The notes under the pieces were generated by a model. That model did no database searches, had not been told where the DNA came from, and saw only the letters and a program-made list of their open reading frames with translations. A DNA stretch of 64,000 nucleotides from a virus (lineage: Duplodnaviria; Caudoviricetes). Every line of letters begins with the position of its first letter. Positions within the stretch are counted from its first letter, which is position 1. The translations under genes and the position numbers were made by a program. The DNA is taken from the IMG/VR virus record IMGVR_UViG_3300029928_000001, positions 64,001 to 128,000 of that record; one strand, 5' to 3'. Below, one piece after another: positions 1 through 64,000 of the stretch.

Positions 1-774
1 CAAACAAACAATATTGAACGACGTATTCGAGAACATAAAAGTAATGCTTTTAATAGTAAAAGCGTAAATTATAATAATATTATTCATAAAGCTTTTAGAA
101 AATATGGATATGAAAATTTTTCAATTGATATATTAGAAACTTTAGAAAATGCTAGTCGAGAAGAAGTAAATGATAGAGAAATTTATTGGATAAAAGAAAA
201 GCATAGTTTAATTTCAGAAAATGGATATAATGTATTAGAAGGTGGCCGAAATGGATACCAAAAATCTTTACTAAATAAAGAACAAATTACTGACATTAAA
301 CGAATGATCAAAGAAAAAACTCCATATGATGATATTTGTAAAAAATATAGTGTTTCTAAAACTTTTATTTCAGATATTAACAATGGAAGATTTTTTTATG
401 ATGAGCAAGAAATTTATCCATTATGTTCATATAGATTAGACAAGGATTTATATGATTTATTAATTGAAGATTTATAGAAACCTATTTTAACCTTTTCCCA
501 ATTAGCTGATAAATATTCAATAGCACAATCTACTGTTAAAAAATTTAACTATGGAACTTTACGTCATGGAGAATTTTACAAAGGAGAATATCCTATTAGA
601 AAAATTACTCCACAAGATTATAAGGCTGAATTGATTATTGATTATTTATTAAATACTGATTATACAAAAAAAGAAATAATTCAATTGGTTGGAACTTCTG
701 ATGAAACAATAAGAAAAATTAATTTAGGAATTAGACATCATCATGAAGATTTAACTTATCCATTAAGATAGTAA
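1..774 (+). CDS. GIY-YIG-family homing endonuclease, 5' truncated, encoded inside the dnaE group I intron
   Basis: Frame 1 reads QTNNIERRIREH...IHKAFRKYGYENF...E.YWI....NGYN..GG, the region following the GIY-YIG motif, then HTH-like repeats. In-frame TAG at 475-477 and 769-771; TAA at 772-774. Not in the ORF track. Confidence 0.85.
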
Positions 775-939
775 GTTTGTAGAGACTATCCCGGGTTAGA
801 CTGGGAGTAGGGCTACTATTGATACGTAGCTAGGTTTTAGGAAACGAAGCCTATGAAAACCGAAACGGTATGATTATTTATTTTAAAACAAATAATTAAA
901 AGATAGTCCAATTCTAATAGAAATATTAGAGAAAAATTG
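1..939 (+). ncRNA. Group I intron (3' part) interrupting dnaE
   Basis: P7 elements TGTAGAGACTA (~778-788) and AAGATAGTCC (~900-909), then a P9 hairpin and terminal G939. The exon resumes (T)AT GCT TTT TCA AAA AAT CAT = YAFSKNH, the DnaE 'YAFNKSH' motif. Confidence 0.85.
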
Positions 940-2384
940 ATGCTTTTTCAAAAAATCATTCACTTCCGTATTCTTTCGTCGGTGTCCAAACGATCGTTTT
1001 AGCCACACAATTTAATCCTATCTATTGGAATACAGCTTGTTTAATTGTCAATAGCGGTTCATTAGAAAATAATGAACAGCTTGAAGAAGTGGATATATTT
1101 GAAGGTGAAGATGATATAGCTGATGGTGTTATTTATATAGATGCGCCAGATGGACAAACTAAATTAAGAAAAGTTTCTACAGACTATGGTAAAGTGGCAA
1201 AAGCTTTAGGTGATGTAATTAATGCAGGTATTAAAGTTAGTTTAGTTGATATTAATAAATCTAGTTTTGGTTTTAAACCCGATGTAGAAAATAATCAAAT
1301 TATGTTTGGCTTAAAAGGTTTATTAAATGTAAGTGATGAAATTATTGCTGATATTATTAAAAATAGACCTTATAAATCTCCAAAAGATTTTTTAAGAAAA
1401 GTAAAGCCAAAAAAACAATCTATGATTTCTTTAATTAAGAGTGGAGCTTTTGACTCAATGATGGAGCGTAGGGCTTGTATGGTTTGGTATATTTGGGAAA
1501 CTTGTGATAAGAAAAGTAATTTAAACTTACAAAATATGGCAAGTTTAATTAAGTTTAATCTTTTACCAGAACAAACTGAAGAACAAACAATGGCTCGTCG
1601 TGTTTATGAATTTAATAGATATCTAAAAGCTTGTTGTAAAATTAATGGAACAACTAATTATATTATGAACGAGCGTACTATTGATTTTCTTGCTGAATTA
1701 GATAAGGTTAATTTAATACAAGAGGATAATACATTAAATGCTAAAATATGGGATAAGGTTTATCAAAAATGGATGGATGTATTCAGAATATGGATTAGCG
1801 AAAATAAACAACAGATTTTAGATAATTTAAACACTTTAATTTTTGAACAAGATTGGGAGAAGTATGGCGATGAAGGAAATATATCTCGCTGGGAGATGAA
1901 AACTATGTGTTTCTATTATCATGATCATGAGTTAAAAAATCTTCAAGAAAATTATTATGGAATAAAAGATTTCTTTAAACTTTCTTCAGAGCCAATAGTA
2001 GAAAAGACTTTTGAGCGTGGTGGAAAAACTATTCCATTATATAAACTTGATAAAATAGCAGGAACTTGTATTTCTAAAAATAAAAGTAAAGCAACTGTTA
2101 CTTTATTAACCACTACTGGTGTTGTAAATGTTAAATTTAGAAAAGAATATTTTTCTTTATTTGATAAACGTATTTCAGAAAAACAGCCAGATGGAACAAA
2201 AAAAGTTAAAGAAAATAGTTGGTTTAATCGTGGAGAAATGATTATTGTTAATGGCATGCGCTCTGGTGATGATTTTATTGTGAAAAAATATGCAAGTACA
2301 GTTGGACATCAATTAATGAAAATTACAAGTATTGATAATGAAGGTCGAATTACTGTAACGAGTGAAAGATATGAGGTACAATAA
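940..2384 (+). CDS. dnaE: DNA polymerase III alpha subunit, 3' exon
   Basis: AFSKNHSLPYSF...NPIYWNTACL, DINKS...IMFGLKGL, LIKSGAFD and a C-terminal OB-fold-like region. In frame with track ORF 1089..2384. Confidence 0.9.
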
Positions 2385-2740
2385 TGAAAATGATAATTGT
2401 AATGCGTAAAGATTTAGGAATGCGCAAAGGTAAAATGTGTGCGCAAGCTGGTCATGCGGTTCTTGGGGCAATGACTACTGCGCTTGATATGTTTGAAAAA
2501 GAAAAATATGCTAATTGGTATAAAAATAACTTACAAACTAAAATTTGTTTAGGAGTAGATTCTGAACAAGAGCTTTTAGATATTTATGAAGCAGGATTAG
2601 AACAAGGTTATATTGTTTATTTAGTAGAAGACTACGGTTTAACTGAATTCCATCAGCAACATACATATACTTGTCTTGCTTTTGAACCATTAGAAGATGA
2701 ACAAATTGACACAATTACAGGAGGGCTTTCTCTTTTATGA
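2384..2740 (+). CDS. pth2: Peptidyl-tRNA hydrolase, Pth2 type
   Basis: IVMRKDLGMRKGKMCAQAGHA, D.GLTE and IDTITG.L.LL motifs. Confidence 0.9.
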   Translation: MKMIIVMRKDLGMRKGKMCAQAGHAVLGAMTTALDMFEKEKYANWYKNNLQTKICLGVDSEQELLDIYEAGLEQGYIVYLVEDYGLTEFHQQHTYTCLAFEPLEDEQIDTITGGLSLL

Positions 2741-3285
2741 GTTATAAAATTATTGCGCTAATCGGTAAAAGTGGCGCAGGCAAAGACCGCATGCTTAAAG
2801 AATTGATTAAATCAAATAAAAATTTCCATGAAATTATTAGTTGCACTTCTCGCCCTTCTAGAGAGAACGAAATTGATGGTGTAAATTATCATTTTCTTTC
2901 TAACGATGAATTTGCTAATGAATTATTAGAAGATGCTTTTATGGAAGCTACTGTTTTCAATAATTGGGCTTATGGAACACGGTTCCAAGACTTAGACGAA
3001 GAAAAAATTAATATTGGAGTGTTTAATCCCGATGGCATTTATAATTTATTAGAACATAAAAATATTGATTTAAAAGTATATTATATTACTGTTTCTGATA
3101 AAGAACGACTAATAAGGCAATTAAAAAGAGAAAAAGAACCAAATATTGAAGAAATTATACGACGCTATGGAACTGATAAAATAGATTTTTTAGATTTAGA
3201 CTTCGATTATGTGGAACTAACAAATGAGACGCCTCAAGAATTTTTTGTTGCCATTGACCGCATACTCGAGGACAGTTTTAATTAA
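2737..3285 (+). CDS. gmk: Guanylate kinase-like protein
   Basis: P-loop GKSGAGKD, TSRPSRENEIDGVNYHF, YGT. Confidence 0.88.
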   Translation: MSYKIIALIGKSGAGKDRMLKELIKSNKNFHEIISCTSRPSRENEIDGVNYHFLSNDEFANELLEDAFMEATVFNNWAYGTRFQDLDEEKINIGVFNPDGIYNLLEHKNIDLKVYYITVSDKERLIRQLKREKEPNIEEIIRRYGTDKIDFLDLDFDYVELTNETPQEFFVAIDRILEDSFN

Positions 3286-3313
3286 TTTAGTATAAAGATT
3301 TTTCATATATATA
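3270..3313 (+). promoter_or_regulatory. Tripartite phage promoter-like motif upstream of nrdD
   Basis: GGACA-N7-TTAA-N18-CATATAT; the same spacing recurs at six other gene starts. Confidence 0.6.
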
Positions 3314-3347
3314 TGTTAATACCCAAAATATAGAATGGAGGAAATTT

Positions 3348-4572
3348 ATGCTATATATACAGAAACGAGATAATACTTTAGAACCTTTTAATAAAGATAA
3401 AATTATCACAGCAATAAATAAAGCTTTTTTAGAAGTAGATAAAGTATTATATGAAACGGATACAGCAAATGATATTGCTGATGAAATAGAACAATATTAT
3501 TTAGATAATCCAAAAGAAGAATTAACAGTAGAAGGAATACAAGATTTAATCGAAGACGCTCTTATGCGCTCAGAGCGAAAAGATGTAGCGCGCGCATATA
3601 TTCGTTTTAGATATAAGAAAGAATTGGTTAGACAATCTAATACAACTGACCAATCTATTAAAGAGTTACTTGAAGGTGATAGTGACTATTGGAATAATGA
3701 AAATTCTAATAAAAACGCCAAAAGAACAACAGTTCAGAGAGATTATATGGCTGGCATTGTTAGTACAGATATAACTCGAAGATTTTTATTAGATGCTGAT
3801 ATAGTAAAAGCACACGACGAAGGGATTATTCATTTTCATGATGCTGATTATTTTGCGCAAAATGCTTTACATAATTGTGAACTTATTAATCTTGAAGATA
3901 TGCTTCAAAATGGAACTGTTGTTAATGGAGTTATGATTGAAAAACCACATCGTCTTTTAACAGCTACAACTATTGCGACTCAAATAATTGCGGCAGTTAC
4001 CTCATCTTCTTATGGCGGCGCTACTATCTCTTTAACTCATCTCGCTCCCTTTGTAAGAGAAAGTAAGAAAAGGTATATAGAGAAATATAAAAAGAGAGGC
4101 CTTTCTAAACAAGATTATGAACAATATGCTATGGAAGATACTTTAAAAGAAATTTCTGACTCTGTTCAAACCTTTAATTATCAAACTAATTCAATGACTA
4201 ATACAAATGGACAAGCACCTTTTTTATCAGTTTATATGTATTTAGGTGAAACGAAAGAGTATAAAGAAGAATTAGCATTATTAATTGAAGAATTTTTAAA
4301 ACAAAGAATTCAAGGCTTTAAAAATGAAAAAGGAGTTTATATCACTCCTGCTTTTCCTAAATTACTTTATGTTCTTGAAAAAGACAATATCCATAAAGAT
4401 ACTAAATATTGGTATTTAACTGAATTGGCAGCTAAATGTACAGCAAAACGTATGGTTCCAGATTATATTTCTGAAAAAGTAATGCTTAAGCTGAAGGGTG
4501 ATGTATACCCATGTATGGGGTGTAGAAGTTTCTTAACCCCTGATCCAGAGAACCATAAGTATTATGGACGCT
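3348..4572 (+). CDS. nrdD: Anaerobic ribonucleotide reductase, exon 1 (includes ATP cone)
   Basis: ATP cone IQKRD...FNKDKI, AHDEGIIHFHD, HNC, GQAPF, FPKL, CMGCRSFL. The exon ends at ...YYGR-T. Confidence 0.93.
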
Positions 4573-4899
4573 TAATTACACCTAAAATTAGGGCGTCATT
4601 AAACGAAGTGAACGCGTGATAAAGCGGTGTGAAATTAAAATAAAAATTTTGCTAACGGTGAACTCCCTATGGGACAATACCGTGCCAAGCCTAATAAATA
4701 TCTTATTAGGAAGGTGTAACGACTATGGGTGATGAATGTAACCCAGTAGGATGGATTTTATCACCATCCGAAGCGCTTCGCTATTAATTTTGGACTAATC
4801 GTTTTAACCAATGAAAAAGAATAGCAACAAGAAGTTCAAAAGTTCTTAAAATTAATAGAAGAGATAGTCTAAATTATATAGTAATATATAAAACAATTG
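4573..4899 (+). ncRNA. Group I intron 1 of nrdD (327 nt, no intact ORF)
   Basis: P1 pairs GACGCU with GGCGUC, giving a U:G at the splice site. P7 is AACGACTA / GATAGTC. Terminal G4899. Splicing restores GR-F-NQGVV. Confidence 0.9.
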
Positions 4900-5501
4900 T
4901 TAACCAAGGTGTAGTGACAATTTCATTGGCTGATGTAGCTTTTTCTTCAAAAGGTGATTTTGATAAATTTTGGAAATTATTTGATGAGCGTCTTGAGTTA
5001 TGTCATAGAGCACTTCAAGCACGACATGAACGTTTAAGCCATGCTAATGCTGATGTATCACCAATACTTTGGAGATATGGAGCTTTAGCTCGTTTACCGC
5101 AAGGAGCTAGTATTCATGAATTATTACATAACAATTATTCAACTTTATCTCTTGGATATGCTGCTTTATATGAATGTGTAAAATATATGACTGGAGAAAG
5201 TCATACTAAAGGCGGAAAAGAATTTGGCTTAGCAGTGATGAAAAAGTTAAATGACAAATGTGCTGAATGGCGAGAAGCTGAAAATATTAGTTATAGTGTT
5301 TATGGTTCTCCTATTGAAAGCACTACTTATAAATTTGCTAAATGTCTAAAAAATAGATTTGGTAAAGATATATTTATTGAACTTGATGGAAAGGATCGAG
5401 ACTACATAACCAATAGTTACCACGTACCTGTATTTGAAGAAATAGATGCTTTTACTAAGTTAGAATTTGAAGCAGAATTTCAAGAATTAAGTCCAGGTGG
5501 T
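4900..5501 (+). CDS. nrdD: NrdD exon 2
   Basis: FNQGVVTISL...SLGYAALYE...YGSPIESTTYKF...YITNSYHV...LSPGG. Confidence 0.92.
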
Positions 5502-6497
5502 TAAATTTCAATATAACTTAAAATAGCCACCTTGAAACTGTGTGAACGTAAGAAAAAACGGTGTTTAGATTTATATAAGTCTAAGCTAACGGGGGACACT
5601 TAATTGGAAATCCCGTGCCAAGCTTTATTATTTTATTTAATAAAGAAGGTGTACAGACTAATTGTACTGGTGATTTTATCACATCAGGAAGCGCACAGCT
5701 AATGAAGCGGAGGTATCCCGCTATTAGAAGATATAGTCGAAAGGAAAAAATATGTATAATTGTGAAATTTGTGGAAGAACAGTAAATAAAAAAATCCGTT
5801 TAGGCGGATATACTTTATGCTCTAAGCATATGCATCAGTTACATTCTCATGGAAAATTCTTAGATAATTGTCCTAGAACCCAAAATGATTTAAATGAATA
5901 TAGAATAGAACAGGACATTGCTTATGGCGGGTTATATGATGGTGTTACCTCAGAGAAAATTGATGAATTTATAATTGACTCTGAAGATTTACCAAAAGTG
6001 AAATATCATAAATGGAGATTTAGCCATGGACATATAGTAACCGGCTTACCCGCACAAAAAACCCAGCGAGAATTGAGTTGGGTTATTTTGGGGCTTGATA
6101 ATCGTGTTGAAAAAGACATTGTCATAGACCATATAAATTGTAACCCTAAAGACAATCGCAAGCAAAATTTAAGAATTTGCAAACAAAGTGAAAACGTTCA
6201 AAATAAATCCTTCATGAGTAATAATACCTCTAATTTTATCGGAGTATCATACCGAAAAGATAGAAATAGATACGATCCTGAAATTAGAAAAAATTCTATT
6301 CGTTGCCATTTAGGATATACTAAAACGCTCGAAGAGGCGGTTTATAAAAGATATTATGCGGAGCAACTTGTTTTCGGAGAGTTTGCAAATCAAGCTGAAC
6401 AAAATAAAAAACAAAAATTTACTGAAAATCTTCCAATAGAAACTAAAGAACGATTACAGGCTATTGTTAAAGAAAAATTACAAGCAAAAAACCTTTG
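5502..6497 (+). ncRNA. Group I intron 2 of nrdD, carrying an HNH endonuclease ORF
   Basis: P1 pairs AGGUGGU with GCCACCU. Core is homologous to intron 1 (GCTAACGG..., CCGTGCCAAGC, GAAGGTGTA.AGACTA, GATATAGTC). Terminal G6497. Splicing gives SPGG|AISYIE. Confidence 0.9.
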
Positions 6498-6504
6498 GCA
6501 ATAA
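5752..6504 (+). CDS. HNH homing endonuclease with C-terminal AP2-like domain
   Basis: IDHINCNPKDNRKQNLR, NNTSNFIGV, HLGY...EEA; N-terminal CxxC zinc motif; RBS GAAAGGAA. Confidence 0.9.
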   Translation: MYNCEICGRTVNKKIRLGGYTLCSKHMHQLHSHGKFLDNCPRTQNDLNEYRIEQDIAYGGLYDGVTSEKIDEFIIDSEDLPKVKYHKWRFSHGHIVTGLPAQKTQRELSWVILGLDNRVEKDIVIDHINCNPKDNRKQNLRICKQSENVQNKSFMSNNTSNFIGVSYRKDRNRYDPEIRKNSIRCHLGYTKTLEEAVYKRYYAEQLVFGEFANQAEQNKKQKFTENLPIETKERLQAIVKEKLQAKNLWQ

Positions 6505-6800
6505 GTTATATAGAAACTTCTAATTTACAAGGAAATATTGAAGCAGTCGAAACAGTAATACAATTTATTTATGAGCATATTATGTATGCTGAATTAAATA
6601 CTAAATCTGATTATTGTCAAGAGTGTGGTTATGACGGTGAAATTTTAATAGATGAAAATGTTGAATGGTATTGTCCTAATTGCGGAAATTGCAATCATGA
6701 AACATTAAATGTGGCTAGACGAACGTGTGGCTACATTGGTTCTCAGTTCTGGAATCACGGAAGAACGGAGGAAATTCGAGACAGAATAGTTCATTTATGA
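6498..6800 (+). CDS. nrdD: NrdD exon 3 (zinc site and glycyl-radical loop)
   Basis: CQECG, CPNCG, RRTCGYIG. Confidence 0.93.
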   Translation, partial: AISYIETSNLQGNIEAVETVIQFIYEHIMYAELNTKSDYCQECGYDGEILIDENVEWYCPNCGNCNHETLNVARRTCGYIGSQFWNHGRTEEIRDRIVHL

Positions 6801-7279
6801 GATACGCAGATTTAAAAATAAACGATACAGCTAATGGACCTGGAGTAAATGTTTCATTCTGGGTCCAAGGTTGTCCTCATCATTGTAAAAATTGTTTTAA
6901 TCCAGAAACTTGGAATTATAAAGCAGGAAAAGAATTTACAGCAGAAACATTAGAACAAATCAAACAAGCTATTTCTGCTAATGGTATTCAACGTAATTTA
7001 TCAATTCTTGGCGGTGAACCTCTTTGTGCAGAAAATTTATTTCTAACTGAGTTAGTAATTCGAGAAATAAAAAAAGATTTCCCACATATAAAAATTTATG
7101 TATGGACTGGATATATTTATGAAGAATTATTAAATAATAGCAATAAATCCTTAAAATATATTTTATCTACTATAGACACTTTAGTAGATGGTCCATATAT
7201 AGAATCACAAAGAGATATTACGCTTCCTATGCGCGGCTCGCGCAACCAAAGAATTATTGACTTAAAACAAAAAATATGA
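6797..7279 (+). CDS. nrdG: Anaerobic RNR activase (radical SAM)
   Basis: ATG overlaps the nrdD TGA. ANGPG, GCPHHCKNCFN, LGGEP, LVDGPY, RGSRNQR. Confidence 0.93.
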   Translation: MRYADLKINDTANGPGVNVSFWVQGCPHHCKNCFNPETWNYKAGKEFTAETLEQIKQAISANGIQRNLSILGGEPLCAENLFLTELVIREIKKDFPHIKIYVWTGYIYEELLNNSNKSLKYILSTIDTLVDGPYIESQRDITLPMRGSRNQRIIDLKQKI

Positions 7280-7285
7280 TATAAT
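7257..7285 (+). promoter_or_regulatory. SigmaA-type promoter
   Basis: TTGACT-17 bp-TATAAT with extended TG. Confidence 0.8.
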
Positions 7286-7308
7286 AAAATAAAAAAGGAA
7301 AGTGTCAA

Positions 7309-7683
7309 ATGAGTGAATTAAGTTTATATGAATTAAATAAAAATATTATGGAAAACGTTCCTAAGGAAGCAATTCCAACAGAAAAGCAATTAATAGAAGC
7401 AATTAATAAATATGATAATCACTCTAATTATTACATGCTTTTAAGCAATCAAATTAAATATTATACTGTTTTTGAACGAGTAGTTGAACATGGACCATTA
7501 AAAATAGATTGTTTAAATAATTTTGCACAAGAGGTAATTTTATGTTTACAAGATATGGGTGAAATTGTTGGTGTATCTGAAGAACCAGGAGCATTAGAAT
7601 TTTGGGTGAAAACAGAGAATGGTCCTGAGTGTTTTTATTTGTTTGATTATTCTCAAGGAATTGTTTATTTTAAAGGAGAATAA
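7309..7683 (+). CDS. Hypothetical phage protein
   Basis: RBS AAGGAAAG, 124 aa, tightly packed operon. Confidence 0.75.
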   Translation: MSELSLYELNKNIMENVPKEAIPTEKQLIEAINKYDNHSNYYMLLSNQIKYYTVFERVVEHGPLKIDCLNNFAQEVILCLQDMGEIVGVSEEPGALEFWVKTENGPECFYLFDYSQGIVYFKGE

Positions 7684-7686
7684 GAT

Positions 7687-7947
7687 ATGATTACTTGCGC
7701 AATTGATATGTTTGGCTTTGATCAAATAATTTATTATACAGATCAGTCAGGCGAAAAACATAAAATTAAAACAAATATGGATAATTTAGGAATTGATATT
7801 GCAAATGCTTGCCAAATTTATAATTGTTATACAGTTAAAATCTATGGTTCAAAAGCTTATGCAGATAAAAAAGTAATTCCGCAAATTTATAAATGCTTAG
7901 AAAATAATTATGATTTAAATAAAATAGATATTGAGGTGATTTTATAA
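7687..7947 (+). CDS. Hypothetical phage protein
   Basis: RBS AGGAG, 86 aa. Confidence 0.7.
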   Translation: MITCAIDMFGFDQIIYYTDQSGEKHKIKTNMDNLGIDIANACQIYNCYTVKIYGSKAYADKKVIPQIYKCLENNYDLNKIDIEVIL

Positions 7948-7948
7948 T

Positions 7949-8215
7949 ATGGCTAAATATTTAGTAAGTGTAGTAGAGACTTATAGAGTAGATAGTGAAG
8001 AAGAAGCAGTAAGATTAATCGAAGAAGCAAAACATAATAATAAATATGAATTAACAAAATATACTAATGAACACAAGGAAGTAAAGCAAAAAGGTGAAGT
8101 AGTTGATGAGTATCAAAAAGTAGCGTTAACAAAAATTGTTAATGACATCAAAGATCCTTACGTAGAAACTCAAATTGAATACTATAAACCAGGAGATAGA
8201 GAGGGAACATTTTAA
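7949..8215 (+). CDS. Hypothetical phage protein
   Basis: RBS GAGGTG, 88 aa. Confidence 0.75.
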   Translation: MAKYLVSVVETYRVDSEEEAVRLIEEAKHNNKYELTKYTNEHKEVKQKGEVVDEYQKVALTKIVNDIKDPYVETQIEYYKPGDREGTF

Positions 8216-8787
8216 TGGCAAAATTTGAAGTAATTGAAAAGTATAAAGACCAAAATATTAATTTGCCGGTGCGCGCCACTGCGCACGCCGCAGGTTATGA
8301 CTTTGAGGCTGCCGAAGATATTGTTATTCCTTCTTACTTTACTCTATGTAGTATAATGAATAATTATGGAACTAACTATGGAGATATTTTTTCAACGTTA
8401 ACCGGAGAGACAGGAACAGTACCAAAATATTTAGATGAAATGGCAGAATTAACTAAAGCATTACGTACTAAGCCTACTCTTATTCCTACTGGTATTAAAT
8501 GCCAACTTGCCGATGATGAATATTTAGAGCTTGTTGCAAGAAGCTCTATGCCGCTAAAGCATTGGCTTGTACTTGCTAATGGAGAAGGAATTGTGGATTC
8601 TGATTATTATAATAATCCAGATAATGAAGGTCATATTATGTTTCAATATATTAATTTTTCTCCTATGGATATTATTATTAAAAAAGGAGAGCGTATAGGG
8701 CAAGGGATCATCCGAAAATATTATATCACCGAAAATGATGCCCCAGGAGGCGAAAGAACTGGAGGTTTTGGATCCAGTGGCAAATAA
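8215..8787 (+). CDS. dut: Trimeric dUTPase
   Basis: AAGYDF, PTG, RSS, GIVDSDY, RIGQG and RTGGFGSSG (motifs 1-5). Confidence 0.93.
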   Translation: MAKFEVIEKYKDQNINLPVRATAHAAGYDFEAAEDIVIPSYFTLCSIMNNYGTNYGDIFSTLTGETGTVPKYLDEMAELTKALRTKPTLIPTGIKCQLADDEYLELVARSSMPLKHWLVLANGEGIVDSDYYNNPDNEGHIMFQYINFSPMDIIIKKGERIGQGIIRKYYITENDAPGGERTGGFGSSGK

Positions 8788-9268
8788 TATATTAGCATTA
8801 GATTAGAGTAGCCGTACGACAGGCTGGTCTGTTTATAGAGATAATTAGTTGTATACTTATGGACATTTTACTTTAACTGATGATAATGAAGGTATGAGGC
8901 TCCATAAGATAAGAGAAAAAGTAGCAGAATTAATTATGGATTATGATATTCAAGAATTAGTCTTTGAAGATATTTACATGGATGGGCAGCATATAAATAA
9001 TGTATCTACTTTTAAAAAACTTGCCGAAGTATTTGGTATTCTTTGGGAACTGGGTATCAGTTTAGAAATGCCGACGGAGGCGGTTCTGCCCGGAACGTGG
9101 CGGTCAACTTTAGGAATTAAAGGCCGAACTCGTTCGGAGCAAAAACGAGCTGCAAAAGAATACGTGTTAAATACATATAATAAAAAAGCTACAGAAGATG
9201 AATGTGATGCTATCTGTATTGGTGCGCATTATATTAAGAAAAAAAATTCAGAAATGAATTGGGAATAA
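8777..9268 (+). CDS. ruvC: RuvC-like Holliday junction resolvase (two in-frame TAG read as Gln)
   Basis: GTG start with RBS GGAGG. N-terminus ILALD[TAG]SSRTTGWSV is the catalytic ILALDQS..TGW motif; also FED and DECDAICIG. Confidence 0.87.
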
Positions 9269-9312
9269 GGACAAAACTTGTTAATAAAATAATTCTATTT
9301 TACAATATTTAT
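9269..9312 (+). promoter_or_regulatory. Tripartite phage promoter-like motif
   Basis: GGACAAAACTTG-TTAA-N18-CAATAT. Confidence 0.55.
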
Positions 9313-9362
9313 GAAGAGTTCCAGTAAAGTAAAAATATTTGTTTCTAAAGGAGAAGAGTTTA

Positions 9363-9821
9363 ATGGTCGAATTTATCTTAAAATATTGGGTTGATTTTCT
9401 CTTTGGAATTATAGCAGCATGGGCAATAAGTAAATTAAAGCGCTTTCAAGAGCTTGAACAAAAACATCAAAAAGAAGTCCAAATAAAATTAGAGGAACAA
9501 ATCATGGATAAGGTAAAAAAAGAAATTGATGATTGCATCAATTAGTCAATTACTGGTGATAATGATTTAAAATCTGATATGGAAATTTTGAATATTAATA
9601 TAGATGGTATAAAAAAAGCAATTCTTTCAATGCAAGGCAAAGAATTTAGACAGACTTGTAAAATTTTATTAGAACCAAGTCATGTTATTACCACTGAAGA
9701 ATATAATTAGTGTATTCAAGACCATGATGCCTATAATGGAATTGGAGGCAATCATCAAGGAGATTTATTATTTGATGCAGTGCGTCGAAAATATAATGCT
9801 TCAGTATCTGATGATAAATAA
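9363..9821 (+). CDS. Membrane protein with N-terminal TM helix and coiled coil, possibly holin-like (two TAG read as Gln)
   Basis: RBS AAGGAG. MVEFILKYWVDFLFGIIAAWA...HDAYNGIGGNHQG. Open to TAA 9819-9821 only when TAG is read through. Confidence 0.7.
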
Positions 9822-9858
9822 AAAAAGGGAGAAAGTTAATAATAACTTTCTCCCTTTA
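9821..9858. terminator. Intrinsic terminator between convergent genes
   Basis: AAAGGGAGAAAGTTA-ataa-TAACTTTCTCCCTTT inverted repeat flanked by an A run. Confidence 0.75.
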
Positions 9859-10156
9859 AAATGTAATTAGTGAGTTCAATAATCTCTAAACCATAAGTAG
9901 CAAGTAAATCGGCAAATAATTCTTCTTGCTCTGGTGGTAACTCGACATTATAACTAAACATTACAGCATGAGTCATTTCATGGCATAACACTTTAAATGT
10001 ATCCTATTCATTCATATCTTCTTTTATATAAATACATTTAGTTATGTCATCACAAGAGCCGATAGCTAAAGAACCATCGACCCTATATAATTTTGGATGA
10101 TTAGCAGATACTAAAAGTACCTGCCATTCTTCACCATTTATTTTAACTCTATTCAA
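9836..10156 (-). CDS. HExxH zinc-metallopeptidase-like protein
   Basis: Read-through of TAG 10004-10006 gives VLCHEMTHA...EQEE. Start is uncertain (TTG assumed). Confidence 0.7.
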
Positions 10157-10673
10157 TTTTTGTTGCCAAAGCAGCAATCTTTCTATATAATAACTATTTT
10201 TCTTCTGGGGAAGCATCTCGAATCATATCGGTAATATCACTTGACAATTCTTTTAAATAATTTTCCAGATCATTTAATTGTTTAGCGGTATCATGATGCA
10301 TTTCCTTGGATTCCATATACATCTTTCTATACATTGGACTCCGTCCTTCTTTATCGGAGTCCATGTATCTATTGTTTCCATTTTTGGATAAATTCATAGG
10401 ACGCTCCGTATAATACATAGTGTGTGAAGAGTTCCCCTTATCATAATACGAAGAAGGACTTTCCATATAATAATAGTTATTAATTGGATTTTCTTCATTA
10501 GCGCCTTCCATGGCCTCAACTATACTTCCATAGTAAAGAGCTTCCTCAAGATCCTTAATCATATCTATTACTTCACCTAATTCTTTTGCATCTACGCACT
10601 CTAAATGAGACATCTGCGCTTCTGCTTGCGCCATTAGACAATTTTTCATAGATTTCAATCTTTTCATTCCCAT
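10143..10673 (-). CDS. Hypothetical helical protein (unknown-function module)
   Basis: DAKELGEVIDMIKDL...SPEEK[Q]LLYRKIAALATKIE[Q]S-TAA. Confidence 0.8.
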
Positions 10674-10674
10674 A

Positions 10675-11097
10675 TTAAGCCACCCTTTCTATAATTAAAC
10701 TTGCATTTTGAATAGAAACAGAAGTGGCACTTGTATTTTCTACACTTAACTGCGAACAGCAACCAGCGGGAATATCTAAGAAAAGACTTCTATTAACTCC
10801 ATTATAAGTTGCCGCAGTCGCTGGTGAAGAGATCATAGTAGTCTCGGCTACTGGTTCACCGTTCAAAGCAATTGCTAATAAAATAGGAGTGATTGGAGTT
10901 GTATCGGCCGGAAGGGCTACATTACAACCAAAGGTCACTCTGAATCTAGCTCTACATTGATTAGTAATACCTCTTAAAGTGACTAAACCACTTCCCTCCC
11001 GATGAAGCATACATTGGCTTCCGGAAACAGCGGTATTAGTAAATACTACATTAGAGCCAGCCGCAACTGTCTATAAAGCATTTGCTGTTATTTCCAT
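10675..11097 (-). CDS. Beta-rich protein, possible BclA-CTD/C1q-like fold
   Basis: RBS GGAGG. MEITANAL[Q]TVAAG...HREGSGLVTLRG...SLIIERVA. Single TAG, at codon 9. Fold is inferred. Confidence 0.75.
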
Positions 11098-11120
11098 TTA
11101 TTTTACCTCCAAATAATTAA

Positions 11121-11903
11121 TTAGTAGCTAAGAGTAGAGCTACAGCCTGTGCATCCTGTATTGGCGCTGTAAGCGGAAAAAGGATTCTGTACGACGTAGG
11201 CCGGAATCGGCGCCTTTTGACCTAACTGAGCGATCAAATATGCGTTCTGCTCAGCCTGCGATTGTGCGCTTCTAAGAGCCTGGTTCTCAGTCGTAAGAGT
11301 TGTAATTTTATCATTTACTAAGAAATCTAAAATTGCTCTTGTATTTTCTTGTCCTGCTTGAATAATGTCTCTAGCATTGTCAACAGTAGTTTGACGATTT
11401 TGGCAAGCAAGTGTAGCAAGGTTGTAGTTTAAATCCGCGAAGTTCTGGTTGATGAGCTACTTGGACTCACAACAACATTGCGCTTGAGTTGCCGACATTT
11501 GGTTGAGCAAAGTCGCAATATCAAACTTATTCTGTAAATTAGTAGTATTTAAATTACAAATATCACTTTGAATACTTCTAATACCACCATTTACATATTC
11601 ATTAGTAGTTGCCGCATTAGTTAAACCGGATGTATTGAGATTATAGAAACCATTAGCAAGGTTAGTATTTAAATCTCCCATCATGTTTCTTAAGCTAGCA
11701 GCATCAATTTCTTCTCTTACTGAGTTAGTTCCGGCTCCATTGCCATTTCCTCCCCAGCTATTTCCACCCCATCCTGCGAAGCAAAATAAGAATAAAATAA
11801 TAATCCACCAAGCATTCCCATCGCCCCAGCCACCATTGTTATTTCTATCACCAGTAGCAGCAGCGATATCGGATAAAGAATATCCACCATTTTGATTAAA
11901 CAT
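11121..11903 (-). CDS. Gly/Trp-rich TM protein with coiled coil and CCC motif
   Basis: WWIIILFLFCF, AQCCCESK[Q]LIN..., PIPAYVV.NP, Cys-containing tail; RBS AGGAGG. Confidence 0.82.
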
Positions 11904-11918
11904 AATTTTTCCTCCTTT

Positions 11919-12158
11919 TTACAAACCAAAAGTGTTTTTAAAATTATTAAATTCGGAATCAAAATCTCTTCCGTTTTGAGAAAAAATATTGCGCGCAATT
12001 GCTTCAATGTCTCCTGTCTAACCATTCTATGCTAATTTAATTAAATTTTCTCCCATTGGTGTATTTCCCATTTGTTGCTACATCAAATCTAGCATAATCT
12101 ATTGCGGATTTCCACCTTTTCTTATCATTTGTAAAATCTACATTGGATTAGCGTTCAT
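11919..12158 (-). CDS. Small Gln/Met-rich helical protein (five TAG in 79 codons)
   Basis: RBS AGGAGG. MNANPM[Q]ILQM...GNPQ[Q]IM...; absent from the standard-code track. Confidence 0.75.
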
Positions 12159-12174
12159 TTAATTTCCTCCTTTT

Positions 12175-12552
12175 TTAGAATCTAAACTCATCTTCTGGCG
12201 GCGTAGTTTGCACTTGAGCCGCAGCAAGTTGAGTCAAAGCAATTTTAATATCTCCTAAAGTATTATCAAACTCTTCCTTTGTTACATATTGGCTTTCTAA
12301 AGTGGGAATTTCAGTAAGACAATACATATTTAGCGAAGCTGTTCCGTCTAAATTAATTTGCTTTGTATAAATTCTTTTATTAGCAAAATCTGGGAAAATA
12401 AAAATACTACCATCGAAGTCAATCTAAGCGGCTCTAACTTCGTCTAAGGAAGAAACAGGTCTACCCTTTAATCCTATTTGTGGCGGCACCATTGGCACAG
12501 GCTTAACAGGGGTAGGACTATACCCATTATAATTTGTGTTATACATAACCAT
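12175..12552 (-). CDS. Hypothetical protein, first gene of the module
   Basis: Pro-rich N-terminus, GRPVSSLDEVRAA[Q]IDFDGS..FPD...IYTKQINLDG, YVTKEEF. Confidence 0.78.
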
Positions 12553-12653
12553 ATAAATCCTTTCTAAAGTTTTCTTTTTCTCAATAATATATAACTTTTA
12601 TTTTTAATACTTTATCAAGATATAGTATCACTTTTTTAACAAAAAACTCACAT

Positions 12654-12682
12654 TTGACTTTTTAAAAATTTTTTGTTATAAT
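12654..12682 (+). promoter_or_regulatory. SigmaA-type promoter for the LytTR-holin unit
   Basis: TTGACT-17 bp-TATAAT with extended TG. Confidence 0.82.
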
Positions 12683-12707
12683 AAAAGAAAAAGGGAAAAA
12701 AGGTAAT

Positions 12708-13436
12708 ATGTATAAAATTGCTATTTGCGATGATAATATATATACTTTAAATGAAATAACACAGGCAGTCTTAAATTTTAGCATTAATAAGAATTTACAA
12801 GTATAGATTTATCAATTTAATCATAAAGATAATTTTATGAAACAATTTGATCAATTTGACATCTACTTTTTAGAATTAGATTTAAAAGAAACTAATGGGC
12901 AAGAGTTAGCTATCCAAATTAGAAATAATAATCCAACAGCAGAAATAATAATTTTAAATTCAGATGATTTTTATCGTTCTTTTTCTTATAAAATAAATAG
13001 TTGTTATTATTTAATGAAACCAATTACTAAATCATTATTAGACACTGCTTTAGCAATAGCTTTTTCTCGTATTAAACAAAAGAAATGCATTATAAAGACT
13101 AAAGAAGGATATCAAAAAATTATATTAGATGATTTGTTATATATAAATATAGAACAACGTAGCTCTTGTTTCCATTTAAAAAATAATATTACTTTTTTTA
13201 GTACATGTCTACATGAATCATTTTGTAAAGAAAATAATTATTTGTTAAATCACCCAGAATTATTATTAATTGAACCAAGCTTAATAGTTAATTTAGATAA
13301 TATAGAAATTTTAAATAGAGAAAAAATAACTTTTACAAATAAAGATATATTATATTTACCAAGAAAAGCTTATAATAAAATTTATTCAGTTTGGTCTTAT
13401 TATCATTTACCAAAAGAAAGAGAGGAAATATTTTGA
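12708..13436 (+). CDS. LytTR-family response regulator with atypical receiver domain (one TAG)
   Basis: MYKIAICDD start upstream of TAG 12804-12806. DIYFLELDL..TNG.ELA..IR, YLMKPI; LytTR-like S.IVNLDNI. Confidence 0.85.
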
Positions 13437-13825
13437 ATATTGAATTATTAAACCAAATTTTTCAATTATGTATTGTTCCATTGCTTGGTGTTTTAACCAC
13501 CTATTTAGTTCAATTTATTAGAAAGAAGGTTAAGGATATTACTGCCACAGAAAAGAATGAAAAAGCACAAAAATATATCCAAATGCTTTCTGATACCATT
13601 ACTAATTGCGTAATTGCTACTAATCAAACTTATGTTGATAATTTGAAAGATAAAAATGCTTTTGATGAAGAAGCGCAAAAAGTAGCTTTTGAAAAAACTT
13701 ATCAAGCAATTATGAAAACATTAAATGATGAAGCTTATAAGTACTTAGAAGAAATTTATGGAGACTTAGAAGAATACATTAAAACTAAAATTGAATCAGA
13801 AGTTAAAACACAAAAAAAGGCTTGA
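13433..13825 (+). CDS. Putative phage holin
   Basis: TTG start overlaps the LytTR TGA; RBS GAGG. One N-terminal TM segment, then NQTYVD.LK...F and IESEV..K. Confidence 0.7.
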   Translation: MNIELLNQIFQLCIVPLLGVLTTYLVQFIRKKVKDITATEKNEKAQKYIQMLSDTITNCVIATNQTYVDNLKDKNAFDEEAQKVAFEKTYQAIMKTLNDEAYKYLEEIYGDLEEYIKTKIESEVKTQKKA

Positions 13826-13850
13826 GTTTATCACTCAAGCCTTATTTTAT
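13812..13850. terminator. Bidirectional terminator
   Basis: AAGGCTTGAGT-ttatc-ACTCAAGCCTT with A/T-rich flanks. Confidence 0.75.
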
Positions 13851-14543
13851 TCTAATCCAAACTCTACCATTTACTTTAACTTTATCATTCCAATACTCAT
13901 ACGTAGGTATTTCAGAAACAATGCCAATTATGCGATCTGGATATTCTTTAATCTCTTCTCTCGTCATTGCCGACACTGTGCCGCACGGACCAGCGCAAAC
14001 TGCGTCGCCTACGCGCAACGTGCCACTCGGGCAAGCTAATACTCTTCCTACTATTGCTACTGGAGTTTTGCATTGCTCCGTTTCGCCAATCGCAAAACCA
14101 TAAGTGTCAGATATTACTTCTGCTCCTGACTGTAATCTTTCCTGCGCGAGGGAGAGCGTGCCGTCACCATTTTCACAAATCACACGACCTGGCTCATGCA
14201 CCTCGCTACACCGGAATTCCGCAAAGTCATTCCAAGCAGCTCCCATCAATACATTGGTATTACTAATATAAATATTAGAATTAGAATAAGTTTGTGGATT
14301 AGTTGCCTAAGAAGCAGCGCCTATAACATATAATTTAGTTCCTGTTAAATTTGTAGAACCTGCCGTATTTTTTGTATCAGTTGATGAATAATTATTTAAA
14401 GCGTTTTTTACAAAAGCCGTAGAAGCTGCCTATGTATTATTGGTCCCTGAACTGGCAGTAGGAACAGTAGGCGTCCCAGAAAAATTAGGAGATACTAAAT
14501 TAGCTTTTGTTTTAATTTGATTAATTATTTTTGGTTCAGCCAT
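13842..14543 (-). CDS. Tail fibre protein with C-terminal intramolecular-chaperone/peptidase G2-like domain
   Basis: SPNFSGTPTVPTA...NNT[Q]AASTAFV fibre repeat; WNDFAEFR...PGRV...VAIVGRV. Confidence 0.72.
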
Positions 14544-14552
14544 TACATAAAT

Positions 14553-14810
14553 TCACTCCTCATTTACTATCTAAACTTTAACTTTTAAAGCGGCAGTTTG
14601 CGCTTCGAAGGTTAAAGTAATCTTTCCAGCTACTACAGTTGCACCTGTTGGAGCTACTGTATAATTATCTGTATATATATCTATTAAAGATTCTGTTGTA
14701 ATAGCAGAGTTTGATAAAGATACTGATGTTGATCCGGCGGCAAGAGTACCTGAAAGGATCAACGGAGGAGAAAGTTTATCAAGTTTCTCCTTTATACGAT
14801 TTTTTGCCAT
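14553..14810 (-). CDS. Small beta-rich tail-associated protein
   Basis: 85 aa with TAG read-through to TGA 14553-14555. Confidence 0.7.
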
Positions 14811-14825
14811 TTTATTGACGCTCCT

Positions 14826-15529
14826 TTATAATTTTACATATTTAAAACCATCTATATGTATACCATTTGTTGGATAATCGTCTGAATTGTCAGATACTAC
14901 ATACCCCTCTATTGTTTCTACACCTATAGTTTTAGTAATTGTTTTAGAGCCTAACAAATTTTGATCCCAATAATTTGAATCTAATGCTTCAGGACATGTT
15001 AAATTTCCATCAGTCAAATGCCATTTTCGATTATCTACATCGTAAGCTGGTCCACCCAAAAACTGCCAACCATATCCGGCTGTAGTACCTAAATAAGTCC
15101 ATGAAAATAATTCATAGCTCCCATTTTCTTTAAAAACAAATTTTAAAGCACTATTAGTCGAATTTGACGACCAAGTTGTTGTAATTAGTTCTAATCCAAT
15201 AATATCAGATTCTATACATGTATAATTTGGTATGGGTGGTGTTAATGTAACTACAGGCGGATTAACAAAACCTGACGATTGCATTTCCACAGTTACTTTT
15301 AAAGTACTTGTATAAGTTTTAGTTTCATCTTTAATTTTTTTCCAAGCATATAATCCAGACGATTTTCCTAACTCTAATGCAGTTATTTCTTCTATCATCT
15401 CTCCAGGAGTTAATAAGCCAGGATCAGAACCCCCCCCTCGATTACCTTGCGGCGAACCGCATCAGAGAGATTATTAAGGGTGGATTTTTTAATTAATAGT
15501 TGCTTATCATTTGTTTTTATTATATCCAT
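14826..15529 (-). CDS. Tail fibre/receptor-binding-type protein, frameshifted at a G8 tract
   Basis: RBS and ATG at 15529 open a 39-aa ORF. One extra G at 15430-15437 fuses it to ORF 14826..15398 and completes the motif STLNNLSDAVRRK...LTPGEMIEEI. Confidence 0.72.
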
Positions 15530-15544
15530 AATTTTTACACTCCT

Positions 15545-15817
15545 TTAAAACGTTTCATTACCAAAACTTAATGATTCCGCTTCTGCAAGAGAAACTGCTT
15601 GCCATTTACCATTTACTACTTGAAGAATGGAGCCATCTGGAATCGATCCCATCGTCTTACCATTCCCTCCTAAAAATGGCAATGGATATAAAACATCGCC
15701 CCCCCCAAACTAGAGAGATTTAAAATATTCTGTCTCGCCGTCCCACATAGTGGCAGTTGGCCCTGATACTGACTCAAGCGCAGCGAGAACTTTATTTTTT
15801 ACTAATTTATCTGCCAT
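15545..15817 (-). CDS. Small tail-associated protein, paralogous to the N-terminus of the upstream gene
   Basis: MADKLVKNKVL...WDGETEYFKSL[Q]FGGG..YPLP...ILQVVNGKW; RBS AAGGAG. Confidence 0.72.
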
Positions 15818-15834
15818 TTTTAATCTCCTTTTTA

Positions 15835-16767
15835 TTAGATACAGCCGAACGGAGCAAGCCCATAAGTATCGAACGCAGCGCTAGTGTTCGCACTGCCACT
15901 GCTAATGACACGACAGAAACGATCCGAGCCGCCCGAACGCGGAGAGCACTCCCACCAAGAGTATGCAGAACCTGTATCGCTAAGTTTTTTGATGCGGTTT
16001 GAGGCTGTTTGATACCATTTCCATTGTGCGTAAAGAGCTGCTTCATCCGATTGCGCATAAGACACGCTTCCAAATATGGCTTTTTCCGGCGCAAGTCCAA
16101 AATAGTCGGTTGTCTCAAGAAGTCCGCTTGAGCTTCCGCCGCCTTTTCCTTGCTTCCATTTGAACTGTTTGAAAATGCCGCGAAGCGTACTTGGGATTGC
16201 CGCGCAGAATACATCATTGCACCACGTTCTTCTTGCACATCCCGACCATCCATTGGTGTTGCTCTTTGTCGAATTCATGTAACCTGCTTCTGCAAGGCTA
16301 TTTTTTAGCCCGACAATGAATGACGGTTTGGTCTTGCCGCCAGATGTTGCCGATGCAAGCGTGAAGCCTGTACAAGTCGAATCCATCAGAACGAGCGTTA
16401 CTGCTTGCGCCGCATGGGATTCTCCCACCCCAGTTGCTGCCATTGCAGATAGCTGAACCGTCCGTTCGTCACCGACTGTCCAATAATCAGTTAGGTTAAT
16501 TTGACCTGCGTCTGCCGCCTGCACCATTGCGACGATCTCTTCATCCGTGCCGCCCGCCCAAGTGACAATCTTTAAACTATCCAACTCTCCGCTCCGCCAT
16601 TTACCATCTACCACCTTTAGTACCTAACCTTCTTCTCCATTAGTCGGTAAAGGATAATAAGTATTATTTCCATAAGTAATAGATTTAAAATATCCAGTTT
16701 CTTCGTCCCAATATTCAATTTTATCAGGAGCTCCTGATATGGCTTTTAAAATCTTATTCTTAACCAA
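15835..16767 (-). CDS. DUF6273-like (C-type-lectin-fold-like) receptor-binding protein
   Basis: TTG start, RBS AGGAG, one TAG. YWTVGDER, GW..C..RTWCN, C-terminal WWECSP......FC.V...G......G.APFGCI. Confidence 0.72.
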
Positions 16768-17565
16768 TTATCTCACTCCTTTATACTTATCAAACTGTGC
16801 AGGCACGTTCCCTGCGAGTCCGAAGGCCACCGGATGCCGAGCACACATAACGACTCTCTGTTCCTACCCAGCTCCTCTAACATTGCCGAACTTGGTTACG
16901 TCCTCTCCGAGTCCAGACTTGCCGATCGCAGCCGCAAACGCGTTCGTGCATTCTATTAATGTAATAATACCATTCTCATCTTTATTATAAACAATACTCA
17001 CATGCGTGATGTATCTAAATGAACTCTGCTCAAGCGCGTCAGTATCGCCGTCACTGATATTATCACTGCGATAAAAAACTAAATCACCAATATCAGCTTC
17101 TGAATAAGGAATCTCACAACCTTTTCTATAAAGCTCTTGCGCCATCGCTGCGGCATTGTCAAAAGTAATGAAGCATCGCTCACCATTTTCATTCTCGTAG
17201 GTGTTGCCTTTGTAGTACGTAGAAGAGTTCTTCATGATGCCATAGGCCGCCCTTGCCGCAAGAAAATCAAAATAATAACCCCAATCAAAGGCTGTATTAA
17301 TTTTTGTAGTTGGTTGGGCGGAAAAGTCAGAGACCTTTCTGCCCATCCATACCATTTGCGCAAATAATCCGCAATTAAGAACATACTTACCTTTATACAT
17401 ACAACCATTAATTTCATCTTGCGAATCTAAAGTTGTTACTGCTTTTGGATAAGCATAACTTTCTCTACGAAATGTTCCATCGTAAATAAATTTTGTTTTA
17501 TTATTAAAATAATCATCCATTAATTTCTTTAAGGATGTCTTTTGTCCATAAGTTAGTTTGTTCAT
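16768..17565 (-). CDS. NlpC/P60-like cell-wall peptidase (endolysin or virion lysin candidate)
   Basis: LNCGLFAQMVW, GDLVFY, ITHVSIV (Cys-His pair). TAG 16864-16866 read through to TAA. Confidence 0.65.
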
Positions 17566-19742
17566 ACTTCCACCCATGATCCATTCATTTTTACATACAT
17601 TGACTTCATCTCAATCCACGGCAAAGCAATACTTCCCGCCGAAAAAGCTGTAGATGAAGCGCTTGTATAAAATACACTATTTACTGTATCATATAATCCT
17701 GCTACTGAATCAGAATTCCTTTTAGCTGGTACAAAATTTCTAACTAACGTACCATTGTCATAAATTTTGCAAGAATATAATCTCATCTAAGACTAATAAC
17801 CTACAGACCCAGCATTATTTACCGCAAATAAATATAGTGCATTTGTGCATGTACCAGAAGTAACAGCAGTATTAGTTACTTTTGTATTACCGACTGTGGT
17901 TACATTTTTATTTTTATCAACTGTTTGCCGAGTTAATAAAGTTGGAATGGAAACTGATTGATTTGTGCCGAAATAGTCAGTACGTAATGCCACAGATCCA
18001 CTATTCCATAAAATAAATTGATTAGATGCAGTACCTGAAGTAACATCTCTCGTACCATAATATCCAACTATGGATGAATAAGCTGCTATTGGTTCAAAAT
18101 CCATTAACACTCTTGTATTATAAGTTGGTTTAAAATTTGTATTAATATACTAAGAGCCAGAACTATAGATATATTTTAATTGAGTATAAGTTGATGGAAC
18201 TTGATAAGGCATTTTTATATATGCAGTACTTATTTTTTTCCAGTTATCCCTTGTTTCTGTGCTAGTCTCAAAAGTACCAGTGCCTGCATTAGTATAAAAT
18301 TTAGAATTTACTGTATCGTACATTCCTAATACATTATCAGAAGTGCGTTTAGCCGGAATGAATTTTCTCTATAATACATCATTATTGTAAATTTCGCATT
18401 CATAAATACTTAATCCATTACAAGCTTCTGTTAATGTTCCATTTCTATTAATACCAAATAAGTAAGCACTAAAGGCGCAAGAAAATGAAGATGTAGTGAA
18501 ACTGTAAACAGTTGTACCATTTTTCTTTAATACTCCTTTATCAAAATCTAAAGTCACTGGATCAGTCGTATTGCTTACATCCCATGTCTAATTAGTAGCT
18601 GTAGAATTATAATAACTTAAATGTTTCGCCCACATTGCAAAAGACAAAGAACCCCATCCAGTTTCAGCACCCATAATGCCAATTAAATTACTAGCAGCGT
18701 TCATTTTCATTTTTATAACGTACCTAGTATATCCAGTTGGCTTAAAACCGGTGTCTATATATTGAGTACCCGTACCTTTTAAATAAGGTACAGCGGTATA
18801 GCCAGATGGTAAATTAGGATCTATTTTTGCATACTTTTCATCACTACTTTGGGCTTCAATAACGGTAATTCTTACATAACCGTTGCCATAATGTCCAGTT
18901 TCAGTAGTACCAGTAGGTGAAGTCATAGAAGCATTTCCGGCAATCATAGAAGCATCTGTTAAATAATAACTACTATTTAATAAACATCCAGCAGGATAAC
19001 TAGGAGCTGTAGAACTAGTGTAAATATAACCAGAACCTCCGCCGCCGCCTCTATCATCATCACCAGAACTATCTGGATAAGAGCCACATCCTCCATACCA
19101 GCCGCCACCACCGGCGCCAGCATAACCAGAATATGCATAGCATCCAAACCCACCAAATCCAAAACCATTATACCAACTATCACCAGTATTTGTTGTGCCT
19201 TGTGTAGTAGCCACATATGTACTACTGCTAGCGGTATTACCATTTTGTGCACCACCATAACCATAAGAGCCATAATTTTGCGTACTAGCTCCTCCAGCAG
19301 TGCCACCGCCATACATACCATTTTTACTAGCAGCGCCATCCGAACCACCACCACCAGCAACAATAACTCTAGCATAAAGTGAGTCTTGCCTGATACGCAC
19401 ATCTGAGCCGCCGCCACCGCCTTTATACCCATAGCGGTAACCTCCACCGTTAAAACCTCCAGTTACAACTGCGTTAGTATTGGTACTACTATTACCTCCA
19501 GCGCCACCAGCGTATAAATAAACTACAGTTTTATCTATTAAAGTAATCGTACCTACACTATAGCCACCTTTACCACTATAACTCTACGAACTACGATAGC
19601 CGCCTTCAGCTCCCCACACTTCTAACTTATAAGTTCCAGGAGGAAGAGTAATCTATTTTTTAGAACCGCTATATGGACAATTTAAAATATCTCCTGTTTT
19701 TACTTTTGAAGGAATTGAACTTGTTAAATCATATGTTGCCAT
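17562..19742 (-). CDS. Glycine-rich tail fibre protein, 726 aa, with two lectin-like repeats
   Basis: YKLEVWGAEGG...GGFNGGG...GGGGSDVR...VAGGGG Gly-rich domain. Four TAG-delimited track ORFs share one frame. Confidence 0.8.
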
Positions 19743-19754
19743 TCAAATCCCTCC

Positions 19755-33625: not shown

Positions 33626-35293
33626 TTAAAAACTACCCCATACCATATTCATAGTAAGAGAAGCTCCATCTGCATTAAGCGTAATCGTATCTGATTTAAA
33701 GTTAAAGACAGCATCAACACCTATATTGTTGCTATCTGTTACAGTTGTTGTTACTTGGATATCTTTACCAGCAGTCTTTGCTTCTGCCGTTTGAGTTGCA
33801 CCGGTAAGAGTTGGAATACTATTAACGATTTCTTCTTCACCAGTTACAATTTTTGTAACATGACCATTATCTACTTCAAGAGATTTAACAACTGTAATTG
33901 TCTTAGTCTTTTGATAATCAGTTACTGCTCCATAAGCGGAACTATCCTCAGCGGCAGGAGTTTCTGTCGCTATATCAGCATGCGCTACAGTTACGACTCT
34001 ATCTCCATCTTCGGCAGTGTCATCAGTTAAAGTAACTTGTTTCCCTTCAGCTAATTTAATTCCACCAAGAATAGTTGGAGTGAGTGCTCCATCAGTAAGT
34101 TCAATACCATGAGTTACTTTTGTAACTTTAGTTTCATATTCATTACCAGAAGGAACAATCTCAAAACTAAAGCCAGTTTTAAGTAAACCAGTTGCTTCAT
34201 CTTCAGTACCTTGCGCAATTAATAAATCACCAACTTTAACTGTCTCACCATTATAAGTGAAATTACTCTTAGCCTTGTAAGTATCACCGTTTCTAGCTTC
34301 AGTTATTGCATCTGGACTTGCTACTGTACCACCAGTGCCAATAGTACCCTTAAATACCATTGCATCAGCAACTTTTAAAGCTTTATCAATTTCATCAGTA
34401 ATTTTTTTATCAGTTTGCGTAATCGTATAAACATCAAGAGCCGCCGCACCTTTTTGGAAATGCACATCTTTAGTATTTCCTTCAGCGCCAATTGTTACAA
34501 TAGGATCAAGGACAGAACTTGTCACATCAGTACCAGAAGTTTGCTTAGTCGTAAAAGTAAAACCAGTATCTCCATTTGCAAAAGTATGTTCTGTAACTTC
34601 TTGAACTGAAGCATCAATAGTAATACTTTTTTCTCCAGCGGTAACTGCTGCAATATTTGCACCACCAATTAAAGTAATTTCTTCATCGCTAGTGGTTGTA
34701 GTTCCATCTGCCGCTGTAACAATACTATGTTGTTTAATAGTTGCAGCTTTTTTATTATCTTTAACTTGCTCTGTTAATAAAGTTAAAGTGACCCCGCCAG
34801 TACCAGAAGAAGAAATAGTAATTTCTTTTTCATTAACTGTTAAAGTAATACCCGCGCCTTCTACTAAAGCAAAAGAATCAGCTTTAGTTGCCCCATCAGT
34901 GTCAGATGCAGTACTAGTGTCAGATACAGTACTAGTAATAGTTACTTTTTTATCTGTTTTGTCACTCACAGAGGTGGAAAAATCTTTTAATTTTGTATCT
35001 GCATTAATTTGAATAAAATTTCCTTTACTCCATACGCAAAGAACATTTTCTGCGGTTGCAAAATAAAATTGACCTGGCTCTGCGGCAGCTGGTAAAGTTG
35101 CAACATTAGCTACTGTAATTACGCCCTGATTTACTGGAACCGGACCAGCAACTGTACCAATGTATAATCTGTTAGTATCACTTGTTAAATAAAATGCACC
35201 TTCAATAGTACCAGCAGGAGTAGCAATTAAGTTATTAACGCCGGCTTGAGTACCAGATAAAAACTATAAATTTTTACCATTTAAATTTGCCAT
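33626..35293 (-). CDS. Thr/Ala-rich tail fibre/spike protein, 555 aa, single TAG at codon 10
   Basis: MANLNGKNL[Q]FLSG..EGAFYLTSDTNRLYIG, DAMVFKGT..GDTYK, terminal WGSF. Confidence 0.8.
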
Positions 35294-35313
35294 TATTTAT
35301 GACTCCTTTCATA

Positions 35314-36132
35314 TTATTCGTCTGTAATTGTCATCCATTTTAATCTACCATCAATTTCGGTAATTTTTTCAACTAAAGTATTATTCTCTCCACCATAACT
35401 GCTTAAATCACCAATTTTTTCTTGGACGATAGTATTAAAATTATTTGTAACTAAAGTACCAACTTCTGCTTTAGTTACATAATCGCTTAAATCAGTTTTC
35501 CAATCACCGACTTTTTCTAATGCCCCATTGACTACAATATACTCATCATAAGTATTTTCACCATTCGGCACAAGATAAATATATTGTTCTGCATCTGCTG
35601 CTGTAAGGTCAATTGCCTCTACAGAATCAACAATTTTACGAGATAAGGACTGATTTAATTTACTATTAATTTCATCTTTAGTATAAACATTTAAAACTTC
35701 AACGGCTTGAACTGGAGTCATCCAACCCAAATTGCCGTCTTCTTGTTTATAAGGTAAAGTACCTATTTCCGCAGTTTCAAAATTTTTTAAGCTAAGAGTC
35801 CCAACTTTTGCTTTTTCAATAGATTTATCATCTACGGAAATAATATCACTAATAGAGCCGTTTTTCCATGTTTTCGATTGTTCATCGTAAATTAAGATTT
35901 GTTTATCACCTATTTCAGTAATAACAATATCCTATAAATTTCCTAAAGAACTACCAGCGGCTCCACCTGTGCCACCAATTAATCGAGACCCTAAATATAA
36001 AGACCCAGAACTGGAATCGGCACTATCATAAATAAAATATAAAGTATCATCAGACTTTTGTGCCAAATTAGCAAATGCCGTCTTCGATCCTCTGACAAAC
36101 TTTACATAATCATTAGTTGGTTTTAAAGCCAT
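35314..36132 (-). CDS. Tail-associated structural protein, 272 aa
   Basis: VKFVRG...DTLYFI...LYLG; IYLVP...YDEY....EKVG. Two track ORFs joined at TAG 35932-35934. Confidence 0.78.
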
Positions 36133-36180
36133 CCTTTACTCCTCTCTTTCAATGTTTATGAAGATTATTTTTTTATATTT

Positions 36181-36212
36181 AAAAAGACTTGACCAAAATG
36201 GTCAAGTCTTTT
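36181..36212 (-). terminator. Terminator hairpin overlapping the promoter-like motif
   Basis: AAAAGACTTGACCA-tt-TTGGTCAAGTCTTTTT. Confidence 0.7.
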
Positions 36213-36217
36213 ATTCA

Positions 36218-39200
36218 TTAAGCATTTTCTAAAGCATCTAACCTTGCTTCTATTTCAGATATTTTATTAGCTATATCCAATGTTTCTAAATTACTAATAC
36301 GCTCATCTAAACCAGTAGTAACTGTACTAATATTTACATCTTCTAAATCTTTTATTCGTTGACTTAAAGCACTATCCGCATTTTCACTAGCAGTTTTATT
36401 TTCAGCAACCGTATTAGTAAGAGTTGTTAAATCAGAACTGCCAGATGTTTTATTGTCATTTACTACTTTTGTTAAAATATCTATATTGTCTTGAAGTGTT
36501 TTATCAGCATTAGCTCGTACTGAAGCTTCTTCTTTTAAAGAACCAGGAGTCTCAGCCGTACCCATTAAAATACTTAACTTATATGCATTTTTACCAATAG
36601 CAGTAGCTAAAGTGTCACTCGCTTGAATTTCTCCTGACTAATTTCCACTATAACTAGATAACACGATATCGCCTAAATTAGTTTTAGTAAAACTAAAAGC
36701 TCCTGTGGTATCTTCTAAATTTACTGCAGTAATAACATTACCATTATCAGTCATTGAAGATGACACTTTCGGCAAAGTAATTTCATACTCTTCTAAAGTA
36801 TTTACATGCCCTTTCCCATCAATACTTACTTTTGGAATAACAAATTTATTGCCAAAATTAGGAGAGCTATTTTGCAACAAACCTTTTGTATTTACAGCAG
36901 TTTGCGCATTTTCATGCTCGATCAATAATTCATTATTATTAATTTTTGTATTTAACCAATTATCAGTAGTTTTTATACTAAAACTGTCATGAGTATTTTG
37001 AGCTTTATAAGAACCACTATCAGCATTTAATTCTTGAATACCATAAGGTAACGTAATAGTAGTTAATTCTTTGTTCGTAATATGACCCGCTGCATCTGAT
37101 AATGATTGACTAATTTCAATAGTATCACTTTTATTAGTGTTTAAATTTATTTGAGCAGTAACATCATCAATTTTATTTTTTTTGTTGTGTGTAATATATA
37201 CTTTTGGATTTGAAACATCTGGGTCAATATGAGTTGTAATCCATTCATCAGTAATAGAAGGCGCTGAATGCATTCTTCCATAGCTATCAGTTACCATAAA
37301 ATGACCACAATCTAAAATTTCAATTTTAGCAATAATATCATTTAAAGTATTTAACGTACCTTGTACAGTAGAAGTATTTCTAGTTGTTTCATTTCCATAT
37401 TCTAAGAAATTATTAATTTCCAATAGTAAACCATGAATGGTATTAAGTGTGCGCGCAAACCCTACTAAAGGTTTCATAGTATAACTATTGTCATTTTTGA
37501 CTCCTAAAGTAATATTATGGGTTACTGGTATTTGAGTATTCCAATGCGAGTATAGTGGTAAAATACCTTTTGTATCTTCATAAACAAAGAAATAATCATT
37601 GCCTAAATAGTATTGCCGGTTTGGTGTAGCTACGGCATTATTATCAATATAATAACGATTATTAAGACGATAGTAGTATTTTCCTGACTCATATAAATAT
37701 ACATCAGTTAAATCAATAATCTATGATTTTATTGCTTCTTTTGGTATAGTATAATATTTTCGGCCCGCAACAAAAGCTCCATTACCATCAAAATACCAAG
37801 ACTTTCCAATTTCATCTTTATAATAATACAAATCACTTTGATAAAAACCAATGTTAGAATATTGTTTAAAAGATAAAGTATAAAAATATTCTGGCTCTGA
37901 AGCGTCATATTCTGGTAATTCACTATTTAATTTAACTTTAATATAATTATCATCAATTAATTTATAATAATTTACTGCACTTATAGACTTATCCAAAGGA
38001 ACTGTTGGAGTTAAAATATATAATTCATTAACACTTTGGAATTTTGCGTCAGATGGATTATAAGTATAAAAAACTGGTTTTTTTGTTTCATTTTCATAAA
38101 TAATATCCTGCTCATCCCCAACAAATTGAATAAAAGTATTAGGTGTTTCATATATATATTTATAACTTGGCTCAACTGTGCCCAATGTTAAATCAACAAG
38201 TTTATTCGTAAGCACATCATAATATTTAGTCGATGTCTCTTTCCAAACTTCAAGAACGCCGCTATCATCATTATAAGTATAAAGATAAATTTCTCGCATT
38301 TCACCATCGATTAAACGAGTTATCTATTCTTTCTTTTTTCGTCTATAAGCCAACAACGCATTTTTATCACGATTTGCAATATCTGCACCATTCATAGCTT
38401 GACTAGCTCTATAGTAAGTTAAAGTTGGATCTAATCCACGTAAATCTAATTTATAAACAATTTTATCCTTTTCATCATTAACGGCAGAATAAAATCGTCC
38501 TCCTTCATAAATATATCTAGCATCATGACGCACAGGAGAACCATCTATTATATATTCAAAAGCTTGAGTTGGTCCATCAAGTTTCTTATCAAGATAGTAA
38601 TTTTCATCTTCTAAATAATAATATTTATTAGGTTCATATGTTGAATCTAAAGTAACAACAGAAACTTTAGTTTCATCAATGGTAAAATATTGTTTGTCCC
38701 TATAGAAAGTTTTATCATAAATAAAATCTCCATTAGAATTTCTCCAATAATATTTTTTACCATCCATTATACTTTCAAAAGTAGAAATAGGAATTTCTCT
38801 TATTCCACCATTTACTTTACGAATATAATAAGTTTCTTGTGCATCATAAGTTCCGGTGGCCTCTTCATATAAATCATTCTTTTTTATATAATAAGTAAAA
38901 TTATTATATGACTGTTCTGTTACCTCGGTCGCTTCTTCGTATATATAGCCATCTGTTTCAGAGCCAGTTTTATCATTGTTTAATGGTTTTAAATCATCTG
39001 AAGGAGCTTTTCGATAAAATTTATCTCCTAAATAATAAATTGCATCATTATTGGCAGAGTTTTCCGCGAATTCTTTAAAATTAAAGTCTTCTGGAATATC
39101 CTTTTTTTCCTAAATAATCATGCCCATTAAATCATGTACTGAATTAATTGCGCCCGCAAGTGTTTCAACGTCAGTCTTATGATATGTATAAGTTTCTTCT

Positions 39201-40561
39201 CCATCACTTTGAATTAATTGAAGCCGTCTGCCTGAGCCGTATACTGGACTATCTTTCCAAGAGATATCAGTTAAACGCTCAGAAACCTTATCTGTTCCTC
39301 CAGAACCGGTACCATATACTACATCCCACATTTGGCTAATAGCATTACCAATACCAGGCAATACCATAGAAATTTCTTGAGTATCAACTGCATGCTACGT
39401 TTTCCCCGGGATATGAGAATTATACTAAGTATCTGCCCATTGTCCTTTATCATCAGGAGATTGACTATAGCCAGTAGTATCAATCGTAAATTTATCTTTC
39501 AAAGAAGAAATATACCTTGCTTTTGGATTAAAACCTGCCTTATTATAATATATAGCCGCTGGTAAACGTCCATTCTCGCCAATTTCATCAAGTGTAGCAA
39601 ATTGCCGCCATGTACCTGCAGTAGTATAATAATACATTGTAATTTTATCGGTTTCTTTATTATAAACTTTTCTAATCCAAGTCGTTGTTTCATCAGATAA
39701 AATTTTGTCCGTATTCGGTTCTTGGATTGCAGAACCGTCAGAATGTTCTGCCCCAGCATGCTAAATGCGCATCCCCCAAGGAGACTACCAATGCAAATTA
39801 TAATATACATCTGTACTTGCGGCATCAAAATGAGGCGCGATAGGCATTTGCGTAGGCGCATCTACCGATATATCAAAAGTCGGCACTACAGTATTTAACT
39901 CGGCTACCATAACATATTTATCTTGCCCATTTATCAAAGTTTTTTGCCATACTGTAGAATCCCATCCATGTCCAGTTAATTCAAATCCTTTTTCTTTGGC
40001 ATATTGTATATCAATATTATAATTATTTGCGTAATTATTCTATGAAGTAATACTAGAATTAGTTACCTTATCAAAAATTGCATATTTTTTACCTTCTGAA
40101 AAATAGTTTTTTATACTAGGATCAGTTAAAGTTTGTGATTTTCCATTGACATACATGGTAGTAACACCATTCTCATCAATTTCAAAATAACCTACACAAG
40201 TATAATATATATTTTTTGTTCCTTCAATTATATATACTATAGTACCAAGAGTTGTAGTCATTAAAATTCCACCTGGGGTTATAAACTCTTCATCACTATA
40301 AAGAATTTTCCCTATGTCGCTAAAGTCTGCACTATAATATAAAATATAATGACCATTAACTAAATTTAATTTTTTATTAAAATATGCTTTCTTGTAATCT
40401 AAACTAGAAGCTTCAGTATCATATTCAATTAAAATATAACGTCCCACATAAATGCCATCAGTGCTAGCATTTTCATCCATTTGCTTTCTATTGGCATATA
40501 TTCTATCAAAAACAAAGGAACTATTTTTTTCAATATCTTTTATATTACCATAAAAACCCAT
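36218..40561 (-). CDS. Large tail/baseplate protein, 1447 aa, with Tyr-rich repeats
   Basis: MGFYGNI start; seven track ORFs share one frame, separated by TAG. Confidence 0.8.
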
Positions 40562-40563
40562 TA

Positions 40564-40914
40564 TTATTCCTCCTCTGTCTCATAGATAGCATCTACAATT
40601 AAATAAGCACCATTTGTATTTAAAATTTTATTAATTGAATCTTGATCAAAACTTAAAGCGGTGATATCAGTCAAACCACTCAAATCTAATTCATAAATTC
40701 CAGTACCTCCAATAAAAATTGGTTCAATACCTTCATTTAAATAAAATTTTACTCCAGGAATAGTCTAAATACCTAATTGTACAATTGATTGTGATTCGCC
40801 GCCATCTTTAAAAAATACCTAGCCATTAGAAAGAGTACTCAATGAAATATTACTTGGCTAATTGTCTTTATTATCAGGTCCATAATACCTGAATTGACTT
40901 ACTTTTTTTGCCAT
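40564..40914 (-). CDS. Small structural protein, 116 aa, three TAG
   Basis: RBS GGAGG. QFRYYG...VQLGI[Q]TIPGVKFYLN...IGGTGIYELD. Confidence 0.78.
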
Positions 40915-40927
40915 TATTGTACCTCCC

Positions 40928-43315
40928 TTAAATAATTCTTTGCGGCGCCATTTCGGCATCTATACTCATTGTACCATTATAAGATAATGGTATAGAAATT
41001 CTTGAAACTAAATATTCTCCATTGATTTTGCTTTCCTAATCATATACATATATTCTATTATTTGGCTCTAAGTAATAAACAGGTATAGCAGAAATATTGA
41101 TAGATTCTTGCCCATATGTGTATTCATATAAAAAAGAATCAATAACATCTTTTGCACTTTTTCCTTGCGCACTAATAGAAAACATATTTTTTACATGATT
41201 AGGCAAAATTACATAAGTATATCCAGTTTTATATTCTTCAGTATATTTATTATATTCTTCCAAATTATCAAAAAAAATTACATTTGGAGTTGTCCTATAA
41301 TAAATAGAATTCACATCTTGATCATTAACTGCTTTTGGCCTATCTCCTATTGCTTTAATTGAATATTTACCAAGTTCACCATCAGTACTTAAAAAATCAA
41401 ACCAAAAATTTAATAATTCTGGATTATATAATAGATTACGATTCCAATAATATAAGTTCGGATCATCAGTAAAATTTTCTTTAGGCTATTTTTCGTTTTC
41501 CCTTTGGGCAATCGGCAAAAAGAAATTACAAGACATACTATCCCATTCTTTAATAGAAGGCTACCAAGTTAATACTTTTGTAAAAGCACCTTCTATATTA
41601 TCACTGTCTATTGGTTGTTCAGTTGTTTCATAAACCCCACCTTTATATGTATATGTAGCTTGCGCATTTGGGTTATAAAGTTGCCGCCAAAATCCTTGCA
41701 TATCAATATAATATTGTTCATAACCAGTTTTTCCTTCTAAGTATGGACAATATATACTTCCATCATCTAATTTAATAGTATTATTTTCTTGAATAGTAAT
41801 TAAAAAATCATCTTCTTGATTATGTTTATAAAAATCTAAACACATTTGATAAATTAATTCTCGCCAATCTCTAATAATAATATTATATTTTTTTAAAGCA
41901 GATGGAATGATTACCTCTTTTGCTACATAAGCGGTTTTATCATAAGCTATATACCACTCTGGTTTATCATCAATGGCAATCCGCGAATGTAAAGCCACTG
42001 TATTATTATTTCCTATTTCTCGTTCGCCAAAAACAGAAAAATCATTTTTAATATTATTTAATTGTGGATTATGATTAATTGATGAGATTAACTTATTGCG
42101 TTCAAAATTATAAATAACTTTTGAAGCCATGGCGGCATTTTCCGCATAAACATCATCCTAAGTATCAATTAGACTATCCCAAGAAGTATTTAAATAAGTT
42201 CCTTTTCGTTCAAAAACAAACTATCCATCAATATTATAATAATATTGAAAATCTCCAAGCATATTTATAATTTTATCTAATACTGCATTTGTTATTGTAT
42301 CTCCGACTTGACCCATTAATTCTCCAGCATAAGTTAATTCTGTCATACGATAACCGGCCGTTTGCCCATACTCACACTTAGCAATATAATATTGTTTATC
42401 CCCAATAAGAACTGGTTCTAATTTTTCATTAAATCCATCAACTAAATTATAAATATGAGTTACATCTAAATCTTTTAACTTAACATTTGTGCCATCAAAA
42501 TACTAACAAAGCATTTCACCATTAAGAGTAATATTAGAACATGTATCTTTATTTTCAAATATAAAAAACATTGGATTTTCTACTCTATATTCCAATAATT
42601 CCAAACCAGTATCATCTACATCATTAATAATAATATTATAATAAGGCTCATTGGCATAAGTATGAATTGCTTCTCGAATAATTGTTTTAATAGGTACGGG
42701 AGTTAATGTACGCTCAATACTCTAAGTATAGTAAGATACTCCATCTTTAAATTCTTCAAAAGAAATAGTATATTCATCATTTTGTTTAATATAATACATA
42801 TTAGCTCTATATTCGCTTTTATCTTTAAAAGTAACTAATTCATATTTAGTATTTACTTCTTCAATATTAGCAAAATCAGTTGGCGCACTAATATTACCTC
42901 CAAGAGTTCCATTCAACATACACATTTTATCTTGTCCAGAAATATTAATATTAAAACCACCAGTAGAATAAGAAGTAGAAAAAGCAGTAATTAAATACGT
43001 CCCTTGCGGGAACCATATAATTTCCTCATCGGTAATTTCACTTTTTAGCCCAATTTCTAATTTGAACTTAGTTTTTAATCCCCAATAATAATCAGTAAGG
43101 TTAATATCTTTTGCCACTATATTTAAAGAAGAACAAGTCCGTCGAATCGCGGAGGAACCATCAATATTAATAGTCCCTCCAGTTATTCTACCTTCAATTG
43201 TTTCTATTGGTTCTTCGTCATAGGTTAATGCAATAATACGAGCATAAACTATTTTATTGCGCGATTCATCTAACTATTTTAAAAAATCTAAATCTAACAA
43301 AGGATTTTTAATCAT
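40928..43315 (-). CDS. Baseplate hub/tail-tip-like protein, 795 aa
   Basis: IEGRITGGTINIDGSSAIRRTC, WFPQG.Y, SGQDKMCMLNG, PVYYLEPN, IPLSYNGTM. Confidence 0.72.
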
Positions 43316-43316
43316 A

Positions 43317-46001
43317 TTATAAATCCTCCTCAGTTTTTAAATTGGTCAATAAAATTATATAATCTTTATACAAATCATAATATACTTGTTTTTCTTCTTC
43401 AGTCAAAGATGTTATTTTATTTTTTTCTTGTAAAGATTTTTTCATTTTATCTAATTGCTATTTCAATCTTTTTAATTCTGCGCTTTGATTTTCAATTGAA
43501 TAATTAGTAATTCTAGTGCTATATCCACATTCTAAAACTGTCCCAACCGTTAATTCTATAGAATTGAAAAGAATTGGACCTGCAACAGAGTATTCTTGAA
43601 TATCTCTTAAATCTATCGGCGATTTATCTATATAAACCTAAGTATCATAAATACCAAAACGTTCTACTAAAGCTGTATCCTATGAATATTGTAATAATAA
43701 ATTATAATCATCTTCATTTAAGAAAAATTTCTCAGGCTACTTTAGATCATAATAAATTGTATCTATTAATCCCTCTTCATCATTTAATAAATTTGGAACC
43801 TTAGCTTTATATATCGGATAAATATTATCACACTCAGGTGGAAAGATATAATTAAAAGAATCATCAATTTTTTCGACTTCTACTTCCACTTCAACAATAT
43901 CTCTTTTTAAAAAATGTAAATAATAAAAAGATGTAAGTGTTGTTTTTATATCATTTAAATTTGGAATAATATTTTCTGCTTCTCCAATATATTGTCGTAC
44001 TGGAATATCTTCAAAATCAACTGAAGTAATAGTATTAAATGTATTAGTAGAAGCTTCATAATAACTATAAGTTATCATTGGAGAGTTCAACGTTTGTTGT
44101 TTATATCTCTCTTTGGTTTCTTCGTCCAATTTAACACTAAAAATTTTTGAGCCAGTATCAATTTGATAAATTCCAGTAGCACCAATGATAATTGTTTGAC
44201 TCGCACTACTCATTCCTTCTGCTTTAATAATTAATTTATCACCTGGGCGAAAACCTTCTAATTTAATCGTAACCGCATAATCATTAGTAATAAAATCTTT
44301 ATCTAAAAAATCTTTTATCATTTCAGATTTAAAACGTAATATTTTTAATTCTGGAGAACTTGTCTACGTAATTCCATAAGAATTAAGATTATTGTAGGTA
44401 TAATCATCTATTTCATAAGCTGTACAACTAAAATTATGCAGCATACGCCCTAGAGTATCTTCTGGAGATAATGAAACATTCATTAATCGAACAATATAAT
44501 TACCTTCCCCAGGTGAACGAAATAATTTAGGCTCTCCATTATTCAACCATTCCAATACTTTTAATTTAAAAGTCCGCTCAGCAGAAAAATTAAAACCTGT
44601 CAGTTGAGTAGTACGAAAACGACTAGTTTCAAGTAATTTTTGATTTTCCGCCGCAGTTATATAATTTCCTTTTATCTAAAAACCATTTTTCTTATTTTTA
44701 AAATAAGCGTCATCAGGCTCAAAATCAGGGATTACTGTACCTAAACGAGTCAAACGACTCACTTTAGAATTTAATCCTATTTCTGTATCAGTCATAAACA
44801 AATGCTCTTCGTCTGATAAATAAGAAATTAAACCATTCAAATTAAATTCTTTATATTCTACGTTACCGTTCCGAGTAAAGAAAGCATATTTACTACCTAT
44901 TGTATCAGTTTTACTCTCTAATACATCAATTTTAAAATTAGAAACTTGTGGATTATAAGAAATTTTTAACTATTTATTACCGTCATATAAGAACATATCT
45001 TCAAAATCAGCAAAAATTTTATTAGACTATATTCTATTAGAATATAAATCAAAATCATTATATTGTTGTAATGAATAAATATATTCTTTTCCTTGTTCAA
45101 CAGTGAAATCTTTATGTTTCCAAGCGGAAGGCTGAATACCCTTACTCTTAAATCTAAGAATTTCCTCCCATTCTTTAAAATTACTATTTTCACAAGCGCG
45201 TGAGATTAGAAAAGCTCCCGACATTAATTTCTCTTCGCCTGTAGCTTCGTCTTCCTCTCCCTCCATAGTTAAAACAACATATCCATTATCTTTATTCACC
45301 TCTGCAAACAATGCTACTTGACTTTCTGGTTCAATAGATTGCTGTTGACTAATTCGATATATAGGACTAGCTACTTCTAAATTATTATTTGTAATAATTT
45401 TATACTACAAATAATAGGTATATCCTTTATCCAATTCAAACGGTATTAAAAATTCATCATGAGAAGTATGATTAGTATCATCATTAGAATTATTGTGAAT
45501 TTGCCATCCTGTATCTTTTAAAGTTTTATTTTCATCATTACTAAATATAAAACGATATTTATATTCTTTTTCAGTAATATCCTAATTATACTAACTATAA
45601 GTGCCAATATAATTATAAGATGAAGTATTTAAACGTCCGGATTTTAAATTATCTATACTTACTATGGGTTTCGTAGTATATTTAATTATACCTACTGTAG
45701 AATAATAACCTATTGTTCCATAAGTATCTATATATGCAATCTAAACTTTATAATGTTGTCCTACTTTTAATTTATTAACATAATCAGAAATATCAAATTT
45801 AACATAATATTCTGCATTAGTGTCTGATTCTAAAACTTTAGAGGTAGTAAATAAATATTTAGTATTCTAAATAGTTTTAATTTTTAAAGAAAAACCCTAT
45901 ACCTCTCCAGAGCCTACGCTCTTATTCATGGAAAAAGGGACAGTAAGACTGTCCCCATAAAATGATGGTATAGTTCCTTCAATATATGGAGGGTATAACA
46001 T
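43317..46001 (-). CDS. Distal-tail-like structural protein, 894 aa
   Basis: MLYPPYIEGTIP start; DTIGSKY.F.TRNGNV.YKEF, EWLNNGEPKLFRSP.EGNYIVRL; single frame. Confidence 0.72.
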
Positions 46002-46002
46002 T

Positions 46003-46155
46003 TTATTCCTCCTATTCTTCTTCAATCGAAGTCGCGCAAAGAGTGTTTAAAGCTTTTAAACATTCACTCATAAGAATTGTATCTGCTCCTTTAGTCGAGA
46101 TCTCCATTAAAGTATTTTTAATTTGTTGGACATAAGTTTGCTCTTGTTTTGTCAT
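46003..46155 (-). CDS. Small hypothetical protein, 50 aa
   Basis: MTKQEQ...NTLMEISTKGADTILMSECL; RBS GGAG. Confidence 0.6.
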
Positions 46156-46162
46156 ACTCCAC

Positions 46163-46534
46163 TCACTCCTTTATCATAAACATTAACGCATCCATTTGTT
46201 GCATTGTTAATGGCATATTTCCTAAGTCTTCTAAATCACATTGATAAAAATTAACTTCTTGTTGAATCGCAAATAATTTATTTAACTCATCAACTACATA
46301 TTGCATTTTATCAGGATCAATAATATATTGGTTAGTTTCTTCATTTAAAGTACCGTTAGAAGAAATAAGATTAATTCTTGTGTCTTCTACCTCTTGGATT
46401 AATGGTCTTAAAAGATTTATATTTTTTTGTATATAAAAATTAACTCTTACTGGAAAAATTAAATCTATTTTAGACAAAATTTGTTCATTTAAATTTTTTA
46501 AAATTGTATATAATTCTTCATTTGTATATAACAT
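46163..46534 (-). CDS. Hypothetical protein (tail region, TAG-free)
   Basis: RBS AAGGAG, 123 aa. Confidence 0.72.
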   Translation of the reverse strand: MLYTNEELYTILKNLNEQILSKIDLIFPVRVNFYIQKNINLLRPLIQEVEDTRINLISSNGTLNEETNQYIIDPDKMQYVVDELNKLFAIQQEVNFYQCDLEDLGNMPLTMQQMDALMFMIKE

Positions 46535-46561
46535 ATTAAAAACTCCTTTATCTCATATATA

Positions 46562-49500
46562 TTAAGCAAAACGTGCATAAAAACCTTCTTGCTACTCCGC
46601 AGTATAGCCATATAAAGTTACACCATCATTTCGTAATTGTAATACTTTTTTGTTAGCAGCACCACCGCTAGCGCTAATGTCAGAACCAACAGCAACTAAA
46701 TATATTCCTTCTCCTGCTCCATAAATAGATACACCGTCATAATCTGCTTTAGTACCAGCTGAACCAATCTATAAACGATCATTTCCACTTTCATTTATAT
46801 TATTAATACCAATCAAAAAATACGCTGCATTGGCTGAACTAGCAGAAGGACGATAAATATTTGAAGCAATAAATAAAGTATTTCCACTAAACTTAAATTT
46901 ATCCCCTAAAGAAAATCTTCCATTACTGCCTAAAAATATTCCTTCTGACCCTCCATAAGTTCCTTTATTGTTATTCGAATAAATACTATTTGACGTTATC
47001 GTAAAACCACCAATTGTACCGCTCTTAGCTGTTATATTTCCTGAGCTATCAACTGAAAATGTAGGATCATATGAATTAGGTATATATATTTCACTACCAG
47101 TAATAGTACCACTAAAATTACCATTAACAGCAGTTAAAGTACCATCCCATGTTACCCAAAATTTAGAACCAATTTTAAAAGGATAACTATTTGAATCAGG
47201 ATTTGCATTTAATTCAATATTTCCAGAAGAAGAACGTAATTTAATTAATCCATCATCAAAATCTAGCATCATCCCTCTATTAAAAGTTTGATCATATAAT
47301 TCAGACGTAATAGTGGAATGAGTACCGTCAAATAATAATCTACCTTTTCCAGACTTGCCTATAAATGCTGTACCATCTTCCTTAAAAGCATAGCTCATAG
47401 CTCCTTCATGAAAACCATAAACACCAGTCTATTTAGTTATGTCACCAGAAGAATTTGTATTGCCCCATTCGCCTATGAGAACTCCAGAGAAACGATTCTA
47501 ACTATCTTTTTTACCTGCTGCAATACTTGTGGCAAGAATACTACCTTTATCATAATCAATAGTTAAACTTTTTCCATCCCATTCGCTCAAAGTTGAAGAA
47601 GGGTAAGTGTTTTGACAAACATAAACAGGCTATGACCATATTACTTCATTATTTAAAAAATATTGTCCGCCATATTTATCAGCATTTTCAACATAAAAAG
47701 CTAATGGTTTTAATACATTGTTATCAAAAGTTCCTACAAATTTTTCACGAGCCGTAGTATCTGTTGTTATATCAGGAGTCCATAATTCCCAAAAACCACC
47801 AGAAGCATCATTAGGCATTAATAAATCCATCGACCCATTATTATTTAAGTCAGTATTATAATGTAATCGCCAAGCTTCTTTGTAATAATCTACATAACCA
47901 GCAGTGCCATAAATTACTTCTTCGGCGCAATCAATAAAAGTAGGTTTATAAACCTTGCTATCATAACTAAAAGATTCTGCCGAAATAGGTACTGGTCGGC
48001 GCACAGTCAAATCAAAATTGCCCCAACCTTTAATTGTTACTTCTAAGATAAGAAATGTATCCATACTTATTTTAGAACTACTTTGTAAAATTACTTCATT
48101 TCGAGCGTTACTCTAATAATAAACTTCTTCAATTTTTAAATTATAATTATTTTCATCAGATGCAGTACCAGTGAAAGGTATAATAGATACATTAGTACCC
48201 GATTTTGCATACCATTTCCATTCTACTCTTGCTTTTGTATCTGTCTCATCGTTTAAATCAATTTCTTGATTCTATGAATCATAGAGCACTGCGCGCACAT
48301 TTAAAGTATCGCCACCATCTTTACTAATTAAACTATGACGATAAGCTGGATCAAAATAAATCCTTAATGTTGCATCTGTTCCAGTTGTACCTGCTTGCCC
48401 AAACCCTAAACGTTTAGATGTAAAATATTCATTACCATTTTTTACTATTTTACATTGAACAATATTATTTTGGGCAGATTGAGCATAAGATTCTTTTATA
48501 AAATAATACTATTCTGCATCAATAGCATATCCATTATTTTTATCTCCATGGCGAGTGATACTAATAATTTTTTCATTATCATCATAAATAACTATACTAT
48601 TATCAGTACATTTAAAAGTATAAATCATTCCAGTCTCATCGACCGACAAAGATGAGATATTTGTAGGGGCAGCAATAATTTTATTTTCATTGTATTTATA
48701 AGAATAGTTAATATTATTTACAATAATCATTGTAGATGTAGTATTAAAAGTCCAAGTAATACTTTCTGCTTCTGTCAATAAAGCAGCAGTATTATTTTTC
48801 TCTAATAACGCATCTTCTGCAGAAAACATTGCGACTAATTTATGCGCTTCTGTAGTACGATACTATTCTAATATTTTATTGCCAGGGTCATAAATATAAT
48901 AATTGCCATAAGAGCCATCAGTGCACCAAATATTTAATCCTGCAAGGAAATCTTTAGTAGCATCATTAACGACTTCTTGTTCATTGGTAAAAGTGATTAT
49001 ATTAGAAACAATATAATCAGTACCTTGTATAATAATTACTTTAATCTATTCATTTTCTTTTTTTGTATTTGGAATAAAAGAATATAAAAAAGAATTTTTA
49101 TTTTCTTCATTTACTCTTTTCCAATACACACCACAATATTCATCAGCGGCTGGAGAACCAAAAGCATATCTATACCAACGTATTTCATAATTTGTAATAT
49201 TTTCTGGCTACACGTTATAGCCTTTTCCTTCATGAAACCATCTTAATTGTATTGTTTTTTCATTAATTGCATCAGACTATTTAGAAGTATAAGTTCTTGT
49301 ATTATTAGTAAATAAAACCGCCGATTCTTCATCAAATTCACCAATATCATATCCTAAACAAATATAAGGATCTTTAACGAATAAATTAGGAATTAATAAA
49401 TTGCCAAATTCATCTTGATATGGTAATAATTCATTGTTTTTATTAATAAAAGTACCTGGTTTTTCATAAAAATATAACTCACCTTTTATTATAGTGCCTA

Positions 49501-50353
49501 AATCAGCAATATTAAATACCTGTTCCTACTAATAAAAACTATTATAATTAAATGGATCTCCATACATATCATTTGTCGATAATGATAAATCATAAGTTTT
49601 ATAAATACTATTATAATATAGTTGTTCTATTTCTGATTTTTGAATTTCTAAACTCTATTTATAAAAAGATTCAGATAATTCAATCTTTAATGTCTCTTTA
49701 ATATAAACATATAAATCAGACTATTCTTCAACAGCCGTTGACTATTTTAAAAATAACTCTTGTAATTCTGCTAATCGACTTTTTTTATCTACAGTAATAT
49801 CATTCGCAATGGTAATTCTTAAAAGAAGCCCATATTCTCCTTTTGCGCATTCCAATTCTGTAAGCCATGAACGAAATTGTGCTTGCAAACCTAATCTTGT
49901 ATATCCATTTAAAGGCTAATTAATTTCTTTAAAATTTTTTTGCCACAATAAAGTCATTTTTACATCTGCCGGATTATTTGCTACTAACCCAATAGTAGAT
50001 ATTGTTTTATCAGTAATTATATTTCCAGTTACATCAACTATTGTCTAAAAAGGAGTCTAAAAAACATATGGCTTATCATTATCAGCCACATATTTTCCAA
50101 TAATTATTTTCTATTGTGAATAATCTCCATTAGGTACAGTTACATATACAACATCATCAAGTTCATATGTTGTATCACTGGAATAAGCATAATAAGTAGC
50201 TGAACCATCTGATACTTCATATTTACCATTTAATGCATAATCAGTATTTATAATAGTAACAGTATCAGTGATATCATAAGAAATGCCTTTTAACCGTTCT
50301 GATATAATCTAATCAACTGACTAAAATAATATCTCAGCATAATCTTTTTGCAT
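46562..50353 (-). CDS. Tail spike/central-fibre-like protein, 1263 aa
   Basis: VYVTVPNGDYS, IAAGKK, FSGVLIG.W, GVYGFHEG..SYAFKEDGTAFIGKSG, SGTIGGF. Single frame with TAG read-through. Confidence 0.75.
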
Positions 50354-50427
50354 ACTTAGCTCTCCTTTCTCTCCATATTTCTATTTTATCATAAAATTTT
50401 AAACAAATCAAATAATCATATTAGTCC

Positions 50428-50463
50428 AAAAGAAAAAAGGAGAGATATTTAATCTCTCCTTAT
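50428..50463 (-). terminator. Terminator after the tape measure gene
   Basis: AAGGAGAGAT-taaat-ATCTCTCCTT followed by a T run. Confidence 0.78.
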
Positions 50464-50465
50464 AA

Positions 50466-53400
50466 TTATTTGCGGTTTGCGTATTGCGCAGCGCGGTTAA
50501 TGAGTGTATCGAATGCTTGTTCGATTTCATTATGATTAACTGCGTTAGGGAATTCCGCATGAATTTTAACTTCTTGCGCAAGTGTCGACTTAGAGCTTCC
50601 CACATTGGCCGCACTAATATTCGATGAACCCGCATAAATAGCTTGTAAATCAATCCTTTGAACTACATCACGAAGAACTTCAATACCTGTTAAGAAGTTT
50701 TTAGTATCTTCCGCATTAAGAACTAATTCTTTCTAATGGAGCATTGCTAGTTTACCTGAATTACCCCACTCTCCAGTATAGCCGCCAGAAGCAAATGTTT
50801 TAATATTTTTTTCAGTATATTTTACCCCTAAAGAATCAAAGAATTTTTTAGCTTTGTCTTTAGTTTTTGCTGTACTATAATGAAGTTTTCCATTAGAATC
50901 ATAAATATAATAACCATGTTTATTCATCATATTTTCAGCTGTATTATTATTCCAATTTTTAGTACCTGTAGAATTAGGATTTTTATTTGCATTTTCAATA
51001 TATTTTTTTAAAGTATCTTCATTTTTGCTATAATGTAATATTCCCTAATTGTCATATCCAGTATAATACTCTTTCTATTCTGCTAGTTGACGTACCCAAG
51101 AATTATATTTATCACTCTCTCCTGTTAATCCATGACTTGCCTAATTTTTAATATCATTATTTGAATTTTCTGCTAATCTAATCATTTCAGAAATAGTATT
51201 AGTAATTTCTTGACGTAATTGAGCATAAGCTGTTGCTGCATCAAGTACACTTTTTGACATACTTTCTAAGGCAGGAATAACCTTCTTCGTTGCTTCTTCT
51301 TTCAAATTTTCTTGCTCTGTTACTAAATTACTAATTTTATCCTTATAATGATCAGCATCTAATCCTAATTTTTCATATACGGCTGAAGTTTTTGTACTGT
51401 AATCTTGCCAAGCGGCATTTGATCCTGCGATCTATTCATCTGTTGCTTTTTTCCAATCGCTCCCTTTATTGATAATATTATCATATGCATGTACCCAAGC
51501 ATCATCAACAGCTCTAGAATCTGTTTCACCAGCAATCCTAAATAATTTAGAATATGTTTCCATAATTTCGCCATATTCTTTAACAATTCTTGTTTTTTCT
51601 ACTTCTCGTTTCTCTTTATCTCCTGCATATTCTTTGTCAATCTAAGCTAATTTTTCTTGCATTTCTTTTTCAGTCTAAATAATTTTTTGCCCATAATTAT
51701 TACGAGCTTTTAATGCAATATTATACAAATCATTATTGGCATCATCTAAATCTTGCTGTGCATCTGCGATAGCGTCGCTATTAGCAGTATAAACATATCC
51801 ATAATTACCTTCACTGTCACGAGAAAGCCGAACAACACTCTTAGCATTCTGTGCTTCTTCTAAAGCAATTTGAGCCTATAACTATTTATATTTAGCTTGA
51901 GCAATTTCTAATTCTAAATTACTTAATTGATTTTTTTCACTCAATTGTTTTACATAATTTTGGTATTCTTTATATTGCTATTTGGCCGCTGCATTATTCG
52001 TTTTTTCTAAATCCTATGTTGCTTTGCGTTGTAATTTAGTTAATTCATATGCTTGATTGACAGGAGTTAAATATTCATCCCAATTAGTCTAAATATTTTT
52101 TAAAGAATCTTCTAAGCTATCGTATCCTAATCCATTAGTAAATGCATCCTCAAGTTTTTCTTTAAGCTAATCAATTGCATTTTCATATAAAGTATTTAAA
52201 GTCGTTAAATAATCTTCTGCAGAGCTTAACTACTAATCATAAGATTCTTGAACTTTTTCTGTTATCTCATCATAATTTTTTAATAACATTTCATATGTCT
52301 TATCATTTGCGATTAAATCCTAATAAGAACCTTTATATGAAGCAACATAATCATCTAATGCTTTTTTTGCAGTTTTTTGTTGAGCTTCATACATTTCATA
52401 TGATCTTGTAGCAACTTCATAATTACTTTTCGCAGTTTTACTTAAAGCTTCATTAATTGCATTAATTTCATCATATTCTTTATTTTTACCTAATAAATCC
52501 ATAATCTTTAAATAATGTTCTAAACTACTAGATACATTATCAATTCGATCAGTATATTTATCAAGCTATTCTTGAACCATATCTAATGTTTCACCATAAT
52601 AAGCTAACATTTGATCGTCTAAATCCTTCAAAGATTTAGCACTATCCAACGCGCCATCCGAAACTTCTTTAAGCCCTTCAACAAAATTAGCTTGTGAAAT
52701 TTTTCCTTGCTCATAAGCTTTTCTTAAACTACTATATTCATTTTGATAAATTTTTAATTGTTGAGTTGTTTTACTAATTTCATTCTAGGAATTATTCTTA
52801 TCATATAATAAAGATAAAGCTTCTGCGCGCTTAAAAACATTATCAGCAATTAAGTCTAATTTTGTCTCTAAAATTTTTAAATCACGTTCATTAATATCTA
52901 ATTTAACTTCTACTTTATAACTTAGTTTATCAAAATAGGTATCTTGTTGATTTCTTAAATTTTCTGCAATTTTTTCCTCTGTTTCAACAATTTCATCGCG
53001 GGTTGATTCAAGTTGAGTTAAACCTTCTGCTAATTTTTCATAAGCTTCTTTAATTTTTTCAACTTTTTTTTGAAGTTTTTCGTCATCAGGATCTTTATTT
53101 AATTTTTTAACCCAATTATCTGCTCGTTTTTTTGCTGCTGCTAAAATTTCGTTATAATTAATAATATCTCCATCTTTATCTAATTTAACTGAAGAAATTT
53201 TACTACCAGTTAACTTATTAAAACTAGAAATTCGTTTATTTGCTGTTTTTTTATCTTGCTCAAAATATTTCTAAGCTAATTTATTACGTTGCTCTAATTG
53301 CTTATTTTCTTTCTCATAAGCTTTGATACGCTTATTCATTTGCGCAATTTTATTAGTACCATACAAGCGATCTTCTAAACTAGAAATTTTTTCAATCTTT

Positions 53401-56400
53401 CTTGCGGTATCATCAAGCTCATCATCAACTCTATGATAGCGCTTTGTCTTACGATCAACTTTGTCAGTTTTAGATTTTGAGCCACCACTGCTACCAGTTG
53501 TGCCACCTTTATTTTTAGATGAATCATTATTTGTTAAGCCATTCGGTTTTTCAGAAATAGTCTATATTTGTGGACGGGTATTATCTCCTTTTTTATTCAT
53601 ATTAAAACCCCATGTGGTTACTACATCATTAATTATAGTTTTTTCTGTAGGCTCTGTATAAGTTTCTTCCGTCCATCCATCAGATGAACCATATTCACCT
53701 TGAACAATTTCATGACGAGTTCGTGTCCCTGTATATGTCTAAGTAGTTGGCTAATCTGCAGAAACATACGTAGCAGAATACTTCATAGCATCCATAATAG
53801 AATCTATCTATGCTTCAGTGAGACCGGCTGCTATAATCATTTTATTTAATGAAGCAATAAATTCTTCTTCATTTACATCAATCGTACAATCTTTAGAAAA
53901 ATCCCAAGCATCTAATTTTTCTTTTAAAGTGTTAAATCCTGTCTATAATTCTTCTGTTAATTCTGGATCTTCTAAATTAGTAGTAATATTAACTAAAATA
54001 TCTTCATAAGCAGCATCACGCAAAGCTTCAATAGCTTTTTCATCACCTTTAGCTGCTTTTTCTAATAACTCCAAATTTTGAGCATTCTTTTTGGCATCAA
54101 AAAAATCAGCAGAAATTGCTGTAGTATCAGTAATATCTAGCACATCACTCAAAGCTTCTCGTAGCCCTTGTAATGCACTATAATATTCTTCTGATTCTTT
54201 GGAACTTTTCTTTAATATATCAATCCAATTTTCACTATTTTTAGATAAAGTTTCAACACCTTTATTCATACGATAAAGTGCAACAGCATAATCATTTGCA
54301 ACTTTTTGATTGTCTGCTAAATTATCTGCAAACTCTGTACTTTCATCAGCAATTTCTTGAATATACTCTGCATAACCAGCCAATTCATCACTTTCAAAAT
54401 CATAAGTTTCTGCGGCACTAGTTAAAAAATCTTGCCCAGCTTCAGTTGCCGCTTCGCGCAATTGTTCTTTAAAATCATCTAAATTAGTAACTTCAGATAA
54501 ATTTGGCATCTCATTTAAAGCCTATTTTTCTAATTCTCCGATAGAACCTAAATAAGACATTGTATCATTTTGATCACTTACATAATTTTTAGAGTCAAAC
54601 AAATCACCAACTTTTTTAGCTTGTGATACAGATAGTTCATGTGCAATTTCTTGAGACTTTTGAGTTAATTCATCAAAAGAACCATAAACATCTTTAATCC
54701 ATTTTTTCGCATTTTCTTGTAACTATTTTAATGAAGCAGTTCCATCCTTGCCATATAATTTTTCATAAGCCTCTCTATATGCTTGACGTAAATCGTTTGC
54801 TTCGTCAGATTCATCATTTAATAATTCTAATTCTTGATAATTCAAATCACTAACTGTACTATCTAAAGACCCTAAAGCTTTGATTATTATATCACCTGAC
54901 TCTTGACGAAGATCTTCAAAAACATCTACTATAGCCTTAACGGCTTCTCCAATGTCTTCATCTGCACTAGTTAATGTTGATGCTACAGTCTCCCATTTTA
55001 TTGTTTGACCTTCATCAGAACCATCATCATAAGTTAATCCATTATCATCTGTACTTTTTAATTTAGATTCTTCAATGCCTAATAAATTTAAATAATCTTT
55101 TGCCGATTCTTCTTGATTAGCCTAAACTTCTTTTAACGTTTTTTTATAATTTTCACCAATAGTATAAGTTTCTTGCAAAATTGCTTTAACCTATTCTGCA
55201 TAATCATATTCATCTAATCCAGTAACTCGAAAAGAAGCAAGCGCAGAAATTTCAGCTTTTGTCTAAGTTTCATACTACTCAACTTTTGCTAAATAAGCAG
55301 CAAACTATTTTTTTTCATCTGCCGTTGGCTCAAGGTCATCTCCAGTAACTAATACAGATGCTGGCAATTCTGAACGCATTTTATCTAATTCAGCCTAACG
55401 CTCATTAATATTGCCAATTAAACTAGCCTACTAAGCCTAATAGACCTATTGATTCGCTTTTGCCTATAAATAATCCTAAATGTTATCTTGCGATAACTAT
55501 TCTACTAAATCTTTTGTTGAATCAATCATTGAAGCAATTTCTGGATATTTTTCTAATATTTCCAAAGCAGATGAATTTGCTTCATTTAAAGCTTCTTGCC
55601 ATTCTTTAGTACCTGCAGTACATGCATCAATACGTTCTACAATTGAATTAAAATTTTCAAAAGTATTCTAAATATCGTTAGCAACAGATTTTGTTTCTTC
55701 TAAAGTAGAATTAAGTTCTTCTGCTGATTCTTGTGCCGCTTGTAATTTTCCTTCTGGAGTTGTTGCCTCCCAAGCATCAAATGCTTTTTTTACTAAAACA
55801 ACAATTCCTACAAGAGCGCTAATACCTGCAGCTACTACACCTAATCCAATTAATAATGGAGTCATAGAAGCCAATAATCCAGCATTGGCAGCAGTTTGAG
55901 CAACAGTTAAATTAATACCTACAATTTTTGCAGCATTTTCTCCCAATAAAGCAACTTTAGACAATCCACGAATAACTAAATTACTTTCCTCAATTGTCTA
56001 ACCTGCTTTAATTGCAGCGTTATAAGTAAGCGCTCCAGTAGCAGCAATTTTTAAAGTTGAAGCAAGCGTACTTATGCCCGTAATCACTTGTGGTAAAGCG
56101 ATTGGCGCAACTGTTAAAAAAGTCATAAATTTTTCGCCCAAGGTTGCATCTTCGCTAGCCAATGTCTAAAACATACTAATTAAAGAACTTATTCCAAAAA
56201 TTATTGAAGAAAGGGCAGTGCTTAATTGCATAATGGTCTAGCCAGTTGTCCCTAAACTATTATTCGCCTATTCTAATGTTTCTAGTATATGTTCTTCAAT
56301 TTGTTTTTGTTTATCTGCCGCCTAATTAACATTTTCTTGTAAATTTCGCTATTGCTGTAATTTTGCAACAATAGCATCATAAACTTGCCCTATTTGACGT

Positions 56401-58658
56401 TCATTCCAATCAATACCTTCATTATTTGCGTATTGCATTGTTTCATTAATTACAGCTGAACGAGCGCTACGATCAATTAATCCACTTTGGGCTTCAAAAA
56501 AATCTGCTTGAAATGCCGCACTTCGATTTCTTTTCCCAGAAGCTCTTAATCTATTATATACAGAATCACCAAGAGTGTTAGATCCATATCTATCACCAAT
56601 ATCAATTAATGCTTGATTTAATTCTTGATTATTTTGATTGCCACTATCTCGATATGCCTTAACGGCAGCCATAATTTCTTCTTTTGCTTTTTGGCTATTT
56701 TTAATCCTATCTTCAATATTTGAAGATGCCATTCTAACCATTCTATCTTCTTCAGTAGTTGTGTTAAAAGTATGGCTATCATAAGCGTGACCCATTAAAT
56801 TTAAAGACGCATCTTCAGCATTTATTTTACTTAAATCAACCTACTTCTATAATTCAATAGTTTGATCTTGCAAAACTTTTAATACTTCTACTTCACTAGC
56901 AAGCTCTTTACTTTTTGACGCGCCAATGATATCAGATATTTCTGCAATTTTTTGCTATAATTGCACCCTAGTCGCCATGTCTTCTGCCATTTGCTAATCA
57001 GTTAAATCAGCCTATGGATTATTAGCAATTATATTAGCTTCTTCAACTGCTTTTTGCTATAATTCTAACGCCTATTTTTTTAATGTACCGTCAGCTAATT
57101 GAATACGATAAACTAATTCATCAACAGATGCACTAATCTAACTGCCAAAGACTTTAAACATTAAAGTAGCTACTAATGGTAATACTGATTTTAAACCACC
57201 TATACGTTCAATAAAAGCATCTAAGCCAGATAATAAATCTGCTAGACTATTATTTAGCTAAATAAAAAAATCATCGTCTAAAAGATCATTATATATGTCT
57301 TCAGCAGCCGCACGTACTCGCTTACGAGCTGCTTCCCAAGATTCAGCATAGATTTCAGCTTGTTCTTCTAAAGTACCATCAGCATTATAAGCAGTCTCTA
57401 AATTTTGTTTCATAAAATCCCAATTATCAAATAATGCCATAAATTGAGAATATTGACGAACACCAGCTACAACTTGAGCTAATGCTACTTTTTGATCATC
57501 AGCAAGTGTCGACCAAGTAGATCCGATATCATTTAAAATATCGTCCATATCTCTTAAATTGCCTTCAGTGTCTTTAATCTATACGCCTACTTTAGCAAGA
57601 CCTTTAGAATATTTATTTAAATCTGTGCCGTCATCTAAAGTATCACCTTGCTGTAATCCTTGAATACGTGAAAATATAGTTTTTAATGCCGTACCAACTA
57701 CATCTTCAGATTGACGTGTTCTATCTACAATGGTTGTAATAGCAGAAGTTGCATATTCAAATGATAAACCAATAGTATCAGCAACCGCTGCAAACTTTTC
57801 AAGACCACCTGCAATTTCTTCAGTGCTTGCCGCTGTACCTGCTCCCAATTTAGTCATTACATCGCCAAAATGTTCAGCTGCTTGGGTGCCATCTTTATTA
57901 AAGTTATTCCAAACAGCAGTCATATAAGAAGATACATCATCAACAGCTTCGCCCGTTACGTTTGCCATTTTAATCGTAGCATTTGTACGTTCTTCTACTT
58001 CACTATCAGACAAACCCTGTTGATAGAAAATTAAAGCAGCATCAGCATATTTTTTTGTAGTTGTACTAAGAGCTTGCGCAGCTTGGTTTGCTCGGTCTGC
58101 AAATTTATCCATTTCCTCAGCACTTAAACCACTAACTATTCTAATATCATTTAATGACTTATTTAATCCTTGAGCATAAGAATAAGCGCTTTGAATCGCT
58201 GATTGAACTCCGTGTATAGCGCTTGATGCAATTTGCCATCTTGCTGTATTTTTTAATGTTGTGGCAAACTCATCTAATAAACTTTGCGTCTATTTAATTG
58301 GAATTTCTGCTTGCATAATAGATTGCGCTAATTGTCCAAATGCTTGTACTCCTGTTGGACCTAACTTTTCTAACTATTGTCTATAATAAGTTAAATCTTT
58401 TGCTCCAGACGATAAAGATTTACTAAATTTTGATAAATCTAAATTACCAGTGTTTACATTTGTAGCTTGTTCTAAAACAGTTTTTAGCTAACTAGCTGCA
58501 TTTTTAGCCTAAATTAAATCATCAGATAACTAAGTAGCGCCCTTAATATTAGTACCAGTTGATAATTGTTCTAACATTTGCTATAAACTTTGTATCTAAC
58601 TTTTCGCTTGGGAAGTATTTGCTGTAAAAGCTAAATTTACATTTAACTATTTTGCCAT
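50466..58658 (-). CDS. Tape measure protein, 2730 aa, TAG-rich
   Basis: LNKSLNDIRIV, ALIFYQQGL, GTALKTIFSRI, VAGVRQYSQFMAL, FASGGYTGEW...AMLH[Q]KELVLN. Seven track fragments share one frame. ATG with RBS AAGGAG. Confidence 0.9.
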
Positions 58659-58694
58659 ACTATCTCCTTTCTCTCACAATATTTTTTACTTTGC

Positions 58695-58741
58695 AAAATA
58701 AAAAATAAGGAGAAAGAGTATTGTTACTCTTTCTCCTTATA
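58695..58741 (-). terminator. Terminator hairpin upstream of the tape measure gene
   Basis: ATAAGGAGAAAGAGTA-acaa-TACTCTTTCTCCTTAT followed by a T run. Confidence 0.78.
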
Positions 58742-58774
58742 CTCTCGATATATTTCAAAATTTTATTAAATCAA

Positions 58775-59287
58775 TTATCCCATTTTGGTTAATATATTTT
58801 TTAATAAAGTTAAATTTTCTGGGTTAGCAATTGTATTTTGAAGATTTTCTACATCCAAACTAAGATTACTATAATCAGAACTTATCCCATCTAAAATTCC
58901 ATAAACCGAATTCTTATACTCATAAATACTTCTAATCAATTCACTCACATATCCATGTACTTCTTGATATGCCTTAATTGGTACAATTTGATAAATTTCG
59001 CTTACTTTTAAAACATCATAAACTTTAAAAATATTCTCCATTTGTTTTTCAGTAATAGAAATATTCGTATAAGCAAAAAATGTTTTTACAGTTAAAAATA
59101 CATTAATCCTCATTGGATTATAATATCCATTTTCATCGACAGAAGAATTTACTATATCTTGCACTAATTCAATTAATTCTTCTATTGGTAAATATTCTTT
59201 AACTTCAATAATATTTCCTTTCCATTCTCTTTCAATTGGTTCAGACTTTTCTTGAAGTTTTAATTTTCCATACGCAACTTTTGCCAT
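58775..59287 (-). CDS. Hypothetical protein, possibly a tail assembly chaperone (TAG-free)
   Basis: Lies immediately upstream of the tape measure gene; IEVKEYLP, AYTNI; RBS AGGAGG. Confidence 0.7.
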   Translation of the reverse strand: MAKVAYGKLKLQEKSEPIEREWKGNIIEVKEYLPIEELIELVQDIVNSSVDENGYYNPMRINVFLTVKTFFAYTNISITEKQMENIFKVYDVLKVSEIYQIVPIKAYQEVHGYVSELIRSIYEYKNSVYGILDGISSDYSNLSLDVENLQNTIANPENLTLLKNILTKMG

Positions 59288-59315
59288 TTAATTAGCCTCC
59301 TTTTTCTCTATTTAG

Positions 59316-59344
59316 AGTTTAACAAAAAATTTTATAATTGTCAA
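59316..59344 (-). promoter_or_regulatory. SigmaA-type promoter inside the structural region
   Basis: TTGACA-17 bp-TAAACT with extended TG. Confidence 0.65.
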
Positions 59345-60363
59345 ATTTTAAGATTTTCTAACAAATTATTAATAACATTATCAATATGTTGATTAATTTG
59401 ATCTGTTGTATTTTCATCACCATTTAAAAATAATTCCTATATTTTTTCTTGAGCCTATTTAACATCAGTACTTTGTTGTATCTTTCTAAAAAAAGATTCT
59501 AATTCTTCTAAATAATTAATCAAAGTAGTAGCAGACATTAAATTTGCTGAATTTGTTTTTATCTAATTTAGTCCTACGTCTCCACCTTTAAAACCTTTTA
59601 CATTATCATATTTTAACTAATTTAAAAAGTATTCTCTCTAAAATTCTTCTGAAGAAATTGAATTTAACTAAGTGCCATATTTATTTATTGTTGCATCAAA
59701 AGCCTAATAAATCCATCCACGATTAAATAATTTAAAACTATAGGCACTTCGTCCTCTTTTTCCATTTCCTTCGTTAGGCTACCAAGCGTAAGCTCGTTCT
59801 TTTTTGCCATATTTAGATTCTATTTCTTTGTTAATAATATAATTAGTTTTTGAACGACCAGGATGACGAAATTTATTAATTACATCAAAGTGCTTCTTAA
59901 ATGCGTCTTCAGCTTTTGTATCATGTTTTAATTTATTTAATTTTTCTTTTGAAAGTACTCCAGGTAAACGTAAAGTTGTTTTGTCACGATAAACTAAATT
60001 CATTAATTCGCTTTCTGTTAAAGTATATATTTTTACTTCATTTAATTCACCGCTACGATAATAAATTTTATACTAAATTTCCTAATCTTTACCTAAAAAA
60101 TATGTTCTAACAGCCATAATTAATTCATAAGATTTTTTTAATTCCTCTTCTAATTTTTTATCAATAATAGCATTTTTATTTTTCGTCCTTTTATTAATAG
60201 AATAAGTATTAACGCAATATTCTAAAGTTTTCTTCTATAAAGCTAAAAGTTTTATTTTATTCTCGACAGTCGCATTAGCCCATTTTATTGTATCAAAAAC
60301 TACATTATTAGCTACTAAATCATATATTTCCTTTTTATCAGACTAATCTATATATTGCTCCAT
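59341..60363 (-). CDS. Hypothetical protein, 340 aa, TAG-rich
   Basis: ATG 60363 with RBS AGGTG, open to TGA 59341-59343 under code 15; GFKGGDV motif. Confidence 0.65.
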
Positions 60364-60378
60364 AGCTATCACCTATAA

Positions 60379-60410
60379 TAAAAATAAGGGGAGTTCACAA
60401 ACTCCCCTAT
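60379..60410 (-). terminator. Terminator after the major tail gene
   Basis: AGGGGAGTT-tgtg-AACTCCCCT followed by a T-rich tract. Confidence 0.75.
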
Positions 60411-60417
60411 AAAGTTA

Positions 60418-61356
60418 TCACTTAAACAAATTAGCCTATTCTGCTTCGAACTGTGCTTCGTAAGTTCCGTAATTGTGATAAGTACCAAGTCTTTCTACAT
60501 CAGCAGTACCTGCTACGTCAACGATTTGAATAGCAGCTAATACTTTCTTAGTCTTATCAAATCTTGTATAATCTGGGAATGCATCCATAGTAAATGTAAA
60601 TGTACTTGGATCTCCAGAAGAAGCAAGAGTAAAGTTAAAGTTAGATTGAATCTTACAGTTTGGAATAATAAATTCTGCCGGTAAATCTACACCATTTGTA
60701 TCTCTAAATAATGTAGAAGCTTCTAAGTAATAGTTTCCGCCAAACTTATCCGGAGTAATTTCAATCTGTTGAGCACCAGATTTTCTTTCTACGTAATAAT
60801 CTACAAGAACTACGCATCCTTCATAGAATACAGAAAGATCATCCGTAGATTTTAATGTAATAGTTTTTCCATCTTTAGTAGCTGGAATATACGGTTCGGT
60901 GACAGGTTCACCGTCAGTAGTTGCCATTACATAAATAAAATCTTCGCCTTCTTTGAAATAAGGTTCTTCGTCAAGAGTAATAGTAACACCAGTTACCTGG
61001 TCACCCACTGTTGCTACTTCAACAGCATCAGTTTGTTCAGTTGCATGAACTTTAATAGTTTTATTTTCAGAAGCTTCAATTAAACCAGCCCCAGAAAGAA
61101 TCATGAATCCAGCAGGAGAAATAAGCGCATCTTCCATCGTGAAAGTTACAGTTCTTTCACCTTCCCATGCTACGAGTCTTGCGTTACCACGTCCGCCTTG
61201 CGCGTATACCGTAGTAGCAGCGCCTTCCATACTGGAGGTCTTTAAAGTGTCAAAATAAATGACAGGTTCATTTTTATAGAAAATCTTATTGCCGACTTTT
61301 TGAGCTGCTTTTGCTTTTAAAACAACGTTGCAAATCTCACGTGCACCGAATTTCAT
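60418..61356 (-). CDS. Major tail (tube) protein
   Basis: YAQGGRGNARLVAWEGER, IIPNCKIQSNF.FTL...GDPSTFTFTMD; position in the tail operon. The only TAG is at 60436-60438, followed five codons later by TGA. Confidence 0.75.
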
Positions 61357-61375
61357 AATTTAGTGTCCTCCTTAA

Positions 61376-62098
61376 TCAATGAATATTTTTCATCCAATTA
61401 TCCGGTTTATCTTCTGGGCTACCGCCCGCTAACCGAACTCGAATATCAATATCCCAATTAACATATAATGAATATCTCTCTAATAAATCATAAACCTAAT
61501 ACACAGTAAGCTATTTACAATCATTAAGAGATAAATGTAATCCAATAGATAAAGTAGAAAGATACTAAGAAAAAACACTTCCTATAGTTCCACCTTTTTC
61601 TGCCGCAACTTTTTGGCGCCCTTGCATAATCTTATCCGCAATTGCCTTAGCCTAAGCATTTGCTGGATTAAAAGTTGTCTAATCCATTGAACTATTATTT
61701 ACACAAAAAATGGTTTTTATATTTTCTTGAAGAAATTCAAAACTATCTTCATCAACCATAATTGAATTTCCCTCAGAATTAAAAATGATTGATCTTGGAG
61801 AAAATATAATTTTATATTGTGGAAAAACCAACTGAAGTAATGAAAGGACTGCTTCTTTTTTATCAGCCGTCTCTTTCTCATTCATTATTGTCATAAATAT
61901 CTGAAAGTTTGTTATATCCAATAAATCATTTTCGCCCGAAGAAATCATATTTTTATTTACTGTTAAAGTCTGTAACGCAATAAAAAAATCTTTCTCTCCT
62001 ATTAATGCTATTTCTTTCATAGTAGGCTAATGCGCAATTAATTGACATTCTTCTATTGGAATATCAGTTCCGCACATTAAAGCTAATCGAATATCCAT
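61376..62098 (-). CDS. Conserved tail-region protein, 240 aa
   Basis: MDIRLALMCGTDIP...H[Q]PTMKEIALIGE...TVY[Q]VYDLLERY...RLAGG...NWM. Confidence 0.75.
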
Positions 62099-62712
62099 TA
62101 TAACAAATCTTCTAAGTCTATATTAGAATTATTAAAAATAGCGTCAAAGTTAGCGTCCATATCTTTTTGGTCTTTTGCATTAGGAGAATTTTTTTGATCA
62201 TCATCTGCGTGAACTGCAGAATACATTAATGTAATTCCTGCAAATTCATCATTAAGAATTATCTAAGAAGCACCTAAAAATTCAAGAGTTCCTATACCAC
62301 TTAAATGCTTATTATTAAATAAGGTATCGATCTCAGCGGCGATTTTATAAGGCCGCAACTAAAAATCTCCCAACTCCCATTGATCCATATGACAAATAAT
62401 ATCAAAACTAATAACATTATCCCTATAATATGGATTTGTCATATTAGGGGTAAAATTATCAAAAGATATAATAATATAATTTAAAACATCTTTATCTATA
62501 TATACTTTAGGAATCATTCTAATATAACGCTCAGAAACTAATTGTGCATCCTATTCTTTAGTAAGATTAGGTTTATTTAAACAATCTTTTGTAGTATAAT
62601 ACAATAATTTTTTTAATCTATTATTTTTTAGCATCATATCAATAATCATTCCCATGTCTTTTTCTATAGAAATAAAGCTTGACTTTGGATATTGATAAGT
62701 TAATTTATACAT
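62098..62712 (-). CDS. Putative neck/tail-completion protein, 204 aa
   Basis: RLKKLLYY, ISFDNF, FDIICH..QW....LRPYKIA, GIGTLEF. Absent from the standard-code track. Confidence 0.68.
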
Positions 62713-62731
62713 TCCTTTTTCTCCTCTATAT

Positions 62732-63841
62732 TTAGAATAATGACTCTACAACAATAGTTTTACTAATAGACTATTCTCCATTAGTAAATATTAAATCAAA
62801 CTATCCGCTAAAAGTATTATTCCATTTAATACGTATTTGCGGTTGCCCTTTATCATTTTTTGAGCACTTATAGACTACTGGTATTTTTTCATCTATCTTC
62901 CAGCTCCCATTTTCCATAGAACCAACAAATACGTAATTATAAACTTGTTTTGGTTGAATAAATCCCTCACCCTTGATTTCTTTACCAGATTCTTCAGGAC
63001 GTAAAAGTTTACCCGATGGTACTTTACCATCTACAAGTTCTTTTTCTACATCATCTTTATCTTGATTAATGTAATATTCAACCGCTGTAAATTCAATAAT
63101 ACCTTGCATGCTATATGTGTCTGTTGCCTCTATTCGCCAGCAAACAGTATTTTCACCATCAGATAATAAAAATTTATTATATCTTTTACACCATTGCAAA
63201 GTATCTTTATTTTTTGGAATTAACATATTTAAAGAATAATTTGGAACATCTAAACTTATTCCATTCTTTTGAATTGATTCAATTCTAGTTTCTACTGGAC
63301 CTCGAATTGCCGCATAAGTATAACGTTCTTCTCCATCATCATTTAACCAACGAATAATATAAGAACAACGTCTTATATCTCCTCTAAAATATGCTAATTC
63401 TGTTAAATCCTATAAATATATTAACCAATAGGTTCCAGTTTGGCACCATTCAAAAACAGTTCCTGGCTCAAAATTATATTCCCAACCTATTGAAATAACT
63501 TTATCATCATAATCTTGTTTAACTTTATTTGGATTAATAAGTGCCCGAGCTGGTGGCTAATCTTTTTCATTGTCCATCAATGGCACATAATCCTATATAT
63601 ATTTTTTAACGAAAGCCCCCTAATAAGAATATAAGACGGCTCTATCGAGTGTCCTACGCTTATCTTTTATCATTCTCGATTGCTGCGCGGGGCCGCCAGC
63701 TGCATACAGATGTTTTGCTAAAGCATTTACTCCTTGAACTGATGAAGGAGCAATTTTTGGTCTCTACAACTGTCCAGGTTGTATTCCCTAATCTTTTAAA
63801 AATTTATCCCAATAAAAACCACCAATCTCATGCAAGTCCAT
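62732..63841 (-). CDS. Putative head-tail connector/closure protein, 369 aa
   Basis: RBS AGGAGG. RALINPNK.KQDYDDK, WLIYL[Q]DLTELAYFRGDIRRC, IRGPVET. Confidence 0.7.
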
Positions 63842-64000
63842 TTTTAGCCTCCTAAATTAAACTAATACATTCAAAAACTGTTTTACGATAAATATCAAAA
63901 TTAGGTTTTACAATTAATATTCCTTCTAATTTAGACAACAGCTATAAATAAAGCGGGTTAGAAGAAAAAATTTCATTTAAACCCGCTATATCTATAATTA
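63828..64000 (-). CDS. 3' end of a hypothetical protein
   Basis: ...GLNEIF...LLSKLEG...YRKTVFECISL; TGA at 63828-63830. Confidence 0.6.

Follow-up and report, generated by a model that had tools for sequence, protein, structure and literature searches.

TAG-recoded phages of the gut have been described in the Lak, crAss-like, Jade, Sapphire, Agate, Garnet, Amethyst and Topaz clades, and RF2 was reported in the TAG-recoded Lak and Agate phages (Borges et al., bioRxiv 10.1101/2021.08.26.457843). Another recoded phage, phAss-1 (OQ749652), belongs to the proposed Phassvirus group (Babkin et al. 2023, PMC10607447; "Caudoviricetes code 15 clade" in NCBI); the three proposed Phassvirus members are 80-86% identical to one another (PMC10607447). 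Theta ribozymes are minimal HDV-like ribozymes located beside phage tRNAs (Kienbeck et al. 2024, PMC10879173), and about 90% of the published examples are found in phages of Bacteroidota (PMC10879173).

The window, a stretch of 64,000 nucleotides, is part of a 178-kb tailed phage genome from a gut-type metagenome, with a CheckV completeness of 100%. It very probably represents the late-gene half of a siphovirus-type phage in which UAG is translated as Gln (NCBI table 15), the host being presumed to use the standard code. Such TAG-to-Gln recoding is of a kind already known in phages and is well supported here. As in the clades of Borges et al., which were compared by description only, the recoding is concentrated in structural and late genes, the early genes can be read with the standard code, the phage has a suppressor tRNA(CUA) and RF2, codes are mixed within one clade, and the genome is of a size found in the large Jade, Sapphire and Agate phages. 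The present genome differs by an additional tmRNA and by the ribozyme that adjoins its suppressor tRNA.

The similarities to phAss-1 include a large siphovirus-type gut phage genome with a very long tape measure protein, TAG read as Gln in the TerL, portal, tape measure and tail fibre genes, a tRNA-Sup(CTA) with no aminoacyl-tRNA synthetase of the phage's own, and a distant kinship to Enterococcus phage EF1. However, the portal proteins have an amino-acid identity of only 41%, the genome of phAss-1 is shorter (136 kb), and phAss-1 has three suppressor tRNAs instead of one. A blastn search with the tRNA region detected no similarity to the tRNAs of phAss-1. Membership in the Phassvirus genus was rejected on these grounds, the portal identity and the missing blastn match. 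The lineage itself is not new, being distant kin of phAss-1 and of at least 280 related IMG/VR stretches.

Almost all of the tail and virion genes use TAG as a sense codon. The late block of these genes (9836..63841, minus strand), recognized by its ORF coverage and TAG counts, contains 34 code-15 ORFs, 30 of which carry in-frame TAG (217 TAGs in 17,149 codons). The initial annotation had noted that the ORFs of this region are fragmented under table 11 and had proposed that reading through TAG restores them. Between 9.8 and 64 kb, the minus strand was indeed found to have 63 ORFs of at least 60 aa under table 11, covering 55% of the region, and 32 ORFs covering 95%, the longest of about 2730 aa, when TAG is sense. 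The coverage of the late block thus rises from 0.55 to 0.95, compared with 0.56 when TGA, and 0.67 when TAA, is taken as sense instead. There is no in-frame TAA or TGA in any of the 34 ORFs, whereas the two off-frames contain 1702 TAA and 1238 TGA, and the probability that 2730 codons would lack both by chance is about 1e-106. The Shine-Dalgarno starts and abutting genes described previously were also confirmed: an AGGAGG-type motif is situated 5' of 19 of 29 starts, compared with 7% of internal in-frame ATGs, and the intergenic gaps are mostly between -50 and +140 bases. It had further been stated that no gene needs TAG as its stop. This holds in the window, where all 34 minus-strand ORFs end in TAA (26) or TGA (8), but probably not elsewhere in the genome, where one early gene has a TAG at the stop column of two paralogs in a relative.

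Two long proteins of the late block, predicted earlier from seven and eight fragments, respectively, are real. The tape measure protein (50466..58658, minus strand) is 2730 aa long, contains 64 in-frame TAGs and matches Pfam PhageMin_Tail with E = 1.3e-28. The tail or fibre-like protein (25916..33490, minus strand) has 2524 aa and 23 TAGs, and its C-terminal BspA-type LRR lies slightly under the Pfam cut-off. Two other minus-strand ORFs have no family match, namely that of a 1276-aa protein with 24 in-frame TAGs (46562..50392) and a 343-aa ORF with 12 TAGs (59341..60372), which at 3.5 per 100 aa is the densest in TAG among the larger ORFs of the window. The 312-aa virion structural protein (60418..61356, minus strand; phrog_2729) has a single TAG, five codons ahead of a TGA-TAA double stop. 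Family profiles that cross TAG positions include those of the portal protein, phrog_2739 (residues 40-522), and of phrog_4051 (residues 1-239), as well as PhageMin_Tail, RuvC, PhoH and Response_reg. No lysis genes were identified. An annotation with table 11 loses about 40% of the late region and cuts the large virion proteins into many pieces, and table 15 is needed for any annotation, host-range or protein-family study of this phage or of related ones.

Some plus-strand genes also use TAG as a sense codon, among them those of RuvC, a response regulator, PhoH and homing endonucleases. The RuvC-like resolvase (8789..9268, plus strand) has TAGs at 8804-8806 and 8846-8848, and the Pfam RuvC match extends across both. 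The motif ILALD-TAG-S is present as described (8789-8809, plus strand), but its use as a pointer to Gln had to be abandoned, as E. coli RuvC (PDB 1HJR) carries Pro at this first TAG column. In the LytTR-type response regulator (12708..13436, plus strand), the TAG at 12804-12806 is codon 33 and lies within the receiver domain and the Pfam Response_reg match (residues 4-115). The 3' part of a GIY-YIG homing endonuclease gene (1..774, plus strand) ends with TAG-TAA at 769-774; its TAG at 475-477 (TAG199) is probably read as sense, because HTH-like repeats go on past it. The early nucleotide-metabolism and replication genes (1089..8787, plus strand) have no in-frame TAG and stop only at TAA or TGA, and are therefore readable under both codes.

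Gln is the residue that best fits TAG, a statistical assignment that is supported by the homolog columns. Eighty-three TAG columns, the TAG being masked as X, were compared with 163 related IMG/VR loci. The residues at these columns are Q (0.33), E (0.12) and K (0.09), with W and Y at 0.4% each; the profile is the same at the phage's own CAA/CAG columns, with Q at 0.40, E at 0.12 and K at 0.11. The expectation of Gln at the homolog TAG columns was upheld, as Q ranks first by log-likelihood both in the IMG/VR relatives (Q -198.9, K -247.9, E -249.9, placing Q ahead of every other residue by about 49 units) and in cultured standard-code phages (Q -182.8, E -192.5). In the latter, five phages in all, 16 of 70 pairs (23%) have Q, compared with 21% at the phage's own Q columns and a background of 3.8%. 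The codons found opposite TAG in the relatives are CAA (876), TAG (468), GAA (289) and CAG (265); CAA is two changes away from TAG, and the Gln signal is therefore not due to mutational proximity. In the relatives, 31 of the 83 columns have a majority of E, K, N, A or G, a spread like that at the phage's own Gln columns. The glycine-rich tail protein (17562..19742, minus strand; 726 aa) contains an internal duplicated domain with repeats that are 35% identical, in which two of five TAG columns pair with Q. One pair is that observed in the initial annotation, with CAA 18762-18764 (residue 327, GTGTQYIDT) opposite TAG 18150-18152 (residue 531, SSGSqYINT). The second is reciprocal, with TAG 18588-18590 (residue 385) opposite Gln in the other copy.

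The decoding genes had been expected in the rest of the genome. Of these, a tRNA(CUA) and RF2 were found, and no GlnRS gene was found in the phage genome. The tRNA(CUA) gene (genome 9907-9978; Rfam tRNA, 44 bits) has features of the glutamine type: U1 and C72 form a mismatch, the discriminator is G73, and CCA is not encoded. Its best match in the closest complete relative, which has 21 tRNAs, is tRNA-Gln(UUG), with an identical 5' acceptor strand (7/7), although a broader nearest-neighbour comparison is ambiguous, the closest non-CUA tRNAs being one tRNA-Met and one tRNA-Trp. The tRNA resembles E. coli supE-type suppressors in its CUA anticodon on a tRNA-Gln-like body, U1, weak or absent 1:72 pair, G73 and U35. 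The supE-type tRNAs, which are tRNA-Gln with the anticodon CUA, are charged with Gln. They arose by host mutation, whereas the phage gene is a regular decoder of hundreds of codons. The RF2 gene (prfB) scores 398 bits against a TIGR00020 cut-off of 370, has the SPF and GGQ motifs and contains no TAG. RF2 reads UAA and UGA, not UAG. The genome also encodes a tmRNA, which, like RF2, tRNA(CUA) and the ribozyme next to that tRNA, is located outside the window.

Directly 3' of tRNA(CUA) is a minimal HDV-like ("theta"-type) ribozyme. It is predicted to cleave at G1 of P1, one base past the discriminator G73. Five distinct sequences of this ribozyme were found, each 3' of a tRNA without CCA, the copies in relatives having the same layout after tRNA-Thr, tRNA-Trp and tRNA-Arg. 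P1 retains 6-7 pairs and P2 6-8 pairs while their letters differ, and the cores CCTTC(T/A)CGTGG and GTTTTTACTAA are invariant. The compensatory changes in P1 and P2 indicate that the HDV-like pairing scheme (P1 with a G1-U wobble, P2, P3/L3 and a C in J4/2) is kept by covariation, and self-cleavage is predicted. A search of Rfam 15 gave no match to the ribozyme. Theta ribozymes are recognized by a cleavage site within 5 nt of the 3' terminus of a tRNA that lacks an encoded CCA. The present ribozyme shares with them this position of the predicted site, here at most one base from the tRNA, as well as an amber suppressor tRNA as partner, nested P1/P2/P3 with the G1-U wobble and the J4/2 C, and a recoded gut phage as carrier. 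The cultured relatives of the present phage infect Bacillota, whereas the published cases are mostly from Bacteroidota.

That the TAGs are sequencing or assembly artefacts, or belong to a decaying, pseudogenised phage, would explain the fragmented table-11 ORFs and nothing else, and its probability is vanishingly small. Decay does not agree with 217 in-frame TAGs against no in-frame TAA or TGA, nor with the completeness of the genome. In four separately assembled runs of one study, the tape-measure gene has 31 SNP sites, none of them within the 64 TAG codons, and no indels; in relatives that come from other samples, 468 TAGs occupy the same columns. Read errors, which had been considered initially, are therefore excluded as the origin of the TAGs. 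It is also very unlikely, although less so, that TAG is sense but stands for Glu, Lys, Trp, Ala, Tyr or pyrrolysine instead of Gln. E or K is frequent in relatives at TAG columns, but in the same shares as at the CAA/CAG columns of the phage; Q leads K and E by about 49 units in the relatives and E by about 10 in the cultured outgroups, W and Y are nearly absent, and tRNA(CUA), with U1 and G73, resembles tRNA-Gln in its acceptor stem. In Bacillota, Gln-tRNA is made via Glu-tRNA (GatCAB pathway). This route might let some Glu in, and the data leave room for some Glu insertion at TAG if the host uses GluRS and GatCAB.

Code 15 might instead apply uniformly, throughout the genome and at all times, without any temporal switch and with TAG never serving as a stop. 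Every ORF does reach a TAA or TGA, TAGs are clearly internal in plus-strand RuvC, PhoH, response regulator and homing endonuclease genes and in an rSAM cluster, and the GIY-YIG gene of the window continues past TAG199 into more HTH-like repeats. Against this, the share of TAG among the codons is 1.08% for minus-strand genes and 0.21% for plus-strand genes, at similar use of CAA+CAG, and most early plus-strand genes have none. The plus-strand TAGs concentrate in the first and last deciles of genes, with 9 in the last compared with 1 and 0 in the two preceding it. In an early gene (genome 152900-153298), a TAG is found at the column of the TAA/TGA stops of two paralogs in the relative G002. A tRNA(CUA) and RF2 of the phage's own would also be needless if the host itself used code 15. 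A uniform code is thus unlikely, but by no means negligible. The C-terminal clustering of TAG and the paralog stops at a TAG column suggest that a few early genes are probably still terminated by TAG.

A temporal switch from stop to Gln is a tentative but quite possible explanation. Early genes would be translated by the standard machinery of the host. The phage tRNA(CUA) would then be transcribed, its 3' end cut free by the ribozyme, and CCA and Gln added by host enzymes (GlnRS, or in Bacillota GluRS plus GatCAB). The phage RF2 would sustain termination at UAA and UGA without adding a release factor that reads UAG, so that, as proposed, suppression would win at UAG and the TAG-bearing late genes could be produced only afterwards. 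The TAG-ending early genes would in that case acquire short C-terminal extensions. The first gene of the late operon, divergent from RF2, encodes a sigma-factor-like protein and has two TAGs; as part of the same tentative scheme, it may be an amber-gated master switch of late transcription.

The recoding itself, its association with RF2 and the association of tRNAs with ribozymes have all been published, and nothing here is new in kind. The suppressor tRNA, the adjacent ribozyme, RF2 and tmRNA occur in one genome together with a clean early/late split, which makes this phage a useful test case for the proposed control of late genes by a code switch. The related IMG/VR stretches are a mixture of TAG-recoded and standard-compatible members, with one TGA=Trp (106, 53 without in-frame stops, and 1, respectively, among the related loci). 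Clade members with different codes have 55-80% protein identity and are therefore good material for studying the speed of phage code change.

With the standard code (table 11), the minus strand of the late block, between 9.8 and 64 kb, is split into a string of short ORFs. When TAG is read through, this strand carries 34 adjoining ORFs, ending in TAA (26) or TGA (8), in line with the abutting genes and TAA/TGA stops of the initial annotation. In-frame TAG is found in 30 of them (217 TAG in 17,149 codons). The ORFs contain no in-frame TAA or TGA; the two off-frames contain 2,940. The chance of a 2730-codon frame free of TAA and TGA is about 1e-106. An AGGAGG-type ribosome-binding motif lies upstream of 19 of 29 starts versus 7% of internal ATGs, in agreement with the Shine-Dalgarno starts reported earlier. 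On the minus strand of the late block, ORF coverage rises from 0.55 under table 11 to 0.95 when TAG is a sense codon, the controls giving 0.56 (TGA sense) and 0.67 (TAA sense). Greedy ORF coverage of the whole genome was rejected as a test. Reading TAG as sense raises it from 0.73 (code 11) to 0.90, but TAA sense alone already gives 0.87 in this AT-rich genome, so that the measure discriminates poorly and the strand-specific late block was used for the comparison instead.

The TAGs are not sequencing or assembly errors. The tape-measure gene is found in four separately assembled public runs of a single study, one of which is possibly the source sample. All 64 TAG codons of the gene are unchanged across the four runs, which differ at 31 SNP sites and show no indels. 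Furthermore, TAG is present at the same columns 468 times in relatives from other metagenomes.

The amino acid at TAG was assigned from homolog columns. All code-15 proteins were aligned to 163 loci of related IMG/VR contigs with TAG masked as X, which frees the alignments from bias toward any residue. The mean profile of the 83 TAG columns having at least five distinct homolog contexts (Q 0.33, E 0.12, K 0.09, N 0.06) is essentially that of the columns where the phage itself has CAA or CAG (Q 0.40, E 0.12, K 0.11). With substitution tables derived from these alignments themselves, Q has a log-likelihood of -198.9 at the TAG columns, against -247.9 for K and -249.9 for E. CAA, two changes away from TAG, is the codon most often found opposite it (876), showing that the glutamine signal is not due to the mutational neighbourhood; Trp and Tyr each make up 0.4% at these columns. 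Five cultured phages with the standard code, taken as an independent set, again rank Q first: it occurs in 16 of 70 pairs at TAG (23%), compared with 21% at the phage's own Q columns and a background of 3.8%. The reading of TAG as glutamine proposed in the initial annotation is thus well supported by the homologous sequences of both data sets.

The tail-fibre region is poorly conserved, and most TAG columns therefore come from 50-64 kb and from beyond the window. The search of related IMG/VR loci found none for the 680-aa protein (23585-25627) and only three for the 795-aa protein. In relatives, the C-terminal end of the 312-aa virion structural protein varies too much for its TAG to be classed as stop or sense by comparison. 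The positions first reported for the paralog pair and for the ILALD-TAG-S motif were confirmed exactly. Within the 726-aa protein, the duplicated domain does point to glutamine: of its five TAG columns, two form reciprocal TAG/Q pairs. The RuvC motif does not, as E. coli RuvC carries Pro at the TAG column. PhoH has Q at one of three TAG columns aligned with PDB entries, too few to weigh.

The decoding RNA genes are situated outside the window, in a cluster of tRNA genes at genome 7.5-10.2 kb. The cluster contains one tRNA with the anticodon CUA (9907-9978), the suppressor that the initial annotation had proposed to look for. It has a U1/C72 mismatch and G73, and its CCA is not encoded. Its nearest counterpart among the 21 tRNAs of G002, the closest complete relative genome, is tRNA-Gln(UUG), having an identical 5' acceptor strand. 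Nearest-neighbour typing among tRNAs of mixed loci is ambiguous, and a glutamine identity is therefore only likely. The phage's own tRNA(CUA) is a plain 72-nt form, whereas that of G002 (L270:11061-11151) is 91 nt long and has a long extra arm, the loop of which is anticodon-loop-like (CUCUGAA).

A 54-nt minimal HDV-like ("theta"-type) ribozyme is predicted on the plus strand from one base past the tRNA(CUA) discriminator (L002:9979-10032, genome coordinates). Its P1 is formed by GGAACTA/TAGTTCT and its P2 by GTCTAAA/TTTAGAC, with cores CCTTCTCGTGG and GTTTTTACTAA. Relatives contain four more distinct copies, located behind CCA-less tRNA-Thr, tRNA-Trp and tRNA-Arg genes (L174:1523-1577, L177:1487-1539, L179:1494-1546 and L180:1489-1541), and P1 and P2 are preserved across the copies by compensatory changes. 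The element matches the published "theta" ribozymes, one fifth of which adjoin amber suppressor tRNAs (PMC10879173). No Rfam 15 family matches it at E <= 0.1. A blastn search with the tRNA and ribozyme gave no match among GenBank phages, and in phage phAss-1 only insignificant matches were found.

The same cluster encodes a tmRNA (L002:9176-9465, plus strand; Rfam RF00023, 82 bits) with the tag AKNNYRPVLMAA; G002 likewise has a tmRNA, with the tag AKPYRLAA. ARAGORN calls no tRNA at L002:9600-9700 (plus strand), where there are tRNA-like pieces: a T-arm-like GGTGGTTCGAGCCCAC and, after it, a D-arm-like TAGCTCAGTTGGAAGAGC. ACAGCAA motifs are repeated between the tRNAs.

The release factor and glutaminyl-tRNA synthetase suggested as further candidates fared differently: a TAG-free gene for full-length RF2, with the SPF and GGQ motifs, is present, and the genome encodes no class-Ic (GlnRS/GluRS-type) synthetase. 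The RF2 gene (L006:17646-18698, plus strand) is divergent from the first late-operon gene (L006:16388-17437, minus strand). The latter carries TAG at codons 9 and 77, and its product, which resembles sigma factors (phrog_5767, E = 4e-47), may be an amber-gated late regulator.

The phage record has 178,419 bp, 31% G+C and a CheckV completeness of 100%, the window being bases 64001-128000. The window includes the 2730-aa tape measure protein (Pfam PhageMin_Tail) and tail and virion structural proteins matching PHROGs; the portal (phrog_2739, E = 1e-84) lies just outside. No lysis cassette was identified with Pfam or PHROGs. In tblastn the best portal match is a phage fragment from human faeces that lacks annotation (55%), followed by phAss-1 (41%); the large Bacillota siphoviruses Enterococcus EF1/VRE9, Lactococcus P1048, Bacillus FADO and C. 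difficile phiCD211 match at 26-29%.

In IMG/VR, 224 stretches encode a related portal and at least 280 are related to the 312-aa protein, on contigs mostly of 120-200 kb. The 160 loci with enough aligned codons, some contigs being counted as two loci, comprise 106 with in-frame TAG, 53 without in-frame stops and one with in-frame TGA. This last (L038, IMGVR_UViG_3300028048_000052, 175 kb) has 21 in-frame TGA and no TAG in the aligned structural genes. Thirteen of the 21 lie opposite the window phage's Trp, and L038 is a clade member that reads TGA as Trp. Borges et al. (bioRxiv 10.1101/2021.08.26.457843) have described clades of mixed codes, as well as suppressor tRNAs and the presence of RF2 in phages recoded at TAG. 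phAss-1, too distant from the present phage for a shared genus, belongs with its relatives to an already described group of large siphoviruses of the gut that use code 15 (PMC10607447), and the NCBI taxonomy contains a "Caudoviricetes code 15 clade". The recoding is thus a known phenomenon, of which one more member was found here.

Inference of the host from RF2 was abandoned: apart from one 74% match, none exceeds 55%, and they follow no taxonomic pattern. The 74% match lies on a 4.2-kb contig of an Absicoccus sp. MAG (L187, CAVJCN010000207.1), which is either a mis-binned piece of phage or gives a weak hint of an Erysipelotrichaceae host.

TAG makes up 0.21% of codons in plus-strand genes versus 1.08% in minus-strand genes, with similar use of CAA and CAG. 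The plus-strand genes clearly needing TAG as sense are those of RuvC, the LytTR response regulator, PhoH, the GIY-YIG endonucleases and the rSAM cluster. In the remainder, the TAGs are concentrated at the extreme ends of the longest-ORF models. In two small paralogous early genes on the plus strand (L007:6900-7298 and L007:6507-6881), TAG precedes the next TAA or TGA by 13 and 3 codons, respectively. In the former (genome 152900-153298) the TAG column coincides with a TAA/TGA stop in two G002 paralogs, and TAG probably acts as a stop there; its neighbour behaves similarly at TAG. Judging by the TAGs at gene ends and these paralog stops, a few early genes, all outside the window, probably still end at TAG. 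The initial statement that no gene here needs TAG as a stop holds for the window. This layout fits the switch model that Borges et al. put forward (bioRxiv 10.1101/2021.08.26.457843).

The LytTR-type response regulator gene (window 12708-13436, plus strand), with a receiver domain and a weak LytTR match, is antisense within the late block. No RNA data with the phage are listed among public runs. Homing endonuclease genes, five of the GIY-YIG and two of the LAGLIDADG type, are dispersed over the genome (window 1-774, plus strand; L002:17057-17995; L003:6186-7079; L004:101-1087; L006:13320-14111, 2417-3445 and 10424-11287) and contain TAG even beside TAG-free neighbours.

Follow-up and report, generated by a model that had tools for sequence, protein, structure and literature searches.

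How can a phage whose virion genes use TAG as a glutamine codon keep a long run of replication and nucleotide-metabolism genes free of in-frame TAG, and what does such a division reflect? The question is raised by the beginning of the window, i.e. the whole stretch of 64,000 nucleotides analysed here (positions 64,001 to 128,000 of the record), which belongs to a 178-kb phage genome from the gut. This genome (G000) was compared with that of a relative, G001, at 50–60% amino-acid identity. The phage is a long-tailed, distant relative of phAss-1, the 136-kb phage (44.5% GC) of the proposed Phassvirus group (Babkin et al. 2023, PMC10607447; GenBank OQ749652). Its portal is 41% identical to that of phAss-1, the portal relatives are phages of Bacillota, and its own host probably also lies among the Bacillota. 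The initial assumption of a crAss-like phage was rejected on the basis of these portal relatives, a tape measure protein of 2,730 aa and the strong use of Shine-Dalgarno (SD) sites, an SD-like core being found upstream of 58% of starts versus 6% at random positions.

The TAG-free interval

Between positions 942 and 8787 of the window, 12 ORFs or exons comprise 2,373 codons without a single in-frame TAG, together with 87 CAA plus CAG codons, and they end with TAA (eight) or TGA (four). This bears out the preliminary description, according to which the replication and nucleotide genes lack in-frame TAG and stop only with TAA or TGA. The triplet is plentiful in the two other frames of the same ORFs (74 + 35 = 109), so that only in-frame TAG is missing. 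The late, virion-encoding block has 245 TAG and 696 CAA plus CAG in 21,604 codons, a TAG/(TAG+Gln) ratio of 0.26; if the interval used TAG at this per-codon frequency, it should contain about 27, and the probability of finding none is 2e-12. The Fisher test of TAG usage by class that had been suggested as a check gave p = 2.3e-11 for interval versus late block.

The 12 ORFs are all on the plus strand, and Pfam confirmed the identities already proposed for DnaE, PTH2, guanylate kinase, NrdD, HNH, NrdG and dUTPase. The series opens with the 3′ part of dnaE (“exon 2”, 942–2384; Pfam HHH_6, TAA stop), where tblastn with the uninterrupted DnaE of G001 places the resumption of homology at 942, in keeping with the start at 940 given previously. 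Then come pth2, encoding a peptidyl-tRNA hydrolase (2384–2740, TGA stop; Pfam PTH2 3.9e-32; NCBIfam arch_pth2 95 bits, above cut-off), the guanylate kinase gene gmk (2737–3285; Pfam Guanylate_kin), and the first two pieces of nrdD (3348–4619, with an ATP-cone and positions 1–275 of the NRDD profile, and 4914–5504, with positions 282–470). An HNH endonuclease gene (5752–6504; Pfam HNH_3) occupies the gap before the third nrdD piece, which contains the glycyl-radical domain (6495–6800; profile positions 471–562) and is followed by the activase gene nrdG (6725–7279), three small hypothetical ORFs (7309–7683, 7687–7947 and 7949–8215) and the dUTPase gene dut (8215–8787, TAA stop). GyrA/B, ligase, DnaB and DnaE of this phage also contain no TAG. 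Among 50,697 phage records, megablast found no match to the interval. Since they lack in-frame TAG, the interval genes specify identical proteins whether TAG is a stop or a glutamine codon, and “dual-coded”, meaning readable before and after a switch, describes them better than “code-11”.

TAG-bearing neighbours and interrupted genes

Downstream of the interval, TAG appears at once. The gene for a RuvC-like resolvase (8777–9268, plus strand) starts with GTG at 8777 behind GGAGG, PHROG RuvC matches beginning at residue 74–75 of the long ORF, and carries sense TAGs at 8804–8806 and 8846–8848, the first of which is also TAG in G001. Two more lie in the last plus-strand ORF (9339–9821), in the part that aligns with its ortholog in G001. 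Where the plus and minus genes converge, a 15-bp hairpin with T-runs (9824–9857) looks like a terminator. The virion block then occupies the minus strand (9836–64,000, and on to 143.4 kb of the genome) and encodes tail and virion structural proteins, as seen from ORF lists and PHROG matches; TAG pervades it, as the preliminary description had noted, and its genes would be incomplete unless TAG were decoded.

The same description had TAG usage beginning at ruvC, which holds downstream of the interval and fails upstream. There, an ORF for a GIY-YIG homing endonuclease lies within an insertion in dnaE (1–774, plus strand, with its first 119 nt preceding the window; Pfam GIY-YIG/HTH_7 and PHROG homing endonuclease matches). 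It has an in-frame sense TAG at 475–477, followed in translation by two more HTH-like segments, and ends in a TAG-TAA tandem at 769–774; its full-length product would need TAG read-through. Sense TAGs are also carried by PhoH, RecJ and other GIY-YIG genes of the replication block, and TAG bearers in or beside the plus-strand blocks further include a radical-SAM cassette.

The replication and nucleotide module is rich in mobile elements, including inteins, homing endonucleases and split genes. DnaE is a single 1,324-aa ORF in G001; in the present phage the part downstream of the insertion has no start codon before 1089. The three nrdD pieces are collinear along the Pfam profile. Searches for group I introns found no match at the Rfam gathering score in 108 kb (the window and about 44 kb upstream), nor at E ≤ 1 in window positions 1–7000. 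Inteins within DnaB and a helicase are TAG-free, whereas the GIY-YIG genes, which are translated on their own, use TAG as late genes do. The T4 intron endonuclease I-TevI was reportedly found by Gibb and Edgell, in 2010, to be translated with a delay. Both cases involve a GIY-YIG endonuclease in the intervening sequence of an early gene, with synthesis postponed to late infection, as its TAG would suggest for the phage studied here. The delay of I-TevI is due to RNA structure and late promoters, whereas an in-frame TAG would cause it here, and splicing of the dnaE insertion is putative.

The partition across the genome and its relatives

Over ortholog-aligned positions, the virion block has a TAG/(TAG+Gln) ratio of 0.25, compared with 0.04 for the replication block and 0.00 for the early block (p = 5e-23 and 1e-11). 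The names early and late denote classes set by gene function and strand and stand for a presumed timing. The same partition occurs in G001 and phAss-1, and 34 out of a dereplicated set of 35 recoded relatives also show it; G002, 99.7% identical to G001, was rejected as an independent replicate. In G001, nrdG has one sense TAG at a glutamine position and gmk also carries one, showing that the depletion is quantitative and not absolute. Its maintenance across about 50% protein divergence argues for selection, not recent acquisition. The family includes recoded and apparently standard-code members and is abundant in metagenomes, a single late-block protein having more than 6,600 homologs.

In an early block of small genes (143.6–176.7 kb of the genome), TAG serves as a true stop, three genes terminating at TAG exactly at the C-termini of their orthologs, which is indirect evidence for a host that treats TAG as a stop codon. 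One genome therefore holds three usages of TAG: stop, avoided and glutamine. Heading this block is the gene for release factor 2 (RF2, prfB; TIGR00020 398 bits, cut-off 370; SPF and GGQ motifs), a single ORF without TAG that ends in TAA; the factor terminates at TAA/TGA and not at TAG. A suppressor tRNA(CUA) is encoded at genome positions 9907–9978 (ARAGORN, cta; 44.4 bits with the Rfam tRNA model), adjoined by a tmRNA gene, and G001 has a suppressor tRNA too. No glutaminyl-tRNA synthetase (GlnRS)-type enzyme was found when looked for, and sigma-70-like consensus sites upstream of RF2 and of a sigma-like gene are no more frequent than in shuffled sequence. An RF2 with 74% identity comes from a 4-kb contig in the bin of an Absicoccus MAG, the other matches (≤55%) being scattered over many phyla; identification of the host via RF2, which would depend on one short MAG contig and otherwise distant matches, was rejected.

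Within the virion block, TAG behaves as an ordinary synonymous glutamine codon, and neutral accumulation fits this as well as a selected lock. Opposite TAGs of the present phage, G001 most often has glutamine codons (29) or TAG (26), for a glutamine background of 2.8%, and TAG occupies conserved glutamine sites in PhoH, NrdG (of G001) and the sigma-like protein. Conservation of TAG sites between the two genomes has an odds ratio (OR) of 4.2, slightly above four two-codon pairs (2.6–3.5), within the range of three codon-family pairs (1.8–11.3) and well below the AGY/TCN serine contrast (11.3), so that selection for particular TAG sites is unsupported. So is a “5-prime amber gate”: the first 20 codons of late genes with ortholog-validated N-termini gave 11.7 versus 11.1 TAG per 1,000 codons (p = 0.81). 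The first late-block gene owes its name of “sigma factor” to its PHROG label alone and had no match in NCBIfam or PDB sequence searches; a conserved “TAG-gated sigma” is a weak proposal, as standard-code-like relatives lack TAG in this gene. The TAG share of late genes ranges from 0 to 0.67, and 6 of the 38 late genes of at least 150 aa have no TAG at all, Pfam searches of the TAG-free late-block genes being uninformative. The tape measure gene contains 64 TAGs, for which a 50% full-length yield is calculated to need about 98.9% read-through per codon, implying nearly complete suppression in the late phase.

A probable change of code during infection and its alternatives

We consider it probable that the interval is part of a dual-coded replication and nucleotide block of a TAG-to-glutamine phage that switches code during infection. 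Infection would begin in a standard-code cell in which release factor 1 (RF1) terminates at TAG, and the genes needed at the start or throughout, for replication and dNTP supply, would be held TAG-free by purifying selection. As the suppressor tRNA builds up and RF1 is out-competed or disabled, the TAG-bearing genes would become translatable, namely those for virion proteins, RuvC, RecJ, PhoH and the GIY-YIG homing endonucleases. The preliminary description had proposed that a code-11 host expresses the early genes while the late ones are locked; the genome-wide partition, the tRNA(CUA), RF2 and the TAG stops of the early block favour this scheme, but the TAG-free late genes make the lock only partial. 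Another point against it is that the suppressor tRNA gene immediately precedes the replication block and shares its strand, without any sequence sign of late expression.

Alternatively, although more speculative and in our view rather doubtful, there may be a translation programme in three steps, backed by a termination and rescue kit of the phage's own. The RF2-headed block with TAG stops would come first, the TAG-avoiding replication block next, and last the genes for virion proteins, recombination and homing endonucleases, which depend on TAG being glutamine. This kit would combine the suppressor tRNA and the neighbouring tmRNA with RF2 and Pth2. Under this programme, about 99% read-through at each of the tape measure TAGs would mean that RF1 is abolished and not merely out-competed, and tmRNA and Pth2 would clear ribosomes stalled on host messages terminated by TAG.

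The strongest competitor of a code switch with timing is permissive drift, which we regard as a real possibility without favouring it. TAG would be a neutral synonym for glutamine wherever the suppressor is present and would regulate nothing in late genes, while its absence from replication genes would mean only that these are also translated without the suppressor. The ordinary conservation of TAG sites, the even 5′ distribution, the wide spread of TAG share among late genes and the coexistence of standard-code-like and recoded members in the family speak for it. It nevertheless requires the same temporal premise, replication genes being translated before or without suppression, and differs in adaptiveness alone; moreover, the recurrence of TAG in GIY-YIG endonucleases, RuvC and RecJ across three diverged genomes looks class-specific. 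It is improbable that efficiency rather than timing is decisive, with read-through always partial and truncated replication enzymes harmful. Some probably abundant virion proteins are indeed TAG-poor (0–1 TAG in genes of 259–555 aa), but the tape measure demands almost full read-through, and the true stops of the early block require a phase in which TAG terminates.

The mobile-element-laden module could suggest recent acquisition from a standard-code phage or host, with TAG yet to accumulate. We hold this to be very unlikely, as G001 (45–64% identity) and phAss-1 (26–41%) have little TAG in these genes too, indicating an old and maintained depletion, and as out-of-frame TAGs are plentiful. We give hardly any credence to strand-specific mutation bias or a code-15 host. 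Most TAG-rich genes do lie on the minus strand, and the sign of the GC skew changes at the border of the plus and minus blocks; however, the radical-SAM cassette, RuvC, PhoH and GIY-YIG genes show late-like TAG use on the plus strand, where the TAG-free genes contain all the out-of-frame TAGs counted above. The TAG stops, and the fact that the phage brings its own suppressor and RF2, speak against a host with code 15; no bacterium is known to read TAG as glutamine.

The layout is statistically solid, yet already known from other gut phages. In TAG-to-glutamine phages, only structural and lysis genes were found to be recoded, and a code switch in mid-infection was proposed (Yutin et al. 2021, PMC7886860; Borges et al. 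2021 preprint, 10.1101/2021.08.26.457843; Ivanova et al. 2014 as cited there). The present phage shares with them in-frame TAG in virion genes, TAG-free replication machinery, a suppressor tRNA, an endonuclease with the recoded codon inside an early gene and RF2, which occurs in some TAG-recoded phages; a standard-code host would be a further point in common. It differs in lineage, being neither crAss-like nor Lak but long-tailed, with its large tape measure and relatives that infect Bacillota, and it has RF2 heading a TAG-stop early block and a tmRNA beside the suppressor tRNA. Our interpretation matches the published code-switch, or “dual-coded early block”, model (Yutin 2021; Borges 2021; Pfennig 2022). 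As here, a published study of such blocks described replication-enriched genes with the same proteins under codes 11 and 15 and a code change that tracks the strand switch, and proposed a “soft” switch; its code-11-only predictions were mostly short false positives, whereas our three TAG-terminated early genes are ortholog-verified. Like this phage, phAss-1 combines TAG-to-glutamine recoding of virion genes and a tRNA-Sup-CTA with DnaE, GyrA/B and NrdD without TAG; unlike it, phAss-1 has no RF2 or tmRNA that was found, and its RuvC and PhoH lack TAG. Its description contains no analysis of an early/late partition (Babkin et al. 2023, PMC10607447).

The phage provides, in a Bacillota-type long-tailed family, a well-resolved case of two meanings of one codon in one genome. 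Annotation has to proceed block by block, as late genes are cut short under code 11 and some early ones run on too far under code 15. With its suppressor tRNA, RF2, possible RF1 inactivation and ribosome rescue, this family would be well suited to studying the mechanics of a code switch, and it could show whether TAG is a selected translational lock or the product of drift.

TAG avoidance in replication genes and TAG density in virion genes

The virus record (178,419 bp, 31% GC, IMG/VR completeness rating 100%), of which the window covers bases 64,001-128,000, carries, at window positions 942-8787, a run of replication and nucleotide genes (dnaE, pth2, gmk, nrdD, HNH, nrdG and dut), and all the gene identities proposed in the preliminary description were upheld by Pfam. 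As stated there, these 12 ORFs or exons lack any in-frame TAG (0 in 2,373 codons, with 87 CAA+CAG) and stop only at TAA (8) or TGA (4). By contrast, TAG does pervade the structural region, a minus-strand block at 74-143.4 kb of the genome (the whole record), with 245 TAG in 21,604 codons and a TAG/(TAG+Gln) share of 0.26, and a Fisher test of TAG share by gene class separates the interval from this block (p = 2.3e-11). At the late-block rate, about 27 TAGs would be expected in the interval, against none observed, and the same 12 ORFs hold 109 TAG triplets in their two other frames. The absence of TAG is real and far beyond chance. The interval is a TAG-avoiding tier that reads identically whichever code applies, a property suited to functions required on either side of a switch.

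When TAG is read as sense, the broken-up minus-strand ORFs join into long genes, including two that encode 2,524 and 2,730 aa. PHROG matches identify the 2,730-aa product as the tape measure protein and also recognise tail proteins, virion structural proteins and a portal; this is therefore a long-tailed phage, and a crAss-like affiliation was rejected. The portal shares 41% identity with that of phAss-1, a recoded relative (GenBank OQ749652), and 26-29% with portals of Enterococcus, Bacillus and Lactococcus phages. Together with the frequency of SD-like cores preceding starts (58%, versus 6% for random positions), these relatives indicate a putative host of Bacillota type. Late genes differ strongly in their TAG share of Gln codons (0 to 0.67; chi-square p = 9e-7), with the highest values in a 343-aa gene (12/18; window 59341-60372, minus strand) and a 1,276-aa gene (24/48; window 46562-50392, minus strand); six late genes of at least 150 aa have no TAG.

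The partition across the genome

We compared the genome with G001, a complete relative (188,323 bp, terminal repeats, mostly 45-65% amino-acid identity), counting only TAGs within regions aligned between gene and ortholog, which removes artefacts from over-extended ORFs. The TAG share was 0.25 in the virion block (171 TAG versus 501 Gln codons), 0.04 in the plus-strand replication block (10.5-72.3 kb; 17 versus 405; p = 5e-23 against the virion block) and nil in the plus-strand small-gene block (143.6-176.7 kb; 0 versus 96; p = 1e-11). The G001 residues opposite TAG are most often Gln (29) or TAG (26), for a Gln background of 2.8%, and TAG occupies conserved Gln sites in PhoH, the G001 NrdG and the sigma-like protein; these alignments support the reading of TAG as Gln.

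In the small-gene block, in-frame TAGs occur only at ORF 3' ends (codon/ORF length: 113/115, 248/263, 121/124, 119/132, 69/103, 50/52 and 304/320). Judging from three of these genes, in which the C-terminus of the G001 ortholog lies no more than one residue from the TAG, the codon truly terminates translation in this block. TAG ends about 7 of its 46 ORFs, versus 1-2 of the 65 ORFs in the replication block (p = 0.008-0.03).

The replication block has its 17 aligned TAGs mainly in four GIY-YIG genes, PhoH (4) and RecJ, whose single TAG, close to the N-terminus, is present in G001 too. TAG usage had been described as beginning at ruvC; this gene (GTG start, window 8777) does have two sense TAGs, one common to G001, but the GIY-YIG gene within the dnaE insertion just before the interval (window 1-774) already has one at 475-477, followed in frame by two HTH-like segments. 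In contrast to the GIY-YIG genes, TAG is absent from the LAGLIDADG inteins (translated within DnaB and a second helicase) and from both HNH genes. Borges et al. (10.1101/2021.08.26.457843) described an early gene whose intron endonuclease is recoded, and proposed that recoding delays synthesis of the enzyme. Also rich in TAG are the radical-SAM cassette that runs across the contig ends and, on the minus strand, a tail module (154-161 kb). The four sense TAGs of the PIN-PhoH gene (genome 20738-21994) cluster around the Walker A region, at codons 208-253, and the G001 ortholog has seven, again mostly clustered (codons 158-184).

Interrupted genes and code-change equipment

DnaE, a single ORF in G001, is interrupted here and extends over genome 59973-63743 and window 942-2384. 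One insertion, in frame and about 430 aa long (genome 61448-62736), is probably an intein; another, of about 1.2 kb, holds the GIY-YIG gene, and beyond it the homology picks up at window 942, with no start codon there. This resumption and the uninterrupted G001 DnaE favour removal of the insertion by splicing, but Rfam found no group I intron, either at gathering score over the window and about 44 kb upstream or at E <= 1 in window 1-7000. The nrdD gene lies in three collinear pieces with gaps at window 4620-4913 (294 nt, ORF-less) and 5505-6494 (about 990 nt, holding the HNH gene), and these intervening sequences matched no Rfam intron model. LAGLIDADG inteins occur in DnaB (genome 47206-49827) and a helicase (genome 54234-55763), and a DNA methyltransferase is apparently split (genome 57889-58671 and 59091-59897).

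A tRNA with anticodon CUA (genome 9907-9978) shares its tRNA array with a tmRNA (82 bits, Rfam model), and the small-gene block opens with a full-length RF2 gene (398 bits on TIGR00020; TAG-free, with SPF and GGQ motifs), divergent from the first virion-block gene. All three are common to G001; no GlnRS-type synthetase was found in the phage. The tape measure gene has 64 TAGs, so that a 50% yield would require a computed read-through of about 98.9% per codon, which predicts that late suppression must be nearly complete. Between dnaE and gmk lies a gene for Pth2, an archaeal/eukaryotic-type peptidyl-tRNA hydrolase (window 2384-2740), absent from G001 and from G002, a relative 99.7% identical to G001. 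Pth2, the tmRNA, RF2 and the suppressor tRNA might together help with ribosome stalling during a code switch; a literature search found no paper linking the four.

The first virion-block gene (genome 142388-143437, minus strand) owes the name 'sigma factor' to its PHROG label only. In the intergenic region that separates it from RF2 (genome 143438-143645), a near-consensus extended -10 sigma-70-type site (TTGACA-17-TATACT, 11/12) faces the sigma-like gene and a 10/12 site faces RF2, such sites being no commoner than in shuffled sequence.

Relatives and the proposed code-switch model

The partition recurs in G001 (TAG shares of 0.06 and 0.09 versus 0.29), although nrdG and gmk each contain one sense TAG there; depletion is therefore strong without being absolute. 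In phAss-1, no TAG occurs in DnaE, GyrA/B or NrdD, 110 occur in the tape measure protein and 8 in one GIY-YIG gene; TAG recoding in the phAss group was published without analysis of the early/late partition (Babkin et al. 2023, PMC10607447). Among 80 IMG/VR relatives, a wider survey of the surroundings of the sigma-like gene showed the late side to have the larger TAG share in 34 of 35 dereplicated recoded loci (Wilcoxon p = 3e-10), and eight loci look standard-code. The late genes of L119, L127, L128, L132, L134, L138, L153 and L175, survey loci whose sigma-like protein is 61-71% identical, contain 1-8 TAG versus 105-141 Gln codons. From these nearly TAG-free late genes, the family seems to be mixed, with some members strongly recoded and others either standard-code or recoded only weakly.

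Published work already confines recoding to genes for structure and lysis and has replication genes in standard code, and it describes suppressor tRNAs, RF2 in TAG-recoded phages and a time-dependent code switch (Yutin 2021, PMC7886860; Borges 2021, 10.1101/2021.08.26.457843); a 'soft' switch together with an early block that is dual-coded has been published too (Pfennig 2022). The preliminary description, in which late genes stay locked until the phage switches the code, matches this model and draws support from the internal evidence, although some details needed correcting and the timing is a prediction. At E <= 1e-5, the sigma-like protein has > 6,600 homologs in the database; many of them share about 70% identity and lie on contigs of 160-193 kb. 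In public metagenomes, this phage family is very abundant.
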